Below are positions 1 through 52,902 of a stretch of DNA of 52,902 bases, in pieces. The position numbers and the translations under genes are program-made. The stretch's first letter is position 1; each line of letters opens with the position of its first letter. Origin of the DNA: an uncultured Gammaproteobacteria bacterium (GTDB lineage: Bacteria > Patescibacteriota > Patescibacteriia > UBA9934). The stretch spans positions 1 to 52,902 of the forward strand of contig CAZTKG010000003.1 of NCBI GenBank assembly GCA_964613815.1, written 5' to 3'. The notes beneath the pieces are model-generated. The model had not been told where the DNA came from and did not search any database. It saw nothing but the letters and a program-made list of their open reading frames with translations.

Positions 1-54
1 TTGACCTGCTGGTGATCTTGGATCCGTGGCAGGCCACGTTGGTCGCGACCGACG

Positions 55-128
55 TGGCAGGGGAGGCGAGAATCGAACTCGCAGTCCGGGTTTTGGAGAC
101 CCGTGGTTTACCATTAACCGACTCCCCT
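55..128 (-). tRNA. trnW: tRNA-Trp (CCA)
   Basis: Reverse complement AGGGGAGTCGGTTAATGGTAAACCACGGGTCTCCAAAACCCGGACTGCGAGTTCGATTCTCGCCTCCCCTGCCA folds as a cloverleaf; anticodon CCA; encoded CCA end. Confidence 0.95.
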
Positions 129-259
129 ATGTGCAGGGATAGTAGCGACTTTCTAGCGGATTTGCAAGCATATCGCCCTGTGACTTGGGTAAGGTTGACA
201 TGATATGATTTTTTCGTTATATTTCCCCTTCTCTTTCCTGTCTTATCCTGGAGATAGAG

Positions 260-712
260 ATGTTACTGACCCCTCTTCAGTGCCAACAAATCGCGACAGA
301 TCTCGACAGGAGCTATCGCGGATGGAGAGAGTTCCCGAATGAGGGTTCGCGGACTCCGCTTATCATCTCCCCGAGTCTGTTTGGACAATACTACATCGTT
401 ATTGACGCGTCGGATGATCGCGTGTTTGACCAGGGCACGCTTTCGATCGCGGACTGGTGGACAGCCCCCGGCGGTGAAGGCGCTTCGATCAAGGCCTGCG
501 CGGATATTCTGGAGAGCCTTCGCACGACGCGTCGGCGCGGATTCCTTCATCTCCACCGTTACGGACAGCACTTTGGGAGCTCTGGGCCTCGCGGAGCTGC
601 TCATGAGTTCTTCACTCACAATCCGCGTGGTAACTCCTACTTCTTTCCGATCTCGGTCTGCCGTGACGGATCTCAGCGCTACCCATGGACCGCTATTCCG
701 CGCCGCATCTAG
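260..712 (+). CDS. hypothetical protein
   Basis: 150 aa ORF with GGAGA RBS and upstream TTGACA, followed by a hairpin/T-run terminator; no family recognised. Confidence 0.6.
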   Translation: MLLTPLQCQQIATDLDRSYRGWREFPNEGSRTPLIISPSLFGQYYIVIDASDDRVFDQGTLSIADWWTAPGGEGASIKACADILESLRTTRRRGFLHLHRYGQHFGSSGPRGAAHEFFTHNPRGNSYFFPISVCRDGSQRYPWTAIPRRI

Positions 713-738
713 CCCCTAGCTTTGCTGGGGTGTTTTTA
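713..738 (+). terminator. intrinsic terminator
   Basis: CCCCTAGC-TTT-GCTGGGG stem followed by TGTTTTT directly after the stop codon. Confidence 0.55.
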
Positions 739-788
739 TCTGCTGGATCTTGTATAGAAAAAACCACCCTTCTTGGGTGGCGCTGACG

Positions 789-1445
789 TCATTGAGATAC
801 GGTGCTCTTGACCCATGGAGCCGGCTTCCAGGAAACCTGATCCGTGGACGATATGATGACCTCAGACGTACACTCAGCTTCCGTCGACCAAACGCTGGGA
901 CACTTCTCGATGAGTTTGACCATGCTCGTGTCGATTGTGAACGGCCCTGCCATTGCTGGGCCCACGAGGATGTACTGACGCGGGTTGATGCCGCCGGTCT
1001 TGTAGATGGCGACGAGCTTCCCTCTTGATTCAGCGAAGCGCGTACGATCTATCGGCTCCATTGGTCCGTTTCCGGTTTTGCGGTAGACGGTGAAGTCGAG
1101 GACGCCGCCCGGCGTACTCAGCATTAGGTCGCCCCAGACGATGTAGATCCCCTCACGGAGCCCACTTCCTGCCGCTCGAGCCTCGAGAGCAAGACCTTGA
1201 TAGGCGACCTTTCCGCCAGCTTCGTCGTAGTGCCACTCCCCTTCTGCGTGATGGACGCTGACAAGGTCGAATGCTGGCCCTGACTTTCCGTTTACGACCA
1301 CTGTTGCTTCGCAATCGTCGTGCGTCGCTCCAGCCCAGGTGACGACGCCGTCTGAACGGCAGGCCCCTGTTATGACCTTGACCGCGGGCGGCGCCGCGAT
1401 TGCGCTGAGCGATATCAGCAGTGCGATGAGGACAAAAAAGTGCAT
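789..1445 (-). CDS. secreted hypothetical protein
   Basis: 218 aa; N-terminal signal peptide (MHFFVLIALLISLSAIA-A); upstream TTGACA promoter. Confidence 0.7.
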   Translation of the reverse strand: MHFFVLIALLISLSAIAAPPAVKVITGACRSDGVVTWAGATHDDCEATVVVNGKSGPAFDLVSVHHAEGEWHYDEAGGKVAYQGLALEARAAGSGLREGIYIVWGDLMLSTPGGVLDFTVYRKTGNGPMEPIDRTRFAESRGKLVAIYKTGGINPRQYILVGPAMAGPFTIDTSMVKLIEKCPSVWSTEAECTSEVIISSTDQVSWKPAPWVKSTVSQ

Positions 1446-1587
1446 TCTCTACCCCTCTTGAGAGAGCGTGATTTCATCATACTTTTTTCTTTTTGTCAAC
1501 TTCACTATGGAGATCCTCTGGGGTTTTATGACCGTGATAAAATACTCCTGACCTGTGCTACACTTGCTCTATATTCACATTTCATTT

Positions 1588-2301
1588 ATGCATAAACCTC
1601 GGCCCGTTTTTTTCCTTGTCGCTGCCATTTGTGTCGCTGTCATTGTCGGCTTGTCCGTTTTTTCGATTACGACGGTACTTAGCATGATCTTTGATGCAGA
1701 TGAGTCTGTATCAGTGACCTCAACTGAGAACGTTGAACAAACGACATATGTCGGCGAGTTACTTGTTACAGGAACGATCTATCATTCTGTCACAGGGGAC
1801 CCCGTGCCAGACATATCCGTTTTTTTTGAGCGTACAAATATTGGAACGCAGACCGATCTCGACGGGGAGTTTGAGCTCTCCTTTACATCAAATAAAGAGC
1901 GCAGCCTCGCATTGACTGGTCAGCACTTCTCTTCTGTTCCGGCAATGCCTGTTTTTCCTGGCGATAATGTTAACATTTTTCTCGAGCCCGCAAATGCAAG
2001 TGGCCATGAACTTATATTCCCGGAAGTTATTTACACCCCGACGAGTGACGGGTCTACCCAGATCGCTGGGCATGTCCTGTATGCCGATACCCTTGCCCCC
2101 GTGGCAGGCGTTACCGTGGCAGGCGGCGCCTTACCAAGCCCTGGTCGCACGGATGCGAATGGGTACTTTTTGGATGAGGTTGAGACCCCAAATGTTCACC
2201 GCTATTATATCGCTTCGACTGATGAAGTCGACTCTAATCGTCTATTTCAGGTCTCTGTTGTTCGCCATCATCGAGCCGAGTTCGTGCTTTTGGTGGAATA
2301 G
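1588..2301 (+). CDS. membrane-anchored protein with carboxypeptidase-regulatory-like (beta-sandwich) domains
   Basis: N-terminal TM helix; two repeats of the pattern VTGTIYHSVTGDPVPDISV...GTQTDLDGEFEL / IAGHVLYADTLAPVAGVTV...GRTDANGYF. Start moved to ATG 1588. Confidence 0.7.
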   Translation: MHKPRPVFFLVAAICVAVIVGLSVFSITTVLSMIFDADESVSVTSTENVEQTTYVGELLVTGTIYHSVTGDPVPDISVFFERTNIGTQTDLDGEFELSFTSNKERSLALTGQHFSSVPAMPVFPGDNVNIFLEPANASGHELIFPEVIYTPTSDGSTQIAGHVLYADTLAPVAGVTVAGGALPSPGRTDANGYFLDEVETPNVHRYYIASTDEVDSNRLFQVSVVRHHRAEFVLLVE

Positions 2302-2358
2302 TTTTTTGCTCAACCGTTCGCAATTTCAAAGAAAAATCCCAGCGTTTGCTGGGCTTGT

Positions 2359-3081
2359 TTATTGATCCGTGCTCGCGCGAACTGCTCTTGTACGATCGAT
2401 TGTGTCGACAACCTCTCTGGCGCTTGCGATCGCCTCTCCGCCGAAGACCTCGATCAGAATCTGGATGTGCGCGTCCGGAATATCGCGGTTGTCGTCCAGC
2501 ATCTCGCCGAGACTGAAGGCGATGTCGACCCTGTCTCGCTCGCAGTCACGTCGCAGTCCACGCAGGATACGCATGATTCGATCAGGCGGAGCGCTCTCTA
2601 CGTGCTCCAGCAGCTCGTCCACGCGCATGAGCGCTTCGTATGGGCAGGCGTTGCGCAGCCCTTCGAATCCTTCGATGGCGAACCTGTCGCTTCTCATGAC
2701 ATCGAGCCAGAATGCCTCGATGTCATCGTCGTCCTCTACGGCACTTGAGATGTCCCACAGCGCCGGTATGACCATGATCTGCTCGATGACGGCATCGTCT
2801 GCGGCGAGATTGAAGAGCTCGACGAGCACCGGCCAGAGCTCTGCCGGATGGAATAGGCTCGCGAGGTCGAGGCAGCGAATGAGCTGGTCTCGCTCCCCTA
2901 CCTCTGTCGCTGTCAGGATGAGGCCTGCGAGCAGATCCACCGCCTCGTGCGGTCGTCCGTTTGCATGGAAAAGAGCGCTCAGGACCACTTGAGGTGCTTG
3001 ACGCTCACGCGAGATCACGACGCCGATGCTCTCGTCGCCTGTCTCTACCCACCGTCTCATGGCGCGTTCGAGTTCCAACAT
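2359..3081 (-). CDS. hypothetical acidic alpha-helical protein
   Basis: Long ORF with AGGAGG RBS before ATG 3081; no family recognised. Confidence 0.65.
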   Translation of the reverse strand: MLELERAMRRWVETGDESIGVVISRERQAPQVVLSALFHANGRPHEAVDLLAGLILTATEVGERDQLIRCLDLASLFHPAELWPVLVELFNLAADDAVIEQIMVIPALWDISSAVEDDDDIEAFWLDVMRSDRFAIEGFEGLRNACPYEALMRVDELLEHVESAPPDRIMRILRGLRRDCERDRVDIAFSLGEMLDDNRDIPDAHIQILIEVFGGEAIASAREVVDTIDRTRAVRASTDQ

Positions 3082-3172
3082 GCTGACCTCCTGGATGTGC
3101 ATGCTGGGGTGTTTTAGCATGTTTTTGTGGCTTTTGGAAGGGGCGTGTCTTGGTCTGATAAGATGCGGGCAT

Positions 3173-3706
3173 ATGAAGAAACGGAATGTGGAAATTAAGG
3201 CTCGGTCTTCGCGAGCTCGTCATGATGCCATTCGCGACACTCTTCGCTGTCATGGCGCGTATCTTGATCGCGCAGAGCACCAGATTGATACCTATCTTTG
3301 TTGTCCTCGTGGGCGGTTGAAGTTACGAGAGCTTGATGGGGACATGAGCCTGATCTTTTACGAGCGCGCAAATCAAAAAGGACCCAAGCAATCTGATTTT
3401 TCGTTTTATCGCTCGGTTCATCATCCGGACTTGAAAGCGGTGCTTGAGCGGGCTTATGGGGTTTTTGTTGTGGTTGATAAGGAGCGTGAGATTTGGCGGT
3501 ATGAGCATGTGACGATTCACTTGGATGAGGTGAAGGGGCTTGGGGCGTTTGTGGAAATTGAGGTTTTGGATGCTTCCGGTGAGGTAGATTTAGAACACCT
3601 TCAACACCGGTGCGACACATATATTTCCTTACTGGGGATTTCTTCTGACGACCTTTTGGAAACGTCATATAGCGACCTGTTGAGCCCGAGGCTTGATGCG
3701 ACTTAG
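3173..3706 (+). CDS. CYTH-domain protein (class IV adenylate cyclase-like)
   Basis: ExExK-like NVEIKAR motif, QIDTYL, RLKLRE, KEREIW, LDEVKGLGAFVEIEV, SYSDLL. Confidence 0.9.
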   Translation: MKKRNVEIKARSSRARHDAIRDTLRCHGAYLDRAEHQIDTYLCCPRGRLKLRELDGDMSLIFYERANQKGPKQSDFSFYRSVHHPDLKAVLERAYGVFVVVDKEREIWRYEHVTIHLDEVKGLGAFVEIEVLDASGEVDLEHLQHRCDTYISLLGISSDDLLETSYSDLLSPRLDAT

Positions 3707-3793
3707 GCAATATTTTCAAAACGAAATAGCCCCGGCCGCGTACTAGGTACGTGGACCGGGGCTTGATGATGAGGCGCGAGGCGATCAGGAGGA

Positions 3794-4312
3794 CTACACT
3801 GCCTGCTGACGAGCGGCTTCGATGCGGTTTACGACGCCACTGTGGCTCCCTACGTAGCCGAGCTCCTTGGACATCTTGATGCAGTCGGGCCGCTTGCGCT
3901 CGTAGACGACCTGCATCCATCCCGTGACCTCAGGCGACACCTGGTGGTCGAGACGCTCGAAGAGGCGATGCCAGGGCTGGAGCATACACCACAATCGCGG
4001 CGCGTCTTCCTGCTCCCGGTGCGGATCCGCCTCCTTGTCGTATTCGTTGAGCCGCGCAGCGAGGTAGACGTTCTCTTCGCCGACGATATCGACCCACCAC
4101 TTGTCGGTCGGGCAGATCCTTCGGCGCGTCGTCACGACGACCACAGTATGACCATCGGCGACGGCGGCCTCGAGGGCGCCGGAGCTGTAGAAGCAGGTTC
4201 CGTCGTCCAGAATGCCATTCGGGACGGGCTGGAGCGGTGCGGCGTCATCGGGACGGAAGGTGAACTGAATGTCGGTCGTTGAGAACACGACGACGGTTTC
4301 GGGGGCGTTCAT
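3794..4312 (-). CDS. hypothetical protein
   Basis: ORF with GC-rich codon bias and an upstream consensus promoter (TTGACA-N17-TATAGT); start placed at ATG 4312. Confidence 0.6.
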   Translation of the reverse strand: MNAPETVVVFSTTDIQFTFRPDDAAPLQPVPNGILDDGTCFYSSGALEAAVADGHTVVVVTTRRRICPTDKWWVDIVGEENVYLAARLNEYDKEADPHREQEDAPRLWCMLQPWHRLFERLDHQVSPEVTGWMQVVYERKRPDCIKMSKELGYVGSHSGVVNRIEAARQQAV

Positions 4313-4503
4313 TGGGGCTCCTGGGGTGAATTGAGGCGAGACGGGTGTCTCATATAATGAACGCGTAACTATAGCATAAAAATCGGGTTTTGTCAATAGT
4401 TATTGGCTAATATTAGTTATATTTTCTTCTCATTGCTCGATATTCTTGATTTTTGCTCCTGATCTTGATATTCTTGAACTAATTAATTAACTCATTAGTT
4501 CAT

Positions 4504-4773
4504 ATGACTAAGCTCATTGATGCCCTCACTGCGCGTACACGGTTCGGCGAACTTATGGAGAAGGCGGTTACGCATCGGACACGGTTCTTGGTTAGCCGTC
4601 GTGGAAAACCCAAGGTTATTGTTATGAGTGTGGACGATTATTTGGAAAATATTCTTCAACGCTCCTCGCTTTTGGCAGAAATTCAATCCAGTGCCGGAAA
4701 AGCTGGCTTGGATTCGATGACACTTGAAGAGATCAATGCGGAAATCTCTGCTGCTCGCAAAGACGCTGACTAG
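4504..4773 (+). CDS. Phd/YefM-family type II antitoxin
   Basis: ALTARTRFGELM...FLVSRRGKPKVIVMSVDDY pattern; directly upstream of a PIN toxin. Confidence 0.85.
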   Translation: MTKLIDALTARTRFGELMEKAVTHRTRFLVSRRGKPKVIVMSVDDYLENILQRSSLLAEIQSSAGKAGLDSMTLEEINAEISAARKDAD

Positions 4774-4776
4774 CGT

Positions 4777-5205
4777 ATGATCCGCGTCGTTCTTGATACC
4801 AATGTGCTTGTCTCGGCGCTCATCTCCCGGAAAGGCGCTCCTGCTCAGGTTCTGGATCTTATTGAAAATGAAGGAGTCGCCCTCATTCTAAGTGAAGAGA
4901 TTTTTTCCGAATATGACGCTGTGCTTGCGCGAGAGAAGTTCTCTTCCCTGCCACGTGTGAAGGTTTTGAAACTGTTGAAGCGCTTGCGCGTGCTTTCGGA
5001 GAATGTCAAACCTGCCGTCATTCCTCGAACCTCTCCCGATCCTGCAGATGATAAATTTCTTGCCGCCAGCCTTTCTGGTGAAGCGGATTATTTGGTTACG
5101 GGAAATTTGAAGCATTTTCCAAAAACGTTTCGTGGAGCTCGTATTCTTTCTCCAAACCAATTTCTTGATGCCGCTATGCAAGACGTCTTGAAGAGACTGC
5201 ATTAG
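4777..5205 (+). CDS. PIN-domain putative toxin
   Basis: RVVLDTNVLVSAL, DPADDKFLAASLSGEADYLVTGNLKHF motifs. Confidence 0.9.
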   Translation: MIRVVLDTNVLVSALISRKGAPAQVLDLIENEGVALILSEEIFSEYDAVLAREKFSSLPRVKVLKLLKRLRVLSENVKPAVIPRTSPDPADDKFLAASLSGEADYLVTGNLKHFPKTFRGARILSPNQFLDAAMQDVLKRLH

Positions 5206-5228
5206 CCTATATCACCATACATTTTCCT

Positions 5229-6974
5229 ATGCTCTATCAATTACTTTCTGCCATTTCTGATGAACAACTGCCTTTAGTTGGAGGAAAGGCCGCTTCGCTT
5301 GTGATGATGTTGCGGCAGAATCTCCCCGTACCTGACGGGTTTGTGGTTTTTACTGATGATCATCTTGATGCCGGCTCCGTGATGCCTGGACTTGATCATC
5401 TTGGTGGCGAGCGCTTTGCTGTGCGATCGAGTGCTGGGTGTGAGGATGGCTCGAAAGCTAGTTGGGCCGGGCAGTTTGAGACGTATTTGAACGTGCCGCG
5501 TGCGGAGGTTTTGCGGAGAATTGATGATTGTCGAGCGTCTGCTGGCGGGGAGCGGGCAGTTGCGTATGCGGCGGAGCATGGGGTGGACCCGGGGGATATT
5601 CGGATGAGTGTTTTGGTGCAGAAGATGGTGGATAGTGAGGCGGCTGGAGTGGCGTTTTCTGCGCATCCGGTGACGCAGCGGAGGGATGAGATGGTTATTG
5701 AGGGAGCTCGCGGGCTTGGGGATAAGGTTGTTTCTGGGGAGGTGACGCCGGATCGGTTTGTGGTTCGTGGGGGTGAGATTGTTGAGCGGATGGTTTCTGA
5801 TGTCGCTGCGCTGGGTGATGATCAGGTGCTTGAACTTACGGATCTTGTTCGGCGGATTGAAAAGTTTTACGGCTTTCCGGTAGATGTGGAGTGGGCGTTT
5901 GCTGATGGACAGTTTTTTGTTCTTCAGAGTCGGCCGATTACGACGCTTTCTGATGAACCCGTTCGGACGTTTACCAAGCTGTACACTCGCGAGCATGAAC
6001 TCTTTTTTGCGGATGCTTGGCGGAAGAGTAATTTGGAGGATATGCGGGAGCGGTGGAATCTTCGGGTGGATAACGTCCTGTTTATTCATCAGCCCGGGTC
6101 GCTTTTGACGAGTACTTGGTATGACTTGTCTGAGCCGTTTCCGACGTATATTTTTGATAATTTGTTTCGGGATGAGAGGTATTTTGATCGGCTTGTCTCG
6201 GTTTATGAGGAGAACTGGGCGGTTTTGAAGCCTTATCTTGATGAGGTGAAGGGCATTGATGATCAGGAGGGGCTTGTGGCTTATTTGGATGCTTGGGTGA
6301 AATGGTGGTCGCCGATGGCTACGCTTTTGATGATTCCTGATATTGAAGGGGTGCCTGAGCGGATGAAGGCGAAGGCGACTCAGCTTCGGGATCGGGATCA
6401 GGAGTATTCGGATTCTGGGACGGAGCCGGTAATGGCGTATATGCGCTCTCGGTATTTTGGGGTTTCTGATGTTTTCTCGCTACTGCTTGTGGATGAGATG
6501 GTTCGGTTTGGGGAGTTGAACGAGAAGGAGCTTGATGATATTCGAGATCGGAAGGATGGAGTTGCGCTTTTTAATGATCAGCTCGTGTCGCTTCGAGATC
6601 TTGATGAGGCGTTGCGCGAGGCTCGGTTTGCTTTGAGGAAAGCTGATAGCGATGGTGATGTTCGGGGGACGTGCGCGCATCCTGGGGTTGTGCGCGGGAA
6701 GGTGCGGGTGATTATGTTGAAATCTGAGATTGATCGCTTGGAGGCGGGAGAGATTTTGGTGACACCGATGACGTCGCCGGACTTTGTGCGGGCGATGGAT
6801 CGATGTGCGGCGATTGTGACGGATGAAGGAGGGATTACGTGTCATGCGGCGATTGTGGCGCGGGAGATTGGGAAGCCTTGTGTGATTGGGACGCAGAATG
6901 CGACGGAGGTGCTGAAGACTGGGGATGCGGTGGAGGTGGATGCGATAAATGGGGCTGTGCGGCGGGTTGAATAG
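5229..6974 (+). CDS. PEP/pyruvate-binding (PPDK_N) + PEP-utilising phosphohistidine swivel domain protein
   Basis: VGGKAASL, FAVRSSAGCEDG...SWAGQFETYLNV, DVEWA...LQSRPIT at the N-terminus; TDEGGITCHAAIVARE at the C-terminus; no pyruvate-binding TIM barrel. Confidence 0.85.
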   Translation: MLYQLLSAISDEQLPLVGGKAASLVMMLRQNLPVPDGFVVFTDDHLDAGSVMPGLDHLGGERFAVRSSAGCEDGSKASWAGQFETYLNVPRAEVLRRIDDCRASAGGERAVAYAAEHGVDPGDIRMSVLVQKMVDSEAAGVAFSAHPVTQRRDEMVIEGARGLGDKVVSGEVTPDRFVVRGGEIVERMVSDVAALGDDQVLELTDLVRRIEKFYGFPVDVEWAFADGQFFVLQSRPITTLSDEPVRTFTKLYTREHELFFADAWRKSNLEDMRERWNLRVDNVLFIHQPGSLLTSTWYDLSEPFPTYIFDNLFRDERYFDRLVSVYEENWAVLKPYLDEVKGIDDQEGLVAYLDAWVKWWSPMATLLMIPDIEGVPERMKAKATQLRDRDQEYSDSGTEPVMAYMRSRYFGVSDVFSLLLVDEMVRFGELNEKELDDIRDRKDGVALFNDQLVSLRDLDEALREARFALRKADSDGDVRGTCAHPGVVRGKVRVIMLKSEIDRLEAGEILVTPMTSPDFVRAMDRCAAIVTDEGGITCHAAIVAREIGKPCVIGTQNATEVLKTGDAVEVDAINGAVRRVE

Positions 6975-7007
6975 CTGTTAGAATCGAAGGGTTCTTTTGG
7001 AGGTAGC

Positions 7008-7796
7008 GTGAGTTTTTCTCAGATTCCTTACGATGAAGTCTTTGGCTATTCTTCTGACGAGCTGACTCGACTTGGGTGTCAGCATGAGTTGTTCCTGCCG
7101 TTTATGCGTGAGCATCTTGGGCGTGCCGGGATCAAGTCTACGGATACGGTTTTGGACCTCGGTTGCGGGCCTGGGTTTACGACGGTTACGCTTGCGCGCT
7201 TGGCGAAGCATGTCATTGCGCTTGATCGTGATCCATCGTCTCTTGCTGCGGCGAAGGCGCTCGTGAACCATCACAAGCTCTCGAATGTGACGTTTCTGGA
7301 CCCCTGCGAAGCACACGAGCTTCGCAGCCTCCCCTCCCCTGTCTCGTTTGTGTATATTCGCTGGATGTTGTGCTATCTGCATCCGCGGCTGGTCTTGCAG
7401 CTTTTGATGAATATGCACAACCTTCTGGGTGCGCGTGGCAAGATTGTGATCCAGGACTTCACGCAGTATGCAGATGTGATGACCTACCCGCAGCGCAGCG
7501 CAGTGACTCGTCGCCTGGAGACGATTCAGGCCGGCATTGCGAATCCGAATGTTGGGGATACGCTTGGGACGCTGCTGACGTCGATTGGATTTCGCGTGAT
7601 GTTTGATCGTGAGCTTCGGCTTTCGATCGCGCGGCCGTCTCGGCTGTGGGCATGGCCGGATGAGTTTTTGCGACTGCATGGGCCTGTAGAGGGAGATCGC
7701 GGGATCTTTCTGCGGGACTGGGATGCGATCTGCGCGAATCCGCATGCCGTGTTTCATGCGTGGCCGATCCGGCGGATTGCGGCGTTTAAGGTGTAG
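7008..7796 (+). CDS. class I SAM-dependent methyltransferase
   Basis: VLDLGCGPG motif I, VIALD, YIRWMLCYL; GGAGGT RBS and GTG start. Confidence 0.85.
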   Translation: MSFSQIPYDEVFGYSSDELTRLGCQHELFLPFMREHLGRAGIKSTDTVLDLGCGPGFTTVTLARLAKHVIALDRDPSSLAAAKALVNHHKLSNVTFLDPCEAHELRSLPSPVSFVYIRWMLCYLHPRLVLQLLMNMHNLLGARGKIVIQDFTQYADVMTYPQRSAVTRRLETIQAGIANPNVGDTLGTLLTSIGFRVMFDRELRLSIARPSRLWAWPDEFLRLHGPVEGDRGIFLRDWDAICANPHAVFHAWPIRRIAAFKV

Positions 7797-7864
7797 TACT
7801 CGGCGTTTCTGGCGCTGAGTTTTTTTTGTTTCCGCAACCTGCACCTCGCTTCGGCGGGGTGTGT

Positions 7865-9661
7865 TTATTTTTTCATTTGTTCTCGAAGAGTGTCTATTTG
7901 CTCCTGGGCTTTGATCCATTGCTTTTCTAGAGTTTTGATCTCTTCTTCGACCTCTGCGAGTCGCTTTGCTCTTGGCGGCGAATAGTCAGACTGGTTTTCG
8001 AAAAAGTAGGCGAGGATTTCGCTTTTTTCTTTTTCTAATGTTTCCACTGTCTTTTCGATTCGTGTTCCGGCTCGTTGATGCTCTCTTATTCTTGCTCTGT
8101 GTTCGGCTCTCAGGATGCCGTCTTTCTTTTGTTCTTTTGGCGGCGCGATGATTTCTTCGATGGATTCTGCCATGCCGGCAGCGACGTCTTCGACGTATTC
8201 TTCGTAGGCTCCGATGTAGTGCCTTAGCGTGCCGCTTCTGACTTCGAAAACCTTGTCTGCGAGTGCATTTACGAATGTTCTTGCGTGAGAGACGAAGATG
8301 ATTGTGCCGGTGTATGCCTTTAGGGCGAGAGCGAGAGCCTCTGTGGTTTCAACGTCGAGGTGGTTTGTGGGCTCGTCGAGGATGAGGACGTTGTGCTCGT
8401 GCAATAGGACGCCGGCGAGACAGAGTCTTGCGCGTTCGCCTCCGGAGAGGACGCTGGTTGATTTGTCGAGATCGTCTCCGCGGAAGAGAAAGTCGCCGGC
8501 CATCATCAAAATTCGTTCTGCTGATGCGCTTTGTGGCGCCATTCTGGTGAGGTGCTGGAGGACGGTTTCGGACTTGATGAGGGAGGCTTCGGTTTTTTGA
8601 TCGTAGTAGCCGATGTCGGCGCGGTGCCACCATTTGTATTTGCCGTCTAGGTTTTTGATTTTTCCTGCGATCGTCTTGAGGAATGTCGACTTTCCTTGGC
8701 CGTTTTCTCCTGCGATGACGATCTTTTCGCCTCGGATGATTTCGATGTCGATGTTCTTTGCGACAGTGTAGTCTGGGTAGCCGATGATGAGGTCAGAAAC
8801 TGATAGCGCTGTTCCTGCCACGAATCTTGGGGATGGGATGTTGATGGATGTTTTGGCGAGATCTGCGTCGATGTTCGCGATCTTTCCTTTGAGTTTTTTG
8901 ATGCGCTTGATCTTGCTTTGCGCGCGGGATGCGAGACTGGACTTGTAGCGGAATCTGTCGACGAATGCTTGTTGGTGCGCGATTTGTTTGGCGAGTTTTT
9001 TGTTTGTTCGCAGTTGAAATTCTCGTTGCTCGTGTTTGAATTTTAGATAATCCCCTACGGTTCCCTTGTACGTCGTGAGTTTGCCGCGTTCGATTTCGTA
9101 GGTGTGGTCGCAGGTGTTTTGGAGGAAGGTTCTGTCGTGGGCAGCGATGATGAAGGAGCCTTTGTAGGACTGGAGGAAGCGCTCGAGGAGGAGGAGCGTT
9201 TGGAGGTCGAGGTAGTTTACGGGTTCGTCGAGGAGGAGGATGTTTGGCTCGTCGAGGAGCATGGCGATGAGCTTGATGCGCATTTGGTATCCGCCGGAGA
9301 GGTCTGATGGAGCTTGTGCGAGATGGTCTTTGTGGACACCGAACTCTGCGGCCTGCTTTTGGACTTCCCACTCCTGTTTTTTTGATGTTTGTGTGAGGAA
9401 TTCTAACGCTGTGCAGTTTGATGGGAGTTCTTCGTGTTGCTTGACGATGCCTAATCGTGCTTTGGCGTACATCTTGACCTCTCCCGCATCCGCTTCTTCT
9501 GCGCCGGTGATGATCTTTAATAACGTCGACTTCCCTGCCCCGTTTCGGCCGATGAGGGCGATTTTTTGTTTTTCGGATATCAAAAAGGACAAGTCATTTA
9601 CCACGACTTGGAGTCCGTAGCTCTTTTTGAGTGACCTCCCTTCAATGAGTGGTAGCGGCAT
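7865..9661 (-). CDS. ABC-F family ATP-binding protein
   Basis: Two ATPase domains (GRNGAGKS, LSGGYQMR, LLLDEPVN; GENGQGKS, LSGGERAR, LILDEPTNHLD), no TM segments, C-terminal coiled coil. Confidence 0.93.
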   Translation of the reverse strand: MPLPLIEGRSLKKSYGLQVVVNDLSFLISEKQKIALIGRNGAGKSTLLKIITGAEEADAGEVKMYAKARLGIVKQHEELPSNCTALEFLTQTSKKQEWEVQKQAAEFGVHKDHLAQAPSDLSGGYQMRIKLIAMLLDEPNILLLDEPVNYLDLQTLLLLERFLQSYKGSFIIAAHDRTFLQNTCDHTYEIERGKLTTYKGTVGDYLKFKHEQREFQLRTNKKLAKQIAHQQAFVDRFRYKSSLASRAQSKIKRIKKLKGKIANIDADLAKTSINIPSPRFVAGTALSVSDLIIGYPDYTVAKNIDIEIIRGEKIVIAGENGQGKSTFLKTIAGKIKNLDGKYKWWHRADIGYYDQKTEASLIKSETVLQHLTRMAPQSASAERILMMAGDFLFRGDDLDKSTSVLSGGERARLCLAGVLLHEHNVLILDEPTNHLDVETTEALALALKAYTGTIIFVSHARTFVNALADKVFEVRSGTLRHYIGAYEEYVEDVAAGMAESIEEIIAPPKEQKKDGILRAEHRARIREHQRAGTRIEKTVETLEKEKSEILAYFFENQSDYSPPRAKRLAEVEEEIKTLEKQWIKAQEQIDTLREQMKK

Positions 9662-10895
9662 GTGTTCCTGCGATCCAGCCTGTGGTCCAGCAGAGTTGCA
9701 GGGAAAACCCGCCGGACGGCCTGTTGATGTCTAAAGTGTCTCCGATCATGTAGAGATTTGGCCAGAGTCTTGAGGTCATGGTTTTGAAGTCTACTTCTTT
9801 TGGTGTGACTCCGCCATCTGCGACAATGGACCAGGCAAATCCCATGGTTCCGGTGATTGGGAATTCTAGGGATTTTAGGAGTTTTGATAATGACTTGCGC
9901 TCTTCTTTTGTGACGGAGTGGACGATGGCGTCGGTTTTGATGTTTGCGATTTTTTGGATGGATTCTGCGAGCTTCTTTTGGAGGAGATCTTTCAGGACGG
10001 ACTTGAGCTGCTTGTTTTTGTTTTGCTCAAAGAGATTGATGAGCATTTGATCGACGTCTTTTTCGTCCTTGTCTGGGAAGAGGTCGACGGATGCGGTGAG
10101 TGGACCTGCTTTTAATAGCTTCTTTGCTGTGTGGGCAGAGTTGATGACAAGTGGGCCGGAGATGCCGAAGTGCGTGAAGAGCATGCGGCCTCTGGTTTTG
10201 TGTTTGATTTTTTCGTTTTGCTTGTAGCGCAGCGTGATGTCGTCGAGGCTTGTTCCTGAGAGTTCGTGGACCCATTTTGCGGAAGATCTGAGAGGGGCGA
10301 GGTTTGGGTCTGGGTCTTTGACGGTGTGACCGATGGTTGCCAGCATTGATAACCCTTCGCCGGTTGAGCCGGTTTCTGGGGCGGCAAGACCTCCTGTGGC
10401 GAGGATGATGCGGGCTGCGTGGAATGATCCTTTGGGTGTTTTGACGCCTGTGATGCTATCACCTGTTTTGATGAAGGCTTGTGCAGCGGCGTTTAGTTGT
10501 ATGGTGACGTTTTTGCTTTCTTTGACGTAGGCTTCGAGGAGACTGCAGACGTCTTCTGCTTTTTGGGACTTTGGGAAGGCTCGTTTTCGATCTTCGATGA
10601 CCAGCGGAAGACCTCTTCCTTCGAAGAATGTGAAGGTGTCTTCGACGTTGAATTGCGTGAACGGCGAGTAGAGGAATTGTTTGGATTCTGGGAAGTTTTC
10701 TAGGAATAATCGGTTATCTGGCTCGGCGTTTGTAATGTTGCAACGTCTGCCGCCGGTGATGCTGAGTTTTTTGCCGAGGCGATCGTTTTTCTCAATCAAA
10801 AGCACGCGCGCGCCGAGTTCTCCGGCGCGGCCAGCGGCCATCATGCCGGCTGGGCCGCCTCCGATAACGATAATGTCGTATTCTTGCGTTGCCAT
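9642..10895 (-). CDS. HI0933/BaiN family NAD(P)/FAD-dependent oxidoreductase
   Basis: IGGGPAGMMAA, GKKLSITGGRRCNITN, LFTHFGISGP, GGFSLQLCWTTG. Confidence 0.92.
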   Translation of the reverse strand: MATQEYDIIVIGGGPAGMMAAGRAGELGARVLLIEKNDRLGKKLSITGGRRCNITNAEPDNRLFLENFPESKQFLYSPFTQFNVEDTFTFFEGRGLPLVIEDRKRAFPKSQKAEDVCSLLEAYVKESKNVTIQLNAAAQAFIKTGDSITGVKTPKGSFHAARIILATGGLAAPETGSTGEGLSMLATIGHTVKDPDPNLAPLRSSAKWVHELSGTSLDDITLRYKQNEKIKHKTRGRMLFTHFGISGPLVINSAHTAKKLLKAGPLTASVDLFPDKDEKDVDQMLINLFEQNKNKQLKSVLKDLLQKKLAESIQKIANIKTDAIVHSVTKEERKSLSKLLKSLEFPITGTMGFAWSIVADGGVTPKEVDFKTMTSRLWPNLYMIGDTLDINRPSGGFSLQLCWTTGWIAGTHAATTH

Positions 10896-10990
10896 GCGGG
10901 GTACTATGCCATATTTGGGCGTTTTGAACACCTTTTTTGCGGCGTGATATATTTGATGCGGTGTGCTGATATTTATCTTAATTTTGGACT

Positions 10991-11404
10991 ATGCGCTATT
11001 GGCTTATGAAAACGGAACCTGGGACGTATTCTTGGGACGATCTTGTGGAGGATGAAGAGACGTATTGGGATGGGGTGCGGAATTATCAGGCGCGGAATAA
11101 TATGCGGGCGATGGAGACTGGGGATCTTGTGTCCATCTACCACTCGGTGAAGGAGAAAACGATAAAGGGGGTTGCGAAGGTTATCAAGGAAGCTTATGCG
11201 GACCATACGGCGGAGCGTGGGGATTGGAGCATGGTGGATATTGCGCCGGTGAAGGCGGCTGTGGTTGAGATTACGCTTGCGGATGTGAAGGCGAATGTGA
11301 AGCTTGGGGATATGGTGCTTGTGAATAATTCTCGACTGTCGGTTCAACCGGTTGAGAAGGAGGAGTTTGAGGAGTGTTTGCGGATGATGGAGACGGAAAT
11401 TTGA
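10991..11404 (+). CDS. EVE domain-containing protein
   Basis: YWLMKTEP, WDGVRNYQARNNMRAM, SRLSVQPV. Confidence 0.93.
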   Translation: MRYWLMKTEPGTYSWDDLVEDEETYWDGVRNYQARNNMRAMETGDLVSIYHSVKEKTIKGVAKVIKEAYADHTAERGDWSMVDIAPVKAAVVEITLADVKANVKLGDMVLVNNSRLSVQPVEKEEFEECLRMMETEI

Positions 11405-11421
11405 TGTGATATAGTGCGTGT

Positions 11422-11874
11422 ATGAGTAATGAGCGATTTGATAAGATTGATGCCCGCATGGATCGACAGGATCAGCGGATGGAATCCATGGATGGCAGAA
11501 TGGAGTCCATGGACGGCAGGATGGAGTCTATGGAGGGCAGAATGACGTCCATGCAGGCGGATATTTCAGATATTCGGACTGTTTTGTTTGAATTTATTGA
11601 TTTTGTGAAAGATAACGTGGTTTTGAAAGAGGATCTTGAGCGGACGCACCACATGATTCACGGGCTTCGGTTGGAGTTACGGGCGGACATGCGGAAAGTT
11701 CAGCAGGAGACGATTGATATTATTGATCGGAAGCTCGTTAATCTGCGTGGTGATATTATTGGGATCATTCGTGGTGATCAGGCTCAGTTTAAAAAGCTGC
11801 TGGAGATTCTTGCGGCGCGTGAGGTCATTACCGTCAATGACGTGCAAGCTGTTGTTGCTGCAGGCGCTATTTAA
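11422..11874 (+). CDS. coiled-coil hypothetical protein
   Basis: 150 aa with three heptad MESM(D/E)GR repeats. Confidence 0.7.
   Translation: MSNERFDKIDARMDRQDQRMESMDGRMESMDGRMESMEGRMTSMQADISDIRTVLFEFIDFVKDNVVLKEDLERTHHMIHGLRLELRADMRKVQQETIDIIDRKLVNLRGDIIGIIRGDQAQFKKLLEILAAREVITVNDVQAVVAAGAI
11479..11541 (+). repeat. 3 x 21-nt in-frame tandem repeat
   Basis: ATGGAATCCATGGATGGCAGA / ATGGAGTCCATGGACGGCAGG / ATGGAGTCTATGGAGGGCAGA. Confidence 0.85.
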
Positions 11875-11920
11875 AAAATGACCCTCCCGTGGCCACTGTG
11901 GCTGCGGGAGGTTTTGGGTT

Positions 11921-13108
11921 TCACGGGAGGAGGCGCAGGTCGACCACCTGCTGCTTGACGGGGCGCGCGGGGCCGAAGAAGTTTCCTTCATGCCACTTGC
12001 CGTCGATGAGAAGGTAGAAGAGTGGCTGCTCGGGCTGACGCCTGCGATCGTTCGTGATGACGCGCGGGGGTGCGAGTGCGGAGACGCCCTCTCGCGTGGT
12101 CGCGATGATGATCGCGTCGGCCTTCTGGATGATGTTCGTCTTCCAGACGATCGCCATACCGCCGCCGTTGAGATCGCCGGTGAATAGGCGCTCGCCGTCG
12201 AACTTGAGCATGTCGATCTCGGCGAGAGGACTGAACCCGCCGATGAAGTTTCGCTTTGCCCTTGGCATGACGACACTGAGCTTCCCATCTGCGATGCCGA
12301 GGGCGGTGTCGCCGAAGGCGTCGTTCTCTGGGAGCTTGACGCGCTCATAGTAGTCACTGACGTAGTCCAGGTGAATGACTCTCGAGCCCTTCTTGTCCTG
12401 AAGGATGAAAACCGGACCGAGCCAACCGGGCATGTGATACAGCTCAGTGACCCTCTCCCCGCAGGCCATCCTGGACCCGGTGTAGATACACTCCTTACCC
12501 TTGAACGGAGCGACGTAGCACATCTTGCCGTTTTCGACATGGGGACGTGCGTCACCTGGTGCCTCGATCTTGGGATAGACCTCCCCCTTCCACACGAGCG
12601 CGTGGAGACCGGCGTACCGACTGGTCTCGTTCTCGAGATGCAGGAACCATGCCTCGGACCCTTCGAAGACACCTGCCGATGTCGCGGTCGTGATCGTCAT
12701 CTTGTCTGCGGACTGATTGGGCCTCAGGATGTAGACCTGGTGCAGCGTGCCGGCATCGTCCCTCAGTCCGCCGAGCGCGACGATGGAGTCGCTTTCTGCC
12801 CTGTAGGGATCCACCTCCCAGCACGGGAGCTCGACGCTGATCTCGATGCGGTAATCGCTCATCTCGGAAGACGCGAACGGACCTTCTTTGAGCACCACAT
12901 CTTCTGGGAGGAGGAAGTTGAACTTCTTGCCGATGACGAGGTTGTGGAACGCTCCGTTCCAGAAAGCGATGTAGCTGCGCTTGTGGTCGCTGTCCTCGAG
13001 GTCTCCCCAGCACTTCTGCTCCGGAGGAGACGACGGTGCAGCGGGCTCCTCGGCGAACGCAGAGGTGGTGAAGAGCGCTAGGAAAAGCGCGATTCGTCGA
13101 ATGAACAT
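11921..13108 (-). CDS. secreted beta-rich hypothetical protein
   Basis: Signal peptide ending SAFA-EE; Gly/aromatic-rich beta-hairpin-like segments; own promoter. Confidence 0.75.
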   Translation of the reverse strand: MFIRRIALFLALFTTSAFAEEPAAPSSPPEQKCWGDLEDSDHKRSYIAFWNGAFHNLVIGKKFNFLLPEDVVLKEGPFASSEMSDYRIEISVELPCWEVDPYRAESDSIVALGGLRDDAGTLHQVYILRPNQSADKMTITTATSAGVFEGSEAWFLHLENETSRYAGLHALVWKGEVYPKIEAPGDARPHVENGKMCYVAPFKGKECIYTGSRMACGERVTELYHMPGWLGPVFILQDKKGSRVIHLDYVSDYYERVKLPENDAFGDTALGIADGKLSVVMPRAKRNFIGGFSPLAEIDMLKFDGERLFTGDLNGGGMAIVWKTNIIQKADAIIIATTREGVSALAPPRVITNDRRRQPEQPLFYLLIDGKWHEGNFFGPARPVKQQVVDLRLLP

Positions 13109-13211
13109 GTTACTGCTCCTTGGAAAAAGTAACGGTTGATGTTAGCGAAAAAAAGCCTTTTGTCAAGATCATGTGCTAAAATAGCAATAATTACTCCTAA
13201 TCTTTTCTTTT

Positions 13212-13595
13212 ATGGAGCTTTCACTCTTTTTAGCCAAGCTTTTTGGCATCTTTATGGTTTTGATTCCGTTTGCCATGATTTTGAACAAAGACGGATTTGA
13301 TGACCTATTTAAGACCCTTTCAAAGAGCTCTGAGGGTCTCATGTTTGCGGGGTTCTTTCGGCTTATGGCCGGGCTCGCAATCGTTCTTGGGCACAATATT
13401 TGGGTTCAGGACTGGACGGTTTTGATTACGGTATTTGGATGGCTCATGATTGCGAGCGGACTTACGCTTCTTATCAACCCGGCCTTTGTGCAGCGAAAGA
13501 TGGCAAAGCTTGATGCGCCAGGGCCGCGGACATGCATGCTTCTGTTCACATTCTTGGTTGGGCTGTATTTGATGTATCAGGGATTTGTTGGATAG
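13212..13595 (+). CDS. small multi-pass membrane protein
   Basis: 127 aa with about 4 hydrophobic segments. Confidence 0.75.
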   Translation: MELSLFLAKLFGIFMVLIPFAMILNKDGFDDLFKTLSKSSEGLMFAGFFRLMAGLAIVLGHNIWVQDWTVLITVFGWLMIASGLTLLINPAFVQRKMAKLDAPGPRTCMLLFTFLVGLYLMYQGFVG

Positions 13596-14102
13596 ATGAC
13601 TTGGCAGACGCACATGATGGTAGGCGCGAACGCGGTTTGGGTCGCGGCCTACTTTGGCGGTATTGATAGCTACGCACCGGCCCTTCTTGCGGCCGGTGCG
13701 TTTGCTGCCCTACTTCCAGATATTGATGCCGGTGGGCATGGGGCGAAGATTCATCATATTGGCGGAGGGGTTTTGAAGATGTTTCGTGGGTGGTTTCAGC
13801 ATCGTGGGTTTTTTCATTCGTTTTTGGCGACGGGGTTTATCTATTTTCTTTGTTTGATCACGCTTGCGGATTATCATGCGCAGTTGCCGATTGTGATAGC
13901 CGCTGGGTATGCGAGTCACTTGATTATTGATGCGTTTAATCGGAAAGGGGCGCGCTACCTCTTTCCTGCGCCGAATTTTATATCGCCGGTACCCCGGTTT
14001 TTAACAGCGCCTGTGAAAGGCTGGACGGATTGGGCGTTTTTTGGACTTGGGTTGTATGGGGTATTTCGGTTTGTGTCAGAGTATGGTGAAGTATTTTTGT
14101 GA
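13596..14102 (+). CDS. metal-dependent hydrolase (YdjM-like, membrane associated)
   Basis: MTWQTH, LLPDID, HRGFFHS, GYASHLIIDAFN motifs. Confidence 0.85.
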   Translation: MTWQTHMMVGANAVWVAAYFGGIDSYAPALLAAGAFAALLPDIDAGGHGAKIHHIGGGVLKMFRGWFQHRGFFHSFLATGFIYFLCLITLADYHAQLPIVIAAGYASHLIIDAFNRKGARYLFPAPNFISPVPRFLTAPVKGWTDWAFFGLGLYGVFRFVSEYGEVFL

Positions 14103-15073
14103 AGATTTCGGACTACATTTATGGCGATGTCGAAATCACCGAGCCGGTGATTCTTGATTTAATCTCTTGTCCGTCCATGCAGCGTTTGAAAGGGATTTCT
14201 CAGCTTGGGCCGCCTCCGGCACTTCACTACACCTTTACGTTTGCCAGGTTTGATCATTGCGTTGGCGTTATGCTGCTTTTAAGAAAACTCGGAGCCTGTG
14301 AGGAGGAACAGGTTGCCGGGCTCTTGCATGATGTGAGCCATAGTGCGTTTTCCCATGTCATTGACTGGACGATGGAGAATCATCTGCATGAGGACTTTCA
14401 AGACCGGAATCATGAGGCGTTTTTGATGCAGAGTGAGATTCCTGAGATTCTTTCTCGGCATGGATTTGATGTAGGTCGCATTTCTGATTATCACCACTTC
14501 CCTCTTTTGGAGCAGGATGCGCCGGAGCTGTGTGCTGATCGGGTTGATTATGCGTTTCGGGAGTTTCCGCTTCCGTTTTCTCGGGAGTGCCTTGGAGGTC
14601 TTGTAGATCATGATCATCGTATTGCCTTTGCTGATCATGCGCGCGCTCGATTGTTTGCGGATGCGTACAATAAATACAACATGCAGAACTGGGGGAATTT
14701 TGAAGCGGCGTCTCGGTATCGTATTTTGGCGCATGCGATCAATCGTGGCTTTGAGACTGGTGTGCTTGCGAAGGATGATATTTGGGAAGATGACGCGCTT
14801 ATGTTGCGGAAGATGGAGGGAGCTACTGACTCTGTTATTGATGCGTGCCTTGATCTATTGCGGCATGATCGGATCAGTCATTTGCCTCGCGAGGAAACGG
14901 TAACCGTCAAAAAGCTCCGGTATGTTGACCCGCTTTTTTTGAGCGATGGATCTGCGGTTCGGCTTAGCGATGTCGATCAGGCATTTTCTGAAAATCTTGA
15001 ACGTAATCGACGGATTAATGATCTTGGTATTTACGTTGTTGATGTTGAGCGCACCATATTGGAAAAACGCTAG
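14099..15073 (+). CDS. HD-domain phosphohydrolase
   Basis: QRLKGISQLG, RFDHCVGV, LLHDVSH, DRVDY; GTG start overlaps the previous stop. Confidence 0.88.
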   Translation: MKISDYIYGDVEITEPVILDLISCPSMQRLKGISQLGPPPALHYTFTFARFDHCVGVMLLLRKLGACEEEQVAGLLHDVSHSAFSHVIDWTMENHLHEDFQDRNHEAFLMQSEIPEILSRHGFDVGRISDYHHFPLLEQDAPELCADRVDYAFREFPLPFSRECLGGLVDHDHRIAFADHARARLFADAYNKYNMQNWGNFEAASRYRILAHAINRGFETGVLAKDDIWEDDALMLRKMEGATDSVIDACLDLLRHDRISHLPREETVTVKKLRYVDPLFLSDGSAVRLSDVDQAFSENLERNRRINDLGIYVVDVERTILEKR

Positions 15074-15124
15074 ACATCTGCTGGCTCTGGAGCTATACTT
15101 CGGGCGTAATTTTTTTCTATTGCT

Positions 15125-15598
15125 ATGTCAGATGGATACATGGTTCGCGATATTATGCGAACTCCTGTGGTCACCATCAAAGCCCAGTCTTCGCTTCGCG
15201 AGGCGGTTGAATTGATGGAAACCAAAAAGACGAATGGCCTTGTTGTTATCGACAGCAAAGACCGAGTGACCGGTATTATTTCTAGCTGGGACGTGATTTC
15301 GTATATTGTTCCTGACTATTTGGAGGATGATAAGCACCTTGCTTCATTTGAAGCCGGATCTGTCCTTGAAGACCGCGTGAAGGATCTTGAGAAAGGCAAG
15401 ATTGAGGAGTTTATGACGGAGAAAGTTCACACGGTTCGTGAGAGCTCTACGGTTATGGCTGCTGCGACGATTTTGGCTGAGTTCCGCATTCGACAGCTTC
15501 CTGTGGTTGATGATGAGGACAAGCTTGTTGGGTATTTGAACCGGACAGACGTGAAGCATGTTATTGCTAAAATTTTAGGCATTGGAGGCAAAAAATAA
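15125..15598 (+). CDS. CBS-domain pair protein
   Basis: VRDIMRTPVVT...LVVIDSKDRVTGIIS; FMTEKVHTV...LPVVDDEDKLVG. Confidence 0.9.
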   Translation: MSDGYMVRDIMRTPVVTIKAQSSLREAVELMETKKTNGLVVIDSKDRVTGIISSWDVISYIVPDYLEDDKHLASFEAGSVLEDRVKDLEKGKIEEFMTEKVHTVRESSTVMAAATILAEFRIRQLPVVDDEDKLVGYLNRTDVKHVIAKILGIGGKK

Positions 15599-15601
15599 CC
15601 T

Positions 15602-16873
15602 ATGGAACCAGTTACCCTTGCCCTGGGTATCTTTTTGATTACCTACGGCATTATTATTTCTGAGAAGGTTCACCGCACAACGATTGCGCTTGTGGGTGCC
15701 ATGCTCATGATTTTGTTTGGTGTTATTGATCAGCATCATGCGGTTGAGGGGATTGACTTCAATACGCTTGGGCTGTTGATTGGAATGATGATTGTGGTTG
15801 GAATTGCGAAGGAATGTGGGATGTTTCAGTTTGTCGCGCTTTGGTCGGCGAAGGTCGCGAAGGGGAAGCCGATGCGGATCTTTATGCTACTGGGGATTAT
15901 TACGGCTGTTTTTTCTGCGCTTCTTGATAACGTGACGACGGTGCTTTTGATGGTGCCTGTGACGTTTGTGATTGCGAATAACCTACGGCTGGATCCGAAG
16001 ATCTTTTTGGTTTCGACGATTTTGCTGTCGAATATTGGTGGTGCGGCGACGTTGATTGGTGACCCTCCGAATATTTTGATTGGGTCTGCGGCTGGATTGA
16101 CCTTCATGGACTTTGTGAATCATCTTGGACCTGCGTCTTTGATTATTACGATTGTGACGCTTGGGATCTTTTACTTCATGTATAAGAAGAAGTTTGCTGC
16201 GGTGGATCCGGAGACGGCGAAGGCGTTTATGGCGTTCAATCCGAAGGATGCGATTAGTGACTATCCGCTCCTGTATAAATCCTTGTTCGTGATTGGACTT
16301 GTTCTTCTCGGGTTCTTGACGCATGGGTCTACCGGACTAGAAGGGGCAACGATTGCGCTTGCTGGTGGAGCCCTTCTCTTGCTGATGACGATGAATGATC
16401 CGGAGCATCATATGAATGATGTTGAGTGGACGACGATCTTCTTCTTTGCGGGATTGTTTGTGCTCGTAGCGGGACTGGAGCATGTTGGGGTGATTAATGC
16501 GATGGCTGAGCAGCTCCTTATCTGGACGAATGAAGATCAGACCGCGACGACAATTGCGCTTTTGTGGGGAGCAGCAGTGTTCTCAGCGATTGTTGATAAT
16601 ATTCCGTTTGTTGCGACGATGATTCCGCTCATTCAGAACATTGGGGAGATCTCAACGCTTGCTGTTGGGCCGCTTTGGTGGGCCTTGGCCCTTGGAGCTG
16701 ACATTGGAGGAAATGCCACGCTTGTTGGAGCTTCTGCGAACGTTGTGGTGAGTGGAATGGCGGAGAAAGAGGGGCACAAGATTGGCTTTATTGAGTATAT
16801 GAAGACCGCGGTGCCGCTGACGTTTGTTGGATTGGTGATTTGTACGATTTATGTTTGGATGCGGTATTTGTAG
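15602..16873 (+). CDS. ArsB/NhaD (ion transporter superfamily) permease
   Basis: About 11-12 TM segments; SALLDNVTT, SNIGGAATLIGDPPN, SAIVDNIP, GGNATLVGASAN. Confidence 0.9.
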   Translation: MEPVTLALGIFLITYGIIISEKVHRTTIALVGAMLMILFGVIDQHHAVEGIDFNTLGLLIGMMIVVGIAKECGMFQFVALWSAKVAKGKPMRIFMLLGIITAVFSALLDNVTTVLLMVPVTFVIANNLRLDPKIFLVSTILLSNIGGAATLIGDPPNILIGSAAGLTFMDFVNHLGPASLIITIVTLGIFYFMYKKKFAAVDPETAKAFMAFNPKDAISDYPLLYKSLFVIGLVLLGFLTHGSTGLEGATIALAGGALLLLMTMNDPEHHMNDVEWTTIFFFAGLFVLVAGLEHVGVINAMAEQLLIWTNEDQTATTIALLWGAAVFSAIVDNIPFVATMIPLIQNIGEISTLAVGPLWWALALGADIGGNATLVGASANVVVSGMAEKEGHKIGFIEYMKTAVPLTFVGLVICTIYVWMRYL

Positions 16874-16963
16874 AGGACTATCTTGAATCTGATGTGGAAA
16901 GCGCCCGGTTGGGCGCTTTTTTGGTAAAAAAATGACCGACCCGCAGATGCGAATCGGAGAAGG

Positions 16964-17037
16964 TGCGTACAAGGGGATTCGAACCCCTGACCCCCAGGGC
17001 CACAACCTGGTGCTCTAACCAACTGAGCTATGCACGC
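16964..17037 (-). tRNA. trnH: tRNA-His (GTG), no encoded G-1, A73 discriminator
   Basis: GCGTGCATAGCTCAGTTGGTTAGAGCACCAGGTTGTGGCCCTGGGGGTCAGGGGTTCGAATCCCCTTGTACGCA folds as a cloverleaf with GTG anticodon; preceded by C, followed by CCT. Confidence 0.93.
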
Positions 17038-17050
17038 GAAGGAGCTGGCG

Positions 17051-18535
17051 CTACTGTAGCATTCCCATGATTTCCGTCAAGGATTTGCCGTCCTCGAGTG
17101 CCCTGAGGAGGTTACTGATGAAGATCTTCCCCTGCGTCCTGTTTTCCAGGTCTTTGATCTCGACAGCCCCACCCTGGAGCTCTTGATCCCCGGTGATGAT
17201 GAGGTAGCGAATGCCGAGCTTGAGCGCGCGTGCCATCTGAGCCCGGAAAGCTCTGTCGTCACCTTGGTAGAGTTCGGTTGGGATCCCTGCTCGACGGAAG
17301 TCTGCGAGGATGCGGACGATCATGGACATGTCCGTGTCGTTGCCGAAGTTCATGACCAGAACGTCTGATGGGCAGGGTGTGACGTCGGGGAGGTCGCCCA
17401 GGTGCTCGAGTGCGGCGAACAGGCGATCGAAGCCGATGGAGGCTCCGGTTGCCGGAATCTTCGCGCTCGTGAACCTGCTGACCAGGCCGTCGTACCTTCC
17501 GCCGGAATAGACGCTTCCGAAGCTTTCCGCGCCTTCGATGGTGGTTTCGAAGACTGCGCCTGTGTAGTAGCCGAAGCCGCGTGCGATGCTGAGATCGATC
17601 ATATGCTGATTCCGCGGGACCCGCATCAGCTCGAGGAGGCGCTGGATCTCTCGGAGATCTCGGACCCCTACGAGTCCGACCTCACTGCCTTCGAGGATCT
17701 CTTCCAGACCGTCCAAAAGCGGGCGGCCGCTTGTCATGAGGAGCATGAACTCCTCAATGATCGCCAGCTGGCTGTTGTTCAGCGCCAGCGCCGACGTGTC
17801 GTGTTCGTTGTCGGGCGTGCGCGTGAGCATGGCGCGGATGCCGGTGTCCTTCTCCCCCGAACCGTCTTCGGTTGGGACCATCTGGACCCAACCGACCTTC
17901 TCGTACTTGTCGAGAATGCGGAAAAGGAGAAGCGAACGCTGGATCTCTTGACCGCTCTCGTTGTCGATCACGGCTCCGTTGATGCCGAGGATTTCCGCGA
18001 GGCCATTGAGGACCTTTCGAGAACTCCACCTCACCACGAAATCATGCGTGGTGAGGTGACTCATGGCATTGACCATCATGGCGATGATCTCTGCGTCGGC
18101 GAGGACGCTTGCGACCCCCACGACATCGGCGTCGAACTGGTTGAACTGGTAGTAGCGCCCGCTGCCGGTGGTTTCGGCGCGGAACACCGGACCGTGACAC
18201 CAGCGACGCCATGGGAGAACGATGTCGGTGATGTTGGCCGCGACGTAGCGTGCGAGCGGGACCGTCTGGTCGAAGCGCATGGCGATGCGCTGCCGATCGT
18301 CGTCTTCGCCCTTGCCGCCCTTGCGGTCCGGATAGGCGTTCCAGAGCTTTCCGGTTGCCTCGGCTTCTCCGACGAGGACTTCGCGACGCTCGAGCAGCGG
18401 TGTCTCGAGCTCCATGAATCCGTAGCGCTCGTAGACATCCTGAATGAGCATGGCGAGGATGCGCCTCTGCGCAGCGGCCTCTGGGCCATAGTCGTTGAAC
18501 CCACCGAGCTTGGCAGGACTGATAAGAGTCGACAT
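17051..18535 (-). CDS. hisS: histidine--tRNA ligase
   Basis: RFDQTVPLARYVA, QFNQFDADVVG, histidine-binding loop RGFGYYTG, GGRYDGL, GASIGFDRL, C-terminal anticodon-binding domain. Confidence 0.95.
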   Translation of the reverse strand: MSTLISPAKLGGFNDYGPEAAAQRRILAMLIQDVYERYGFMELETPLLERREVLVGEAEATGKLWNAYPDRKGGKGEDDDRQRIAMRFDQTVPLARYVAANITDIVLPWRRWCHGPVFRAETTGSGRYYQFNQFDADVVGVASVLADAEIIAMMVNAMSHLTTHDFVVRWSSRKVLNGLAEILGINGAVIDNESGQEIQRSLLLFRILDKYEKVGWVQMVPTEDGSGEKDTGIRAMLTRTPDNEHDTSALALNNSQLAIIEEFMLLMTSGRPLLDGLEEILEGSEVGLVGVRDLREIQRLLELMRVPRNQHMIDLSIARGFGYYTGAVFETTIEGAESFGSVYSGGRYDGLVSRFTSAKIPATGASIGFDRLFAALEHLGDLPDVTPCPSDVLVMNFGNDTDMSMIVRILADFRRAGIPTELYQGDDRAFRAQMARALKLGIRYLIITGDQELQGGAVEIKDLENRTQGKIFISNLLRALEDGKSLTEIMGMLQ

Positions 18536-18624
18536 GATTCCCTCTGGGTTGTAAATGTGCGCTCCAACCTTGGCGGAATTGCATTATCTTGTCAATCGTG
18601 TTTCAGTGATATCAAATACTATCT

Positions 18625-20157
18625 ATGTTTCATACTATTACTGGTGAGAGCTTAACCATTGAACAAATCGCTGGGGTTGCTCGTAAAAAGGAGCGTATTG
18701 AGATTACGACATCTGCACTTGAGAAGGTTTCGCGTGCGCGAGCGTTTGTGGATGAATTGGTTGCCGGGGATGAGGTCGTTTATGGAATCACGACGGGATT
18801 TGGGCAATTTAAAAATGTAACGATTTCTCGCGATCAGGCTCGGGAATTGCAAGAAAACTTGATTCGATCGCATGCAACGGGAGTTGGCGAGCCACTTCCT
18901 GAGGACCAGGTTCGGGCGAGTATTCTTGTACGACTCAATAGCTTGCTTCGAGGGCATTCTGGGATTCGGCCAGTGGTCGCTGATCGGTTGGTTGATTTAC
19001 TGAATAAAGACGTTTATCCGTATGTGCCCTGCAAAGGATCTGTTGGGTCAAGTGGAGATCTTGCGCCGCTTTCGCATATCATTTTGGTTTTGATGGGCGA
19101 AGGCGAAGTTATTTTAAATGGTGTTCGCGTGCCGTCTGCGTCCGTCCTCGCACAGAAGCAGATTGAGCCCATTGCGCTCATGGCAAAGGAAGGGTTAGCG
19201 CTTAATAACGGGACGTCAGTACAGACCGGTATTGGGGCTTTAGCTGTCCATGATGCAGGGCGTTTGGCCACGGTTTTTGATATTAGTTTAGCGATGAGTT
19301 TAGAGGTCTTGATGGGGTCAGTAGCTGCGTATGATCCTCGTGTACACGCGCTTCGCCCTCATCCTGGACAGATTTCGGTTGCTGAAAACATTAGAAAACT
19401 AACTGCCGAATCTGAGATTGTTGCCTCTCATGAAGACTGCGATCGTATTCAAGATGCGTATTCGCTTCGGTGTGCGCCACAAGTGCATGGAGCCAGCCGA
19501 GATGCGATTCGACATGTTCGAGAAGTCATTACACGGGAGATCAACTCGGTTACGGACAACCCCCTGCTCTTCCCCGCTGATCGTGAGGCGATCAGTGCTG
19601 GGCACTTCCATGGCGAGCCAATTGCGCAAGTTATGGATTATTTGAAGATCGCGGTTTGTGAGTTAGCGAATATCTCGGAACGTCGTATTGCGCGGATCGT
19701 TGATCCGTCTCTTTCTGAGGGGTTGCCGGCGTTTTTGATTCCTGAGGAGCAAGCTGGAATCTCGTCTGGGTTTATGATCCCGCAATATGTGGCAGCAGCA
19801 CTTGTTTCGGAAAACAAGGTCTTAGCGCATCCGGCGTCTGTTGATTCGATCCCTACGTCCGCGAACCAGGAAGACCATGTGAGCATGGGGACGATTGCAG
19901 CTCGACAGGCTTATGAGATTACGCAAAACGCCTTGCAGGTTGCTGTCATCGAGCTTCTTTGCGGGGCGCAGGGAGTGGATTTTCGGAAGCCTCTAAAACC
20001 CGGACATGGTGTAGACGCTGCATATTCATGCATTCGGTCTCATGTCAGCAAGATGGAGCGGGACCGCATCCTGTATACTGACCTTGAAGCTATTTCCTCG
20101 CTAATCCCAGATGAACTTCTCGCTCAAGTAGAATCCTCGACTGGCCAACTTTTGTAG
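18625..20157 (+). CDS. hutH: histidine ammonia-lyase (MIO enzyme)
   Basis: YGITTGFG, LIRSH (His-selective SH), GSVGSSGDLAPL, KEGLALNNGT, QDAYSLRCAPQVHG, GHFHGEP, NQEDHVSMG. Confidence 0.92.
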   Translation: MFHTITGESLTIEQIAGVARKKERIEITTSALEKVSRARAFVDELVAGDEVVYGITTGFGQFKNVTISRDQARELQENLIRSHATGVGEPLPEDQVRASILVRLNSLLRGHSGIRPVVADRLVDLLNKDVYPYVPCKGSVGSSGDLAPLSHIILVLMGEGEVILNGVRVPSASVLAQKQIEPIALMAKEGLALNNGTSVQTGIGALAVHDAGRLATVFDISLAMSLEVLMGSVAAYDPRVHALRPHPGQISVAENIRKLTAESEIVASHEDCDRIQDAYSLRCAPQVHGASRDAIRHVREVITREINSVTDNPLLFPADREAISAGHFHGEPIAQVMDYLKIAVCELANISERRIARIVDPSLSEGLPAFLIPEEQAGISSGFMIPQYVAAALVSENKVLAHPASVDSIPTSANQEDHVSMGTIAARQAYEITQNALQVAVIELLCGAQGVDFRKPLKPGHGVDAAYSCIRSHVSKMERDRILYTDLEAISSLIPDELLAQVESSTGQLL

Positions 20158-20230
20158 CCAGTCTTGACCCCTCCTTAATAAATGTGACAAAATCGATCAC
20201 GCAAAGTGATCTTTCAAACTGGAGCTATTT

Positions 20231-21022
20231 ATGAGCACTGACCATGGCATTTCCCGTTCCGAAACCGACTACGTCGTGAACGCGGCCGGCGGGAACGGAA
20301 CCGCAATCCACCTGGTGGATACAGATCATGACCGCGCATGGTGTGAGCGCGAAGGCGTTGCACTCATGCAGGAGGAAAAAGATGTCGCAGAGCAGTGCGG
20401 CTTCCTCAATCCGCATACTGGTCATTTCGAGATGGCCGGTGGAGAGTTCTGCGGAAACGCAGCTCGTTCTGCGGCGATGATTCTGTCGCTTGTCCGTGAT
20501 GATGAAGACGAGATCGACTTCGATGTCTCCGGCTACGACGGCACCGTTCATGCCTCCGTGGATTGGCTCGATGGCCCTCGCGCACACGTTCGAGTGACTT
20601 TCGACAATCTGCCCGCAAAAGCTGTTCCTGTCGATGTGGAGGGGGCTGAGAACGCCTGGCTGGTTGATCTTGGCGGGATTGTACACGTCGTGGTCGAGGA
20701 TCGGTTCCCGGCGACGACGTTCCAAGAGCGGCACCGGAGCATCACCGAGAAGCTCGGCCTCGGCCAGCGCGGCTGCGTTGGCGTCTGCTGGCTCAAGCGC
20801 GGTGAAGACGGGCAGCCGGATCATATCGATCCTGTCGTCTGGGTTCGCAGTATCTCGTCGTTCTTCTACGAGTCCGCGTGTGGCTCTGGCAGCATCGCTG
20901 CTGAAGCCGTCACTCATCACTCAAGCATCGAACAGCCGTCCGGTGAGGTGATCTACGTTCACCGCCGCGGCAAGGCCGTTACCCTCCGTAGCGACATGGA
21001 GATCATCCGTGCACACTCGTAG
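20231..21022 (+). CDS. DapF-fold amino-acid racemase/epimerase, histidine racemase (CntK)-like
   Basis: GGNGT, EQCGF, MAGGEFCGNA, PVVWV...ESACGSG and EQPSG mirror the motifs I recall from S. aureus CntK (SGN, EQVGF, MSGNEFCGNA, ENSCGSG, HQPGG); both catalytic Cys present. Confidence 0.8.
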   Translation: MSTDHGISRSETDYVVNAAGGNGTAIHLVDTDHDRAWCEREGVALMQEEKDVAEQCGFLNPHTGHFEMAGGEFCGNAARSAAMILSLVRDDEDEIDFDVSGYDGTVHASVDWLDGPRAHVRVTFDNLPAKAVPVDVEGAENAWLVDLGGIVHVVVEDRFPATTFQERHRSITEKLGLGQRGCVGVCWLKRGEDGQPDHIDPVVWVRSISSFFYESACGSGSIAAEAVTHHSSIEQPSGEVIYVHRRGKAVTLRSDMEIIRAHS

Positions 21023-21584
21023 CCCACTGCCCATTCGACGCGTCACCGATGTCGATGATCCCGCTCGTGATGGATTCATCGATGTGTACAAAGAGGCCTT
21101 TGGTGGCCCTCCGTACAACGAAGATCAGCCCCGTGATTGGGTCCGTGAGCACGTGTGGGGTTTGCATGTTTCTCATTGCCTGTTCGTCTGCGAAGACACT
21201 GACGGCTCTGTGATCGGCATGTCTTGCGCGCTTCCCGTGCTTGCGCCGGGAGCTGAGGCGTGCGGAAACTTCCTCTCTGGCTGCAGCGGGATCCCGTTTG
21301 ATTTGAGGGATGCAATCTATATGTCTGAAGTTGGCGTCGCTGTGCGCGCTCGTCGACGTGGACTTGGTACTCGTCTCATCCGCGCTCGGATTGCCTGGGG
21401 TCTCGAGAACGACTTTGGACACTTCGTGATGCGTACCGCGAGTGCAGGATCTCATTCTGCCGGCATCTACCTTCGCATGGGATGCACACAACTCCCCCAT
21501 GTGCAGAACGTTGGCGGCGAAGACGTCGCTTCAGCGAGTAGTCATCGCATCTATATCTTTGGCCCGACCAGCTTGGCGGCCTAG
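21009..21584 (+). CDS. GNAT family N-acetyltransferase
   Basis: YMSEVGVAVRARRRGLGTRL acetyl-CoA motif A; GIYLRMGC motif B. Confidence 0.85.
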   Translation: MHTRSPLPIRRVTDVDDPARDGFIDVYKEAFGGPPYNEDQPRDWVREHVWGLHVSHCLFVCEDTDGSVIGMSCALPVLAPGAEACGNFLSGCSGIPFDLRDAIYMSEVGVAVRARRRGLGTRLIRARIAWGLENDFGHFVMRTASAGSHSAGIYLRMGCTQLPHVQNVGGEDVASASSHRIYIFGPTSLAA

Positions 21585-21606
21585 ATACGAGCTTCGGCTC
21601 GTTTTT

Positions 21607-22260
21607 TTATCGGTAAATTTTGTCGTAAATTGCCTTTGCCTTTTTGTAATACCAGGCCCACTCTTTATCTCCGTAAGAAAAATGCCACCATTCATAGTCA
21701 AAAGGAGCGAATCCTTGTTTCATGAGCAGCTCTCTTAGAATGGTCCTATTTTCCTTTTGTACCTCGCCTACATCCTTCGCAAAGAACTGAATCTTTTTCG
21801 TATTTGAGAAATCTCCGACTCCTGTCCCCATGTCAATTTCCTTGCCGTTTATTGCTATTGTAATGTCTATTGCGCCTCCCGTGATGTGCCCCGCAACATC
21901 TGGAGATGCGGAAAGTAAATGAGCTGTCTTTACGAGGTCTTTTTCCGGCACTCCCTGCTTCCGAAATTCTTCAACTCGCTTGTTGAAATACATCTCTTGA
22001 ACGTCCGGATGCCTGTATGAATAAGCCAAGTCTAGCTGTGCCTCTGGCATGAGTTTAATTAACTCTTTTGCTGCTTTTTTAAGCATTTTTGCCACTTTTT
22101 TCCGAATCAAAAAGTCTTCACCGATCCGCGATATCATGTCTTTTTTTCTGTAATTACATGCGATTTCTGGTGCGAACTCTTGAACTACAACCAATTCTTC
22201 CCCACATTCTGTCGTTGGGATATCAACCAGATCTTTATATTGCGCGAATCTTGGCTCCAT
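21607..22260 (-). CDS. M15D D-alanyl-D-alanine dipeptidase-like (VanX/DdpX family)
   Basis: SYRHPDVQ, GHITGGAID, DMGT, YEWWHFSYGD; visibly AT-rich compared with the flanks. Confidence 0.88.
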   Translation of the reverse strand: MEPRFAQYKDLVDIPTTECGEELVVVQEFAPEIACNYRKKDMISRIGEDFLIRKKVAKMLKKAAKELIKLMPEAQLDLAYSYRHPDVQEMYFNKRVEEFRKQGVPEKDLVKTAHLLSASPDVAGHITGGAIDITIAINGKEIDMGTGVGDFSNTKKIQFFAKDVGEVQKENRTILRELLMKQGFAPFDYEWWHFSYGDKEWAWYYKKAKAIYDKIYR

Positions 22261-22327
22261 ATATTCTTCGTATTGACTTTCATCTTAGCCCCTGTAATCT
22301 ATTAGTGCAACTTTTTTTGGAGGAAAG

Positions 22328-22896
22328 ATGTCTCTTCCTGACGGTATCTTGATTCGTCGCGTGACGGATCCGAGGGACCCTGCACGTGCGGGGTTTGTAC
22401 GTCTGTATCGCGAGGCGTTTGCGGCAGCTCCCTATCATGAGAGCTGGACTGTCGACGAGGTTCGCGGGACTTGGGCAACGTATGTTCCGCATGGCTTGTT
22501 CGTTGCGGAAGATGCGGATGGTGAGGTGATCGGGTTTGGGTGTGTGAAGCCGCTTCAGATCGGTGATGAACCGTCCACGTCCGTGCAGTACATGATCGAT
22601 CACCATGACGGCACGCTGCCGTTTGATCCGACGTCAACGGCGCACATGGGCGACGTTGCAGTGGATGCGATGACGCGCGGACTTGGGATCGGGACGGCGC
22701 TTGTACGTGCGCGGCTTCGGTGGGCGCATGACGAAGGGTTTGACTGCAGACCGCTCATGAAGGGTCGCATTCTGCGGGGATCTACCGTCGACTTGGGTGC
22801 CAAGAGCTGCCGGTGCGGATTCCGACGAGCATCTACAACAAGCCTTCGGCGAATACGCACAACATTGTTCTTTGGCGCCTGGTCTGCCCGTTCTAA
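22328..22896 (+). pseudogene. GNAT family N-acetyltransferase paralog with a frameshift near 22745-22750
   Basis: N-terminus is paralogous to 21009..21584 (IRRVTD..DPAR.GF..Y.EAF...PY). The conserved tail TAHEGSHSAGIYRRLGCQELP is in another frame that ends at TAA 22894-22896. Confidence 0.75.
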
Positions 22897-22967
22897 GACC
22901 TTCAATCACGAAACTTCTCGTGATTTTTTTGTATAAAAAGGCCCTCCTTGTGGGAGGACGTGTGCTT

Positions 22968-24212
22968 CTAGGCCGCGAAGCGATTGAGGAGCTCGATGAG
23001 GCCGTCGCGGTAGGCGACAAGACTGTCAAGGTCGACCCATTCGTCTGGGCTGTGAGCGTTTCCGTTCATGGGCGCCATACAAATTGCTGTTGCGTCTGGA
23101 CACTTCGATGCCAGCATAGCGATGTCGATGTAGCCGAAGTCATGCGGACTCACACGTGCGCCGCCGTGTACAGCTTCGGTAGCCGAAGTGATGTCGTCAG
23201 GAGCGCCATCTGGAGATATATAGTGGTCATGAGCGAAGCGCTCTACGAAAAGCTCGATCCTGCATGTATGCAAGCCGCCCTTCTTCACGTGCTGCTCGTT
23301 CCACCTCGCAACCGCCTCTTCTACTACTTTACGCACAGCGATCATGCTGACGTGTGGACCTCCGGGACGGATATCAACGCGCGCCCAAGCTGCATTCGGG
23401 ATCTTATTCGCCTTGAACCCCACGTTCGGGATTGGCGCCTCGAGATCCTTGACGTCGTCGACCTTGACTGGGATCTCTGCCCCAGGTTCAAGCGAGCCAG
23501 CCTTGATAGCAGCCACATTGCAGGAAGTCGGGATATCCCCACCTGCATTCTCGCAGAAATCCTGCAAGGCCCTCACCGTCTCACACATTGCGAAAACGGC
23601 GTTCGCCCCCTCGTGTTGACGGGCCGCGTGACCACTGTTGCCTGCGATGACGAAGTCGAACTCCATACATCCGCGGCATGATCTGAGAATCTTGGCCTTT
23701 GCGCCGCAGACGCTCAGCATCTGTTGCGGACGAATCTCAGGATGATCCCGAACAAAGGCCTCCATGCCCTTGAACAACGTCTCTTCATCACTGTAGAAAA
23801 GTAGCGCGACCCTGTCGGTCCTCCCTGCTCGGCGAACGGCATCCAGGATACCTGCGATACCACCCTTTGCATCACTGGCGCCGAGAGCGTAGTAGCGTCC
23901 GTTCTGAATGACGTGCTCCTCTACCGTCCAACCACTTGACGGCTCGACCGTGTCGAGGTGTCCAATGATGAGGAGCTCAACCTCCTTCTCTGAGCCACTG
24001 AGAGCGAGTAGATTTGGGCGCTGGACCTCCCCGTCTTGAATGTTCTCGATACTGACCTGAAGCCATGGCGCGTGCTCTTCGAGATAGAGCTTGATCGCGA
24101 TGGCAAATTCATGTTCACTTGCCTTGTCTTTTTTCCAGAAGCTCGGGATGCGACAGAGTGCATCGACAAGCTGGATGACAGATTCGGAATGAATGGCTTG
24201 GCTATGCGTCAT
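22968..24212 (-). CDS. M20 family metallopeptidase/deacylase (ArgE/DapE-like)
   Basis: GHLDTV, GASDAKGG, SDEE, GHAA, AHSPDEW; start placed at ATG 24212. Confidence 0.88.
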   Translation of the reverse strand: MTHSQAIHSESVIQLVDALCRIPSFWKKDKASEHEFAIAIKLYLEEHAPWLQVSIENIQDGEVQRPNLLALSGSEKEVELLIIGHLDTVEPSSGWTVEEHVIQNGRYYALGASDAKGGIAGILDAVRRAGRTDRVALLFYSDEETLFKGMEAFVRDHPEIRPQQMLSVCGAKAKILRSCRGCMEFDFVIAGNSGHAARQHEGANAVFAMCETVRALQDFCENAGGDIPTSCNVAAIKAGSLEPGAEIPVKVDDVKDLEAPIPNVGFKANKIPNAAWARVDIRPGGPHVSMIAVRKVVEEAVARWNEQHVKKGGLHTCRIELFVERFAHDHYISPDGAPDDITSATEAVHGGARVSPHDFGYIDIAMLASKCPDATAICMAPMNGNAHSPDEWVDLDSLVAYRDGLIELLNRFAA

Positions 24213-24314
24213 AGATCTTCTCTTGTGAAAGGTGCGCCTAGATCTTACCTGAAATTGATCGTAAAACAAGAAATATGTCAACAGCAAAAAACCCCCTCGT
24301 AAGAGGGAGTCTTT

Positions 24315-24391
24315 TGGAGCCGATGAGCGGATTCGAACCGCTGACCTGCTGTTTACAAAACAGCTGCTCTAACCAGCTGAGCTACATCGGC
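24315..24391 (-). tRNA. trnT: tRNA-Thr (TGT)
   Basis: GCCGATGTAGCTCAGCTGGTTAGAGCAGCTGTTTTGTAAACAGCAGGTCAGCGGTTCGAATCCGCTCATCGGCTCCA. Confidence 0.96.
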
Positions 24392-24400
24392 AGGCTTGTT

Positions 24401-24462
24401 AAAATGCCTTGAGATCGTTCCGTGCCTCCGGTCCTCGTCCCGAAACGATCTCAAGGCATTTT
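24401..24462. repeat. hairpin element, short copy (19-bp inverted arms)
   Basis: AAAATGCCTTGAGATCGTT ... AACGATCTCAAGGCATTTT; the loop contains CTCCGGTCCTCG, shared with 39334..39439. Confidence 0.85.
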
Positions 24463-24554
24463 TCCTGCGCCTGCCCCGAGGCGATTAAATACACTGAGAT
24501 CGTTCCGTTTCTGGATACATTGGCAAAAAAACAGCTAGCAAGACAGGCGCCGGA

Positions 24555-24653
24555 AAAATGCTCTGTCATCGTATTTCTTTCGAGCACCGCAGTAAGACGT
24601 ACTAAATGTACGTCGTCGAGGAGCGCAGAAAAAATACGATGACAGAGCATTTT
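24555..24653. repeat. hairpin element, long copy (22-bp inverted arms)
   Basis: AAAATGCTCTGTCATCGTATTT ... AAATACGATGACAGAGCATTTT, with an internal ACGTAC/GTACGT stem. Confidence 0.85.
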
Positions 24654-24663
24654 ACCAAGCCTG

Positions 24664-24749
24664 TGGTGGGCCGGGACGGATTCGAACCGCCGAAGGCGAA
24701 TGCCAGCAGGTTTACAGCCTGCCCCGTTTGACCGCTTCGGTACCGACCC
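24664..24749 (-). tRNA. trnY: tRNA-Tyr (GTA)
   Basis: GGGTCGGTACCGAAGCGGTCAAACGGGGCAGGCTGTAAACCTGCTGGCATTCGCCTTCGGCGGTTCGAATCCGTCCCGGCCCACCA; long variable arm. Confidence 0.96.
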
Positions 24750-24821
24750 CTTTTTGATTGAGCGTGGGGGCAGTGTACAAAATCTTCCAAAGATCGTCAA
24801 CAAAAATACCGCCCCCTTTTA

Positions 24822-25619
24822 TCAGGAGCGGGAATTGCGGATTTCGTCGATCTGCTGTGCGTATTCCTTGCGGATGAAGCGGTCGTAGACAGCGGTCCAA
24901 GCTTCGGGGAGGCGCATATCGCGGTAGCGGTCGCTCTCGTAAAAGCTATGGAGCAGGACGGGCTGTCGGACACTGACAAGGATGCGCATGAACATGTCTG
25001 GCGACATGGCGATACAGAGCTGTACTGCATCTTCCATGAGACGCGTCGCGATCCTTGGGCTACGATCGTGGATCGCGGCTGCTGTGTAGATCATGCGCGA
25101 CATCGCGCGAAGGATGGTGAGGGTGCGGAACTCTGCGATCCTGCAGACGGCAGCGATCTGATCTTCTTTACTGAAGAACTCCATGTCGACCGCTTCACCG
25201 TCGTCGCCTTCGATGACGAGAACACCGGCTCCCATGAAGCGCTGAGGGCCTCGATTGAGGGCAAACTCGTCGCTTGCCGGATCTACACCAGCAAAGCGGA
25301 GCCACCTTGTCGCGAGTGCGTAGTGCATCCCTGTACTCCTCGTTGGCGCTCTGGCGATAGCGCGGAGAATCTTCTCGATGTCCTCGCTCTCGATCACCTG
25401 CTCGGTGATTTCTGACACGCTCCGCTCTGCGAGTGCCTCGCGCCTTACGATGGCAATGCGGTCGATGTGCCAGATGATGGCGAGGAAGATTGCTTCGGCG
25501 CAGACGAGACCGAGCGTGATGATGGAGAGATCCATCTTCTTGTTGTGGATACTGTAGCCTGCAGAGCCGATGATGCCAAGGAAGAGGAGGATACAGATGA
25601 TGACGATGATTTTGCGCAT
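24822..25619 (-). CDS. two-TM hypothetical protein, paralog array member 1
   Basis: Two N-terminal TM helices joined by NKKMDLSII; C-terminal LCIAMSPDMF...LPEAW. Confidence 0.75.
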   Translation of the reverse strand: MRKIIVIICILLFLGIIGSAGYSIHNKKMDLSIITLGLVCAEAIFLAIIWHIDRIAIVRREALAERSVSEITEQVIESEDIEKILRAIARAPTRSTGMHYALATRWLRFAGVDPASDEFALNRGPQRFMGAGVLVIEGDDGEAVDMEFFSKEDQIAAVCRIAEFRTLTILRAMSRMIYTAAAIHDRSPRIATRLMEDAVQLCIAMSPDMFMRILVSVRQPVLLHSFYESDRYRDMRLPEAWTAVYDRFIRKEYAQQIDEIRNSRS

Positions 25620-25723
25620 TTCTGCTCCTAATGAAAGAAAAGAACTGGTTTATTTAACAGTATTGTGGAATTTTGTCAATTGAATAAAAAATCCTACGCC
25701 TTCTTGGGCGTAGGTGCTGCAGG

Positions 25724-26425
25724 CTACGGGGCCTGCTGCTTGCTGCGGTAGCTCTGGGCGACCTTTGTGATCATGCTCGACCAAGGTTCGCCAATCTTCG
25801 TGACCGTGTTGATGCGCTTGACCTCGAGGAGATCCAGCGCTGCCTGTAGCGGGGCACTTGCCTCGATGAAGACCTCGAGCTGGCCGGGAGCAATGAGGCG
25901 ACCGGTCATGAGGAGGTCCATCGCGATGTCCATGACCTTACCCTCAGACGCAGGCGTGGCTTGCGCTGCCTGGGTCCAGGTTGCGACCTCGGCTTCGATC
26001 TCGCTCTTGAGTTCCGTCATCCGCTTGAAGACGAGCTGCGTGTGACCGAGGGAGAGGTCTGCCATGCGGTCCAGGACCGAGACCATGAAGTCGACGCTGC
26101 GAGGCCACTCGATCCGCGGCGGGCGGTCGAACTGACCGCTCATGAGGGAGGCGATCTGAGCGTAGCTGCCGTCCTTGCCGGGCGATGCGGTCGCGACGGC
26201 CATGATGAGCTCTTCGGCCTTCTTGACGACAGTCATCGCGCGGCTCTCGAGTGCGTTCGCCCAGATGATCTCGATGATTCCTGAGACCGACGTGAGGGAG
26301 AACAGGAGGAGCGTCAGCTTGGCGACACTGCCCTTGTTGTCGATGTCGTAGCTGAGCGTGAGCGCGGTGAGAGAGGCGCAGACGACGAGAATTGCCCTGT
26401 TTGCCAGGCGAAGTTTGTTTGACAT
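25724..26425 (-). CDS. two-TM hypothetical protein, probable paralog array member 2 (most divergent)
   Basis: Two N-terminal TM helices with an NKG loop; C-terminal LIAPGQL...IGEPW; start placed at ATG 26425. Confidence 0.7.
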   Translation of the reverse strand: MSNKLRLANRAILVVCASLTALTLSYDIDNKGSVAKLTLLLFSLTSVSGIIEIIWANALESRAMTVVKKAEELIMAVATASPGKDGSYAQIASLMSGQFDRPPRIEWPRSVDFMVSVLDRMADLSLGHTQLVFKRMTELKSEIEAEVATWTQAAQATPASEGKVMDIAMDLLMTGRLIAPGQLEVFIEASAPLQAALDLLEVKRINTVTKIGEPWSSMITKVAQSYRSKQQAP

Positions 26426-26457
26426 GCAAGACTCCTGTGGAAGGTGCGTTGGGCCTG

Positions 26458-26486
26458 AAGTTAGCATTTTTTGTGGTTTTTGTCAA
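26458..26486 (-). promoter_or_regulatory. sigma70-type promoter
   Basis: TTGACA-N17(ending TGC)-TAACTT upstream of ATG 26425. Confidence 0.6.
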
Positions 26487-26536
26487 GGTTTTTGCGCGCG
26501 CAGCAAAGAAAAAAACCCCCTTGACGGAGGTGTGGT

Positions 26537-27193
26537 CTAGCTCTGTAGTGCCCTGAGCCAGACATAATGTAGCTCCATATGCCTCTGACTCACGAGCCAT
26601 GCAACGACGCGCTGTGTAGGCTCATCTGCCGATCGGACGATCTGAGCGAAGCTTGCCGGAGACACCATTCGGGACACGTGCTTGATTCGAATGGCTGCAG
26701 ACGCGATTTTTACGGAGTCTTCTGACGACAAATCCGCCGTCTCGTGACCCGCAAGGCCTTCGATCGTGCTGCACTCGTAACGAATTGCGGACGCCACCTG
26801 TCGCATGGTGTTCTGCAGGATTGTACGAAGAACACGGGATGAAGAGTCCGCGTTCTGAAATCCTTGCTGGGCCAGCGAGACGTGGAGGTGCTCTACATCC
26901 ATGGCTCCGATCGAGAGCCTCCCCTCCATGTAGGCGGTGAGAAGCGGGAAGACCAGCATGGCATCTGGATCGTTGATCCTGGGCGCAGACCTATCTGCCC
27001 CGATCTTCTTCTTGTTTCTATAGCGCGTGACCGCCTTGCTGACCACGACGACGCCGAGAGCGCCGATGACCACGATCGCCATGTCGTGCTTCTTGCTGAC
27101 GAGACTGATGGTGAGCGAGACGATCGTAGTGGCGTAGGCGAGCCATTCGACCCAACGCTGGGCGCGGATGAAGAATGCTTTGATGCGGCTCAT
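26537..27193 (-). CDS. two-TM hypothetical protein, paralog array member 3
   Basis: Two TM helices joined by SKKHDMAIV; C-terminal VSRMVSPASF...LHYVW. Confidence 0.75.
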   Translation of the reverse strand: MSRIKAFFIRAQRWVEWLAYATTIVSLTISLVSKKHDMAIVVIGALGVVVVSKAVTRYRNKKKIGADRSAPRINDPDAMLVFPLLTAYMEGRLSIGAMDVEHLHVSLAQQGFQNADSSSRVLRTILQNTMRQVASAIRYECSTIEGLAGHETADLSSEDSVKIASAAIRIKHVSRMVSPASFAQIVRSADEPTQRVVAWLVSQRHMELHYVWLRALQS

Positions 27194-27237
27194 CTGTATC
27201 TCCGTTGAAGGTGCGTTTCTCTTTTAGAAGAGGTCTG

Positions 27238-27266
27238 ACGTTAGCATTTTTCTTCATTACTGTCAA
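27238..27266 (-). promoter_or_regulatory. sigma70-type promoter
   Basis: TTGACA-N17(ending TGC)-TAACGT. Confidence 0.6.
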
Positions 27267-27303
27267 GGTCTTTGCCTATAAAAAAGAACCAGCTCTTGCT
27301 GGC

Positions 27304-28008
27304 TCAGGACGATGTGTTTGGCCTCGGTGTTCTGCCCTCTGCATAGGCCATGACGACCTCTCGCCAGGGCTCGGGGAGCTGAAATTCCGCGCCCCTCAGA
27401 AAGGTCTTGATGTCTTCTGATCCGCGCTGGCGCAGAAGGCTGTAGAGGACATCTGGTGCCATAGAGGTGCAGAGCTGCTCGAACACGGGCAGTCCACTGC
27501 TTGTCACCGCGCGTGCTGCGTGGTCTGGGCTCAGTGTTGCGTCCCTTGCGGCGCTCATGACTTCTAGGAGCGCTCCGAACGCCCTCCTGTTCATTGCGAG
27601 ATGCACTATCACCGCGGCATGGACGAATGTCACCGCAGCCTCTCCCCTTGGGGATTCTCCGGTACGTGCTACTCGAATGAACAGCTCTCTTGCCGTCTCC
27701 AAGGTCATGAAGTCCCGATTGATGAGGAATAGACCGATCATGCCCTCGCTATAACCGATTGATTTGTGAGAGACTTGGTTCAGCTCATCGAGCTCTTGCT
27801 GGAGCTGTCGTGATCTTGCCTCTGCCTGCTCTACGTCAGGTATGACGTAGCGGCGGAAGAGGAGTTCAGAGATGAAGAGAGCGGCAGCGATGGCGCCGAT
27901 GATGATGGAAAGGTCGTGCCTCTTGCTCATCACGCTGATGGCGACGATGAGGGGGATGACGCCGTATGCGGCCAGGCGTCCGTAAAAGATCTTCTTGCTC
28001 GTGAGCAT
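27304..28008 (-). CDS. two-TM hypothetical protein, paralog array member 4
   Basis: Two TM helices joined by SKRHDLSII; C-terminal LCTSMAPDVL...LPEPW. Confidence 0.75.
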   Translation of the reverse strand: MLTSKKIFYGRLAAYGVIPLIVAISVMSKRHDLSIIIGAIAAALFISELLFRRYVIPDVEQAEARSRQLQQELDELNQVSHKSIGYSEGMIGLFLINRDFMTLETARELFIRVARTGESPRGEAAVTFVHAAVIVHLAMNRRAFGALLEVMSAARDATLSPDHAARAVTSSGLPVFEQLCTSMAPDVLYSLLRQRGSEDIKTFLRGAEFQLPEPWREVVMAYAEGRTPRPNTSS

Positions 28009-28048
28009 ATGTTCTCCTGGTTTGATCTTGATGAATCACGAGAGAGAG

Positions 28049-28077
28049 AATTTAGCATCCTTTTCGCTTATTGTCAA
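28049..28077 (-). promoter_or_regulatory. sigma70-type promoter
   Basis: TTGACA-N17(ending TGC)-TAAATT. Confidence 0.6.
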
Positions 28078-28151
28078 TGATTTTTGTGTTCAGACGAGCT
28101 TGACATGGTGCCTGTGTTATGCTATTCTCGTGGTCCTCTTTGGAGCTCCTC

Positions 28152-28382
28152 ATGCCCTCTTCATCTATCTCTTCTCTGTCCCGTGTCGTCCCCGGCGTCG
28201 GCCCTGGTGTTTCCGATTCTGCCGTGCGTCAGGACCTCGCTCGTCGTGGATTCCCGACGCCTCAGCCTGTGACTCCAGCGCCCGCTTCGGCCACCGATCA
28301 GGCGACGGTCGACGACCGCGATCTGCCCAGGCCTGGCCCGCCGCTCGACGTCTATGGCCGCGATGGCCGATTCGGTCGATAG
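28152..28382 (+). CDS. small Pro/Ser-rich hypothetical protein (76 aa)
   Basis: Upstream TTGACA-N17-TATGCT, GGAG RBS, and a downstream hairpin + T-run (AACGCTCCGAA...TTCGGGCGTTTTTTT). Confidence 0.45.
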   Translation: MPSSSISSLSRVVPGVGPGVSDSAVRQDLARRGFPTPQPVTPAPASATDQATVDDRDLPRPGPPLDVYGRDGRFGR

Positions 28383-28467
28383 CGCCCCCTCTCAACGCTC
28401 CGAATGTTCGGGCGTTTTTTTTGATGTGCTGGGAGCACATCAAAAAAACGCCCTCCTTGCGGGAGGA

Positions 28468-28836
28468 CTAGGTGGTCACTGGAGCGACGGTGATGCTGGG
28501 CCGCTCGTTGTCGCGGACCATGCGTATCTCGTGGACGATGTGGAACAGGGTCATGAGCGTCGCAGCTCCTGTAGCGAAGCCGTTTGCGATCGCGGGGTCG
28601 ATTCCTTCCAGCCTTGTGACGTATAGAGAGAGGATGAATCCTACGCCAAGCCAGATGCGTAAGAACTGCATGTTCATGGGCAGATCTCTGCCCTCACTGC
28701 GGCGTTCTTGGATGAAGATGGCCATGAAAGCAAGGCCTGCGATCGCCTTCATGACCAGACTGTGCCAGATCAGCATCGATGAGATGAGCATGACGAGGTA
28801 GGTGAGGAAGCGAAAGAGCCGGTGTGGTCCGAACAT
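28468..28836 (-). CDS. small membrane protein
   Basis: 122 aa with about 4 hydrophobic segments; GGAGAA RBS. Confidence 0.65.
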   Translation of the reverse strand: MFGPHRLFRFLTYLVMLISSMLIWHSLVMKAIAGLAFMAIFIQERRSEGRDLPMNMQFLRIWLGVGFILSLYVTRLEGIDPAIANGFATGAATLMTLFHIVHEIRMVRDNERPSITVAPVTT

Positions 28837-28965
28837 GTGTTCTCCGGGAATGTACGTTAAGCCTGGCGGATTTTTTGGGTTTTGTCAAGAGTGGAAATAA
28901 ATAACCCCTCCGGATTCCAGAGCCCTTGCGGGATGGAATCGGAGGTGGCGAGGGAGTAGCGCGCG

Positions 28966-29817
28966 CTACTCGGGGGCGAGGGCAGCGACGCGGGGCGTGA
29001 TCGGCAGGAACTCGGGGACGGTGAAGTTCGGGTTCCGGTTGCCGATGTTGAGGCCCTCGACGACGATGCCGCTCGTCCTGGTCCGGTCCGGACCGATCGT
29101 CGGGATGAAGGTTCCGAACTGGCCCTTGGCGATGGCGTAGCGGAGGCCGGCCATGGCCATGCCGGGAAGCTCGCCCATGGACAGGGCCTTGAGGAGCTGC
29201 GGGAACTGCCAGAGCAGGGCCAGGAGCTCGATGCCCATGGAGCTCGTGCTCCTCGCGTCGGCGATGGAGCGTCGAACGGCGTGGCTGCTGAGATCGCAGG
29301 CGAACCACTCCAGGCCGGTGGCGACAGCTCGACTCCGACGGAACGGTCGGAGCGCGTCGGGGAGCTCCATCCAGACCGTGCCCGGGATCTCGAGCTCGGC
29401 GCCGAGGCGGCGGAGGATCTCCATGTTGGCGACGAACTCTCCCTGGATTTCGTCGGCGAGGTTGATGCGGACGCCGAGGAAGCTCATCGGCCCCTTCGGC
29501 CAGGACGGCGCTGCGGCGATGATGCGATCGATCTCCGCTTCGGGGATCTCGAGGTCGTACGCGTAGGCGGCGGCCTCGACCTGAGCGACGATGTCCTCGG
29601 GGTCCTTCTGGAAGGGGTTCTCGAGGTCGAGACGCAGGGCGTGCGAGATGGCCTGGGTCATCAGCTCCTTGCTGTCGGGGTCGCGCATGCGACCGTCGAG
29701 GCGATCGATGTCGACGTTGTTCGCGATCACGGTCGCGAGTCCGAGGACGTTGCCTGTGTAGGCGCGGAAGCGTCGCTGATCTGCGACTTCCTGAGCGGCG
29801 GTGGATTCTGCGGACAT
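28966..29817 (-). CDS. hypothetical protein
   Basis: Strong GC-rich codon bias; consensus promoter upstream; start placed at ATG 29817. Confidence 0.72.
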   Translation of the reverse strand: MSAESTAAQEVADQRRFRAYTGNVLGLATVIANNVDIDRLDGRMRDPDSKELMTQAISHALRLDLENPFQKDPEDIVAQVEAAAYAYDLEIPEAEIDRIIAAAPSWPKGPMSFLGVRINLADEIQGEFVANMEILRRLGAELEIPGTVWMELPDALRPFRRSRAVATGLEWFACDLSSHAVRRSIADARSTSSMGIELLALLWQFPQLLKALSMGELPGMAMAGLRYAIAKGQFGTFIPTIGPDRTRTSGIVVEGLNIGNRNPNFTVPEFLPITPRVAALAPE

Positions 29818-29872
29818 GATGGTCTCCTGATGGATGGAATGATCGGGGTGTGCACGGGTGTACAACTGGCGA

Positions 29873-29901
29873 ATATTAGCAGACTTCGTCGATTTTGTCA
29901 A
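29873..29901 (-). promoter_or_regulatory. sigma70-type promoter
   Basis: TTGACA-N17(ending TGC)-TAATAT. Confidence 0.6.
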
Positions 29902-29915
29902 TGCCCTGACCCTTC

Positions 29916-29992
29916 CCCATCCCGACCGAAGTGGGGGGATCTTCCGAAGGTATAGCGCAAACGCAAGATCCCTCCACTTCGGTCGGGATGGG
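29916..29992. repeat. REP-like inverted doublet
   Basis: 28-bp arms CCCATCCCGACCGAAGTGG(G/A)GGGATCTT in inverted orientation (29916-29943, 29965-29992), one mismatch. Confidence 0.85.
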
Positions 29993-30195
29993 ACCAGGAT
30001 GGGTTTCTGATGTTTGTATTAGATGTTATCCACAATTATTTGACAAAATTCTCTTCTCGATTCATGATCGAAGTATATGCAGATTCATTCATCACAGTAT
30101 TGGCCCAAGACGAACATGCCTCTCCGAGGTTCGCTGTTTTGTATTACCCGCCTCGGGAATACCGGCCGTCTGATGTAAGCAATCTGTCCAAAGAA

Positions 30196-30296
30196 GACCC
30201 TTACACGACTGCCGAAAATCACGGCAGTCGTTTTGTATAAGGGTCCGCATCTGAAGCGCTTAGGCGCGGGCCCTGATGCAGGGCTCGCGCTCTTTT
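30196..30296 (+). promoter_or_regulatory. structured 5' leader with terminator-like hairpin
   Basis: Stem GACCCTTA..GACTGCCG/CGGCAGTC..TAAGGGTC (30196-30245), then GCGCGGGCCCTG/CAGGGCTCGCGC + TCTTTT ending 15 nt before the racemase ATG. Confidence 0.5.
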
Positions 30297-30311
30297 ACAC
30301 GAGGAAAACGA

Positions 30312-30992
30312 ATGAAGACGATTGGAATTGTTGGCGGTCTTGGGCCGCTTGCGGGCATCTCGTTTGCTCAGCATTTGGTTGAAATCGGACAGGAAATGGG
30401 GTTTGCCGCAGACCAGCAGCATGCTCCGTGGATCCTGATGAATCGTCCTGGCGATGTGCCGGATAGAACAGATTCGCTCCTTCTGGGTGGCGTGGACTTT
30501 GTCCCGCCAATCCTGGACCAGCTCGCAGCGCTCAGGCGCTCGGGTGCGGACGTCGGGGTGATTGCGTGCAATACGGCGCATGTAGCTTGGGAGATGATTC
30601 GTCAGGCGGCGCCGATGCCGATGATGAGCATTGTTCACGAGACGGTTCGGTACGTTTGTGATCGATATCCGTCTGGAAACATTGGATTGTTGGCGACGGA
30701 TGGATCTTTGAAGCTTCGGCTGTATGCAGATCCACTTGAAGCGGCTGGCTACGAGGTTTTGACGCCTCGTTCGCGCTCTGTGCATGACGCTATTCTGGCC
30801 ATTAAGGCTGGGCGTCTCATGCATGCGCGGCGGATTCTGAGTCGTTGCGCTGGTGAACTGGAAGATCGTGACTGCTCGGCGATTGTGCTTGGCTGTACCG
30901 AGATTCCGCTTGCTCTGAAGTCTTTCCCTACCCCCCTCATCAACCCCACGCGTATTTTGGCTGAGGCTGCGATGCGCTTTTCCCTGGAGTAA
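30312..30992 (+). CDS. aspartate/glutamate racemase family protein
   Basis: MKTIGIVGGLGP, VPDRT, IACNTAH, GLLATDGS, VLGCTEIPL; both catalytic Cys present. Confidence 0.92.
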   Translation: MKTIGIVGGLGPLAGISFAQHLVEIGQEMGFAADQQHAPWILMNRPGDVPDRTDSLLLGGVDFVPPILDQLAALRRSGADVGVIACNTAHVAWEMIRQAAPMPMMSIVHETVRYVCDRYPSGNIGLLATDGSLKLRLYADPLEAAGYEVLTPRSRSVHDAILAIKAGRLMHARRILSRCAGELEDRDCSAIVLGCTEIPLALKSFPTPLINPTRILAEAAMRFSLE

Positions 30993-30995
30993 GAC

Positions 30996-32369
30996 ATGTC
31001 TCGCAATAGATTTGCTGCGGACTACATTTACGAATACCTCAACCAGAGCGCCATTTGGCTGCGCTGCGATGGAGGTACCGAGATCGGGCATTCTGCCCTG
31101 TACCTTCCCCATTCGGCCGTTTTGCGGCTCGAGCACTCAGAGGAGAGTGTTCGAGTGGCGACCGGCGAGATCCTTGCGGAGATCGCCCAGGTGACGCACT
31201 CGAACGGGACGGCATCGGTTCATCCGGCTGGCAACAGCTTGGAGGCCGTGCAGGCGGCGGTGATGCAGCTTCACGCTGCTGATCCTGGTCGGCATACGCT
31301 GCTGTTTGAGGGGTACTTTGCCTCAAGCGCAAATGAGCATCGGGACCGGAATCTGGCGCTTGCGCACTGGTGGGAAGAGATGGATCCGCGCCACACCGTG
31401 ATCCATCCTGACCCGCAGGCCAGTGACCGCTGGAACGACAAGACGCACTTCCGGTCGATTTCGAAGGCGATTCTTGGTGACCATAGCGTGCCTCATGGGT
31501 TCAGCTTGATCTCGCCTCAGTTTGCTGATGTTCAGCGGCTCGGTCACCTGCTCTTTGAGCGCGGGGCTGGGTCGGTGATTCTGAAGCGGGCTGGTGGCGG
31601 TGGACTCACGAACCACATCTGGGGGAGCGCGGCGGCGTTTACCGAGAGCGACTTTGACCGGCTGTGCAAGGCGGATCTGAGCGGTGGGCACGCGAACTGG
31701 ATGTCGGTGGAGGCGTGGATTCCCTGGGAGATCAGCGGGATCTGCAGCTTCTTCGCCAGTTCTGATCACTCGATCCGGCATATGCATCTCGCTCAGCAGA
31801 TGCTGTCGCCGAAGAGCGCTGGGTTCATTGGTTCCCAGTCCTGGACGAGCCTTTCTGAGGCCGACCAGGAGGCGGTGATTCTGCACTCGAGTCGACTGGT
31901 TGAGAAGGCCTACCGTGATGGGATCGAAGGGTTCTGCGGGGTGGACTTCGTGGTCTGTGCTGAGGGGGTAACAACGGGGATTCCCCTTCCCTCTCGGCGC
32001 AAGCTGCTGTTCATTGAGGCGACCCCTCGCATCGGTGGACACAACCAGGAGTCCAAGCTGGCGGCGATGGTTGCGCATGGGCGCGGGATCGGTCTGCATG
32101 ACATGGCTTGGGCTCGGGTTGGGAACAGGCCCTGGGCTGGCGTTGGTCGCGATGAGACGTATGTGGCGATGAAGGCTCTTCAGCGCGGGCAGACGACGCG
32201 GCTGATTGCATCGTCTACGCTCGATCATGGGCCGTGCATGCTGCTTGACTGCAACCACCGCAAGCCGAGCATCTACGACGCGATCTTTCTTGCGTGCCGG
32301 AAGAAGAAGCTGGCGGGGATGGAAGAGGCGTTGCGGCGGCTTGATGATGCTGGCGTGCTTCGGACGTGA
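30996..32369 (+). CDS. ATP-grasp superfamily ligase (PGM1/peptide-ligase-like)
   Basis: WNDKTHF, VILKRAGGGG, SVEAWI, GFCGVDF, FIEATPRIGG correspond to ATP-grasp landmarks (the usual E-x-N-x-R is E-A-T-P-R here). Confidence 0.7.
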   Translation: MSRNRFAADYIYEYLNQSAIWLRCDGGTEIGHSALYLPHSAVLRLEHSEESVRVATGEILAEIAQVTHSNGTASVHPAGNSLEAVQAAVMQLHAADPGRHTLLFEGYFASSANEHRDRNLALAHWWEEMDPRHTVIHPDPQASDRWNDKTHFRSISKAILGDHSVPHGFSLISPQFADVQRLGHLLFERGAGSVILKRAGGGGLTNHIWGSAAAFTESDFDRLCKADLSGGHANWMSVEAWIPWEISGICSFFASSDHSIRHMHLAQQMLSPKSAGFIGSQSWTSLSEADQEAVILHSSRLVEKAYRDGIEGFCGVDFVVCAEGVTTGIPLPSRRKLLFIEATPRIGGHNQESKLAAMVAHGRGIGLHDMAWARVGNRPWAGVGRDETYVAMKALQRGQTTRLIASSTLDHGPCMLLDCNHRKPSIYDAIFLACRKKKLAGMEEALRRLDDAGVLRT

Positions 32370-32422
32370 TTCCTTGGAGTGACAGGTCGTGTTTTTATGC
32401 GGCCTGTCGGTTAATTTTTTCT

Positions 32423-33490
32423 ATGAATGCATTACGACAACATGGTGTGCAGTTTGGTGCCTTGCCGGCGACGGAGAATAATCATATCGCGGATATTGAC
32501 GGTGTTGGGATTGGGCATGTGACTGTGCATGATGGAGGGATTCACACCGGAATTACGCTTGTGAAACCTCATGATGGGGATGTGTTTCGCGAAAAGGCGT
32601 TTGCGGGGTTTTATGCGGGGAATGGGTTTGGGAAGTGCGTTGGATCTACACAGGTCGAGGAGCTTGGGAATATTGAAAGCATTCTTGGGCTGACGAATAC
32701 GCTTGCGGTTGGGACGGTTTTGCAGGAGCTTGTTCGTTATCATGTGCATCTTGATAAGGATATTGGCTCGATTAACGTCTTTGTTGGGGAGACGAATGAT
32801 GGATTTTTGAATGACATCTCTTCCCTGCCGATTACGGCGGATCATGTGAAAAAGGCTGTTTATGATGTTCGTGAGAGGAATTTTTCGCAGGGGGCGATTG
32901 GCGCTGGAGCTGGGACTCGGGCGTTTGGGTTTAAGGGCGGAATCGGGTCTGCTAGCCGTGTGATAGAGCCTGTTTTTACGAAGACGCATGAGCGGTTTAC
33001 GCTGGGGGTTTTGATGCAGTCGAATTATGGTGGGTTTTTGCGGTTGCACGGGAAGGAGATTTGGCGACGGCTTGGGGGGAATCGGATGCAGACGGAGATT
33101 GATGCGTTGAAGGCGGGAGGGTCTTGTATGATTTTGGTAGCGACGGATGCACCGCTTTTACCTCGGCAGTTGAAACGGCTAGCGAGGAGAGCTTTCTCTA
33201 CGCTCACTCGGACAGGATCATTCATCTCTCACGGAAGCGGTGATTATGCACTTGCGTGGAGCACGCATCCCAGCTCTCGCGTGCGCACGGATGATTATTC
33301 TGCTCGGTGGAATCAGGGGCCGTACCTTAGTGATGCAAGCATTGATCCGTTTTTTGCGGCGGTCTGTGATGCGACGGAGGAGGCACTTTGGAATAGCATC
33401 ACGACTTCCGAGACGGTGCATGGGTATAAAGGAGAGATCAAAAGATTAACTTGTGAAGAAATTCTTGAAGCGATGAACTATGATTACTGA
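32423..33490 (+). CDS. dmpA: P1/S58 family aminopeptidase (DmpA-like D-aminopeptidase)
   Basis: NHIADIDGVGIGH, NGFGK, LTNTLAVG, ETNDGFLND, GAGAGTRAFGFKGGIGSASR, G|SC autocleavage site, VATDAPL, HGSGD. Confidence 0.88.
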   Translation: MNALRQHGVQFGALPATENNHIADIDGVGIGHVTVHDGGIHTGITLVKPHDGDVFREKAFAGFYAGNGFGKCVGSTQVEELGNIESILGLTNTLAVGTVLQELVRYHVHLDKDIGSINVFVGETNDGFLNDISSLPITADHVKKAVYDVRERNFSQGAIGAGAGTRAFGFKGGIGSASRVIEPVFTKTHERFTLGVLMQSNYGGFLRLHGKEIWRRLGGNRMQTEIDALKAGGSCMILVATDAPLLPRQLKRLARRAFSTLTRTGSFISHGSGDYALAWSTHPSSRVRTDDYSARWNQGPYLSDASIDPFFAAVCDATEEALWNSITTSETVHGYKGEIKRLTCEEILEAMNYDY

Positions 33491-34652
33491 CATACAACAA
33501 GCTCTTCGTGATAGCGGCATTGATACCTGGCTGCTTGTGAACTTTCGGCATCGGAATAATTTGATGAATGAGTTGTTTGGGCTGGATACGAGGTCTACGA
33601 TGTCTCGGCGGTGCGCGTATGTGATCCCTGCTGACGGGGAGCCTGTGAAGATTTTGCATACCATTGAGCAGGATCAGCTCCCTGATCTTGATGGCGCTGT
33701 TGAGATCTATTGTGGCTGGCGGGAGTATGAGGCTGCACTCATGAAGGCTGGTGGGGCTGGGCGCGTGATTGCGATGGAATATTCGCCTCATAATGCGATT
33801 CCTACGATCGCGACCGTGGATGCCGGGACGGTTGACTTGATGCGATCGACGGGAGCTCGGGTTGTGTCTTCTGCGGATTTAGCGCAGCTGTTTAATGCGG
33901 TTTGGAGTTACGAGCAGTATGAATGTCATTTGCGGGCAGCTCGCGTACTACAGGCCTGTAAGGATGCGGCGTTTGGAGAGATTCGTCGGGTGGTTGATGA
34001 GGCTGGTGAGGTTCGTGAGTATGCTATTCAGCAGTTTATGATGCGGTTTATGAAGGCGCGCGGAATGGTGACGGATCATGCGCCGATCGTTGCGGCGAAC
34101 GGGAATAGTGCGCGGCCGCATTATGCGCCTTCTGCTCATGATAGCGCCGTGATTAGGGATGGGGATTTTGTGCTTTTGGATCTTTGGTGCAAGGAGAAAT
34201 CGGTAGGATCTGTTTATGCAGATATTACGTGGACGGGATCTTTAGGCGCTGCTTCTGATCGGCATCGTGAGATTTTTCGTATTGTTGCTGAGGCGAGGGA
34301 TGTGGCGCTTGCGTTTGTGCGAAGATCCTTTAGTGCTGGTCGTGATGTCAGCGGTGCTCAGATCGATGATGTTTGCCGTGGAGCCATTGAACGTGCTGGG
34401 TATGGCAAATATTTTATTCATCGGACTGGGCACTCCATTGGGGAGGAGTGTCATGGGAATGGAGCGAATATTGATAATTTGGAGACGAAAGATGTGCGGA
34501 AAATTTTGCCAATGACGTGCTTTTCGATTGAGCCTGGAGTGTATTTGCCTGGGGAATTTGGCGTGCGGAGTGAGATTGATGTGTTCGTGCATGCGGATGG
34601 GCGCGTGGAGGAGACTGGGAGCGGGGTTCAGCGGGAGATTTTGGAGATATAA
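33480..34652 (+). CDS. M24 family Xaa-Pro aminopeptidase-like protein
   Basis: N-terminal creatinase-like domain; PHY, LLDLW...YADITWT, HRTGHSIG, SIEPGVY, GVRSEID. Confidence 0.9.
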   Translation: MITDIQQALRDSGIDTWLLVNFRHRNNLMNELFGLDTRSTMSRRCAYVIPADGEPVKILHTIEQDQLPDLDGAVEIYCGWREYEAALMKAGGAGRVIAMEYSPHNAIPTIATVDAGTVDLMRSTGARVVSSADLAQLFNAVWSYEQYECHLRAARVLQACKDAAFGEIRRVVDEAGEVREYAIQQFMMRFMKARGMVTDHAPIVAANGNSARPHYAPSAHDSAVIRDGDFVLLDLWCKEKSVGSVYADITWTGSLGAASDRHREIFRIVAEARDVALAFVRRSFSAGRDVSGAQIDDVCRGAIERAGYGKYFIHRTGHSIGEECHGNGANIDNLETKDVRKILPMTCFSIEPGVYLPGEFGVRSEIDVFVHADGRVEETGSGVQREILEI

Positions 34653-34678
34653 AAAACCGCCCGGAGGAGCCGGGGCGG
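34652..34678. terminator. terminator hairpin, copy 1 of an identical 27-nt pair
   Basis: AAAAACCGCCCGGAGGAGCCGGGGCGG; identical sequence at 35705..35731. Confidence 0.7.
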
Positions 34679-34694
34679 TGATGAGGCGAAGCTC

Positions 34695-35588
34695 CTAGTA
34701 TGTGGCCTTCTTGGCGGCCTCGCAGTCTGCCATGAGTGCAGCGGTGTCGGCCTGTAGCACAGCATCGCTCTTGCCGGAGAGCCGCCACCATTCGGTGACG
34801 CGCTCCAGGTGCTGCGATTGGCAGAGCCAGTAGCCTGGAGGAGCGTCTACCCATCCGTTCTCGGCGTCGGACCACACCCGGGTGGTGCAGTCCGATGCGT
34901 TGTAGTAGAGCTCCTTCGCGCGGTCTGCCACCCTCCCTGCAGCCGCCTGAGCACGAGAGATCTCTCCGGCAGCCATCAGCAAGTCGTAGCCCTTGCGATG
35001 CGTGTCGTAGGTTGGCTCCGTATTGCAGCCTTCGCAGCTCCCCGGGATAGCATTGGCCATACTATCGGCGTAATGGAGCTCCCAGGTCTTTACGTCCGGC
35101 GTCAGCCCGAGCGCTTTTGCGAGGTCGCGCATCTGCAGCAGGAAGAGCGGCTGGTCGTCTTCGTGCGTATGGTATGCAGAGATCGGTGTGAAGCAGTCTG
35201 CCATCGTGTCTCGATCCCTGAATACGAGAGCTGCCTCGTCGGGACCGTTCGGGCCGTCAGGGTCTGTCCCGAGCAGCTTGATCGCCCAGTTGTAGTAGTC
35301 GTTCGCGAACTTGCGAAGACCTTTCGGATCGACCTTCAGCCATGCGAGCGGCACACTGACCTTGATGTCGAAGGCGTGATCGCCCTTGGTGAGTACCTGA
35401 TAGTACTCCGCGAAGTACTCGCTCGTGATCTTGCCACATCGATGGAGATGCGCAGCTGCCTCCGCTGACAACTTGGTCAAGTCGCTATTCGCGACCTGGA
35501 GTTCGTCCTCGTAGCGCCGCACGAAACAGTTATCAGTCGGTTCCGCAGCCTGCACGGATGTGACTGCCAGAAGAACGGAAAGGATCAT
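34695..35588 (-). CDS. secreted Cys-containing hypothetical protein, paralog A
   Basis: Signal peptide; shares DYY.WAI, CEGC, H..GY..LM and LCQ...LE..T.WW..(S/A)G with 35756..36643. Confidence 0.78.
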   Translation of the reverse strand: MILSVLLAVTSVQAAEPTDNCFVRRYEDELQVANSDLTKLSAEAAAHLHRCGKITSEYFAEYYQVLTKGDHAFDIKVSVPLAWLKVDPKGLRKFANDYYNWAIKLLGTDPDGPNGPDEAALVFRDRDTMADCFTPISAYHTHEDDQPLFLLQMRDLAKALGLTPDVKTWELHYADSMANAIPGSCEGCNTEPTYDTHRKGYDLLMAAGEISRAQAAAGRVADRAKELYYNASDCTTRVWSDAENGWVDAPPGYWLCQSQHLERVTEWWRLSGKSDAVLQADTAALMADCEAAKKATY

Positions 35589-35704
35589 GGTACCTCCGGT
35601 ACGTTGTTTGCGCCTAGAGGCTAGCATGCGAACTTGTCTTTGTCAATATCGTTCTTGTGATTTCTCCATCCTGAGGAGGGAAATAGAGACGCTTTTGTCA
35701 ATTT

Positions 35705-35731
35705 AAAAACCGCCCGGAGGAGCCGGGGCGG
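35705..35731. terminator. terminator hairpin, copy 2
   Basis: Identical to 34652..34678. Confidence 0.7.
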
Positions 35732-35755
35732 CTTGAGTGAGTCTGCAGGAAGGAC

Positions 35756-36643
35756 TCAAGGGATTGCGCTGGGACCGTCGCAGCTTGTGCGGAGGATTCC
35801 GGTCTTGAGAGCGATGGCACCGGCGCTGATGCCGGCGCGTTGCCACCAGTCGGTTGCGCCTTCGAGATAGCTCTCTTGGCACAGGAAGTGATCCCAAGGC
35901 AAGATGACCTCTTGCTCCGTCATGTTGTCCCAGTATCGGTCCGACATGCAGCCCTGTGAGTTGGGGTACTGCTGAACGTAGCGCTCGGCGACCTTGGCTG
36001 CTCCGCGCTGCGCCATTTCGACCTGGCCGAGCTCCATCAGTTCGGTGTAGCCAGTGAGATGGAGGTCGTCTTCGATGCGATAGCCACAGCCCTCGCAGTA
36101 GCCGATGGATCCGTCCATGGCGATCTTGGCCGCATGGGTGCGCCAGGTCTCGATGTCCTCGGTCATGCCGAGTTCAGCAGCGAGCGCGGCCATGCGCATA
36201 GAGATGCCGCCGCGGATGGAATCGTCGTACGGATCCCGATTGTGTGGCATGAAGCATGGATCGTAGGCGCCCGTGCTGTAGTCGGCGAAGTTGCCGAAGT
36301 CGAGCATCGCGCGCGGAGGCGAGACGTCGAACTCTGGTCCATCTGGGTGACCGACACGAACGCGCATACGCTCGATGGCCCAGTCGTAGTAGTCGACAGC
36401 GTCGCTGCGCCACTCGTCCGAATCGTGCCTCACGAGCGCGATGAAGAGCTCAGGGTTGAGATCGATGAGGCTCTCGGTCTGGTGCTTCGCGACAGCGTCC
36501 CTGATCGTCTGCGGGCTTGGGCCCAGGAGCGCGGTGATGCCAGCGATACTGGCGTTGCGGGAGACTTCGTCGTCCCAGTTGACCTGCTGACATTCGCCTT
36601 GCGCGGCGATTGCGGCTGCGGTGATGAAGGAAAGTACGAGCAT
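35756..36643 (-). CDS. secreted Cys-containing hypothetical protein, paralog B
   Basis: Signal peptide (MLVLSFITAAAIAAQG); motifs shared with paralog A. Confidence 0.78.
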   Translation of the reverse strand: MLVLSFITAAAIAAQGECQQVNWDDEVSRNASIAGITALLGPSPQTIRDAVAKHQTESLIDLNPELFIALVRHDSDEWRSDAVDYYDWAIERMRVRVGHPDGPEFDVSPPRAMLDFGNFADYSTGAYDPCFMPHNRDPYDDSIRGGISMRMAALAAELGMTEDIETWRTHAAKIAMDGSIGYCEGCGYRIEDDLHLTGYTELMELGQVEMAQRGAAKVAERYVQQYPNSQGCMSDRYWDNMTEQEVILPWDHFLCQESYLEGATDWWQRAGISAGAIALKTGILRTSCDGPSAIP

Positions 36644-36846
36644 GGCTTCTCCGGTGGCAGCTTGCCTGTTGGATTTTGCGTATCAAAACTACCACAAAAT
36701 TGGCATTTTGTCAATGATTTAAACAAAAAACCGCCCGATGAGTCCTGACTCTCTCACTCCCCCAAAGCACATGAATTGTCACTCGTTTTGGAGAAGTTTC
36801 AATCAAAAAAACCGCCAAGCGAAATGCGAGGCAGTTTTTTTTGTTA

Positions 36847-37758
36847 TCACTTAATCATCAGCATTGCCTGACTTCTAAACTCTTCGTGCCCTGCCCTCAT
36901 CTTTTTCTCCAGCTCCTCATCTCCCTCTGCCCAAACTCCTACTCTATGCATGGGCTTTAGCGCCAAGTAAAGGTCCCAAAAAGGGAGGTTCGTGTAATTA
37001 AGATGTGGCATTTCTTTTTTGTATGCCTCGGTAAACATGTCCATCGCCTCTCTGCTAATGTACATAATCATTTCCATTCGTACGTTTGCGAGATCGTGTA
37101 ATGGGTCGCCTATTGCGGCGTCTTCCCAATCTATGACCGCGATGAGTTCACCATCTTTCCACATGGTGTTGTTTGGCCAGTAATCGCCATGCAGGAATGC
37201 GTTGGCGTTTTTTTGATTGATTGGCCAGAGCTTTGCGATTGCAGCTCGGACCCTTAACTCCTCTAGAGACTCGTCGGGATTTTCTGATACGGTACTGATC
37301 TTTTCTTCGCAATGTAGGATTTGTAATGGAAGGAAATCCACATTTAGTTCATTGAGGTTCAGTCTATGGATATCTGCTAGAACCTTGGCAAACCGTGGAA
37401 TTGCGTGATCCAGACTCATATTTCCAAAACCTGCGCTACCTTCTATGAAATCCATCACCATGCATGGTTCTGCGGTGAATTCTGCCTTTGGGTCTACGAA
37501 TACTGGATTTGGGACTGGAATGTGATGATCTGCGAGAGCTGCAAGGAGTTGATGCTCCTCGTTGGCGACGTTTGGGGAAAAGGATCTTTGGCGCTCGCCG
37601 TATTCTCTCACGACGAGCCTGAAGAGGTCTCCGCCGTGATTGATGGAGAGCGCCGTAGTTGTGGCTGCGATTCCGCCGGTGAGCTCTTCGGAAGATACGA
37701 GTTTATAGGCGGGATTTATTGCTCTTAAGAGTGATTGGAACTGGTCGCTTGTAGACAT
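36847..37758 (-). CDS. aminoglycoside phosphotransferase (APH)/choline kinase family protein
   Basis: Brenner motif HGDYWPNN and IDWED; VPNPV, MDFIEG. Confidence 0.88.
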   Translation of the reverse strand: MSTSDQFQSLLRAINPAYKLVSSEELTGGIAATTTALSINHGGDLFRLVVREYGERQRSFSPNVANEEHQLLAALADHHIPVPNPVFVDPKAEFTAEPCMVMDFIEGSAGFGNMSLDHAIPRFAKVLADIHRLNLNELNVDFLPLQILHCEEKISTVSENPDESLEELRVRAAIAKLWPINQKNANAFLHGDYWPNNTMWKDGELIAVIDWEDAAIGDPLHDLANVRMEMIMYISREAMDMFTEAYKKEMPHLNYTNLPFWDLYLALKPMHRVGVWAEGDEELEKKMRAGHEEFRSQAMLMIK

Positions 37759-37878
37759 GGGAGCATATTAGCACGACTTTTTGATCGCGCTAGGCTCAAT
37801 AGCTTGACGGAAGGCACTTTTCTTGTTTAAATCAGCAGTCTTGCATATGCTTTTTATGCAGACTGACATGGAGTCACA

Positions 37879-39153
37879 ATGATCTTTGCACTACTTCTTC
37901 CCTCCCTCCTTTTCACCCCTGCCTATGCGCTCGACTGCCAGGATCGGCAGCAGCGCGTGATCGGGCACCTGTACCACCTGCAGGAGACGGTCCGTGGTCA
38001 CAATACACGCAAAGGGCTCTGCCCGCGGCTCGGCGACATCCTCCGCATGTCTTCGGAAGACATTCGCGGTCGTGAGATCGATGGTATCCACGTTCAGGTC
38101 GTGCCCGTGCAAGATCCGAACGGCCGTTCGTGGGACACGCTGTATCAGATCGCCTGGGCCGAAGAGCGCGGGCCGGCCTGTGAATCGGTCGTGATCGATG
38201 GCGTTGCCGATGGCCTGCCGGTTTGGCGGTGCCTGACGAACGATCAGATGATGCGCGGCTGGGGCCATGAGCTCGGTCCGGTGTTCGACGAGATCTACGC
38301 CGACTACGTCGTGTACGATGGCTACTTGGTCTACGACGGCTTCATGGGGACGCTCACGGACTACGACCAGAACACATTCACGGTCCTGGATGGCGAGCTC
38401 ATCGGTCCATTCGACTTCGCTTCCCAGCCCCGTATCGTGAACGAGCAGCTTCTTCTGATGCCGAAGAGTGCCGAAGGGCACCTGATGTCCTACGGTGACG
38501 TGGTTCAGGGGCCGTTCGATCGCATGCCTCGTCTGACTGGGTTCAATGAAGACCTCGGTGCGTTCCTGTACATCGGCGAGAAGTCTGGCGACGATGAGCG
38601 CGTGTATGTGGACAACGAGCCGCATGTTGACTGCAGCCGCGTGCCGTACTACGAGGTCAAGGATGGCGTTCTTCGGTACCCGTGCCAGGTCAACAGCATC
38701 GTCTATGAGGACGGAGAGGCTCGGACTCGGTACCAGTTCCGGCTGATCGAAGGCGATACGGTCGGCCCCCTCACCGACTCGCGGAACCCCGGCTGGGACC
38801 AGCCTGGATGGGTTCAGCACTACACCGTGAACGGACACGTGCTCTATGCTGCCGAGATCGATGGCAAGGCGCATGTGATCTGGGGCAGCTGGATCAGCGA
38901 GCCGAGTGATCGCGTGGTTGGGAATCGGGTGATCGGCGATGAGGTGCTGTCGACAGCGCTTGTGGGCGACAAGGTGTTTCTCCGTCTCGGTGATGGTCAG
39001 GTGAGTAAGCCCGTGCGCGTTACCGATCGCATCTGGGCCTTCTCGATCCTGTTCGATATCGATGAGGAGAACGGCGTGGTGAACTACACCGGCCGACGTG
39101 GTCCGTGGGGCATCTTCCCGGTTCGTGGAGCGCTCGAGATCGCGAGCGAGTAG
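37879..39153 (+). CDS. secreted beta-repeat hypothetical protein
   Basis: Signal peptide ending AYA-LD; repeated V-x-D-G...(GP)FD beta-hairpin units. Confidence 0.75.
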   Translation: MIFALLLPSLLFTPAYALDCQDRQQRVIGHLYHLQETVRGHNTRKGLCPRLGDILRMSSEDIRGREIDGIHVQVVPVQDPNGRSWDTLYQIAWAEERGPACESVVIDGVADGLPVWRCLTNDQMMRGWGHELGPVFDEIYADYVVYDGYLVYDGFMGTLTDYDQNTFTVLDGELIGPFDFASQPRIVNEQLLLMPKSAEGHLMSYGDVVQGPFDRMPRLTGFNEDLGAFLYIGEKSGDDERVYVDNEPHVDCSRVPYYEVKDGVLRYPCQVNSIVYEDGEARTRYQFRLIEGDTVGPLTDSRNPGWDQPGWVQHYTVNGHVLYAAEIDGKAHVIWGSWISEPSDRVVGNRVIGDEVLSTALVGDKVFLRLGDGQVSKPVRVTDRIWAFSILFDIDEENGVVNYTGRRGPWGIFPVRGALEIASE

Positions 39154-39246
39154 CAGATGATCTGTTCTAGCGATAATCGCTAGGACTTTTTTGTTTTCAC
39201 CTTCACCTAATCCAAAAGCCCACCTTTCTTTCAAAAGATGGGCTTC

Positions 39247-39323
39247 TGGAGCCGTTGCGCGGATTCGAACCGCGGACCTCGTCCTTACCATGGACGCGCT
39301 CTAACCAACTGAGCTACAACGGC
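39247..39323 (-). tRNA. trnT: tRNA-Thr (GGT)
   Basis: GCCGTTGTAGCTCAGTTGGTTAGAGCGCGTCCATGGTAAGGACGAGGTCCGCGGTTCGAATCCGCGCAACGGCTCCA. Confidence 0.96.
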
Positions 39324-39333
39324 CTTTGGGCTT

Positions 39334-39439
39334 GCTAGAATGCCCTGAGATTGTGTTTTTTCTCCGGTCCTCGACACCGACCATTTTAGGTCGCCTTACT
39401 CTGGTCCTCGAAAGAAACCCAATCTCAGGGCATTCTAGC
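39334..39439. repeat. hairpin element, long copy (20-bp inverted arms)
   Basis: GCTAGAATGCCCTGAGATTG ... CAATCTCAGGGCATTCTAGC; the interior aligns with 24555..24653 in reverse orientation. Confidence 0.85.
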
Positions 39440-39583
39440 GTCGCCCAAAGTTGCTAAGTTGTCCGTGCTAGGTCTTAATCTTTTCTGAGCCGCTGTCCAC
39501 CCCCCCCCTTTTTTTTCTTACAGGACTGCGCTTTTCCGGATTTCAGTAGTCGAATATTAGCAAACTTACTCAATCTTGCAAGT

Positions 39584-40036
39584 TTATTTTTTGGGGAAGT
39601 ATTTGTAGGCGGCCCAGCTGATGATGATGGATGTCCAATAAATTGTATGTTCTAGGAGCTCGAAGCGGTCGCCGAAGATTTGGTCTCCTATGGAGAAGAA
39701 GCTGAATACGGTTAGGCCGACCAGGCAGGTGTAGAAAAAATAGGTCTCGGCTTCTTTCTTTTTTTGGAATACGAGTGAGAATACGGCTAGCGCAGCGAAG
39801 ATGAGAGCAAGGATTTCTAGGCCTGTGATGATCGAGAGTGATGTGTAGGCATATGCTGAAGCCTCAAGGCCGATGCTCGAGAAATAGTCTGCGAATTGCG
39901 CGAGACGGTCTTTGCCTGCGAAGAGGAATGTTTCTTGGCCGATGAGTTTGTCGGCGACGTTGAGGAGCCAGAATAGGAACCAGTATGCGGCAATACCGAA
40001 GGTGATGATTCCTTCTCGAACATGTGTTTTTGGCAT
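39584..40036 (-). CDS. membrane protein
   Basis: 150 aa with about 4 TM segments. Confidence 0.72.
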   Translation of the reverse strand: MPKTHVREGIITFGIAAYWFLFWLLNVADKLIGQETFLFAGKDRLAQFADYFSSIGLEASAYAYTSLSIITGLEILALIFAALAVFSLVFQKKKEAETYFFYTCLVGLTVFSFFSIGDQIFGDRFELLEHTIYWTSIIISWAAYKYFPKK

Positions 40037-40083
40037 ATGGCGACATTATACCACTCATAAAAAATCCCCCGTGAGAGGGGACT

Positions 40084-41088
40084 CTACATCTGCATGATCT
40101 CTTCGATGCGATCGAGGAAGAGTTCGCCGGCAGGCTTACCACCCTCGACGAGCGGCATGCGACGGATGTGGTGGCAGAAGATCGCGAAGACGATGCGGTA
40201 TGGGACCGAGATTCCTTGGCGCACGACTACACGGTGCGTGACCATATGAATTCGATCATCTACCGCGTCGATACCCGCGAGCTGCTCAGCCTTGTTGAAA
40301 AGGATCGTGTCCCTCTCTTTCAGAAGCTGATGCCATACGCCGTCGATGAGCGCCTCGAAACCGGTCGCATTCAAGGACGCGATCATGGTCGTGAGGTTGA
40401 TGTCGTCGTGCTCAGCTGCGAGAACCGTGCCAAATGGCAGGTCACGGGTTCTGTAACAGAGCGTGCGGACGATGTCGTCTGCGCGGATCGTGCGCTTGAT
40501 GAGCTCGCCGGGCGTGAGGTCGAGGACGATCTCGACGGCGCGGAGCATGATGCGGTTGGTGCGCTGGCCGAACCTGAGCGCTCTGCGAACCAGGCAACCG
40601 AATCTGGATGAGTACGTGACGGGATCGATGTCGATGTCGTCGTACTTACCGTCCTCTGCATCTGGGTTCTCGATGCCGTCTCGTGCACGGCTGTTTCCAG
40701 TCTGCCAGAAGGCCTTGTGCGCATCTGGCCCATCCATCCCCTCGGCCTTCTCCACGCCGTAGGGGCCGAATCCGCGTTGGCGGAATCGGTCTCCGTGACC
40801 GAACTCGCGCTCCAGAGCAGCGTGATCACCATTGAACAGCTGTCGAGCGGCGATATCCATCTCTGGGACGATCTCGTTGATGCCGGTTCCGCGAATTTGG
40901 AAGATATCGCGCTTGTCGGCGATGACTCTGCGCACGACCGCGACAATGTCGTCATCTGGCACGAACGCGATCCAGTCGTCGAGATCTTCCCCGATCTCGA
41001 GACCGCTGTAGCGTGTGAGGTCGACGATCTCTGGAACGAATACACGCTCCACTGGGGGAGCGAGGGTTGTGATGCTTTCTTCAGGCAT
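40084..41088 (-). CDS. 2-oxoglutarate/Fe(II) oxygenase, isopenicillin N synthase-like
   Basis: AAEHDDINLTT (HxD), FNKAEQL, THRVV (distal His), followed by R in YRIVFAIF. Confidence 0.75.
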   Translation of the reverse strand: MPEESITTLAPPVERVFVPEIVDLTRYSGLEIGEDLDDWIAFVPDDDIVAVVRRVIADKRDIFQIRGTGINEIVPEMDIAARQLFNGDHAALEREFGHGDRFRQRGFGPYGVEKAEGMDGPDAHKAFWQTGNSRARDGIENPDAEDGKYDDIDIDPVTYSSRFGCLVRRALRFGQRTNRIMLRAVEIVLDLTPGELIKRTIRADDIVRTLCYRTRDLPFGTVLAAEHDDINLTTMIASLNATGFEALIDGVWHQLLKERDTILFNKAEQLAGIDAVDDRIHMVTHRVVVRQGISVPYRIVFAIFCHHIRRMPLVEGGKPAGELFLDRIEEIMQM

Positions 41089-41205
41089 TTCAGCCTCCGG
41101 GTGGGAAAGAACGCTTTTAGTTTACCGCTCGACCCTTCCCTGCTCCACCCTCCCTGTTGACAAAATCGGGCTGATTTACTAATATTCGTTCACAAACCAA
41201 CACTT

Positions 41206-41361
41206 ATGAGTCAAGACGCGATGATTAAGCTTGAATGCACGCAGTGTAAGCAAGCAAACTACCGCTCAAAGAAAAATAAGCGCAAGCTAAAAGAGCGAAT
41301 TGAGTTGAAAAAGCATTGTAAACGCTGCGGCGGACATACGATGCATAAAGAATCAAAATAA
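41206..41361 (+). CDS. rpmG: 50S ribosomal protein L33
   Basis: My translation: MSQDAMIKLECTQCKQANYRSKKNKRKLKERIELKKHCKRCGGHTMHKESK; two CxxC pairs; below the ORF track length cut-off. Confidence 0.95.
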   Translation: MSQDAMIKLECTQCKQANYRSKKNKRKLKERIELKKHCKRCGGHTMHKESK

Positions 41362-41386
41362 GCCCATTCGAGGCTTATTTTGTTAT

Positions 41387-42184
41387 CTAGCTCTTTTTGA
41401 TCATGCTTCTGAGCTCGTGGATTCGCTCTTGGAATTTTTCGATCTTTTTGTTTGATTTGTTGACCTTTGTGAGTCTGTCGAGGAACTCTTGCGCTTTGTA
41501 GGCATCTCCGCATTTGATAGCTGCGTCGGTAATCATATCTAGATACTTTGGATTTTTTGGTCGGAGCTCGATCGCTTTTTCGAAGTATCCTAGGGACTCC
41601 TGTTTTTTTCCAAGCTCCATCTCAACTTCCCCTAGAGACGCGAGGACACTTGCGTCTTTTGGCGAAAGCTTATGAAGGAAGAGGAACGTTTCTAGTGCTG
41701 TTTTGAATTCCTTTTGTTTTTGGTAGAGGCGACCAAGGGCTTCGTAAGCCTTTTTGTGTTTTGGGTTGTTTGTGATGACCTCGATAAACATCTTTTCCGC
41801 TTTCCCGAGATCACCTTTACTGACAAGCGCCTTGGCGTCTGAGACGATTCGGTCTAGGACTGCAGCGCTCTTTTTTGTCTTGTCTGCTGCCTTTGATTTT
41901 TCTTGGTAGGCGCGCTCTACGGCGGTCAGCTTTCCTGCAAATCTACGGAAGGCGTTTTGGATGGCGCCGCCGACGGGATTAATAACGGTTTTTGTTACCA
42001 CTTCTGCATGACGCTTTTGCGCACGCTCGATTCTTCCGCGAATAATGTCGGTCTTGAGCTTTCGCTCGCTACTCTTTTGCTGTGTGCTGTCGAGAATGCG
42101 GAGTTGTGGAAGTTTTCTGATGATGATCGCGAGCAACATCAACACCCCTACAGCGAGTGTGATAATGAGGACCGTTGTGGTCAT
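41387..42184 (-). CDS. membrane-anchored tetratricopeptide repeat protein
   Basis: N-terminal TM; TPR-like units (KAEKMFIEVITNNPKHKKAYEALGRLY; PKDASVLASLGEV; AIELRPKNPKY). Confidence 0.85.
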   Translation of the reverse strand: MTTTVLIITLAVGVLMLLAIIIRKLPQLRILDSTQQKSSERKLKTDIIRGRIERAQKRHAEVVTKTVINPVGGAIQNAFRRFAGKLTAVERAYQEKSKAADKTKKSAAVLDRIVSDAKALVSKGDLGKAEKMFIEVITNNPKHKKAYEALGRLYQKQKEFKTALETFLFLHKLSPKDASVLASLGEVEMELGKKQESLGYFEKAIELRPKNPKYLDMITDAAIKCGDAYKAQEFLDRLTKVNKSNKKIEKFQERIHELRSMIKKS

Positions 42185-42951
42185 ATGCGCTGAGCTTCGA
42201 CAACATCTCTGGCGGCGTCGAGGATTTCTCCGAACTTCTGGAGCTTGAGACTTGCGCCTCCGACGAGCACACCATCCACCTCCCCTTCTCGCAAGAGTCT
42301 GTAAGCGTTTTCTGGCTTTACGGAGCCTCCGTAAAGAATCTTTGTATCGACCCCTGGCAGAATCTGGTCGAGCATGACGCGGATCTGCATGTGCATCTCT
42401 ACAACCTCCCCCACCTCTGGTGTCTTACCGGTGCCAATTGCCCAGACAGGCTCGTAGGCAACGAAGATTTGTCTTCGTGCTGGAATCTTGATGCGCGTGA
42501 ATGCGCCTGCGAGCTGGTTTTTGATTATCTCCGCGGCCTGACCAGCCTCTTTTTGGTCCTCTGTCTCACCAACGCAAAGAATTGGGACGATTTTTGACTC
42601 ACTTAACACTGCTTGCATGCGATCTCTTATAACTTCTTCTGTTTCACCAAAGACATTTCGCCTTTCCGAGTGACCGATGATCGCATGTGTCACGCCGACA
42701 TCTTCTAGCATCACTGGAGACACCTCCCCCGTGAACGCACCAGATCTTGCTGGACCGCAATTTTGCGCGCCGAGGTTTACGCGACTTCTTGCGACCACTT
42801 TATGGACCTCGCCAAGTGCCGTGAATGAAGGGCAGATAATGACTTCTGGGAGGTGTTCGTGACCCCGTAGCTTATGCAAAACTCCCCGCGCGAGCGCGAC
42901 GCTTTCGCGGATTCCGAGATGCATTTTCCAGTTTGCAACGATAGTTTTCAT
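42181..42951 (-). CDS. tpiA: triosephosphate isomerase
   Basis: ANWKM, GAFTGEVS, IIGHSERR, AYEPVWAIGTG, LYGGSV, LVGGASL. Confidence 0.97.
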   Translation of the reverse strand: MKTIVANWKMHLGIRESVALARGVLHKLRGHEHLPEVIICPSFTALGEVHKVVARSRVNLGAQNCGPARSGAFTGEVSPVMLEDVGVTHAIIGHSERRNVFGETEEVIRDRMQAVLSESKIVPILCVGETEDQKEAGQAAEIIKNQLAGAFTRIKIPARRQIFVAYEPVWAIGTGKTPEVGEVVEMHMQIRVMLDQILPGVDTKILYGGSVKPENAYRLLREGEVDGVLVGGASLKLQKFGEILDAARDVVEAQRI

Positions 42952-42966
42952 AGGGAAATGTTGATT

Positions 42967-44241
42967 TTAGCCTATCATGCCGGTTGCCTCGCGTACAGAT
43001 TCTTCTGACTTGTATGGCCCGATCGCTGCGATGGACATTTGCTCTGACTTGATGATGGTTTCTGCAACGCGCTTAATGTCGTCGATCGTGACGTTATTGT
43101 AGCGATCTAGCCACTCTTCTACTGACAAGACCTTGCCCACGAAGAGCTCTTGGCGGCCGAAAAATTCTGCTCGACTTGAGGAATCTTCCATACTGAGACT
43201 GAGAGAGCCCTTGAAGTTGTCTTTTGCGGCTTGAAGCTCCTCTAGCGTAGCGCCCTCTGTCTTGATCTTTTCTAGCTCATCCATAATGACCTTTGACGCC
43301 TCCTTGAGTCTACTCGCGTCCAGGCCTGCGCGGATAACGAATGAGCCGATGTCCTGATACGCATCAGCACCTGCTCGAATAGAATAACAGAGACCTCGAC
43401 GCTCGCGGACCTCGATGAACAGGCGGGAGCTCATGGCGCCTCCGAGGATGTGTGCAAGGAGTTTAATTGCTGGGAGGTCGTCATGCGTGCGGCCTACGGA
43501 CGGGAAACCGAAAGCGACTTGCGCTTGATCTAGGTCTTTTGTCTGGAATTTGATGTTTCCCTTGTAGCCCTCTGGAAGTTTGAACTCGACTGGCTTGTTT
43601 GGTGATTCTGATGAGGCAACTGTGCCAAATGTTGACTCGAGAAGTTCTTCTGCGTTTTCTGGGACGTTTCCGGCCATGACGATGACGATTTCTGATGGCT
43701 TGTAATGCCTGTCCCTGTAGGTGATGACGTCTTCTCTTTTCATACCTGTCATGGACGTTGCGGTTCCGGCGATTTCTCTACCGAGTTCGTGGCCGGCGTA
43801 CATTGCTTGCTCGAGGAGATCGCCGATGTGCATGATTGGGTTTTCCTCGTACATTTTAATCTCTTCGATGATCACCTTCTTCTCACGCTCCATTTCCTCT
43901 GGGTCGTATTTGGAGTGGAAGATCATGTCGTTTAGAAGGTCTACGGCAAGCTCCGCTTTATCTGCAGCCATCTTGATGTAGTATCCGGTAACTTCTTTTC
44001 CTGTGTATGCGTTGTAATGCGCGCCAAAGCGATCAACTTCTTTTGAGATATCGATCGATTGCGGGCGACGCTCGGTACCTTTGAACATCATGTGCTCAAT
44101 AAAGTGGGACCCTCCCCAGACGGGAAGGTCTTCGTTTCTAGAACCGACGTTTATGAGAACGAGCGTTGTAACAGCTTCGGTGCCGTCAAAAGGGACGAGA
44201 TGGACGCGCATCCCGTTTTTTAGTGTTTTTGGTTGTGGCAT
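42967..44241 (-). CDS. M16 (pitrilysin/insulinase) family zinc peptidase
   Basis: Inverted zinc motif HFIEH, NAYT, GGAMSSRLFIEVRERRGLCY. Confidence 0.93.
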   Translation of the reverse strand: MPQPKTLKNGMRVHLVPFDGTEAVTTLVLINVGSRNEDLPVWGGSHFIEHMMFKGTERRPQSIDISKEVDRFGAHYNAYTGKEVTGYYIKMAADKAELAVDLLNDMIFHSKYDPEEMEREKKVIIEEIKMYEENPIMHIGDLLEQAMYAGHELGREIAGTATSMTGMKREDVITYRDRHYKPSEIVIVMAGNVPENAEELLESTFGTVASSESPNKPVEFKLPEGYKGNIKFQTKDLDQAQVAFGFPSVGRTHDDLPAIKLLAHILGGAMSSRLFIEVRERRGLCYSIRAGADAYQDIGSFVIRAGLDASRLKEASKVIMDELEKIKTEGATLEELQAAKDNFKGSLSLSMEDSSSRAEFFGRQELFVGKVLSVEEWLDRYNNVTIDDIKRVAETIIKSEQMSIAAIGPYKSEESVREATGMIG

Positions 44242-44243
44242 AA

Positions 44244-45635
44244 TTAAGCGTTTAAGCGTTTTCTGACGTGATCAGCGACTTCGCTGATGTTTACTCGCTC
44301 CTGTTTCATGGTGTCGCGGTCTCGGATCGTGACAGCCTGATCCTCTAGAGAATCGAAATCTATGGTAATGCAAAGTGGGGTGCCGATTTCGTCCTGACGG
44401 CGGTAGCGCTTTCCGATGGATTGCGTTTCGTCGTAGTCGACATTCCAATGAGGTGATAGTCGGTCTAGGACGGCTTTTGATAATTCCTGAAGGTCTGGCT
44501 TTTTGGAGAGCGGGAGGACAGCAGCTTTGAACGGAGCCAGTCTCGGGTGGAATCGGAGGACGGTTCTGGTGTCGACTTTCCCGTCTGCGGATCTGATCTC
44601 TTCCTCGTCGTATGCCTCGAGCATAGCCATTAGGGTGAGGCGGGAGAGGCCGAAGGTTGGCTCTACGACATGGGGGGTGAATTTTTCGTTTGTTGTTGGG
44701 TCTTGATAGCTGAGATCTTTTCCTGAGTGTTCGGCGTGGTTCTTGAGATCAAAATCGGTCCTGTACGCGAGCCCGAACATCTCCTTCCATCCAAACGGCG
44801 TGTTGTATTCGATGTCCACGGTGCGTTTTGAGTAGTGTGAGAGTTCGTCCTTTGTATGCTCTCGGACGCGGGTTGATTCTGATTTGAAATTCATCTCTGC
44901 GAGCCAGGATTTCATTTCTTCAAGCCATGCGTTGAAATGCGTTTCCCAGTTTTCTTCGCGAATGAAGTACTCGAATTCCATCAGATCGAATTCCAGGGTG
45001 CGGAAAATGAAGTTTCCTGGAGTGATTTCGTTTCTGAAGACTTTTCCGACGGAAGCGATACCGAATGGGAGGCGCTTTCGGGATGTTTGGAGGACGTTTT
45101 TGAAGTTGACGAACATAGCTTGCGCGATCTCTCCTCGGAGGTAGACGCGATCCTTAGCGTCGGCTGTTTTTCCGATGGAGGTCTCGAACATTAAGTTAAA
45201 CTTTCTTGCGTCCGTGAACTGATCTTTATTGCCGCATTTTGGGCAAGCAAGGTCTTTTTCTTTGATGATTGCCGTGAGCTCCTCTGGAGAAAGGCCATCG
45301 ACTTTGAGGTCGGGATGCGCGTTCTCGATGAGGTGATCGGCTCGGTGACGCGCTTTGCAGGCTCGACAGTCAATGAGCGCGTCGTCGAAATTAGCGACAT
45401 GACCAGATGCCTGCCAGACTTTTGGATTCATCATGATTGCGGCATCGATACCGACCATGTCTGTGCGTTGGTGAACGAATCGTTGCCACCACCAATCGCG
45501 GATATTGTTTTTGAGCTCAGTTCCGAGCGGCCCAAAGTCCCAGGAGTTTGCGAGACCTCCGTAAATATCAGAACCGGGGAAGATGAATCCCCGTTTCTTT
45601 GTTAGGTTTACCAGCTTGTCCATGGTGACAGGCAT
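44244..45635 (-). CDS. glyQS: glycine--tRNA ligase (homodimeric type)
   Basis: RGFIFPGSDIYGG, FNLMF, YLRGEIAQ, FRNEITPGNFIFRTLEF, VVEPTFG, IGKRYRRQDEIGTP. Confidence 0.96.
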   Translation of the reverse strand: MPVTMDKLVNLTKKRGFIFPGSDIYGGLANSWDFGPLGTELKNNIRDWWWQRFVHQRTDMVGIDAAIMMNPKVWQASGHVANFDDALIDCRACKARHRADHLIENAHPDLKVDGLSPEELTAIIKEKDLACPKCGNKDQFTDARKFNLMFETSIGKTADAKDRVYLRGEIAQAMFVNFKNVLQTSRKRLPFGIASVGKVFRNEITPGNFIFRTLEFDLMEFEYFIREENWETHFNAWLEEMKSWLAEMNFKSESTRVREHTKDELSHYSKRTVDIEYNTPFGWKEMFGLAYRTDFDLKNHAEHSGKDLSYQDPTTNEKFTPHVVEPTFGLSRLTLMAMLEAYDEEEIRSADGKVDTRTVLRFHPRLAPFKAAVLPLSKKPDLQELSKAVLDRLSPHWNVDYDETQSIGKRYRRQDEIGTPLCITIDFDSLEDQAVTIRDRDTMKQERVNISEVADHVRKRLNA

Positions 45636-45636
45636 A

Positions 45637-46179
45637 CTAGACTGTTGTGATTTCTGTTTCTTTGTTTTTGGCGATCTCGTCGATTTGCGCGTTGATGCGC
45701 TTTACGGCCTCGTCGAGCTCTTCTTTTTGACCGTGAATATCGTCTTTTCCAACACCTTCTTGTTTTTCGATCTGCTTTTTCACATCTTCGCGGATTTGGC
45801 GAATAGCAATCTTTGCTTCTTCGATCTTTTCTTTCATGACCTTTACCATCTTCTGCCGAGTTTCGTCGGTCATCATTGGCATGGTGAGGCGGATGATCTT
45901 TCCATCGACAAGTGGCGTGATGCCAATGCTTGATGACTGGATTGCGCTATCAATCGCCGTTGCTACTGAGGCATCCCAGGGTTCGATTTGGATCGTCTTA
46001 GCATCTGGCGTGCTAATGGATGCGAGCGATTTTAGCGGCTGAGAGGCCCCATATGCAGGGATTTGAAGGTCTTCTACAAGAGCTGGTGTCGCCCGCCCCG
46101 TTCGGACGGTGGCAAGCTCAGATTTTAAATGCTCTACCGCTTTTTGGAATTGCGGCTCTGCTTCTTTTGTGAGTGACAT
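45637..46179 (-). CDS. frr: ribosome recycling factor
   Basis: VRTGRATPALV, IQIEPWD, EAKIAIRQIR. Confidence 0.95.
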   Translation of the reverse strand: MSLTKEAEPQFQKAVEHLKSELATVRTGRATPALVEDLQIPAYGASQPLKSLASISTPDAKTIQIEPWDASVATAIDSAIQSSSIGITPLVDGKIIRLTMPMMTDETRQKMVKVMKEKIEEAKIAIRQIREDVKKQIEKQEGVGKDDIHGQKEELDEAVKRINAQIDEIAKNKETEITTV

Positions 46180-46213
46180 ATACCTGCTAGTTTTGCCTAA
46201 AAACTGGATTTCG

Positions 46214-47269
46214 TCAATCGTCTGAAGCGGAGAATCCGGTCAGGATGCGCGTCCCGTCTGCGCGGTGGACAACGAGGTCCGACGGCGTTCGCTGTGATGG
46301 CAAGTCTTCGGTTCTCCAGGTCACACCTCCGTCTTCCGTTGCGTAAAATACGCTTTCTGTTGAGTAGAAGATTCTATTTGCATCGTTTGGATCTACGGTG
46401 AATGCGTAAATGCGCTCATCTCCTGGTGCAGTGAGAAGGTTCAGCTCCTCCCATGAAGAAGCGAAATCTGTTGATCGCAGAAGGCCGTATTTTGTATTGA
46501 TAATGACTACTTCCCCGTCATCGTCTTGTGCGAGTCCGTATGTCTTTTGACTGAAGCTGAAGTTTTTTTGCAATTCGTCTTCTAGCTCTTCCCATGTCTC
46601 TCCATGATCGGCTGTTCTGCTGACACCGTCTTCTGCTGTTGCGACGAGGACCTGTCTGCTGTCGGTGCTGTTGATGAGAAGGTCGGTTACGTAGTCGTCA
46701 ATTCTATAGACGACTGCCCATGTTTCTCCTGAGTCTGTTGATTTGAATACTTCGCCGCTTGATGTCCCGAGCCACATAATCGTTGGATCGTACCAGTCGA
46801 GCGCGAACGCTGTGAGCTCTTCTTTTTCCCGGTTCTCTGCGTAGACCATCTCCCAATCCCTGGCACAAGTGTTTGATTTGAGGAGCTCGCCTGGTTTGAG
46901 CGCGTAGATCGTGCAGATGTTTGTGGAGTCTACGGAAATGTCGATAATGTTGCCGTTTGTAATTTCGGGGTTTTCTGGGCGACTCCAAGATGTGCCGTAA
47001 TCGTAGCTATAGAAGAGGCCATTTGTTGCGGTCCCCATGTAGTAGACACTTTCGTCTGATGGGTCGATTTCGATTGACGAGACGTTTACGCCCGCGATTG
47101 AACCCACGCCGCTTGCAGATGGAAGAGCTGCGAGCTGGGACCAGGTCTCTCCTGAATCTTTTGATGACCAGAGTGACCCGTCTGAACTGGTGGACGAGGA
47201 GCTTCCGCAGCCGAAGCCAGCGAGAAGGAGGATGCCGAATAATGAAACGATGATGTGGCGAGAATGCAT
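46214..47269 (-). CDS. lipoprotein with BNR/Asp-box repeats (beta-propeller, YCF48/sortilin-like)
   Basis: Lipobox-like LAGFGC; repeated S-x-D-x-G-x-T-W motifs. Confidence 0.85.
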   Translation of the reverse strand: MHSRHIIVSLFGILLLAGFGCGSSSSTSSDGSLWSSKDSGETWSQLAALPSASGVGSIAGVNVSSIEIDPSDESVYYMGTATNGLFYSYDYGTSWSRPENPEITNGNIIDISVDSTNICTIYALKPGELLKSNTCARDWEMVYAENREKEELTAFALDWYDPTIMWLGTSSGEVFKSTDSGETWAVVYRIDDYVTDLLINSTDSRQVLVATAEDGVSRTADHGETWEELEDELQKNFSFSQKTYGLAQDDDGEVVIINTKYGLLRSTDFASSWEELNLLTAPGDERIYAFTVDPNDANRIFYSTESVFYATEDGGVTWRTEDLPSQRTPSDLVVHRADGTRILTGFSASDD

Positions 47270-47278
47270 AGTTCGCTT

Positions 47279-48130
47279 TTAAAGCCCCCTAGCGAACCAC
47301 TCGAGGGCGAGTTGTTTGTTTGTATTTCTTTGAAGTGACCGCTCTACGTCGGTGAGTCTTAATAGCGCTCGTGCGGATTTGAGCGCTGACTTACTTGGGT
47401 CCAAGAGCGCTTGGTCAAGATCTTTTTTGAGCGCATGGCGCCATAGGGTGATTATACCTGGAATGCGATTTTTTTGCTTGTCTTTGGCGATGCTGCCCGC
47501 GATCTTGAAACGTGTGACGAGGTCGCCGTTTAGGAAGTCGGATGCGAGGGTTGTGATTTCTTGATGTTCGGTGAGTGCATCTGGGTCCATGAGCTCGATG
47601 AGTTTGCCGGGGCGACCTATGGCGGAGATGATGAGATCTTGGTCGGTTGATAGGGCCTCGAGGTCTTGATTACTGACGAGGTTGAAATAGATGTGCGCCA
47701 TGCGGGAACGGATGGTTGGGAGGAGTCTGTTTGGGTGAGCGGAGATGAGGATAATGAGAGCGTTGCCTCGTGGCTCTTCGAGGGTTTTGAGGAGGGCGTT
47801 TTGGGCGGCCGTGGTCATGAGATGGGCGTCTTCTATGATGAGAACCTTACTGCCTCCGCCTAGGGATGAGAGGTGCATTCTTTGGCGGGCGTTTCGAATG
47901 GTTTCTACGGATATTTTGCCCTCCTCTGCGGTGATTGACTGCCAGTTCGGGTTTTGCTCGGGTTTTGAGGAGGCTGCGGCGGAGGCGAATGCTTTTGCCA
48001 TGAGATGTTTGCCGGTCTTCGCAGGGCCGAAAAAGCCGTAGGCGTGGGTGATCTTGCCTGCTGCGAGGATGCGGTTTAGGTAGTCTTTTTGAGCGGAATG
48101 CCCAATGATTTTGGAGAAATCGGCCTGCAT
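47279..48130 (-). CDS. holB: DNA polymerase III subunit delta'
   Basis: IIGH, THAYGFFGPAKTGK, IIEDAHLMTTAAQNALLKTLEEP, LLPTIRSR; start placed at ATG 48130. Confidence 0.88.
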   Translation of the reverse strand: MQADFSKIIGHSAQKDYLNRILAAGKITHAYGFFGPAKTGKHLMAKAFASAAASSKPEQNPNWQSITAEEGKISVETIRNARQRMHLSSLGGGSKVLIIEDAHLMTTAAQNALLKTLEEPRGNALIILISAHPNRLLPTIRSRMAHIYFNLVSNQDLEALSTDQDLIISAIGRPGKLIELMDPDALTEHQEITTLASDFLNGDLVTRFKIAGSIAKDKQKNRIPGIITLWRHALKKDLDQALLDPSKSALKSARALLRLTDVERSLQRNTNKQLALEWFARGL

Positions 48131-48160
48131 GGGGGCATTGTAGCATAGGTAGTGCCGAGG

Positions 48161-48236
48161 AGATCTCTTCACAAGGTCGAGATGGGAAACGTAGAGGTCA
48201 TTCTTCATTTCCATCTCGACCGAAGTGGAGAGATCT
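48161..48236. repeat. REP-like inverted doublet, second copy (opposite arrangement)
   Basis: Right arm CCATCTCGACCGAAGTGGAGAGATCT matches the 29916 consensus at 24 of 26 positions; the left arm is a degenerate inverse. Confidence 0.75.
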
Positions 48237-48466
48237 TGTATTTTGCTTTTTTTCACCCTCCTGCTTTCCCTTATTTTCTTATATTTTTACTAAAATTAGC
48301 TATTTTTTTGTACTTTTAGCATCTTAATACTGTTCACCAAGTCTTGACAAAACCTGTTTTTTATGCTATATTGAACCCTTCGTCAAACTGACGAAACCCC
48401 TTCTTTCAACCGGATTCCTTAGCAATTTCTGCGACGGAGTCTTCCCTCTAAAACACTGGTCATTCC

Positions 48467-49156
48467 ATGGAGAACGAAATGACTCAGCGTGAGAACAACG
48501 GACGGCGCGGCGGACGTAGCAAGCGCGGACGGCGAGACGAGCGGCGGCCCCGGGAGACCGGTGGCAGCCAGGCGGAACAGAAGCTCCGCAACGCTCCAAG
48601 CCCGTTCGTCATCGGCGTCGATGCCCTGCACGGGTGGCGGCGCGGCGACGAGCCCTACTTCGCGAACGAAAAGCGGATGATGATGGCGCCCCTCAGGGCC
48701 CTCGTGGTCCTGGTGGGCACCAAGTTCGTGCGCGGTGGCCCGCATGCCATGCGGCGAGTGGCCGAGATCGGCTGTCAGGTCAAGCTCGAGTTCTTCCCCC
48801 AGGACGACCGGGTCCCGTACCCGGATACGGCCTGGATGGAGATGCGAAAGGCGAATGACGATGCGGCCGCAACCGAGCTCCTCATGTGGGCCCATCGTGC
48901 AGGCGTCTGCGTCTTGGATCTCGTCCCCACGGACGACATCCAGCGCTTCCGCTTCGAGAGCGACGCGGAGGCCGCGGCGCGAATCCTCGATGCCCTCAAG
49001 CCCGAGTTCGTGAGCGCAGCGGCGGCTATGATGGCTTCGGCCGGCATCGAGCTGCCCGCACCCGAGCCCGCCCCTGAGGCCGATGGCGAGGGCGAGGACC
49101 TCGAGCCGCCCGTCAACCTCGACGCGGCACGGGCCGCGCTCGAGGGCAATTCGTAG
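48467..49156 (+). CDS. hypothetical protein with Arg/Gly-rich N-terminus and acidic Pro-rich C-terminus
   Basis: 229 aa; GC-rich codon bias; upstream TTGACA-N17-TATATT. Confidence 0.7.
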   Translation: MENEMTQRENNGRRGGRSKRGRRDERRPRETGGSQAEQKLRNAPSPFVIGVDALHGWRRGDEPYFANEKRMMMAPLRALVVLVGTKFVRGGPHAMRRVAEIGCQVKLEFFPQDDRVPYPDTAWMEMRKANDDAAATELLMWAHRAGVCVLDLVPTDDIQRFRFESDAEAAARILDALKPEFVSAAAAMMASAGIELPAPEPAPEADGEGEDLEPPVNLDAARAALEGNS

Positions 49157-49184
49157 GCTCCGCTCCTTCCGCAACTCGACTCCC

Positions 49185-49532
49185 CCTCTCATCATCGCAT
49201 CTGCGGTGCTCTGAGAGGGATCACTCAAACATTCTGATGTGCCCACCCACATTGGGATGTTCGAGTGGACATTACAACTTAGCTGGAATTTTTCTTCTGT
49301 AATCACTCTTTTTGACATGAGTGCTGACAGAAGGAAAATTCTCATCACCCTGGAGGGGAGAGATGTGGCCTGCGGATGGGAGGAGGAGTCCCGCCGCGGT
49401 CGGTATACAAGTGCCTGGATTCGGCTTTTGCTGACCCCATGTACACGCCCGTATACCACTGAAGCACATTGCCCTTGGGCGATCACTGTTTCGTGCACTT
49501 GGCTTGCCTTGTGCCTCACCTCCAGATTGATG
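49185..49532. ncRNA. candidate structured non-coding RNA or 5' leader
   Basis: At least five predicted stems, including a 15-bp GAATTTTTCTTCTGT/ACAGAAGGAAAATTC and a long-range CTGGAGG/CCTCCAG pairing; no known family recognised. Confidence 0.35.
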
Positions 49533-49589
49533 GGAGTTTTCCCGTTTTTTCATAGCTACCCCTACCACTGCACATCATGGAGAACATTG

Positions 49590-51107
49590 ATGCAGTACTT
49601 CGAAAACCTGTTTCGGTCCGATGAGGACCCGCGAGAGTTTGTCCCCGCATGGGAGAACGAGCTCCAGCGGCGTACCATCGCCGCTCAGCGAACGCGGATG
49701 CGCTGGCACAAGCCCGCCACTCCTCGCGCGCGCAAGCGTTTCATGCAGCGACTCGAGAATGAGAGCGCTCGTCAGATGAGGACGTTCTCGAAGCGGAAGC
49801 GGCGGGCCTGGATCGGTCACCGCGGAACCAACGAGCTCACCCACGATCGGAACGGCAACGTTCGGATCGGTGACGAGAACACGTGGGACTGCCCCGACTG
49901 GGGCTACGACAACATGAGCGCTCCGCGGCCCGAACTGCAGCGGAAGCACGAGTGGGTGGAGATCAATGAGATCACGCCCTTCCACCTCGAGGCTGGATAC
50001 GAGGGCCACCAGGGCGACCTGATGGACCACGTTTTCCCCGACGAGTATGCGGATGACGGCGCGTGGGACGAGATGCTGTGTGAGGAGTTCGAGCGGCTCA
50101 AGAAGCTGCACGGCCTCCGCGACCGCGACTTCCACGACACCTTCTGTACGGACACCTCCGACGTGACGGAGGCAACGGCGATGTTCATCGACCGGAGCCG
50201 CCGCGCGACGGCGCAGACGAGTGACCTCAGCTATGATCAGCCCGCTCAGTCGAGCTCGAGCATGCAGCTCGATGAGATGTGGCGTCGGTCGAAGCTCGAA
50301 GAGCGCATCGATGATCGTTGGCACCGCCGATCTAGTGAGCCCAAGATGATGCTCGGACTCATTCGGGCTTCGAGCCCAATGAGTTCGGTCCGTCATAGCA
50401 GCGTCGTCATTCTCGACACGCCTCATATGCAGAAGTTCTTGGGCCGATATGCTCGCATTCGGCTCAAGGGCGGGCGACTCATCTGGATGCTCCACCCCAT
50501 GATGGACCCGCATTGCTGGATCTGCAATCGCTTGGACGCGATTTGCTCCCGCCACTATCGCCTGCGACAGGATCGTCCGCTCACGCGAGACGAATTCATC
50601 GCTTGGCGCGCACTGGAGCTGCGCGATCAGCTGGCACTGCTCGATCTGATCGACTGGGCGAGGGATAGCGCCTTTGCCCGTCAGAATGGACGGATGTATA
50701 TCGGGGATGCGTGCGGTCGCAAGCTGCATGAGATGACTGATGACGATATCGTCTCGTGGCGCTCCATGCCCCGCGAGGTTCGCGAGCAGCTTCTAGTGCC
50801 CGATGGTACCTGGTGTCTCGGACCCCGGCGACGTACCCGTCACCAGTCGTGGAAGTGCGGCACCAAGGTCCGCAAGACCTGGCAACGTCGCGTCATCGAT
50901 CGCCCCACGCGCAAGCGAAAGGCGAACCGGCGATGCACGACTGGCACCCTCGAGCTGAGCCGTGTTGGCAAGTACGAGCCAGCCTCCGCGTCTGTGCTTG
51001 GCAAGGTCCCTCACCGATGGACGTACGCGGATGACCTCGTCGTTCGTCGCTGGGCAGCCACTGAGTCTTCCTGCGACTGCGATGACACTCGCTCTATCGC
51101 GGCGTAG
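49590..51107 (+). CDS. orphan 505-aa protein with putative Zn site and basic C-terminus
   Basis: GGAGAA RBS before ATG 49590; HCWICNRLDAICSRH motif; Arg/Lys/Trp-rich tail. Confidence 0.65.
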   Translation: MQYFENLFRSDEDPREFVPAWENELQRRTIAAQRTRMRWHKPATPRARKRFMQRLENESARQMRTFSKRKRRAWIGHRGTNELTHDRNGNVRIGDENTWDCPDWGYDNMSAPRPELQRKHEWVEINEITPFHLEAGYEGHQGDLMDHVFPDEYADDGAWDEMLCEEFERLKKLHGLRDRDFHDTFCTDTSDVTEATAMFIDRSRRATAQTSDLSYDQPAQSSSSMQLDEMWRRSKLEERIDDRWHRRSSEPKMMLGLIRASSPMSSVRHSSVVILDTPHMQKFLGRYARIRLKGGRLIWMLHPMMDPHCWICNRLDAICSRHYRLRQDRPLTRDEFIAWRALELRDQLALLDLIDWARDSAFARQNGRMYIGDACGRKLHEMTDDDIVSWRSMPREVREQLLVPDGTWCLGPRRRTRHQSWKCGTKVRKTWQRRVIDRPTRKRKANRRCTTGTLELSRVGKYEPASASVLGKVPHRWTYADDLVVRRWAATESSCDCDDTRSIAA

Positions 51108-51118
51108 CCCCTGTTCGT

Positions 51119-51150
51119 GCCTAGGGGATGACCCTGTTCATCCCCTAGGC
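51119..51150. terminator. 13-bp perfect hairpin after the orphan ORF
   Basis: GCCTAGGGGATGA-CCCTGT-TCATCCCCTAGGC; no clear T-run. Confidence 0.45.
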
Positions 51151-51234
51151 CCTACCGTTTTGACCAGAAATGCGTTTCTGAGCAGAACGGTAAGTCAATT
51201 CTTTCAACCCATTTCTGAGCTGAAACTGTAGAGA

Positions 51235-51687
51235 TTGGAGAGAATAGCTGATATTTATGCAATGCAAAGATGGGAAGCTAGCAAGAAACGCCGGGAGCAG
51301 TACCTTGCCCTGAAAAGACTCGAAAAACGTAGACTTATTAAGCTACGTAAAGAAGGTCAACGACTCTATGTATCTCTCACTAATGTCGGCCGAATTGAAG
51401 CTCTTCTCGCCTCGATGAAGGAGTGTCGCGAGCTCTATCCTGATGGAGAATATTGTATGATTATCTACGATGTTCCTGAAGATATACGACGTATACGTGG
51501 AACAATACGCCGTCTTGTAAAAACCCTTGCCTTTAGGCAGCTGCAAAGAAGTGTGTGGGTTACTCGTCACAAGATTCATCGGTCTTTGTCAGAATATCTC
51601 CTTGCTACCAAATCTGATAAATACATCAAAGTTTTTACCGTGAGAAATCTTGATGCCGAGAGTCTATTCTCGGATGATCCTGCCTGA
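51235..51687 (+). CDS. PaaX-like protein (wHTH + Cas2-like domain)
   Basis: LKRLEKRRLI...SLTNVG winged-helix segment followed by DGEYCMIIYDVPEDIRRIRGTIRR...FRQLQRSVWV; true start uncertain. Confidence 0.75.
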   Translation: MERIADIYAMQRWEASKKRREQYLALKRLEKRRLIKLRKEGQRLYVSLTNVGRIEALLASMKECRELYPDGEYCMIIYDVPEDIRRIRGTIRRLVKTLAFRQLQRSVWVTRHKIHRSLSEYLLATKSDKYIKVFTVRNLDAESLFSDDPA

Positions 51688-51730
51688 TACAAAAGTGGTC
51701 CGTACGGACCACTTTTGTATCAGGCAGGAT
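51677..51730. repeat. perfect 54-bp palindrome with no loop
   Basis: ATCCTGCCTGATACAAAAGTGGTCCGT|ACGGACCACTTTTGTATCAGGCAGGAT. Confidence 0.95.
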
Positions 51731-51877
51731 GATGTATGTCTTTGTCATAAATGATCTGTGTGATCGTTCATGGCTGGATCGTGAACTGCTGCCCGGTGTG
51801 GCACTGGCGAGTCGTGATGTGCAGCTCCGGACTTGTAGACCGTCTATCATCGATCATGGATCGGGATCGCTTGAGGT

Positions 51878-52636
51878 TTATTTGCAATCCAATCTCTTTG
51901 CCTCGTTCCAGGCTATTTCTAGCGCAGCAAAGGCGGTTTCTGCGATGGATTTTGAGCGGATTTCTATGGCGACGATTTCTTTGTCGTAGCTGAAAAGCAT
52001 GAGTCTGTCGGCGCATACGGACATCTCTCCGTTTATTTTTGTGAGCTCTGGCGGGAGGACGGCGACGTCTTCACAGTCGAATTCCGTTCCTTTTAGGTCT
52101 CTCTCGGTGACAATGATGGAGCGTATTCTTCTTGGTTTTTCGATGACTTTTTTATAGTGCTTTCTTGCCTTGTATTTTGGATAGAGCGCGAGAAAGGCGT
52201 CATAGCCGATGATTTGAATGACATCGCCTTCTAATACCTCGTTTTCTTCCTGGATTGTTTGTAGACCCTCGATACTCTCGAAGTAGCGCACTCTTGGCTT
52301 TGACGACTCTCTTGATTGGAATGAGCCGAGAATTGGGATGAGTTTTGATGAAATCTCCTCCTGACGCGCCAGCTCTTGCCTTCGTTTATCCATGATCTTT
52401 CTGATGGTTTGTGGCGGTTCTGGCCTGTAGATTCTGACCCCTTCTTTTTCTGCTTGGATGCAAAGGCCTTTTTCGATGAGCCCCGTCAAAATTGAATAGA
52501 CGGAACCTCTTTTAATGCCGGTTTGTCGCGCGATGACTCCGGCTGATGCCTCTCCTAGTGTTGTAATCGTGGCATAAATCAGCGACTCGTTTTTCGAGAA
52601 GCCTATTTTTTGGAGGAGATCTGTCACCTCTTTCAT
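51878..52636 (-). CDS. TrmB family transcriptional regulator
   Basis: LQKIGFSKNESLIY...ASAGVIARQTGIKRGSVYSILTGLIEKGL HTH; PRVRYFESIEG. Confidence 0.9.
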   Translation of the reverse strand: MKEVTDLLQKIGFSKNESLIYATITTLGEASAGVIARQTGIKRGSVYSILTGLIEKGLCIQAEKEGVRIYRPEPPQTIRKIMDKRRQELARQEEISSKLIPILGSFQSRESSKPRVRYFESIEGLQTIQEENEVLEGDVIQIIGYDAFLALYPKYKARKHYKKVIEKPRRIRSIIVTERDLKGTEFDCEDVAVLPPELTKINGEMSVCADRLMLFSYDKEIVAIEIRSKSIAETAFAALEIAWNEAKRLDCK

Positions 52637-52637
52637 A

Positions 52638-52902
52638 CTAACGTACGCTCTTGATGACCTCCATGGTTTGCTGGGCAGTCTTTTGCCAGGAGAAATCTTT
52701 TAGGCGTTCTTTGCCGGCGTTTATAAGGATCCCTCTTCCCTCTTGGTCTTCTGTGATTCTGAGCATCGCCTCCGCCCACTCTTCTTCACTTTTTGTTCCC
52801 GCGATAAGCGCGGCGTTGCCGGCTATTTCCAGCAGTGCTGGAGTTCCGGACACGACCAGCGGAGTCTCAGCTGCCATTGCCTCTAGTGCAGGGAGGCCGA
52901 AG
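52638..52902 (-). CDS. glycosyltransferase family 4 (GT-B), C-terminal part; gene runs off the window
   Basis: (F)GLPALEAMAAETPLVVS...FSWQKTAQQT motif. Confidence 0.85.
   Translation of the reverse strand, partial: FGLPALEAMAAETPLVVSGTPALLEIAGNAALIAGTKSEEEWAEAMLRITEDQEGRGILINAGKERLKDFSWQKTAQQTMEVIKSVR

Follow-up and report, generated by a model that had tools for sequence, protein, structure and literature searches.

Which histidine-charging system is formed by a divergent hisS gene and the tRNA-His gene that follows it, when this tRNA lacks the encoded G-1: the only one of its host, or a second one next to a canonical pair? Few tRNA identity marks are as conserved as G-1 of tRNA-His. In the literature from 2015 to 2023 one alphaproteobacterial group figures as the sole bacterial exception to it (PMC4338351, PMC9976931). 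The locus considered here lies in a stretch of 52,902 nucleotides, the whole of which was analysed and is called the window below, and its features are collected in Table 1. An earlier note on this DNA had described a co-evolved G-1-independent HisRS/tRNA-His pair kept together as a unit, by analogy with Caulobacter; the CPR host, the hutH module and the type-1 HisRS of the lineage had been missed in it.

Table 1. Positions of the features of the hisS2 locus within the window.
Feature	Positions	Strand	Basis or remark
Intrinsic-terminator-like hairpin and T-run	16926-16957	-	Directly after the tRNA; 9-bp stem with 6 GC pairs, then TCATTTTTTT
tRNA-His(GUG) (tRNA-His2)	16964-17037	-	ARAGORN and Rfam RF00005; no encoded G-1
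hisS2, divergent type-2 (eukaryote/archaea-like) histidyl-tRNA synthetase, 494 aa	17051-18535	-	TIGR00442, Pfam, AF2 model
Promoter-like site TTGACG-16 nt-TACAGT, TG-extended -10	17053-17080	-	Within the 3' end of hisS2, immediately before the tRNA; consensus match only
Motif-2 loop FRAETTGSGRYYQF, residues 118-131	18143-18184	-	Gapless alignment to canonical HisRS
Divergent intergenic region, hisS2/hutH	18536-18624	.	89 nt
hutH, histidine ammonia-lyase, 510 aa	18625-20157	+	TIGR01225, 684.9 bits; divergent from hisS2
CntK-like (histidine-racemase-like) gene, 263 aa	20231-21022	+	Pfam family CntK_N (precomputed, window's own contigs)
GNAT acetyltransferase-fold gene, 191 aa	21009-21584	+	PF00583, 31.8 bits

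The tRNA gene and the motif-2 loop of HisRS2

The fold check that the earlier note had called for was performed with ARAGORN and Rfam RF00005, and by either method a tRNA-His with a GTG anticodon is called on the minus strand at 16962/16964-17037, the Rfam match being full-length with a score of 71.2 bits (gathering threshold 29 bits). On the minus strand the gene is preceded by ...ccttc and reads, from position 1, GCGTGCA TA GCTC AGTTGGTTA GAGC A CCAGG TTGTGGC CCTGG GGGTC AGGGG TTCGAAT CCCCT TGTACGC A CC t, and every element described before is found in it. The acceptor stem is GCGTGCA/TGTACGC, with G1:C72 and G5:U68; C occupies position -1 (17038) and A73 is the discriminator (16964), where the canonical bacterial identity is an encoded G-1 paired with C73; and the CCA is incomplete, C74 and C75 being encoded while position 76 is T and not A. 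The D-loop (AGTTGGTTA) counts 9 nt and includes U20a. As had also been stated, exactly 13 nt (17050-17038) separate the hisS2 stop (17051) from position 1 of the tRNA on the same strand.

The synthetase, HisRS2, matches the TIGR00442 hisS model with 300.9 bits, above the cut-off of 286.75 bits, and displays the Pfam domains tRNA-synt_His (PF13393) and HGTP_anticodon (PF03129). Its AF2 model has a pLDDT of 87.2 and the top Foldseek matches of this model are all HisRS structures at TM 0.73-0.83, the best being 6nhi, 3net and human HisRS. In a 16-sequence alignment the HisA (ARGFGYYTGAVFE), HisB (GGRYD) and motif 3 (GASIGFDRL) residues are invariant, and the catalytic residues R119, E121, R127, A318-R319-G320, Y323-Y324, F329-E330, G345-G346-R347 and G364..D370-R371 are invariant or kept. 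The enzyme is predicted to be catalytically intact.

The absence of R-P-Q from motif 2, already read from the translation, holds in the alignment: E. coli E115 R116 P117 Q118 K119 G120 R121 Y122 R123 is matched by E121 T122 T123 G124 S125 G126 R127 Y128 Y129 in the loop FRAETTGSGRYYQF of the window. E115 and R121 are kept, while R116 is changed to T122, Q118 to G124 and R123 to Y129 (H or S in relatives). Residue roles in this comparison come from the T. thermophilus HisRS-tRNA complex, in which R115 and R122, equivalent to R116 and R123 of E. coli, clamp the 5'-phosphate of G-1 (PMC4357726). Both clamping arginines are replaced in HisRS2 and the residues contacting A76 and C74 are retained, so that the canonical set R116, Q118 and R123 (R115, Q117 and R122 in T. 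thermophilus) is T122, G124 and Y129 here. G118 is moreover the key residue in Caulobacter HisRS (PMC4338351).

Taken together with the sites flanking the tRNA, these changes allow a pathway to be proposed. Transcripts of tRNA-His2 would arise by read-through out of hisS2, by initiation at a promoter of its own located within the 3' end of hisS2, or by both routes; TTGACC or TTGACA with -10-like hexamers also precedes the tRNA in the related loci L086, L088 and L089, and a hairpin followed by a T-run is also present 3' of the tRNA in L088 and L089. RNase P should cut at the normal +1 because C-1 cannot pair with A73, the mature tRNA would then begin at G1, and A76 would be added by the CCA-adding enzyme. 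HisRS2 should charge this tRNA without G-1, presumably via the anticodon and acceptor-stem or backbone features, because both 5'-phosphate arginines are lost and Gln118 is replaced by Gly. G-1-independent charging has been shown biochemically for Caulobacter, Acanthamoeba and Trypanosoma HisRS (PMC3064791, PMC3561963, PMC4338351). A canonical G-1-dependent HisRS, on the other hand, should charge tRNA-His2 poorly.

A small clade with linked tRNAs and a divergent hutH

The xTGxGR loop is restricted to seven protein clusters (P0002-P0008) of 43-54% identity, more distant homologues displaying KPQ or RPQ. A tRNA-His is located within ~60 nt after hisS2 in six of the seven distinct clade loci, L087 being the member with no tRNA directly downstream of hisS2, and given this recurrence the adjacency of the two genes is not due to chance. 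Base -1 of the six clade tRNAs is C, A, A, A, T and T, with G in none of them (0/6); four have A73 and two U73. All helix cells of the six are paired (126/126), nine pairs show compensatory changes, and the observed covariation score was reached by none of 500 shuffles. G1:C72 and G3:C70 are found in the window and in all six clade tRNAs; the D-loop measures 9 nt in the window and in L089 (AGTTGGTTA or AATTGGTTA) and 7-8 nt in L006, L007, L086 and L088. A search of JGI metagenomes for further clade members yielded one partial sequence, L140, with the intermediate loop WRGDTPGAGRYR, and no phage-borne copy of the cassette was found in IMG/VR.

These data bear on the reading in which a tRNA gene copy in decay or without expression is accompanied by a divergent HisRS that is a relic. 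The incomplete CCA (CCT) and the G5:U68 wobble are what such decay could leave, but the cloverleaf is perfect with compensatory changes across six orthologues, promoter-like and terminator-like sites flank tRNA-His2, its placement is kept across enzymes that are 43-54% identical, and the hisS2 frame is intact with its catalytic residues conserved, which makes decay extremely improbable. The clade has no case of G at -1, its N73 is either A or U, replacements affect both clamp arginines and Q118, and the tRNA linkage is conserved; the pair is therefore very probably, as judged from these sequence comparisons, functional and G-1-independent.

The survey of G-1 and N73 against motif 2 that had been suggested gave a result that corrects the rule behind it. 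In a sister clade with a WRGEKPQAGR loop the linked tRNA-His also has A73 and lacks G-1, and the equation of a motif 2 without R-P-Q with the loss of G-1 is ruled out as a general predictor by this clade; L121, with a WRGERPQAGR loop, has a tRNA-His with G-1:C73. In an NJ tree the HisRS2 clade is separate from the KPGPGR clade and therefore the Q-to-G change at position 118 looks convergent. G1:U72 is found in the acidobacterial loci L024-L029. G-1-less tRNA-His genes linked to a divergent HisRS, as hisS-tRNA-His cassettes, also occur in several other phyla. CPR bacteria, Bacteroidota and MAGs under the label Gammaproteobacteria have such cassettes, and Acidobacteriota and Planctomycetota have comparable linked pairs.

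The sister clade is also relevant to the possibility that G-1 is added post-transcriptionally by Thg1 or a Thg1-like enzyme, HisRS2 still being dependent on it. A73, the lack of an encoded G-1 and a eukaryote-like type-2 HisRS together correspond to the eukaryotic arrangement, and the WRGEKPQAGR enzymes keep K-P-Q and the Arg yet have linked tRNAs without G-1, such that post-transcriptional addition may take place in the sister clade. For the window we nevertheless regard this as very unlikely: in its own clade both arginines for the 5'-phosphate of G-1 are gone, and the alternation of N73 between A and U speaks against conservation of a -1:73 pair. Addition by bacterial Thg1-like proteins is template-directed, and opposite A73 or U73 it would yield U or A and not G. 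Furthermore, the proposed search for Thg1 gave no match to the Pfam Thg1 family among the 31 window ORFs scanned.

On its other side hisS2 is flanked by hutH, whose match to TIGR01225 is at equivalog level (cut-off 539 bits). A hutH that is 58-72% identical occupies the same divergent position in L006, L007, L086, L088, L089 and L140, and the gene is divergent from hisS2 in every clade locus with upstream sequence. The arrangement of hutH, the divergent hisS2 and the downstream tRNA-His2 is a module conserved across the small clade. Within the spacer a TTGACA-like hexamer for hisS2 is kept in all six relatives, and an opposite-strand hexamer for hutH (TTGACG or TTGACA) is seen in five. A riboswitch, a T-box or a shared operator in this spacer was rejected, only promoter-like hexamers being present; at the gathering threshold Rfam detects in the window no T-box or other family beyond five tRNAs, and the leader region measures 89 nt.

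Downstream of hutH, direct hmmscan of the 263-aa CntK-like protein returned no Pfam family, and the NCBIfam histidine-racemase models match it weakly (48 and 44 bits, far below cut-off). Its homologues adjoin type-2 hisS in L089, L012, L021, L083 and L146, and those of the GNAT-fold gene are found in L089, L012, L021 and L101. Both genes are absent from L006 and L007, hutH alone being invariant. One could consider from these neighbours that His-tRNA-His2 is not a decoder of CAY and serves instead as donor for a tRNA-dependent transferase, for example the GNAT neighbour, or as a histidine sensor for hutH. The recurrent linkage of hisS2 with hutH, CntK-like and GNAT-fold genes across distant loci is in favour of such a use, as is the fact that several aminoacyl-tRNA transferases have GNAT folds. 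However, tRNA-His2 is a standard elongator (GUG anticodon, conserved T- and D-loop, 7-bp acceptor stem, 71-bit Rfam score) and the only invariant neighbour, HutH, acts on free histidine; a non-translational role is thus improbable.

Host, canonical HisRS and the proposed role of the pair

According to synthetase similarity the host of the window is a marine CPR bacterium, Uhrbacteria-like, and not an alphaproteobacterium. The GlyRS of the window shares 68-75% identity with Uhrbacteria and Parcubacteria GlyRS, and an alphaproteobacterial origin was ruled out by the GlyRS and HisRS neighbours, which are CPR/Uhrbacteria. The window has a GC content of 54% and tetranucleotide r values of 0.90-0.94 within it. 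At 0.78, GC3 of hisS2 exceeds the window mean (0.605, sd 0.115), but the GC3 distribution of this genome has two modes, some dozen genes reach a value as high as hisS2, and no clear signal of recent horizontal transfer can be read from it. Five tRNA genes are present, one of which is for histidine. The search for a second, type-1 hisS and a second tRNA-His, also proposed in the earlier note, found neither within the 52.9-kb window; the other class IIa synthetase (44244-45635) was rejected as a second HisRS, being GlyRS (NF003211, 648.7 bits).

Outside the window a canonical type-1 HisRS has more than 100 close homologues at 61-77% identity, of which the taxon-named ones are nearly all Uhrbacteria or Patescibacteria, and by this measure it is the usual HisRS of the lineage. 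The type-1 hisS usually follows a signal-peptidase S26 gene. In L086, hisS2, tRNA-His2 and a canonical type-1 HisRS (FRYDRPQAGRYRQF) are found on one 3.8-kb contig. The Uhrbacteria MAG that holds L006 (GCA_030688135.1) has hisS2 on JAUYIW010000057 and a type-1 HisRS on JAUYIW010000067, a co-occurrence that depends on correct binning. As for the window genome itself, P0276, the one type-1 HisRS found in the same metagenomes, was rejected as its own on the grounds of GC (47% vs 54%) and tetranucleotide r (0.68 vs 0.90-0.94), and therefore belongs to another organism; P0250, P0315, P0288 and P0325 were set aside as coming from other samples.

The Caulobacter analogy would make the pair the organism's own histidine system: this CPR lineage would have fully replaced the canonical G-1:C73 system, like Rhizobiales-Caulobacterales, and the window pair would be the only HisRS/tRNA-His of the genome. 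Indeed the 52.9 kb contain no other hisS or tRNA-His, redundancy is rare in the small genomes of CPR, HisRS2 is catalytically intact by sequence, and the type-1 HisRS of the same samples comes from a different organism. Moreover, the lineages of the window and L007 differ in composition from L006 and L086, and hisS1 could have been lost from the former two. On the other hand, a type-1 HisRS is still present in L086 and in the MAG to which L006 belongs, the nearest HisRS2 relatives for which sufficient context is available. Type-1 is common in Uhrbacteria whereas hisS2 is rare (seven clusters), and a hutH linkage without exception is what one expects of a condition-specific accessory module. 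We consider full replacement unlikely, though a serious alternative. An accessory pair is likelier because the lineage is normally type-1 and both enzymes occur in the two nearest relatives of sufficient context. Most likely HisRS2/tRNA-His2 serves as a second, accessory pair that is self-contained and coupled to histidine catabolism; its coexistence with type-1 is seen in the relatives and is what we infer for the window. The initial idea of a co-evolved G-1-independent pair kept as a unit is upheld by the conservation of the unit in six of seven loci and by the loop and tRNA evidence, while its implication that the pair is the organism's own histidine system is not.

With moderate confidence, we hold a self-contained second histidine-charging unit, hisS2 plus tRNA-His2, to be the best explanation of the locus. 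The strict co-inheritance of the tRNA with hisS2 suggests that the resident G-1 tRNA-His is not a substrate on which HisRS2 can rely; synthetase and tRNA would make up a closed pair, probably orthogonal, and be forced to move together. By analogy, a physiological link of the pair to hutH is proposed, in which it would keep His-tRNA charged while histidine ammonia-lyase drains histidine, or when histidine is scarce. The hutH link thereby leads to a testable hypothesis, the protection of translation while histidine is burnt.

With the pair beside the canonical enzyme in one genome, nature would provide a case of one amino acid served by two pairs that are probably orthogonal, and their coexistence would be a plausible intermediate for exchanging identity rules by gene transfer. 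More tentatively, and short of an even chance in our view, hisS-tRNA-His cassettes without G-1 could represent a widespread mobile plug-in second charging system, often coupled to hutH and coexisting with the canonical G-1 pair, so that two orthogonal pairs serve the same codons with conditional use. If true, this would overturn the confinement of bacterial G-1-less tRNA-His to ~20 alphaproteobacteria, and tRNA identity rules would be exchangeable, an orthogonal pair being transferred and either pair then lost.

Comparison with known systems

In the alphaproteobacterial group (Rhizobiales-Caulobacterales-Rhodobacterales) tRNA-His lacks G-1 and has A73 (PMC3064791, PMC4338351, PMC9976931). The window tRNA resembles it by the absence of an encoded G-1 and by A73 (two clade members have U73), and HisRS2 shares with Caulobacter HisRS a Gly at the position of E. 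coli Gln118 (G124); the 9-nt D-loop with U20a is likewise present in the window tRNA, but in four clade relatives the loop has 7-8 nt. As for that pair, recognition would be expected to be G-1-independent, anticodon-based and orthogonal to the canonical system. Unlike in Caulobacter, the window has G1:C72 and not the G1:U72 preferred by the Caulobacter enzyme, and position 3:70 is G:C instead of the conserved acceptor-stem C:G pair; the clade relatives with U73 and shorter D-loops differ further from the alphaproteobacterial type. The KPGPGRFR loop of the clade linked to G1:U72/A73, in our reading the alphaproteobacterial type, retains K and R, whereas in the window loop T-T-G-S-G-R-Y-Y both phosphate-binding arginines are lost, a more radical change than that of the Caulobacter enzyme. 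Furthermore, and unlike in alphaproteobacteria, there is physical linkage between tRNA and hisS, the host belongs to CPR, and in the relatives the pair has not displaced a canonical HisRS but occurs together with it. The Caulobacter pair has already been published for orthogonality and code expansion, its heavy anticodon reliance limiting suppressor use (PMC3064791). The present clade likewise offers candidate orthogonal pairs for genetic code expansion, with suppressor use limited if recognition is anticodon-dependent.

Acanthamoeba castellanii and Trypanosoma brucei have type-2 HisRS that need neither G-1 nor a 5'-phosphate and depend on the anticodon, and A. castellanii encodes both a canonical and a non-canonical HisRS (PMC3561963, PMC4338351). 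HisRS2 is also of type 2 and is predicted to charge tRNA-His without G-1, but these eukaryotic enzymes show different motif-2 changes, have no Gly118 equivalent and are not linked to a tRNA gene.

The hisRS2 of the lactobacilli hdc island is an extra hisS in a mobile histidine-catabolic cluster, proposed to protect His-tRNA charging (PMC4122935, PMC5313534). Here as well a probably extra, by prediction catalytically intact hisS adjoins a histidine-catabolic gene, the divergent hutH 89 nt away. The differences are that the catabolic enzyme is HutH and not HdcA, that the hdc hisS has a T-box leader and a canonical loop where the window has no T-box, and that tRNA identity is switched, the cassette bringing its own tRNA.

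Finally, in the TrpRS-A/tRNA-Trp(A73) operon of CPR, which coexists with the canonical pair, a non-canonical synthetase is encoded together with a cognate tRNA whose identity is non-bacterial (Mukai et al. 2017, PMC5370408); no description of a histidine counterpart was found in the literature searched. The present pair differs from it by the amino acid, by an identity switch that consists of the loss of G-1 and not of a discriminator change, and by having no ORF1-like partner. As in the TrpRS-A operon, a synthetase and a tRNA of altered identity are adjacent on one strand in CPR, here with a 13-nt gap and in six of seven clade loci. The TrpRS-A operon sometimes adjoins the bacterial TrpRS, and likewise the canonical enzyme is directly adjacent in L086 and within the same MAG in GCA_030688135.1. 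In both cases a gene concerned with the same amino acid is linked to the pair, the trp repressor there and hutH here.

The hisS2 and tRNA-His2 genes

An earlier note on this DNA had described a HisRS gene followed closely by a tRNA-His that departs from the bacterial norm, and its observations on the region were confirmed. Indeed, a single tRNA-His(GUG) gene, tRNA-His2, was detected by ARAGORN and Rfam (71.2 bits, full-length), with C at position -1, the discriminator A73, the acceptor stem GCGTGCA/TGTACGC, whose pairs include G1:C72 and G5:U68, and an incompletely encoded CCA (C74, C75, then T). It lies downstream of hisS2, with 13 nt between the end of this gene and tRNA position 1. The hisS2 product is a histidine-tRNA ligase according to NCBIfam (TIGR00442, 300.9 bits for a cut-off of 286.75), Pfam agrees, and motif 2 reads FRAETTGSGRYYQF. 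Its predicted fold (pLDDT 87.2) has HisRS 6nhi and 3net and human HisRS as closest structures. Both genes are intact and conserved, they are linked to each other, and transcription signals flank them; promoter-like and terminator-like elements similar to those of the window also flank the orthologous tRNAs. All 15 aligned homologues lack a stretch of 14 residues (VPTEDGSGEKDTGI region) that HisRS2 has in its insertion domain and that the AF2 model shows as a small beta-hairpin.

Features of the window discussed in the text
Feature	Position	Strand	Remark
Terminator-like hairpin and T-run	16957-16926		after tRNA-His2
tRNA-His2	16964-17037	-	
hisS2	17051-18535	-	494-aa ORF
Promoter-like site TTGACG-16 nt-TACAGT	17080-17053		within hisS2 3' end
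Insertion in HisRS2	17840-17881		residues ~219-232
Amino-acid/peptide-handling gene run	20231-24287		first gene CntK-like, racemase-fold
GNAT-fold gene	21009-21584		N-terminus paralogous to that of the second
VanX-like D-Ala-D-Ala dipeptidase	21607-22260		
GNAT-fold gene, second	22328-22936		
M20 ArgE/DapE-family deacylase	22968-24287		
Asp/Glu racemase	30276-30992		
GlyRS	44244-45635		
High-GC3 ORFs (examples)	11921-13108, 25724-26467, 28966-29901, 35756-36643, 48467-49156		

Motif-2 loop and tRNA-His across the clade

The loop x-T-G-x-G-R-Y-(H/Y/S) occurs in just seven clusters of proteins (P0002-P0008), which have 43-54% identity and of which one is named Uhrbacteria, while all more distant homologues display K/R-P-Q-x-G-R-x-R. 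By gapless alignment to a canonical enzyme, and via that enzyme to E. coli HisRS, the E. coli residues E115 R116 P117 Q118 K119 G120 R121 Y122 R123 match E121 T122 T123 G124 S125 G126 R127 Y128 Y129 of the window. The complex of T. thermophilus HisRS with tRNA shows what these residues do: the counterparts of R116 and R123 form salt bridges with the 5'-phosphate of G-1, the Gln touches the backbone at 71/72, and the Glu and the middle Arg read A76 and C74 (PMC4357726). HisRS2 retains the A76 and C74 readers and every histidine/ATP motif, both phosphate-clamp arginines are absent and a Gly occupies the Gln118 position; on this alignment, the canonical G-1 contacts are absent. The clade forms a monophyletic group in a neighbour-joining tree built from 154 HisRS sequences, nested among P-Q-containing type-2 enzymes of other candidate phyla radiation (CPR) bacteria. 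The KPGPGR clade, with linked tRNAs of the alphaproteobacterial G1:U72/A73 signature, stands well apart from it, and the Gln-to-Gly change therefore looks convergent. In L140:11-2531, a partial clade member whose neighbouring hutH has 68% identity, the loop WRGDTPGAGRYRQF is intermediate: it has other residues in place of the first Arg and the Gln but retains the Pro and the second Arg, and may represent a step toward the TTG-type loop.

In six of the seven distinct clade loci, a tRNA-His on the same strand begins no more than about 60 nt after hisS. None of these six tRNAs has G at -1 (C, A, A, A, T and T are found), G1:C72 is invariant, and position 73 is A in four and U in two. All 126 helix cells are paired, nine pairs show compensatory double changes, and the observed covariation score was reached by none of 500 shuffles. 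Judged from their sequences, the clade tRNA-His genes are functional and under selection. Since C-1 cannot pair with A73, the 5' end of tRNA-His2 should, by the known behaviour of RNase P, be cut at +1, so that the tRNA would mature at G1. It could be argued that G-1 is added after transcription, but the A/U variation at position 73 and the loss of the phosphate clamp speak against such an addition; no Thg1 family member was found among the 31 window ORFs scanned.

Genomic setting and proposed role

Relatives of the window also carry a canonical HisRS. On the 3.8-kb contig L086, hutH and hisS2 are divergent, hisS2 is followed by a tRNA-His with A73 and no G-1, and then comes a convergent, canonical type-1 HisRS (loop FRYDRPQAGRYRQF). 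This last enzyme has more than 100 close homologues (61-77% identity), of which the taxon-named ones are nearly all from Uhrbacteria/Patescibacteria; type 1 is the ordinary HisRS of the lineage and hisS2 is rare. In the MAG GCA_030688135.1, the type-1 HisRS P0303 is found on JAUYIW010000067, and hisS2 with its tRNA on JAUYIW010000057 (L006). Hence, both enzymes occur in the two closest HisRS2 relatives open to the question, and it is rather probable that in the genome of the window, too, HisRS2/tRNA-His2 serves as a second, accessory pair. Among type-1 candidates for this genome, P0276, from the same metagenomes, belongs to another organism (47% GC, tetranucleotide r = 0.68 to the window, for 0.90-0.94 within it), and the others come from unrelated samples.

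An alphaproteobacterial host was ruled out, as the window GlyRS resembles CPR proteins (68-75% identity to GlyRS named Uhrbacteria, Parcubacteria or Patescibacteria), and the numerous Pfam-less ORFs are consistent with a CPR bacterium. Identical copies of the locus are held by marine metagenome contigs of up to 200 kb. The fetched locus with the top tetranucleotide similarity to the window (r = 0.87, GC 55%) is L007 (CAYFME010000009.1), which is apparently related to the window organism and whose label, 'uncultured Gammaproteobacteria', is probably wrong; it shares with the Uhrbacteria locus L006 a ~178-aa gene, 'MKR(K/R)(F/L)QIGVMGSAADL...', LOG-like on our reading of its sequence. Third-codon-position GC is bimodal across the window: one set of genes has values of roughly 0.45-0.6, the other, which comprises hisS2 and about a dozen mostly Pfam-less ORFs, of 0.7-0.87; expression level, strand or foreign origin could be the cause.

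Wherever the clade loci include the sequence upstream of hisS (window, L006, L007, L086, L088, L089/L090 and L140), this gene adjoins hutH, the histidine ammonia-lyase gene, in divergent orientation. The clade hutH products, of 510 aa, are 58-72% identical among loci, and that of the window is an equivalog-level match (TIGR01225, 684.9 bits). In the window and in L089, hutH is followed by two genes, one CntK-like with a racemase fold and one with a GNAT fold. The amino-acid and peptide-handling genes downstream of hutH, with the Asp/Glu racemase and S58 and M24 peptidases further on, suggest scavenging of peptides and D-amino acids. Among all the type-2 hisS loci, at least 20 have a hutH homologue no more than 10 kb away, and CntK-like and GNAT genes are present in several.

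Taken together, we propose that HisRS2 would charge tRNA-His2 in a G-1-independent manner and that, like all characterised HisRS of this kind, it probably depends on the anticodon (PMC3064791, PMC4338351). The resident G-1-dependent enzyme would charge tRNA-His2 poorly; the efficiency of E. coli and yeast HisRS drops more than 100-fold without G-1 (PMC3064791). Conversely, the resident tRNA would be unusable by HisRS2, so that tRNA-His2 would have to travel with hisS2. We consider it likely that the pair is functional and G-1-independent. By analogy with the role proposed for the second hisS in the histidine-decarboxylase islands of lactobacilli, the module might keep His-tRNA charged during histidine consumption by HutH or histidine scarcity, although such a buffering role against histidine catabolism is a tentative proposal, somewhat more doubtful than probable.

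Linked pairs in other lineages and known systems

Scans of genome and metagenome collections showed that a linked tRNA-His is common beside type-2 hisS. In the twelve loci of the WRGEKPQAGR clade it lies immediately downstream, and hutH is nearby in several. Ten of the twelve (L016, L095, L101, L127, L130, L132, L135, L136, L138 and L161; L133 is unscorable and L121, WRGERPQAGR, has canonical G-1:C73) display T or C at -1 and A73, yet the loop WRGEKPQAGR(F/Y)REF keeps K-P-Q and the Arg. The premise of the earlier note that a loop without R-P-Q predicts G-1 loss therefore does not hold as a general rule, and its interpretation as a co-evolved, G-1-independent pair is supported in part; for the clade of the window, the absence of both arginines in the alignment adds independent support for G-1 independence.

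Acidobacterial KPGPGR enzymes (L024, L026, L027, L029; loop WRADKPGPGRFREF) have directly upstream a tRNA-His with G1:U72, A73 and no G-1, exactly the alphaproteobacterial signature, and this type seems, from sequence comparison, to exist in Acidobacteriota as a linked cassette. The Phycisphaerae/Phycisphaerales loci L037 and L053 encode a HisRS whose motif-2 loop, WRCDNPYEKRGRFREF, is different and longer; ~2.7 kb upstream of its gene, and on the same strand, is a tRNA-His with A73, G1:C72 and C at -1. TRNAs with C73 and C or A at -1 are also linked to type-2 hisS (L018:9606-9762, in two tandem copies, L096:9460-9534 and L145:9428-9502), and are candidates for templated Thg1-like G-1 addition or for another identity variant.

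Four loci hold two HisRS genes. In L145 (Ga0268276_1000018, 209 kb; 288-9502), two HisRS/tRNA-His pairs within 9 kb flank hutH: a tRNA-His(G-1:C73, CCA) and a HisRS with loop FRDGPIKLGRYREF precede it, and a HisRS with loop YRAESPQEGRYREF and a tRNA-His with C at -1, C73 and no CCA follow. In L083:5793-11342 (Falkowbacteria UBA12426) and L146:3793-9342 (a 309-kb metagenome contig), the type-1 and type-2 genes are separated by ~3 kb that include a CntK-like racemase-fold gene, and the fetched DNA has no tRNA-His. In L046:3934-11218 (Lewinellaceae, Bacteroidota), a tRNA-His with C1:G72, A73 and no G-1 is directly followed by a HisRS with loop FRFEVKIDPGRFREF and then a hutH-like gene; the second HisRS has 681 aa and loop FRGESPQSGRYREF.

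That G-1 can be lost together with a co-evolving HisRS, giving a pair orthogonal to E. coli, has been known for one alphaproteobacterial group since 2006-2011, and Rao et al. 2015 called alphaproteobacteria 'the only exceptions ... identified to date'. We found in the searchable literature no description of a bacterial G-1-less tRNA-His/HisRS pair outside them, of a physical hisS-tRNA-His cassette, of a G-1-less cassette coexisting with a canonical HisRS, or of a cassette link to hutH. Use of the HisRS2 pair for genetic code expansion is plausible, an idea already known, and recognition of the anticodon probably sets limits to it. In lactobacilli, a second hisS is found in histidine-decarboxylase islands, with a proposed role in His-tRNA charging (PMC4122935, PMC5313534); in the island of Lactobacillus parabuchneri, an unnamed 'tRNA' gene, FAM21731_00896, directly adjoins hisS (PMC5313534, Table 2). 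A comparable arrangement is known for Trp in CPR bacteria, in which accessory aaRS-tRNA operons of foreign identity adjoin the canonical aaRS (PMC5370408).

Follow-up and report, generated by a model that had tools for sequence, protein, structure and literature searches.

Genes at the locus

The locus lies on a contig of an uncultured Gammaproteobacteria bacterium (GTDB Patescibacteriota; Patescibacteriia; UBA9934; assembly GCA_964613815.1, contig CAZTKG010000003.1). The whole stretch analyzed, positions 1-52,902 of this contig (52,902 nt), is referred to below as the window. A tRNA-His gene and hisS are located on the reverse strand, followed on the forward strand by hutH, a gene encoding a DapF-fold racemase and a gene encoding an N-acetyltransferase (GNAT1), with the gene for an M20 deacylase converging on them from the reverse strand.

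The tRNA-His (GTG) gene (16962-17037, reverse strand) was identified using ARAGORN and scores 71.2 bits against the Rfam tRNA model. It is directly 3' of hisS and is followed by a terminator-like hairpin (16957-16936). hisS (17051-18535, reverse strand) encodes a 494-aa histidine--tRNA ligase (HisRS) with the Pfam domains tRNA-synt_His and HGTP_anticodon (TIGR00442: 300.9 bits; cut-off: 286.75). hutH (18625-20157, forward strand) encodes a 510-aa histidine ammonia-lyase (HAL) which, on the basis of its profile score, is a bona fide equivalog-level HAL (TIGR01225: 684.9 bits; cut-off: 539.15). Its MIO triad is Ser-Ser-Gly, and the sequence contains GSVGSSGDLAPL and an S82-H83 motif; HALs adjacent to the module described below in other CPR bacteria have an SSG or ASG triad. 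No T-box or other Rfam element was found in the 89-nt divergent region between hisS and hutH (18536-18624), where promoter-like matches show no excess over shuffled sequence.

The locus has in common with the Hut pathway (hutH-hutU-hutI-hutG) a HAL with an MIO-forming motif and an S-H selectivity motif. Unlike in that pathway, the HAL is paired with hisS and a racemase module, and hutU, hutI and hutG were found neither in the window nor among the recurrent neighbors of the module. Pfam scans of all larger ORFs in the 52.9-kb window detected no urocanase, imidazolonepropionase, formimidoylglutamase, nicotianamine-synthase-like or opine dehydrogenase domains.

The gene downstream of hutH (20231-21022, forward strand; 263 aa) encodes a predicted CntK/HisR-type cofactor-independent racemase. 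To our knowledge, HisR and CntK are the only characterized cofactor-independent histidine racemases, and their NCBIfam models are the best matches of this protein (HisR: 48.4 bits, cut-off 400; CntK: 44.1 bits, cut-off 300). DapF was rejected as an identity for this protein: it scores 17.6 bits against a cut-off of 114.65, and both profile and predicted structure are nearer to HisR and CntK. The precomputed Pfam domain is CntK_N. A profile search of the PDB with the racemase family returns HisR with an E-value of 5e-24, CntK with 1e-17 and DapF with 0.05 or weaker, and Foldseek, using an AF2 model with a pLDDT of 93.9, ranks HisR (TM 0.71-0.75) above CntK and CntK above DapF. The proposed histidine-binding residues of HisR/CntK (N18, E49, E65, C67, E206 and C209; PMC11602996) correspond here to N22, E54, E72, C74, E214 and C217, respectively. 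These are invariant in 17 homologs; Q55 is also invariant in the homolog alignment, and both catalytic cysteines are present in the window protein. Based on its profile matches, NCBIfam scores and predicted structure, this protein is a candidate, and probably a true, histidine racemase. It belongs to a separate clade far under the HisR and CntK equivalog cut-offs, and so its substrate could differ.

HisR of Fusobacterium nucleatum (FN1732; PDB 9CR1/9CR6) is the top match in both profile and structure. The two proteins have in common a two-domain DapF-like fold, catalytic cysteines in the motifs GGEFCGN and YExxC(G/A)SG and the same proposed histidine ligands, and both are encoded outside any metallophore cluster. 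However, they are only ~21-22% identical, and HisR is encoded near V-ATPase and aminodeoxychorismate genes without a GNAT, M15, hisS or HAL gene. CntK of Staphylococcus aureus (staphylopine biosynthesis; PDB 6JIS/6JIW), which has the same fold, catalytic motifs and CntK_N domain, is the second-best structural match. Unlike in the CntK cluster, no cntL, cntM or Cnt transporter gene was found in the window or among the recurrent neighbors.

The racemase gene is translationally coupled to the small GNAT1 gene (21009-21584, forward strand; 191 aa), the first 14 nt of which are shared with the end of the racemase gene. GNAT1 has the Pfam domain Acetyltransf_1 and the acetyl-CoA motif RRRGLG. The top structural neighbors of its AF2 model (pLDDT 94.8) are PA4866, ArsN, BAR, YncA and TTR, whose substrates are free amino acids or analogs of these, but the ranking in this fold search is nearly flat, with E-values of 3e-9 to 1e-7 over many subfamilies. 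The protein may thus resemble enzymes of this kind, although the assignment is weak.

GNAT1 converges on a gene for a VanX-type M15 zinc peptidase (21607-22260, reverse strand; 217 aa; PF01427: 52.5 bits), and a GC-rich terminator-like hairpin with T-runs, identified by consensus match only, lies between the two (21587-21602). The best PDB match of the M15 protein is VanX (1R44, E-value: 2.4e-11). Residues R82, H124, D131, E189 and H192 are invariant; H124/D131 and the EWWH motif (E189, H192) align with the VanX motifs. The zinc ligands, catalytic glutamate and arginine of VanX are retained, but the scores are far below the equivalog cut-offs of the D-Ala-D-Ala dipeptidases (M15D) VanX (39.6 vs. 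320) and DdpX (45.1 vs. 176). The gene has a GC content of 42%, compared to 56-61% in the flanking genes. VanX-type peptidases cut the amide bond preceding a C-terminal D-amino acid. VanC-type clusters likewise pair a racemase gene with one for a D,D-peptidase (VanT-VanXY), although VanT is a serine racemase whereas the window racemase is PLP-independent and of histidine type. Unlike in vancomycin-resistance clusters, no D-Ala-D-X ligase or VanH gene recurs near the module.

Beyond the M15 gene is GNAT2 (22328-22936, forward strand), a paralog of GNAT1 (41% identity over residues 9-138). The gene goes out of frame near 22742-22750, with its conserved C-terminus (HEGSHSAGIYRRLGC...) resuming in the frame opening at 22744. 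Because the frameshifted sequence is identical in six independent assemblies, it is not an assembly error of the window, and GNAT2 is a probable pseudogene. The final gene (22968-24212, reverse strand) encodes an ArgE/DapE-like M20 N-acyl-amino-acid deacylase of 414 aa from the ATG (with an alternative TTG start at 24287) that has the Pfam domains M20 and M20_dimer. Among solved structures, acetylornithine and acetylcitrulline deacetylases and DapE are the closest to it. Elsewhere in the window is a second cluster of genes related to D-amino acids and peptides (30276-34652), encoding an Asp/Glu racemase, an S58 DmpA-like peptidase and an M24 peptidase.

Much of this arrangement had been proposed in a sequence-only reading of the same DNA. 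The 89-nt distance between hisS and hutH is exact, the convergent M20 gene and the CntK-type character of the DapF-fold enzyme are borne out by Pfam and NCBIfam, respectively, and the Pfam scans agree that hutU, hutI, hutG, CntL and CntM genes do not occur in the window. The two GNATs are paralogs, as claimed, but they are neither adjacent nor both intact: GNAT2 is frameshifted, and the M15 gene between them had been overlooked.

Conservation and fusion of the module in Patescibacteria

Synteny was assessed in 47 CPR-named loci, many of them from related oral Saccharibacteria. A GNAT gene abuts the racemase gene (within 0.3 kb) in 34 of these and an M15 gene lies at most 2 kb away in 41. hisS is found within 6 kb in 23/47 loci, which is approximately 30 times commoner than chance (the expectation being roughly 1-2% in a ~1 Mb genome), and HAL within 6 kb in 12/47. 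At least one histidine-specific gene (hisS, HAL, hisG or hisE) is present within 6 kb in 33/45 loci, while about a quarter have no such neighbor at this distance. In oral Saccharibacteria, hisG and hisE are directly upstream of the module, and at seven loci hisS is part of a same-strand gene run. The trio of racemase, GNAT and M15 is retained between racemases that are only ~45-50% identical, in several CPR classes and several gene orders.

A deacylase is also recurrent. In three loci, the gene directly upstream of the racemase encodes a close homolog of the window M20 protein (284-355 bits); in a fourth, the protein encoded at this position matches M20 only weakly (21 bits). Depending on the lineage, the deacylase belongs to one of two unrelated families, M20 or AstE/AspA-like. 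One of the three loci (L005) also has a gene for an S66 LD-carboxypeptidase-like protein (MccF/LdcA family) within the module; S66 genes are rare near the module overall (2-3 loci).

The racemase is fused in frame with M15 (in both orders), with GNAT and with HisRS. The 10 family representatives of 440-500 aa that were tested all prove to be fusions (racemase-GNAT, M15-racemase or racemase-M15), and the catalytic motifs are intact in both halves of the fusions in the fetched loci. In one genome (L080), a full HisRS (TIGR00442: 351 bits) and a CntK-like domain (93 bits) form one continuous reading frame. The conserved core is racemase-GNAT-M15; the recurrent accessories are HAL, hisS and a deacylase of L-type, either M20 or AstE/AspA-like. 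Loss of the adjacency in related genomes had been named beforehand as part of a refutation of the sequence-only reading; instead, hisS, HAL, hisG and hisE recur beside the racemase across several Patescibacteria lineages. Of the parts first listed for the locus, the association of racemase and GNAT is conserved, whereas HAL and M20 occur in a minority of loci and the M15 core member was missing from the list.

Proposed histidine salvage model and its alternatives

The locus may be one lineage's version of a Patescibacteria histidine module serving D- and L-histidine salvage and homeostasis in a putative histidine auxotroph, a reading given roughly even odds. The proposed model is as follows. 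The M15 peptidase would free D-histidine from D-configured dipeptides or from acyl-D-histidine, and the racemase would interconvert D- and L-histidine. L-histidine would be used by HisRS for translation, and any surplus would be cleared by HAL to urocanate and ammonia. The GNAT and deacylase would make and unmake N-alpha-acyl-histidine, a protected or trapped pool. Taken together, these steps would allow a bacterium that is probably unable to make histidine to salvage it and keep its level balanced.

The peptidase-racemase and HisRS-racemase fusions fit this sequence of hydrolysis, D-histidine, L-histidine and tRNA charging. We know of no natural source of D-histidine-containing dipeptides, and so the peptidase input is the weakest step. 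The sequence-only reading had suggested that the locus handles histidine by an undescribed system, distinct from both Hut and staphylopine, a suggestion supported by the racemase identity, the conserved synteny and the HisRS fusion; its idea of an acetylation/deacetylation cycle fits the recurrence of N-acyl-amino-acid deacylases.

A precedent for acylation and deacylation steering amino acid chirality is an operon of Geobacillus kaustophilus (Sakai et al., Biochemistry 2006;45:4455), which reportedly converts D- to L-amino acids irreversibly. It is reported to encode a GNAT D-amino-acid N-succinyltransferase, an N-succinylamino acid racemase and an M20 L-desuccinylase, and so has the same parts list as the cluster here (GNAT, racemase and M20-type N-acyl-L-amino-acid hydrolase). 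The Patescibacteria-centered module differs in the DapF/CntK fold of its racemase, the added VanX-type peptidase and the histidine genes. Because residues binding the free alpha-ammonium group are kept, the window racemase is probably not an N-acyl-amino-acid racemase like those of the enolase superfamily.

The GNAT is not obviously needed for salvage, and its tight coupling to the racemase fits a biosynthetic route from L- to D- to N-acyl-D-histidine equally well. In such a route, D-histidine would be made from imported L-histidine and then N-acylated by the coupled GNAT or passed to another acceptor. The product would lie outside primary metabolism (a metal ligand, envelope component or secreted effector) and be recycled or edited by M15 and M20. 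In the only pathway where such a racemase has a known role, CntK operates from L to D and feeds a biosynthetic enzyme (PMC7438024). The overlapping, abutting or, in several loci, fused racemase and GNAT genes are typical of consecutive steps, and a VanX-type enzyme recognizing a C-terminal D-residue could act on acyl-D-histidine. However, a D-histidine-producing domain would be counterproductive on a housekeeping HisRS, and hydrolase-racemase fusions in both orders suggest that hydrolysis supplies the racemase. Genes for an exporter, a ligase or further tailoring are not recurrent nearby, and scarce histidine would be costly for an auxotroph to spend. This biosynthetic role is considered unlikely.

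Recycling of peptidoglycan D-amino acids appears quite improbable. Here the true substrate of M15 would be D-Ala-D-Ala (or a related dipeptide), the racemase would convert either the D-amino acid set free or a dibasic one such as Lys, Orn or DAP, and regulation or history would account for the neighboring histidine genes. M15 has the complete VanX catalytic set and VanX as its best solved relative, which is consistent with this, as are the resemblance of GNAT, racemase and M20 to the late DAP pathway, the second cluster at 30276-34652 and the S66 gene in L005. On the other hand, the racemase fails the DapF model and is nearer to histidine racemases by sequence and structure. Its three HisR/CntK pocket glutamates are invariant and would not be required for alanine. 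No mur or ddl genes are recurrent; four different histidine-specific genes are, and one of these is fused to the racemase.

A role in protecting HisRS is very doubtful. The GNAT and peptidases would inactivate a toxic histidine analog, D-histidine or a histidyl-adenylate-type inhibitor, and the racemase would remove D-histidine before mischarging, in parallel with PAT/ArsN-type acetyltransferases or with MccE/MccF against microcin C. Detoxifying acetyltransferases of amino acid analogs (PA4866, ArsN, BAR and tabtoxin resistance protein) are structurally closest to the GNAT, hisS is co-located and sometimes co-oriented with the module, and L005 has its MccF/LdcA-family gene. However, the GNAT ranking is not discriminating, S66 is found in only those few loci, and HAL, hisG-hisE and the recurrent L-type deacylases would be left unexplained. 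That unrelated housekeeping and accessory genes merely lie together by chance is effectively refuted by the synteny and fusion counts. Drift can preserve operon structure among close relatives in small genomes, and many of the loci sampled are from related oral Saccharibacteria. Against this, the trio is kept at this racemase divergence across classes and gene orders, fusions arose in both orders and hisS adjacency is far above chance.

No description of this module was found in the literature searched. D- and L-histidine salvage and homeostasis may be the role of an apparently new gene system that is widespread in the tiny, host-dependent Patescibacteria.

Gene content of the histidine-centred locus

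The locus spans 16962-24287 and begins with a minus-strand tRNA-His gene (16962-17037) and hisS on the same strand (17051-18535). The hisS product passes the TIGR00442 cut-off (300.9 against 286.75 bits) and has the HGTP_anticodon domain. A divergent spacer of 89 nt separates hisS from hutH (18625-20157, plus strand), which encodes HAL (TIGR01225; 684.9 bits, cut-off 539.15 bits). Next on the plus strand are a gene for a 263-aa racemase (20231-21022) and the first of two GNAT genes (GNAT1, 21009-21584), with a 14-nt overlap between GNAT1 and the racemase stop. A VanX-type M15 peptidase (21607-22260, minus strand; PF01427) is encoded convergently with GNAT1. Its gene is divergent from that for GNAT2 (22328-22936, plus strand), a frameshifted duplicate of GNAT1, and an ArgE/DapE-like M20 deacylase gene (22968-24212, minus strand) converges on this group. 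The sequence-only reading had the strands, the order of the genes that it listed and the 89-nt spacing right, but it overlooked the M15 gene altogether and took the second GNAT paralogue to be intact, whereas the GNAT2 frame breaks near 22742-22750.

An Rfam scan of 14000-27000 (E <= 0.1) returned three tRNAs only and no T-box. Promoter and terminator matches were no more numerous than in shuffled sequence and serve for description only. Beyond the locus, tRNA-Thr and tRNA-Tyr are followed by a run of minus-strand ORFs of 134-311 aa (24399-29901); none of the called ORFs has a Pfam match on record, and our own Pfam scan of the 311-aa ORF was also empty. A second D-amino-acid/peptide cluster, entirely on the plus strand (30276-34652), encodes an Asp/Glu racemase (PF01177), a 457-aa ORF product with no Pfam match, an S58 DmpA-type aminopeptidase and an M24 peptidase. 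This cluster suggests that the organism invests heavily in the processing of unusual peptides. The best homologues of its proteins, and the number of ORFs lacking a Pfam match, indicate that it is probably a patescibacterium.

The racemase and its partner enzymes

The window racemase has no match in a Pfam-A scan, and its precomputed domain annotation is PF26317 (CntK_N). Two characterised histidine racemases, HisR of Fusobacterium nucleatum and CntK of Staphylococcus aureus, rank first among the NCBIfam models (48.4 and 44.1 bits, respectively), followed by DapF (17.6 bits). All of these scores are below the equivalog cut-offs (NF052224, 400 bits; NF033599, 300 bits; TIGR00652 for DapF, 114.65 bits). 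Judged by these scores, the protein belongs to a separate clade of the HisR/CntK superfamily and is an equivalog of neither enzyme. When a profile built from 17 homologues was searched against solved structures, the best matches were HisR (9CR1/9CR6, E-value: 5e-24) and CntK (6JIS, E-value: 1e-17), with genuine DapF reaching only 0.05-0.3. The AlphaFold (AF2) model (pLDDT 93.9, pTM 0.91) has a predicted two-domain DapF-like fold, for which Foldseek gives the same ranking: HisR (E-value: 2e-18, TM 0.71-0.75), CntK (E-value: 3e-17, TM 0.68) and DapF (TM 0.60-0.64). DapF identity was rejected on its score and on its place below HisR and CntK in both the profile and fold searches. A diaminopimelate pathway composed of acyltransferase, M20 enzyme and DapF was likewise rejected, on the score against the DapF model and the order of the structural matches.

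The HisR/CntK type is recognized by a pair of catalytic cysteines at the N-termini of the central helices. In the window racemase these are C74 (GGEFCGN) and C217 (YESACGSG), which are invariant in the 17 homologues and align to the HisR catalytic pair, C67 and C209 (PMC11602996). N22, E54, E72 and E214 are likewise invariant in the family and fall in the same motifs as in HisR/CntK in the alignment (pairing with HisR: N22/N18, E54/E49, E72/E65, C74/C67, E214/E206 and C217/C209). HisR N18, E65 and E206 are proposed, as yet unproven, contacts for the amino group and imidazole; E49 is the equivalent of CntK E46, and CntK E208 is also among the proposed ligands (PMC11602996). From its profile matches, motifs and predicted fold, the window protein is most likely a histidine racemase. 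Its family comprises approximately 140 clusters at 50% identity (exhaustive profile search, E <= 1e-30).

The best solved relative of the M15 peptidase is VanX (1R44). R82, H124, D131, E189 and H192 are invariant in 28 sequences, and both H124/D131 and the EWWH motif (E189, H192) align to matching motifs of 1R44. We take all five residues to be the VanX catalytic set (zinc ligands His-Asp-His, catalytic Glu and transition-state Arg). The window M15 shares this putative set with VanX/DdpX (M15D) but not an equivalog-level score, being far below both cut-offs (VanX, 39.6 against 320 bits; DdpX, 45.1 against 176 bits). Its N-terminus is not signal peptide-like. The locus is compositionally mosaic: GC content is 42% (GC3 0.43) in the M15 gene, which encodes 11.5% lysine, compared with 56-61% GC and 0.5-4% lysine for the hisS, racemase, GNAT and M20 genes on either side. 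HAL, at 50% GC, is also lower. It is possible that the M15 gene is a recent replacement by transfer.

GNAT1 has an acetyl-CoA motif and a confident predicted model (pLDDT 94.8). Its nearest structures, in a flat ranking, are PA4866, ArsN, BAR, YncA and the tabtoxin resistance protein, enzymes that acetylate free amino acids or their analogues at the alpha-amino group. A GNAT profile searched against the PDB gave generic GNAT matches only. A search for homologues yielded 42 proteins, all uncharacterised; those few for which a source is named come from Patescibacteria (CPR) or unclassified MAGs. Over residues 9-138, GNAT2 shares 41% identity with GNAT1; past the frame break, the conserved C-terminal motif is read in a different frame. 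Because its sequence, frameshift included, is identical in six independent assemblies, GNAT2 is a real frameshifted copy and not an assembly error. In none of the other fetched loci (homologous loci around racemase relatives in other genomes, numbered here with the prefix L) is GNAT2 the best match of a neighbouring ORF.

The nearest relatives of the M20 enzyme are N-acetylornithine deacetylase, acetylcitrulline deacetylase and DapE. In the loci most like the window (L005, L057 and L060), a close homologue lies directly 5' of the racemase, and a weak match (21 bits) occupies this position in L064. In other lineages, the deacylase place in the module is taken by the unrelated AstE/AspA family, a displacement which argues that an N-acyl-L-amino-acid deacylation step is part of the system. 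HAL has the S-H selectivity motif, and its MIO-forming triad (within residues 138-149) is Ser-Ser-Gly and not the usual Ala-Ser-Gly; the same triad is found in the HALs of L005, L006, L030, L036 and L038.

Conserved neighbourhood and gene fusions

The neighbourhood was scanned at 80 loci, with one genome per species. Most are from Patescibacteria (Saccharibacteria, Komeili-, Kaiser-, Taylor-, Magasanik- and Falkowbacteria and Paceibacterota/Parcubacteria), and a minority are from Clostridium, Cardiobacterium and other genera. In the 47 CPR-named loci, an M15 peptidase lies within 2 kb of the racemase in 41, a GNAT1-family GNAT within 0.3 kb in 34, hisS within 6 kb in 23 and HAL within 6 kb in 12, counts which do not represent independent events as the fetched loci are often phylogenetically related. 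The adjacency on which the sequence-only reading had staked its proposal is thus conserved. At least one histidine-specific gene (hisS, HAL, hisG or hisE) is found within 6 kb at 33/45 CPR-named loci and in 11/15 MAGs with placeholder names. Stronger evidence than these counts is the variety of gene orders and lineages, together with fusions in both orders.

Clustering of the other neighbours identified long-form hisG in 16 loci, hisE (PRA-PH) in 11, AstE/AspA-like deacylases in 9+4 and SLOG/LOG-like proteins in 7+5. A TrpR-like HTH gene is located immediately 5' of the racemase in 13 loci. In oral Saccharibacteria (L010-L012, L015, L017-L020 and L025), hisG (long form with HisG_C) and hisE lie directly 5' of the racemase, with no further his biosynthesis gene within 7 kb. 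The HisG-HisE pair is thus an orphan in bacteria that are thought to have no amino-acid biosynthesis. Other genes that recur close by, in various loci, encode SLOG/LOG-like proteins, phosphoribosyltransferase, nucleoside hydrolase and HD_4 proteins.

In several loci hisS forms a same-strand run with the module: racemase-GNAT-hisS-M15 in L027, hisS-racemase-GNAT-M15 in L007 and L009 (with an upstream TrpR-like gene recorded for L007) and TrpR-racemase-GNAT-M15-hisS in L042 and L046. The racemase-adjacent hisS genes of L007, L009, L056, L067, L080 and L085 pass the TIGR00442 cut-off. That the low-scoring racemase-adjacent HisRS genes are HisZ-like paralogues was rejected, as all but the first L047 copy pass this cut-off. 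L047 carries a second, HisZ-like HisRS-like gene (1415-2737; 240.6 bits, below the hisS cut-off) 1.5 kb 5' of the racemase, with no anticodon-domain match, and a true hisS is also present 3' of the racemase.

Module genes are repeatedly fused. The fetched loci include in-frame M15-racemase fusions (L051, L061 and L068) and racemase-GNAT fusions (L052, L056 and L085). In L080, a Clostridia MAG outside the CPR, a full-length HisRS is fused to a CntK-like domain (TIGR00442, 351 bits; CntK model, 93 bits). The catalytic motifs of both halves are kept in all fusions from the fetched loci. When family representatives of 440-500 aa drawn from the exhaustive profile search were tested, 10/10 were fusions: four racemase-GNAT, three M15-racemase and three racemase-M15. 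M15 and racemase are thus fused in both orders, which indicates independent fusion events. A cluster look-up of the fusion proteins returned no function names. Taken together, the fusions and synteny show that the racemase, GNAT and M15 peptidase act together, with HisRS as a functionally linked partner.

Variants of the module were also observed. L006 contains a tandem racemase duplication (9120-10741) with two full copies (203 and 234 bits), located 3' of HAL and 5' of GNAT and M15. In L078, L082 and L084 (oral Saccharibacteria), the racemase is reduced to approximately 100 C-terminal residues (matching 161-260) beside an intact M15, and both GNAT and hisG-hisE are missing; these remnants look like module decay in some lineages. 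Racemase homologues outside the CPR mostly stand alone, and the neighbours in Clostridium, Cardiobacterium, Microbacterium and Desulfobacteraceae are unrelated housekeeping or uncharacterised genes that give no functional clue.

Proposed function and comparison with known systems

The locus can be compared with known systems. It shares the hutH equivalog with the Hut pathway but, unlike Hut, has no hutU, hutI or hutG (or hutF) in the 52.9-kb window. In the Cnt metallophore cluster, cntL (NAS-like) and cntM (opine dehydrogenase) lie beside the racemase gene; neither domain is present in the window or among the recurrent neighbours of 77 loci. The sequence-only reading was therefore correct in describing the locus as neither a complete Hut pathway nor a staphylopine cluster. 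A Geobacillus operon of Sakai et al. (2006) offers a precedent: its GNAT, racemase and M20 enzyme reportedly act together to steer chirality from D- to L-amino acids. Like this Sakai/Gerlt-type operon, the window clusters a GNAT acyltransferase with an M20 N-acyl-L-amino-acid hydrolase, but its racemase has the DapF/CntK fold and keeps ligands for a free amino group. An MR_MLE gene (enolase-superfamily racemase/epimerase) was found near the module at one distant locus only, L092 (GCA_964746005.1), where it is followed by an M20 gene, the two (15580-17449) lying approximately 6 kb 3' of a racemase-M15 fusion. This pair resembles the known N-succinylamino-acid racemase and desuccinylase pair.

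We infer that the module manages the chirality and acylation state of histidine, and we give about an even chance to its function being histidine salvage and homeostasis. In such a scheme, a D-configured amide would yield D-His, which would be converted to L-His and used for tRNA charging. The hydrolase-racemase and HisRS-racemase fusions fit this flow. HAL would draw off L-His by a second route, to urocanate and ammonia, and the window encodes none of the Hut enzymes that act after it. A protected pool of N-acyl-histidine would be built up by the GNAT and released again by the L-type deacylase (M20 or AstE/AspA-like). This salvage model has two weak points: we know of no source of D-His peptides, and the GNAT has no obvious place in simple salvage. 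The tight coupling of racemase and GNAT would fit production of N-acyl-D-His equally well, and an anabolic role with a D-His product is accordingly a rival, if a rather doubtful one. Recycling of peptidoglycan D-amino acids, in which the racemase would act on a substrate other than histidine, is unlikely, and protection of HisRS or detoxification is slightly more so. Chance adjacency is highly improbable, as hisS would be expected within 6 kb in a genome of ~1 Mb at roughly 1-2% of loci and is found there in 23 of the 47.

Returning to salvage and homeostasis, a bolder form of the proposal can be offered tentatively. Patescibacteria may possess a dedicated operon for histidine chirality management, co-transcribed with HisRS and fused to it in at least one Clostridia (non-CPR) genome. 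Its components would be a D-specific peptidase and an L-specific deacylase, together with a histidine racemase and an acyl trap. For these bacteria, which are ultra-small and depend on a host, D-His or D-His peptides would be a real nutrient or currency. If true, this would be the first amino-acid-specific system for chirality salvage or proofreading before aminoacylation.

Just two histidine racemases of the cofactor-independent type are characterised to date, one of them (HisR) without an established role (PMC11602996). The proteins described here form a third, large clade of this type, and the genes around theirs are a direct pointer to the supply of histidine for translation. The HisR and CntK/zincophore-cluster papers make no mention of this clade or context. 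Literature on Saccharibacteria, Patescibacteria or CPR combined with HAL, racemase, DapF, D-Ala-D-Ala dipeptidase, D-histidine or CntK yielded nothing relevant. Each enzyme belongs to a known family. As far as can be told, the novelty lies in the link to HisRS and in the grouping itself: across Patescibacteria, a racemase of the histidine type is combined with a GNAT and a VanX-type peptidase, in repeated fusions, and this set is linked to hisS, HAL and hisG-hisE. Annotations of these proteins should be read with caution, as they are routinely labelled diaminopimelate epimerase or D-Ala-D-Ala dipeptidase.

Much of bacterial diversity belongs to the Patescibacteria, most of which are uncultured and whose nutrition is poorly understood. 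The module gives concrete hypotheses on how these bacteria obtain or police an essential amino acid, and on the part played by D-histidine in microbial communities.

Follow-up and report, generated by a model that had tools for sequence, protein, structure and literature searches.

The window analysed here, a stretch of DNA of 52,902 nt, contains only three copies (A, B and C) of a hairpin repeat, and one of its tRNA spacers stacks three repeat pieces. The features at these loci are the following:

24292-24307, minus strand: terminator-like hairpin and T-run, at the end of the tRNA-Tyr/tRNA-Thr(UGU) transcription unit
24315-24391, minus strand: tRNA-Thr(UGU) gene, its 5' end 1 nt from copy A
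24389-24476, minus strand: copy A, short form, sense with the tRNA
24486-24509, no strand assigned: solo arm remnant
24544-24662, plus strand: copy B, long form, antisense to the tRNA operon
24664-24749, minus strand: tRNA-Tyr(GUA) gene, CCA encoded
24772-24800, minus strand: promoter-like TTGACG-17-TACACT, from which tRNA-Tyr, B, A and tRNA-Thr(UGU) would be transcribed
39247-39323, minus strand: tRNA-Thr(GGU) gene
39324-39450, minus strand: copy C, long form, sense with tRNA-Thr(GGU)
39554-39581, minus strand: weak promoter-like TTGCAA-16-TAATAT, picked by eye and under the scan threshold

The site at 39554-39581 shares the TGCTAATATTCG form with the sites at 29870-29901 and 41157-41188 and, if it is a real promoter, copy C would lie within a leader of ~220 nt of tRNA-Thr(GGU).

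All the features that an earlier note had described for three hairpins near tRNA genes are present in the sequence. The arms of these hairpins measure 22 nt in copy A (24401-24462, 95% complementary), 37 nt in copy B (24552-24656, 84%) and 28 nt in copy C (39334-39439, 93%), forming near-perfect stems of 20-22 bp on either strand, with folding energies 7-11 sd under those of dinucleotide shuffles for both strands. The units are nevertheless longer than the ~100 nt first given, each copy having an extra outer helix, P1. From base to tip, they consist of P1, a small asymmetric junction, the long arms, a conserved core and a short apical hairpin. P1, a helix of 5-8 bp, varies from one subfamily to another; it is GGCAGGC/GCCUGCC in copy A, where it covers nt 1-3 of tRNA-Thr(UGU), and CUUUGGGC/GCCCAAAG in copy C, where it stops 1 nt short of the 5' end of tRNA-Thr(GGU). 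The junction presents G-A/C-A/C on its 5' side and AA on its 3' side, and is always closed by G-C.

The conserved core, of ~60 nt, contains direct repeats of a 12-mer, YGAG-NNANN-SNAG on both strands, whose self-pairing creates a two-fold symmetric module where GA/GGA purine loops flank a 2+2-bp helix with a central A.A. The exact form CGAGGACCGGAG occurs on the minus strand at 24426-24437 and 39362-39373, with near copies at 39399-39410 on the same strand and at 24581-24592 and 24617-24628 on the plus strand. Copy C thus holds two 12-mers, as does copy B, in which the GCACC/GGAGC pair is compensated; the short copy A retains a single one. The strands of the 12-mers reveal that B has the reverse orientation of A and C, which agrees with the opposite interior orientations reported before, and the switch of the inner stem from ACGTAC/GTACGT in B to CGACC/GGTCG in C can be read directly. 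Conversely, the outer arms had been regarded as different and are not unrelated: A and C have AATGCCYTGAGAT in common, and 6 of the 7 5'-arm positions differing between B and C are compensated in the 3' arm.

Relative to copy A, its sister copy F, located elsewhere, has 40 nt extra at 24437/24441, so that A is an internal-deletion derivative of an F-like copy minus 40 internal nt. The orphan arm fragment previously seen near 24495 is an exact 14-mer, TGAGATCGTTCCGT, present at 24410-24423 and again at 24495-24508; as the surrounding segment (24486-24509) shares 19 of its 24 positions with the copy A arm (24401-24424), it represents a solo arm remnant.

Copies A, B and C are real members of an undescribed, multi-copy family of structured hairpin repeats of 90-135 nt (~120 nt), carried by small marine CPR/Patescibacteria-like genomes. 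A search for further copies retrieved some in the same genome as well as in others: at genome depth, the window organism has no fewer than 10 copies, intergenic throughout, and three further CPR/Patescibacteria-like MAGs carry members. A tandem pair (K1, truncated, and K2) is found immediately upstream of tRNA-Thr(CGU), 10 kb on along the same contig, and copies D, F, H, I and J on metagenome contigs of a depth equal to that of the window genome; D has the stretch 39329-39445 in common with copy C. The MAG CAYFMS01 contains copies E1-E4, of which E1-E3 are 88-92% identical to one another. Copies of the window type are closer to each other than to E1-E4 or to those of L071 and L077, and the family falls into lineage-specific subfamilies.

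The repeats correspond to no Rfam or REP family. A search of the window with the Rfam 15 covariance models brought tRNAs alone to the gathering score; in E-value mode, the segments 24280-24820, L148:3650-3900 and L077:1-2600 returned hairpin-shaped matches to miRNA precursors and RtT, all sub-threshold, and no REP match was obtained. CPR/Patescibacteria genomes are of ~1 Mb and tightly packed; in such compact genomes, at least ten copies of a 120-nt element constitute a notable investment or parasite load.

In the core, 20 of 25 base pairs change on both sides, far above shuffled (9.4+-1.7) and slid (at most 5) controls, and 93.8% of cells are paired, in an alignment that was fitted to the model and therefore flatters the structure. 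The former proposal, in which the compensatory changes reveal selection on structure, probably holds for the core; for the long outer arms, with their near-perfect pairing, a possible alternative to such selection is the template-switch "perfection" of a quasipalindrome. The central A.A is retained in 10 of 11 aligned copies, and the tandem GA/GA loops with their intervening helices of 7 bp and 5-6 bp are kept in CAYFMS01, L071 and L077, so that core loops, mismatch and loop spacing are conserved in at least four genomes. For E1-E4 and L071, the sense strand has a folding advantage of 13-18 kcal/mol over the antisense and bears all the wobble pairs, whereas the window organism and L077 show little difference in folding between the two strands. 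Paired cells, covariation and the folding advantage of the sense strand argue for the folded single strand as the selected form.

The repeats are placed by one fixed end (...CAAGC); in the window organism, each of the seven copies that could be placed has it 0-5 nt from the end of a tRNA gene. Sense copies precede all three tRNA-Thr genes (A, C and K2), and antisense copies directly follow the CCA of three other tRNAs (B, D and F), the end of copy B (...CAAGCCUG) lying 2 nt from that of tRNA-Tyr. Both orientations thus occur relative to host transcription and, counting a degenerate copy upstream of tRNA-Gly in L148, the upstream copies are all sense and the downstream copies all antisense (four and four). 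In L071, the same end is ~10 nt from a tRNA CCA end. Of the non-coding insertion points in the window, ~0.9% are within 6 nt of a tRNA end, a chance of ~0.009 per insertion, so that the adjacency to tRNA genes is not due to chance. The suggested bias to tRNA flanks therefore holds tightly in the window organism, but not family-wide: the four good copies of CAYFMS01 have no neighbouring tRNA, and E1, E2 and E4 have this end 2, 0 and 1 nt from the TAG stops of DUF1761, nrdA and nrdB. Among relatives, the syntenic tRNA Thr/Tyr/Thr clusters of L069 and L073 have spacers of 1-7 nt and are devoid of the repeat, and yet L071 harbours a diverged copy in that cluster at another junction, which points to repeated arrival.

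Several known systems display some of these traits. REPs are imperfect palindromes of 20-40 nt with a conserved 5' GTAG-type head, two inverted REPs form a REPIN, and both depend on a single-copy, usually REP-flanked RAYT gene (TnpA-REP, a Y1 HUH transposase) (Bertels & Rainey 2011, PMC3116915; PMC8266576). The present repeats are likewise short, extragenic, multi-copy, non-coding hairpins of ~100 nt, persistent within lineages, with paired stems and the prospect of recognition as a folded single strand. However, the form of their palindrome and head leads us to reject a REP/REPIN unit: they have a ~60-nt core with direct-repeat 12-mers and no GTAG-type head at the unit ends. Other differences are about ten copies rather than hundreds and a single fixed end abutting gene ends; no RAYT gene was found in the window or related loci. 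Bacterial MITEs (Neisseria Correia elements, ERIC, RUP, Nezha, Chunjie) are co-transcribed and fold as RNA, and are defined by terminal inverted repeats conserved with a parent IS and by a target-site duplication. The resemblance lies in the size (100-150 nt), inverted-repeat arms, intergenic location in either orientation, co-transcription and long hairpins cleavable by RNase III; unlike in MITEs, the arms vary among copies yet stay complementary, no direct repeat borders A, B, C or E1-E4, and the analysed sequence contains no IS.

The integron attC and the CTX phage attP(+) are strand-specific folded hairpins of 60-150 nt, in which a recombinase dimer reads structure, unpaired bases and pseudo-two-fold symmetry; attC has R''/R' sites (RYYYAAC...GTTRRRY) at the hairpin base, a variable tip, cassette arrays and a nearby intI. 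Strand specificity and pseudo-two-fold symmetry are shared, but here the base is variable and the inner core conserved, the unit ends read ...GC-GAA / AA-GC... without GTTRRRY, copies stand alone or two together at scattered sites rather than in cassette arrays, and no integrase was found nearby. Archaeal box C/D sRNAs are also pseudo-symmetric, and plant tRNA-snoRNA genes exploit tRNA processing. TIGR-Tas systems, present in CPR bacteria, associate stem-loop arrays, with variable spacers between box C (CCA) and box D (UG), with an adjacent Nop-domain (Tas) gene (Faure et al. 2025, PMC12045711). As in these, a variable palindromic stem encloses a direct twofold motif, read there by a symmetric protein dimer; their repeated segments are variable unpaired guides with tiny box C/D flanks, whereas the 12-mers are conserved and mutually paired, hence not variable spacers, and the neighbouring ORFs have no Nop domain or PDB relative. 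RtT RNA (RF00391), a repeated non-coding element of the E. coli tyrT operon released from the tRNA-Tyr transcript, is comparable in situation, without match in sequence or structure (E1 reaches 14.8 bits where the gathering score is 45, and the window gives no match). An archaeal bulge-helix-bulge has two opposite-strand 3-nt bulges exactly 4 bp apart and differs from the two 2x3 loops (GA opposite GGA) found here around a five-position helix with its central A.A. A kink-turn has tandem sheared G.A pairs placed after a 3-nt bulge, on the strand that carries this bulge; here the GA/GA loops are of the symmetric 2x2 type, with Watson-Crick helices on either side, and GGA/GA leaves GAACC/GGUUC fully paired, a pairing that the K-turn register would break.

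Our preference, a tentative one falling somewhat short of an even chance, goes to a mobile repeat, non-autonomous and dependent on its structure, which would dock at gene ends and travel in pre-tRNA transcripts; its mobility, protein partner and processing are what we infer. It would behave like a REPIN or a MITE and multiply inside a lineage, and a protein encoded elsewhere, probably a dimer given the symmetry of the core, would recognise it as a folded single strand. The fixed end (...CAAGC-P1') would settle 0-5 nt from a gene end, always that of a tRNA gene in the window organism; upstream copies would be carried sense in the 5' leader, from which RNase P would remove them, and downstream copies antisense in the 3' trailer. 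Multi-copy dispersal and signs of turnover (the deletion derivative A, the solo arm, the truncated K1 and the stacking) argue for this mobile repeat, as do the subfamilies, the uneven occurrence in the tRNA clusters of relatives, the two orientations, the polar placement of one end and the folded single strand as the selected form. Against it, the flanks of A, B, C and E1-E4, read directly, show no target-site duplication, and the window and ~60 kb of related loci yielded no transposase, recombinase or reverse transcriptase. In particular, the linked Y1/RAYT transposase or GIY-YIG nuclease envisaged earlier was absent from the Pfam-scanned ORFs of the window, L071, L077, L148, L160 and L165, and the called genes of L171-L174 include no transposase. 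Polymorphism between filled and empty sites, also lacking, weighs in the same direction, six same-species contigs being identical across the Tyr-Thr region. Moreover, the loops, A.A and spacing conserved in at least four genomes resemble a functional RNA or RNP site rather than a parasite in decay, and the sense copy at every tRNA-Thr gene, with none upstream of the Trp, His, Ser and Tyr tRNA genes, hints at a Thr-linked role.

These last observations suit functional structured RNAs, the main alternative, possible but rather unlikely, in which the sense strand would be a hairpin product of ~120 nt, its symmetric core bound by a dimeric protein. The adjoining tRNA folds would act as ready-made processing signals, RNase P cutting at the downstream real tRNA (A, C and K2) or at the mirror-image tRNA fold of the opposite strand (B, D, F and L071). 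Strong covariation, invariant purine loops with their A.A and conserved helix lengths, the far better folding of the wobble-bearing sense strand in two lineages and a tRNA-side end that is always the 3' end of the element are all consistent with such an RNA. Nevertheless, evident transcription yields only the antisense strand in seven placed copies, no promoter-like site for the sense strand was found at B, E2 and E4, the copies of relatives are not at orthologous positions, remnants and deletion derivatives are tolerated, and the strands fold about equally in the window organism and L077.

It is improbable that the repeats are host cis-acting end hairpins serving in either orientation as RNase III sites, 3'-end protectors or insulators of tRNA and mRNA, in the manner of rRNA processing stems, phage T7 RNase III sites and REP stabilisers. 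Stems of the window copies that are near-perfect on either strand, copies beginning 0-3 nt past a CCA or stop codon, and unrelated hairpins that likewise start directly after CCA in L070, L071 and L148 would fit this role. However, the host-transcribed strand of E1-E4 has A.C and pyrimidine mismatches where the opposite strand has G.U and G.A, which argues that conservation does not bear on the folding of the host transcript; in relatives, the same tRNA clusters are processed from transcripts with short, hairpin-free spacers, and RNase III needs no conserved sequence-specific core.

We consider it distinctly improbable that a symmetric, RNP-forming hairpin RNA is cut from pre-tRNA leaders by RNase P and perhaps recopied beside tRNA genes, with tRNA-CCA as the primer of reverse transcription. 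Such a partner of tRNA genes, acting at the RNA level, would be distinct both from passive junk and from an ordinary DNA transposon and, if real, would mean that CPR bacteria possess a tRNA-linked structured RNA or retro-element of a new bacterial class. Retro-mobility as such, in which RNase P would free the sense RNA, the tRNA 3'-CCA would prime its reverse transcription and the product would recombine into that tRNA gene, leaving tRNA-CCA followed by an antisense copy, is very improbable: B and F do read tRNA...CCA-CAGGCTTG..., the complement of the 3' end of A/K-type leaders (...CAAGCCUG), D and L071 have matching polarity and the four-and-four arrangement agrees, but no reverse transcriptase was seen and tRNA priming gives no explanation for E1, E2 and E4, which show the same polarity after protein-gene stops.

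The family is distinguished by a self-pairing, two-fold purine-loop core conserved across genomes together with covarying helices, and by a fixed end a few bases from tRNA ends or stops, the side of the gene setting the orientation. A mobile element would imply a choice of gene termini as targets that leaves no duplication, and an RNA would be a new bacterial RNP borrowing tRNA processing. On either reading, a covariance model and the placement rule are applicable to thousands of CPR MAGs, in the annotation of which the long "spacers" of tRNA operons call for caution, being structured repeats.

Five tRNA genes, each encoded on the minus strand, are present in the window, and the three hairpins described beside tRNA genes in the earlier note (copies A, B and C) are all found as described in the sequence, folding 7–11 standard deviations better than dinucleotide shuffles. 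The extents proposed for them were too short, as an outer helix at the hairpin base (P1) lengthens every unit:

55–128, minus strand: tRNA-Trp
16962–17037, minus strand: tRNA-His
24315–24391, minus strand: tRNA-Thr(UGU)
24389–24476: copy A, full unit including P1
24426–24437, minus strand: exact motif CGAGGACCGGAG in copy A
24544–24662: copy B, full unit including P1
24581–24592 and 24617–24628, plus strand: two near copies of the motif in copy B
24664–24749, minus strand: tRNA-Tyr
39247–39323, minus strand: tRNA-Thr(GGU)
39324–39450: copy C, full unit including P1
39362–39373, minus strand: exact motif CGAGGACCGGAG in copy C
39399–39410: second, near copy of the motif in copy C

Since its motif copies lie on the plus strand, B runs in the opposite direction to A, C and the tRNA genes, in agreement with the orientation claimed previously. 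A promoter-like site (24772–24800) and a terminator (24292–24307) enclose tRNA-Tyr, B, A and tRNA-Thr(UGU), which, judged from these two signals, appear to form one bracketed unit. Copy C has tRNA-Thr(GGU) on one side and, on the other, a weak promoter-like site recognised by visual inspection (39554–39581). The promoter form TTGaCAA-N16/17-TGCTAATATTCG recurs at 29870–29901, 39550–39581 and 41157–41188, its occurrence upstream of copy C having been missed by the consensus scan.

The organism is an uncultured marine bacterium that has been repeatedly assembled (76–200-kb contigs). Its prolyl-tRNA synthetase (ProRS) is 74% identical to that of MAGs lying among Uhrbacteria, Parcubacteria and Peribacteria, one of them a 1.0-Mb chromosome, and it is for this reason tentatively treated as CPR/Patescibacteria-like. 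The MAGs closest by ProRS (L068–L070) are labelled “uncultured Gammaproteobacteria” yet fall among CPR/Patescibacteria matches, and this label is probably wrong.

Exact-pattern scans of public genome, metagenome and viral collections returned chance-level matches only, a weak negative because the window's own samples seem absent from these collections. One further exact genome pattern recovered three true copies (E1–E3) in the MAG CAYFMS01. The covariance model suggested in the earlier note was built on five copies, then on seven, and retrieved more members in other genomes: a fourth copy in CAYFMS01 (E4), a diverged copy in the Uhrbacteria MAG PFWU01 (L071), two tandem copies in the Patescibacteria MAG JBDRLV01 (L077) and two degenerate small versions. 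Run on the window, it detected B and C only, plus A weakly. The comparison with Rfam, also suggested there, matched no known RNA family at gathering and E-value thresholds, and the motif is absent from the literature as an element. With the neighbouring M20 peptidase as synteny anchor, the nearest homologues were 45% identical and their loci lacked Thr or Tyr tRNA.

Comparison of the elements with metagenome contigs from window-bearing samples revealed extra copies D, F, H, I and J whose depth equals that of the genome. Over exactly 39329–39445, D shares 83% identity with C, F combines A-like arms with the 40 nt missing from A, and H, I and J have arms of other types. A B-like copy at double depth corresponds to a tandem pair, K1/K2 (L173:1–252), located on the same contig about 10 kb past the right end of the window and directly upstream of tRNA-Thr(CGU). 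Together with the window copies, this gives a minimum of ten copies in the genome. Turnover is indicated by A, derived by internal deletion, by the solo arm at 24486–24509 and by the truncated K1. No insertion polymorphism was found, same-species contigs being identical and other runs sharing the tRNA sequence only. Two assemblies of the same organism (L171 and L172) diverge completely just past tRNA-Trp, upstream of window position 1, one with a YafQ/RelB pair and a tRNA-Ser, the other with different genes, a strain-level rearrangement at a tRNA.

On the sense strand, defined as the one carrying CGAGGACCGGAG, each copy is a single long irregular hairpin. From base to apex, it consists of P1 (5–8 bp), an asymmetric junction (5' side G-A/C-A/C, 3' side AA, G-C closing), long arms, then the core, and a short apical hairpin, in most cases with GUAC/GUAC. 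Within the core, a 12-mer of the 5' strand (YGAG-NNANN-SNAG) pairs with the identical 12-mer of the 3' strand in the order C-G, GA/GGA loop, GG-A-CC against GG-A-CC with a central A.A, GGA/GA loop, and G-C. As modelled, the core is a two-fold symmetric self-pairing module, which accounts for the presence of a direct repeat inside a hairpin. The middle helix covaries, with the A.A mismatch and the loops constant:

Middle helix of the core in the different copies
C and E1–E3: GGACC/GGACC
B: GCACC/GGAGC
K1 and K2: GCAUC/GAAGC
E4: GUAGC/GCAAC
D: GCACU/GGAGC
L071: GCAGC/GCUGC

Tandem GA/GA loops with 7-bp and 5–6-bp helices between are retained in the E, L071 and L077 copies; the same arm region is fully paired in window-type copies (CUGAGAUUG/CAAUCUCAG versus UGA-GA-UUUG/CAAA-GA-UCG). 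In E1–E4 and L071 the sense strand, where mismatches are purine-purine and wobble pairs G.U, has a folding advantage of 13–18 kcal/mol over the antisense; for the window organism and L077, the strands are about equal. The E-type core reads GGTTCGAG (L148:3753–3760, with equivalents in E2 and E3), the tRNA T-arm/T-loop consensus, which may hint at an origin of the family from tRNA sequence or be a coincidence.

The covarying stems reported earlier stand out from shuffles. Among eleven copies aligned to the covariance model, standard pairs occupy 93.8% of cells (71.9 ± 1.8 in shuffles) and both sides have changed in 20 of 25 pairs (9.4 ± 1.7 in shuffles, 5 or fewer with slid partners), with the caveat that the larger alignments are fitted to the model; none of 500 shuffles reached the observed covariation value. 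Earlier versions of the test used seven copies, and five copies aligned with MAFFT. Beyond the modelled core, comparison of the 20-bp arms of B and C shows seven differences in the 5' arm, six of them compensated in the 3' arm.

The most striking result concerns placement, as in 10 of 11 placed copies it is the sense 3' end (...CAAGC-P1') that adjoins a gene end:

Position of the copies relative to neighbouring genes
A: sense, 1 nt upstream of the tRNA-Thr(UGU) 5' end
C: sense, 1 nt upstream of the tRNA-Thr(GGU) 5' end
K2: sense, 2 nt upstream of the tRNA-Thr(CGU) 5' end
Degenerate copy at L148: about 33 nt upstream of tRNA-Gly
B: antisense, 2 nt after the CCA of tRNA-Tyr
D: antisense, 3 nt after a tRNA CCA end
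F: antisense, 0–2 nt after a tRNA CCA end
L071: antisense, about 10 nt after a tRNA CCA end
E1: antisense, 2 nt after the TAG stop of a DUF1761 gene (L148:3842–3844)
E2: antisense, overlapping the TAG stop of nrdA, the TAG being inside helix P1
E4: antisense, 1 nt after the TAG stop of nrdB
E3: the exception to gene-end placement

The DUF1761 gene, nrdA (L160:3068–3070) and nrdB (L160:4344–4346) all end in TAG. Within a contiguous 73 kb of the genome, each of the five copies lies in a tRNA flank, and a copy stands beside 4 of the 7 tRNAs; positions within 6 nt of a tRNA end make up about 0.9% of the non-coding positions in the window. The link to tRNA flanks claimed previously is thus real in the window organism; it is not a family-wide rule, E1, E2 and E4 being at stop codons. 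In this organism each of the three tRNA-Thr isoacceptor genes carries a sense copy upstream, and the Trp, His, Ser(CGA) and Tyr tRNA genes carry none there. In relatives that share the ProRS-M16-TIM-TPR-tRNA cluster synteny, the tRNA spacers measure 1–7 nt and the element is absent.

We tentatively read the family as a non-autonomous, structure-dependent mobile element docking at gene termini, a reading that falls somewhat short of probable. It is favoured by the dispersed multiple copies, lineage-specific subfamilies, deletion derivatives and remnants, as well as by the stacking of pieces within a single spacer, the lack of copies at orthologous sites and occurrence in both orientations relative to host transcription. 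Recognition would be of the folded single strand, possibly by a dimeric protein as the two-fold symmetric core suggests; the element would dock at gene termini, being carried passively in pre-tRNA leaders and trailers. Against mobility, no target duplication was seen, nor any mobilising gene in the scanned sequence (the window and related loci), and the loops keep their geometry from genome to genome as closely as might be expected of a functional RNA. That the element is itself a structured RNA product seems rather unlikely, because the only transcription evident runs antisense to most copies and no promoter was seen for the sense strand, none independent being found for B, E2 and E4. Metatranscriptomes of the same studies gave no signal at these loci, and the CAYFMS01 locus was not represented in any RNA run. 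Retro-mobility primed by tRNA would account for the tRNA-CCA-antisense junctions but leaves those at stop codons unexplained, and we consider it very improbable.

Among known systems, REPINs and co-transcribed MITEs are closest in behaviour to this family. It differs from REP/REPIN elements by lacking a REP head and inverted doublet, with no RAYT in the scanned sequence, and from MITEs by lacking target duplication, no IS-matched ends being seen there either. We rate it as one of the structured palindromic repeats of bacteria, distinguished by an unusual symmetric core and by its docking at gene ends.

Several other ideas were rejected. The geometry or partner genes of TIGR-Tas, box C/D, bulge-helix-bulge, K-turn and attC do not fit. 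A small ORF from the conserved GAUGAGAUU is open in E1 and E2 and stops after 4–5 codons in E3 and L077, and the GGA loops of a putative CsrA-type sponge are not retained in L071 or L077. Insertion of the core into pre-existing local hairpins, considered for the variable P1, conflicts with the GUCGC/GCGAC shared by E1 and E4 at unrelated loci and the CAGGC/GCCUG shared by A and B, F's GGCTTG-side flank reading the same. Nor are the arms unrelated between copies, GAGAU.../...AUC motifs and a UUUCGUU/ACGAAA helix being common to window-type and E-type.

F is flanked by tRNA sequence, on one side a 3' end (...ACGCCGC-A-CCA) and on the other a 5' end (GCGGCGT...), with exactly complementary acceptor strands; its contig (runs X2/X4, flanks of the equivalents of window 24391–24473) exposes 30 nt of each, which could belong to two isoacceptor genes or, less likely, to one permuted tRNA gene. 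Other hairpins are also found at tRNA ends. In CAYFMS01 (L148:5190–5235, 5324–5419 and 6225–6259), one containing TCCCACTTCRCCCTTYGGGYTACGTTGGGGA directly follows the tRNA-Leu CCA and, likewise, a stray 3' fragment of tRNA-Gly, whose 3' half lies also within a 96-nt palindrome; in L070 and L071, others begin at the tRNA-Tyr CCA. A 34-nt repeat with 97% identity between its copies (L160:3230–3263 and 4474–4507), on the sense-5' side of E2 and E4 and with TTAGGG-like runs nearby, may belong to a longer repeat unit of that genome. At L165, an odd tRNA-Thr(UGU) called by ARAGORN (2216–2291, anticodon at position 36) lies between rpsP and a KH-domain gene, whose 5' leader holds a degenerate mini-element (2002–2055) behind a TTGACA/TATGAT promoter.

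The window contains a second, unrelated hairpin-repeat family (29916–29992 and 48165–48240, common arm CCATCYCGACCGAAGTGGRGRGATCTT), one copy of which has 31-nt arms that are 94% complementary. Four tandem ORFs on the minus strand (24822–28008; 218–265 aa, N-terminal membrane anchors) matched nothing in Pfam or PDB, and three of them are preceded by a similar 44-nt promoter-like repeat (26452, 27232 and 28043). A near-perfect 60-nt palindrome (51674–51733; 30-nt arms, 97%, no spacer) is flanked by a PaaX-like gene and by a gene for a TrmB-like regulator.

Follow-up and report, generated by a model that had tools for sequence, protein, structure and literature searches.

A tandem array of four divergent orphan genes with predicted membrane hairpins

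Four consecutive minus-strand genes, here termed A to D, represent a genuine, if fairly ordinary, case of lineage-specific gene expansion. The explanation that best accounted for the observations overall, and to which we give somewhat less than an even chance, is that they are lineage-restricted tandem duplicates encoding a family of orphan all-alpha proteins that lie in the cytoplasm and are tethered to the membrane. In bacteria of the candidate phyla radiation (CPR), whose interactions with hosts and competitors are little understood, membrane proteins that are lineage-specific and have no assigned role are numerous. The array offers a compact and well-delimited example, with four cassettes that appear to be independently transcribed, a conserved turn and very divergent, presumably cytoplasmic domains; it also documents rapid divergence following tandem duplication in a reduced genome.

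Genes, cassette signals and genomic setting

Gene A (24822-25619; minus strand, like all features of the array and its flanks given below) encodes 265 aa, with a transmembrane (TM) hairpin at aa 4-52 followed by a 213-aa soluble helical part, and was identical on 12 public contigs. Gene C (26537-27193) encodes 218 aa (hairpin at aa 18-52, then a basic 166-aa soluble part of pI 9.7) and gene D (27304-28008) 234 aa (hairpin at aa 12-51, then a 183-aa soluble helical part). The sequence-only reading that preceded this study had listed four consecutive ORFs of 218-265 aa; all were recovered (265, 247, 218 and 234 aa), the second one being revised here. The ORF of gene B extends up to an ATG at 26467 (247 aa); because this codon falls inside the -10 box of the promoter serving B itself, the start was set at ATG 26425, most likely giving a 233-aa product (25724-26425). 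A GGAG site is found upstream of ATG 26425, and public gene calls for B were mostly of 233 aa. The N-terminal TM helices of B occupy aa 11-26 and 37-59 and are separated by a loop (DIDNKGSVAK) longer than in the other members. The four genes are almost certainly genuine: their codon usage was of the coding type, the called frame scoring highest among six for every gene with log-likelihoods of 0.17-0.33 (0.30 for A), which matched the range of conserved genes (0.13-0.36) in the whole 52.9-kb stretch of DNA analysed (the window).

Each gene is bracketed by a TTGACA-N17-TAAnnT promoter and a GGAG motif 6-9 nt upstream of its ATG on one side, and by a hairpin with a T-run on the other. The promoters of B (26458-26486, TTGACA-N14-TGC-TAACTT), C (27238-27266, TTGACA-N14-TGC-TAACGT) and D (28049-28077, TTGACA-N14-TGC-TAAATT) matched the local consensus perfectly, and that of A (25651-25679) reads TTGACA-N17-TAAATA. 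Predicted intrinsic terminators follow A (24809-24831), B (25693-25714), C (26515-26531) and D (27286-27305), and cassette spacing was 780-811 nt. The presence of a near-consensus promoter for every gene suggests that A to D are transcribed steadily and strongly, each independently. As this consensus recurs throughout the genome (12 matches in the window), common -35/-10 elements are by themselves no proof of cassette duplication. The 5' regions of B (26435-26499, comprising promoter flanks and 5'UTR) and C (27202-27277) were homologous to each other, sharing 44 nt at 80% identity plus a UTR block, AACGCACCTTC(C/A)AC(A/G)GAG (blastn E=5e-7; nhmmer E=7e-5 against the whole window). No other promoter pair in the window came near this match.

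The GlyRS of the genome displayed 72-74% identity to those of Patescibacteria MAGs and all of its 80 best loci belonged to CPR, identifying the marine host, at the level of this marker sequence, as a Patescibacteria organism. As previously noted, the array adjoins a tRNA-Tyr(GTA) gene (24664-24749), which begins 72 nt past the stop codon of A and has its own promoter-like site (24772-24800). Peptidases (M20 peptidase), racemases, GNATs, tRNAs and orphans make up the neighbourhood. Pfam scans of proteins encoded in the window revealed no toxin, phage, secretion or mobile-element gene near the array, and no CBASS, retron, UG/Abi reverse-transcriptase or SMODS/SLOG gene was found within the window. 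Beyond D lies gene E (28468-28836; promoter 28860-28888, terminator 28450-28468), which encodes an orphan protein of 122 aa and about four TM helices. Its cassette follows the array layout and its 5'UTR weakly resembles that of B (nhmmer E=0.02); no family membership with A to D was found. Gene F (28966-29817) codes for a 283-aa soluble orphan, also in an array-type cassette, for which no homologue was found anywhere; its promoter at 29873-29901 indicates that ATG 29817 is its true start.

Judging from the sequences of two further pairs in the window, this genome is prone to tandem duplication: two tandem orphans occur at 34695-36643 (32% identity, E=7e-32), and two tandem GNATs share 41% identity. 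The orphan pair, an example of the lineage-specific families of tandem paralogues found in symbionts with reduced genomes, resembles the array in its orphan status, tandem arrangement, own consensus promoters and high GC3. Yet, its products are secreted and still 32% identical, whereas those of A to D are membrane-anchored and display 15-28% local identity or less.

Hairpin, soluble domains and relatedness

In agreement with the sequence-only reading, all four proteins have two hydrophobic helices within the first ~60 residues, 5-10 residues apart, followed by a soluble part of 166-213 aa. No other gene with the array layout was found in the window. A, C and D have a common hairpin with the turn [NS]K[KR][HM]D[LM][SA]I[IV], and the three loop strings reported earlier are indeed present: NKKMDLSII in A (aa 26-34, 25518-25544), SKKHDMAIV in C (aa 33-41, 27071-27097) and SKRHDLSII in D (aa 28-36, 27901-27927). 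A DNA repeat, D9 (25517-25542 / 27900-27925), spans the motif of A. Smith-Waterman scores against 1000 shuffles supported hairpin similarity for C-D (z=7.8, p<0.001; hhalign E=0.0006), A-C (z=4.3, p=0.002) and A-D (z=3.5, p=0.012). Likewise, A, C and D were each other's best phmmer matches among 250 window ORFs. These sequence comparisons make a common origin of A, C and D very probable.

A second relationship was observed at the C-terminus, where a module is shared by A (aa 171-244, 24888-25109, ...QLCIAMSPDMF...LPEAW) and D (aa 142-218, 27355-27585, ...QLCTSMAPDVL...LPEPW) only. The two segments matched in shuffle tests (z=4.2, p=0.002) and by hhalign (E=0.0015), with 28% tblastn identity over 81 aa, their alignment being taken from jackhmmer. 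The tails of all four proteins had been aligned beforehand. All quoted strings exist and the A-D match is significant, but those of B and C were at chance level: both scored as noise against the A+D profile, leave-one-out profiles ranked C only 28th and B 48th among ~200 ORFs, and shuffle tests of the soluble domains with B and C gave p=0.17-0.72. MAFFT reproduced the earlier register, from which leave-one-out profiles were without signal, and no frame-shifted homology was found among A to D. The soluble domain of C resembled none of the others, and local identity within the array was 15-28% or less. The picture of a conserved anchor and tail around a variable remainder thus held for the anchor in A, C and D and for the tail in A and D only. 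Motif likenesses seen by eye, such as the "tails" of B and C, call for caution, as they failed statistical testing.

B was the most divergent member, and its protein resembled A, C or D at a significant level in none of the phmmer, hhalign and shuffle tests; similarity among the four therefore extended to A, C and D and left B aside. At the level of predicted helices, 8 of the 9 internal breaks of B fell within 5 residues of those of D at zero offset, with a correlation of 0.37 that was tied best (rank 1-2) among 233 circular shifts. Taken together, the shared layout, the homologous 5' regions of B and C and the collinear predicted helix breaks of B and D make common ancestry of all four genes likely, and we lean towards B being a diverged member of the family. 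AlphaFold2 modelling covered D and B and predicted both to be all-helical, at low confidence (mean pLDDT 56.7 and 41.7, respectively). The model of D comprised 11 helices and reached pLDDT 70-89 only at residues ~170-230, the C-terminal module being its sole confidently modelled part.

The orphan status claimed for A to D was fully borne out, since a HMMER full profile search of 1.84 billion (1.84e9) representative proteins returned only the four themselves. Pfam, NCBIfam, PHROGs, PADLOC, PDB sequences and Foldseek gave no match for the array proteins, and none to a defence, phage or toxin family was found. The sole Pfam hit at E<=0.1 was DUF2512 to D (E=0.067, below cut-off), and the best PHROG hit (phrog_19686, unknown function, E=7.6e-4) covered TM2 of A only and was judged unconvincing. 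Word-indexed searches with D and F returned only the queries, and no relatives of the array proteins were found in IMG/VR. Phage holins and superinfection-exclusion proteins are small (<~150 aa) and expected in a phage or prophage context; this identity was rejected on the grounds of length (218-265 aa), the lack of a convincing PHROG hit and the lack of IMG/VR relatives.

Topology, proposed origin and alternatives

Lysines and arginines on the N-tail and C-flank numbered 6, 6, 10 and 6 in the four proteins, against 2 in the loop of each. According to the positive-inside rule, the single basis of this assignment, such a distribution places the divergent domain in the cytoplasm, and an N-in/C-in topology is probable. 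The array would have arisen by tandem duplication of one monocistronic cassette made up of a promoter, a leader of ~45-60 nt, a GGAG site, an ORF and a terminator. Each product would be a small all-alpha protein anchored in the cytoplasmic membrane by its N-terminal helical hairpin, with both termini and the helical domain of 166-213 aa on the cytoplasmic side and the short conserved turn [NS]K[KR][HM]D pointing outward. The hairpin is the constrained part and is likely to direct insertion or to contact a shared membrane partner, and the cytoplasmic domains would have diverged to or past the limit of detection. As a functional guess, the four could be membrane-tethered binding or neutralising proteins of differing specificities. 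An immunity- or adaptor-like role is conceivable, if rather doubtful, and immunity or exclusion at the inner face of the membrane is possible.

Several other explanations were considered. That A to D are spurious ORFs, i.e. chance products of GC-rich DNA, is hardly credible: they are indeed orphans without homologues or RNA evidence, in a region containing long alternative-frame ORFs, but the called frame was picked by codon statistics, a promoter, SD site and terminator sit precisely around each of them, and motifs are conserved at the protein level. It is also unlikely, though less so, that they do not form one family, A, C and D carrying a mobile N-terminal anchor on soluble domains that are unrelated except between A and D, and B being an unrelated two-TM protein. 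The soluble domains of B and C matching nothing, the absence of frame-shifted homology and the lack of signal in profiles from the MAFFT register would fit this view; the 5' region common to B and C, the equal size, orientation and spacing of the cassettes, the collinear helix breaks of B and D and a layout found in no other window gene argue against it. The sequence-only reading had suggested a diversifying family for host recognition, phage exclusion or immunity. The first of these roles, in which the variable domain would lie outside the cell and recognise the host or partner of an episymbiotic CPR bacterium, is very improbable. CPR bacteria are episymbionts as a rule, the family is lineage-specific and fast-diverging, and the Lys-Lys/Arg of the loop can be read as "inside", which would leave the termini outside. 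Yet, the summed positive charges strongly favour N-in/C-in, and a cytoplasmic divergent domain argues against recognition at the surface. Furthermore, the soluble domains contain 0-2 Cys, the exported orphans of the window have obvious signal peptides, and population-level variation was not found in at least eight runs from two studies. The sampled population was near-clonal, with 0-3 single-residue variants per array protein, as in neighbouring enzymes, and therefore provides no demonstration of diversifying selection.

Two further alternatives involve conflict systems, whose genes typically diverge fast. According to one of them, A to D would act in abortive infection or defence as effectors of the "2TM plus sensor" type (resembling SLATT proteins or the TM effectors of Pycsar and CBASS), the cytoplasmic domain sensing a signal upon which the hairpins oligomerise and breach the membrane. 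Despite this fast divergence and a layout resembling that of SLATT proteins (PMC9226505), it has very little likelihood: no PADLOC, Pfam (SLATT_1-5, DUF4231) or PHROG match was obtained even at E<=0.1-1, neither a cyclase or reverse transcriptase nor SMODS/SLOG or another sensor partner was found nearby, and four stand-alone copies with predicted strong promoters would be unusual for latent toxic effectors. The other alternative, a strict immunity array, is quite unlikely but deserves more weight. Each paralogue would neutralise its own variant of a polymorphic, membrane-acting toxin of competitors, the hairpin contacting a shared target in the membrane and the toxin being bound by the variable domain, as proposed for staphylococcal TsaI. 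The organisation matches that of TsaI arrays (PMC9484751), A, C and D have no block other than the hairpin in common, and every gene has a near-consensus promoter to itself. On the other hand, neither a toxin gene nor an LXG/Rhs/CDI domain or secretion system was found in the 52.9-kb window, no DUF443 or other immunity-family hit was obtained, there are two TM helices and not five, and variation in copy number or sequence between samples was not seen. In addition, the predicted location of the variable domain is the cytoplasm, yet a membrane-depolarising toxin would come from outside. Finally, we regard as very improbable a CPR-specific conflict or interface module without known counterpart, consisting either of Inc-like host-contact hairpin proteins or of a new immunity class against membrane-acting toxins. 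If true, recognition would take place at the conserved outward-facing turn (SKKHD), with specificity set by the fast-evolving domains in the cytoplasm.

Comparison with known systems

Chlamydial inclusion-membrane (Inc) proteins are composed of an N-terminal bilobed hydrophobic domain, in which a short loop joins two TM helices, followed by a helical soluble domain, display little or no primary sequence similarity among members and are often encoded by clustered genes; they are type III-secreted into the host vacuole membrane by obligate intracellular Chlamydiae (PMC3656976, PMC3290821). A to D likewise have a bilobed hydrophobic domain, with two TM helices 5-10 residues apart, as well as a helical soluble part, scant sequence similarity among members and clustered genes. 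Unlike Incs, they belong to a Patescibacteria host according to GlyRS, no T3SS component was found among the Pfam-scanned window genes and there is no sequence relationship; membership in the chlamydial Incs was rejected on the grounds of this host and of the lack of T3SS components among those genes. SLATT proteins, with their 2-3 TM helices, are predicted to form pores and show high mobility from one defence system to another (PMC9226505). They and other 2TM effectors share with A to D the N-terminal TM helices, the helical extension and fast evolution. A to D differ in being four stand-alone copies with no nucleotide-signalling or reverse-transcriptase gene nearby.

TsaI proteins (DUF443) are encoded by strings of immunity genes downstream of the T7SS toxin gene tspA in Staphylococcus aureus; the copies are tandem and non-identical, and their sole conserved block consists of the first two TM helices, the rest being highly variable (PMC9484751). 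Both systems thus comprise tandem non-identical membrane-protein genes with a conserved two-TM block (here in A, C and D), a variable remainder and variable intergenic regions. Several differences separate them. TsaI has five TM helices and DUF443, whereas A to D have two helices each and no DUF443 hit (Pfam, E<=0.1). TsaI strings follow a toxin gene, whereas no TspA/LXG-type toxin domain occurs in the window, and the CPR host, unlike that of TsaI, has no T7SS or other secretion gene among the Pfam-scanned window proteins. Divergence among A to D is also far greater than among TsaI copies. Although A to D are not members of that family, TsaI immunity arrays can be regarded as their closest analogue in organisation.

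Genes of the array and their expression signals

The array consists of four consecutive minus-strand orphan genes, A (265 aa, 24822-25619), B (247 aa as called, 25724-26467), C (218 aa, 26537-27193) and D (234 aa, 27304-28008), and this tandemly duplicated set of orphans is real. Upstream of D, on the same strand, are two more orphans, E (122 aa with about four TM helices, 28468-28836) and the soluble F (283 aa, 28966-29817), and just downstream of A lie tRNA-Tyr(GTA) and tRNA-Thr(UGU) (24664-24749 and 24315-24391, both minus). A-D are genes with high probability. Using a codon log-likelihood trained on the conserved genes of the window, A-F scored 0.17-0.33 in the called frame (known genes, 0.13-0.36), which was the best of six for A-E.

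Each of A-F forms an independent cassette of promoter, GGAG site (6-9 nt 5' of the ATG), ORF and terminator. The promoters, TTGACA-N14-TG(C)-TAAnnT, were found 45-60 nt 5' of the ORFs, on the minus strand at 25651-25679 (A), 26458-26486 (B), 27238-27266 (C), 28049-28077 (D), 28860-28888 (E) and 29873-29901 (F). Likewise, every stop codon is followed on that strand by a GC-rich hairpin and a T-run (24809-24831, 25693-25714, 26515-26531, 27286-27305, 28450-28468 and 28908-28922 for A to F, respectively). Since ATG 26467 of B and TTG 29901 of F fall within the genes' own promoters, the most likely starts are 26425 for B (233 aa) and 29817 for F (283 aa), in agreement with most public gene calls. 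The promoter consensus TTGACA(AAA)-N-TGnTAnnnT with a 17-nt spacer had 12 matches in the window (0.1 expected) and is genome-wide; therefore, the -35/-10 elements alone are no evidence for duplication. It also occurs at 1471-1499, 4368-4396, 41157-41185 and 48344-48372, and the four perfect matches of the window all lie within the A-F row. No contig of the A-F region was found in metatranscriptome assemblies of the same studies. An integron or island origin was rejected: the intergenic hairpins are plain terminators, and neither a tRNA-derived direct repeat nor an integrase was present.

Several other elements were recorded around the row. Between D and E lies a divergent plus-strand mini-unit (28100-28424) with a near-consensus promoter (28100-28128), a GGAG site, a terminator (28399-28420) and an ORF of 76 aa (28152-28382, Pro/Gly/Ser-rich, poor codon score); its RNA showed no unusual fold (z=0.78). 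For the 272-nt minus-strand spacer between tRNA-Tyr and tRNA-Thr (24392-24663), folding gave a closing stem that encloses three long hairpins (-128.5 kcal/mol; z=-10 relative to shuffled sequence). In other samples polymorphism peaked here, with 40 nt inserted at 24437 and SNPs at positions 24574 and 24587. An Rfam scan of the region at E<=1 returned the tRNAs and sub-threshold matches only, with no family for this stretch, a possible structured spacer, ncRNA or small inserted element. Between the promoter of F and the racemase gene, 29916-29992 forms a long hairpin with 31-nt arms (94% complementary) and a sub-threshold plus-strand match to mraW-RNA (34 bits, cut-off 50). In every run, contigs were seen in which a 21-nt match of the E promoter is joined to sequence beginning at 29966, which suggests that this element recurs elsewhere in the genome.

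Relatedness of the four proteins

The sequence-only reading described A-D as diverged paralogues with a two-helix layout in all four, an inter-helix loop common to three, C-termini aligned across all four, and a variable middle. The strings that it quoted are all present, and sequence comparison partly shows the proteins to be related. Among 250 window ORFs, best non-self phmmer matches were mutual for A, C and D (A to D, E=0.006; C to D, 0.003; D to C and A), and none was found for B. All-vs-all hhalign gave E=0.0006 for C-D (over the N-terminal hairpin of two TM helices), 0.0015 for A-D (over the C-terminal 41-45 residues), 0.08 for A-C and at least 0.3 for any pair with B. Smith-Waterman scores were tested against 1000 segment-preserving shuffles, giving for the hairpin z=7.8 (C-D), 4.3 (A-C), 3.5 (A-D) and 2.3 (A-B, p=0.03); among the soluble domains, A-D alone was significant (z=4.2, p=0.002). 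This A/D module (A 171-244, D 142-218) has 28% identity across about 80 residues. What stood of the earlier description is an anchor common to three members and a tail common to two. The C-terminal matches claimed for B and C were lost, as a profile of A and D scored both at noise level; MAFFT of the last 90 residues did recover the proposed register, but leave-one-out profiles built from it placed C at rank 28 and B at rank 48 among about 200 ORFs. No frame-shifted homology was detected among the paralogues, and an alignment of all four proved too divergent as a seed for locus scans.

B is kept in the family by three indirect lines. Its 5' region is homologous to that of C far past the promoter consensus (44 nt, 80% identity), with a common leader block AACGCACCTTC(C/A)AC(A/G)GAG; searched against the window as a whole, the match reached E=5e-7 with blastn and 7e-5 with nhmmer, other promoter pairs giving 1e-3 or worse. 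B also matches A, C and D in size, orientation and a layout encountered in no other window gene, the A-D cassettes being spaced by 780-811 nt. Finally, in AlphaFold2 models, eight of the nine internal helix breaks of B lie no more than 5 residues from those of D at zero offset (correlation 0.37, tied best, rank 1-2, among 233 circular shifts). The models were weak (D, mean pLDDT 56.7, with 70-89 only at residues ~170-230, the A/D-conserved module; B, mean 41.7), and secondary structure alone was therefore used.

Host, distribution and variation

The window is ordinary chromosomal DNA carrying frr, tpiA, holB, glyS and hisS. Its glycyl-tRNA synthetase is 72-74% identical to those of Patescibacteria (CPR) MAGs, including a 1.0-Mb chromosome, and its best 80 loci were all CPR (80/80). 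Identical sequence was found on 12 contigs of up to ~200 kb from marine/seawater metagenomes of two studies.

A HMMER profile of A-D recovered only the four themselves from 1.84 billion cluster representatives (~15 billion proteins), and a word-indexed search with D or F returned nothing beyond the query; therefore, the family has four detectable members, all in the window. Likewise, there was no usable match to the array proteins in Pfam, NCBIfam, PHROGs, PADLOC or PDB sequences, no relative of A or D in IMG/VR scans, and not one confirmed case among 115 pattern matches to the loop motif in a metagenome scan. Foldseek with the low-confidence D model against PDB and BFVD gave generic helical repeats (best E=0.4-0.8). 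Syntenic relatives were found neither in GTDB genomes scanned via the M20 peptidase nor in metagenomes scanned via a 457-aa neighbour. M20 homologues (38-45% identity) sit in a conserved HisRS/tRNA-His/M20/CntK_N (histidine-racemase-like)/GNAT/M15 (VanX-like)/HAL cluster, beside which tRNA-Tyr and hairpin-protein arrays were absent in relatives.

In the window, the array is flanked on both sides (16962-24287 and 30276-34652) by a gene cluster for the metabolism of histidine and of D-amino acids/peptides. Its first part, kept beside HisRS in distant relatives, is made up of tRNA-His, HisRS, histidine ammonia-lyase, a CntK-like histidine racemase, two GNATs (41% identical), a VanX-like M15 dipeptidase and an M20 peptidase; the other side carries an Asp/Glu racemase, the 457-aa orphan, an S58 DmpA-like and an M24 peptidase. 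Further along, at 34695-35627 and 35756-36643 on the minus strand, two more orphan paralogues stand in tandem (32% identity over 231 aa, E=7e-32); both are signal-peptide proteins, and each has its own consensus promoter (35618-35646 and 36686-36714). Two adjacent short plus-strand ORFs of 89 and 142 aa (4504-5205) resemble by eye a putative antitoxin/PIN-type toxin pair. Third-position GC was much higher in Pfam-less genes (median 0.73, 0.67-0.89) than in Pfam-matched ones (median 0.56; Mann-Whitney p=2e-6); the window's orphans are thus a distinct compositional class, scattered along the chromosome.

The earlier view of the array as 'DIVERSIFYING' was not borne out, contigs of eight DNA runs (2-15x depth) being identical across it. 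All public data yielded about seven single-residue variants: one in A (R127S), three in B (F99L, D100G, M169T), none in C, D, E or F, and one each in the M20 peptidase, the M15 dipeptidase and the 457-aa orphan. The excess in B is small (Poisson p ~0.02) and, with such tiny numbers, is as compatible with relaxed constraint as with selection. Between paralogues, saturation precludes dN/dS. The only SNPs over ~14-21 kb in other samples, 25920 and 26131, are both non-synonymous in B (M169T, F99L), the most divergent member; D100G came from a protein collection.

Predicted topology, role and known systems

Hydropathy and charge analysis gave, for A-D, two hydrophobic helices in the first ~60 residues and then 166-213 soluble residues. 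The N-tail and the 15 residues that follow TM2 together carry 6, 6, 10 and 6 Lys/Arg, and every loop carries two. The positive-inside rule is the basis for topology assignment, and this distribution predicts N-in/C-in proteins. The turn of 5-6 residues (SKKHD) would face outward and the divergent helical domain would be cytoplasmic, the anchor being constrained and the cytoplasmic domains diverged. Unlike the exported orphans of the window, the soluble parts of A-D contain 0-2 cysteines and lack a signal-peptide-only architecture; the four are therefore read as membrane-tethered cytoplasmic all-alpha proteins.

The functional suggestions of the sequence-only reading (host recognition, phage exclusion or immunity) remain unproven, and predicted topology disfavours its host-recognition part; surface recognition is accordingly very unlikely. 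We tentatively regard A-D as possible membrane-tethered binding or neutralising proteins of differing specificities, each predicted to be steadily transcribed from its near-consensus promoter. No neighbour pointed to a partner, be it the M15 (D-Ala-D-Ala dipeptidase-like), M20, M24 and S58 peptidases, the Asp/Glu racemase, the GNATs or HAL. The stricter form, an immunity array against membrane-acting toxins, has its nearest parallel in staphylococcal TsaI and is rather improbable. That A-D are 2TM defence effectors is most unlikely: the two-helix layout is shared, but SLATT-type effectors (PMC9226505) were ruled out as a family by profile searches and genomic context. The family is new but its sort is familiar, a fast-diverging lineage-specific membrane-protein array, whose interest is modest unless a partner or a phenotype turns up.

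Chlamydial Incs resemble A-D in a bilobed hydrophobic domain without sequence conservation (PMC3656976, PMC3290821), but the array's host is a CPR bacterium, and a type III system was not seen in the window. From TsaI the array departs in every molecular respect (no DUF443 match, two TM helices instead of five, no upstream toxin). Yet TsaI immunity strings are the closest case in organisation: in S. aureus they comprise non-identical membrane-protein genes in tandem, conserved solely across the block of the first two TM helices, with the variable remainder as the proposed toxin-binding part (PMC9484751).
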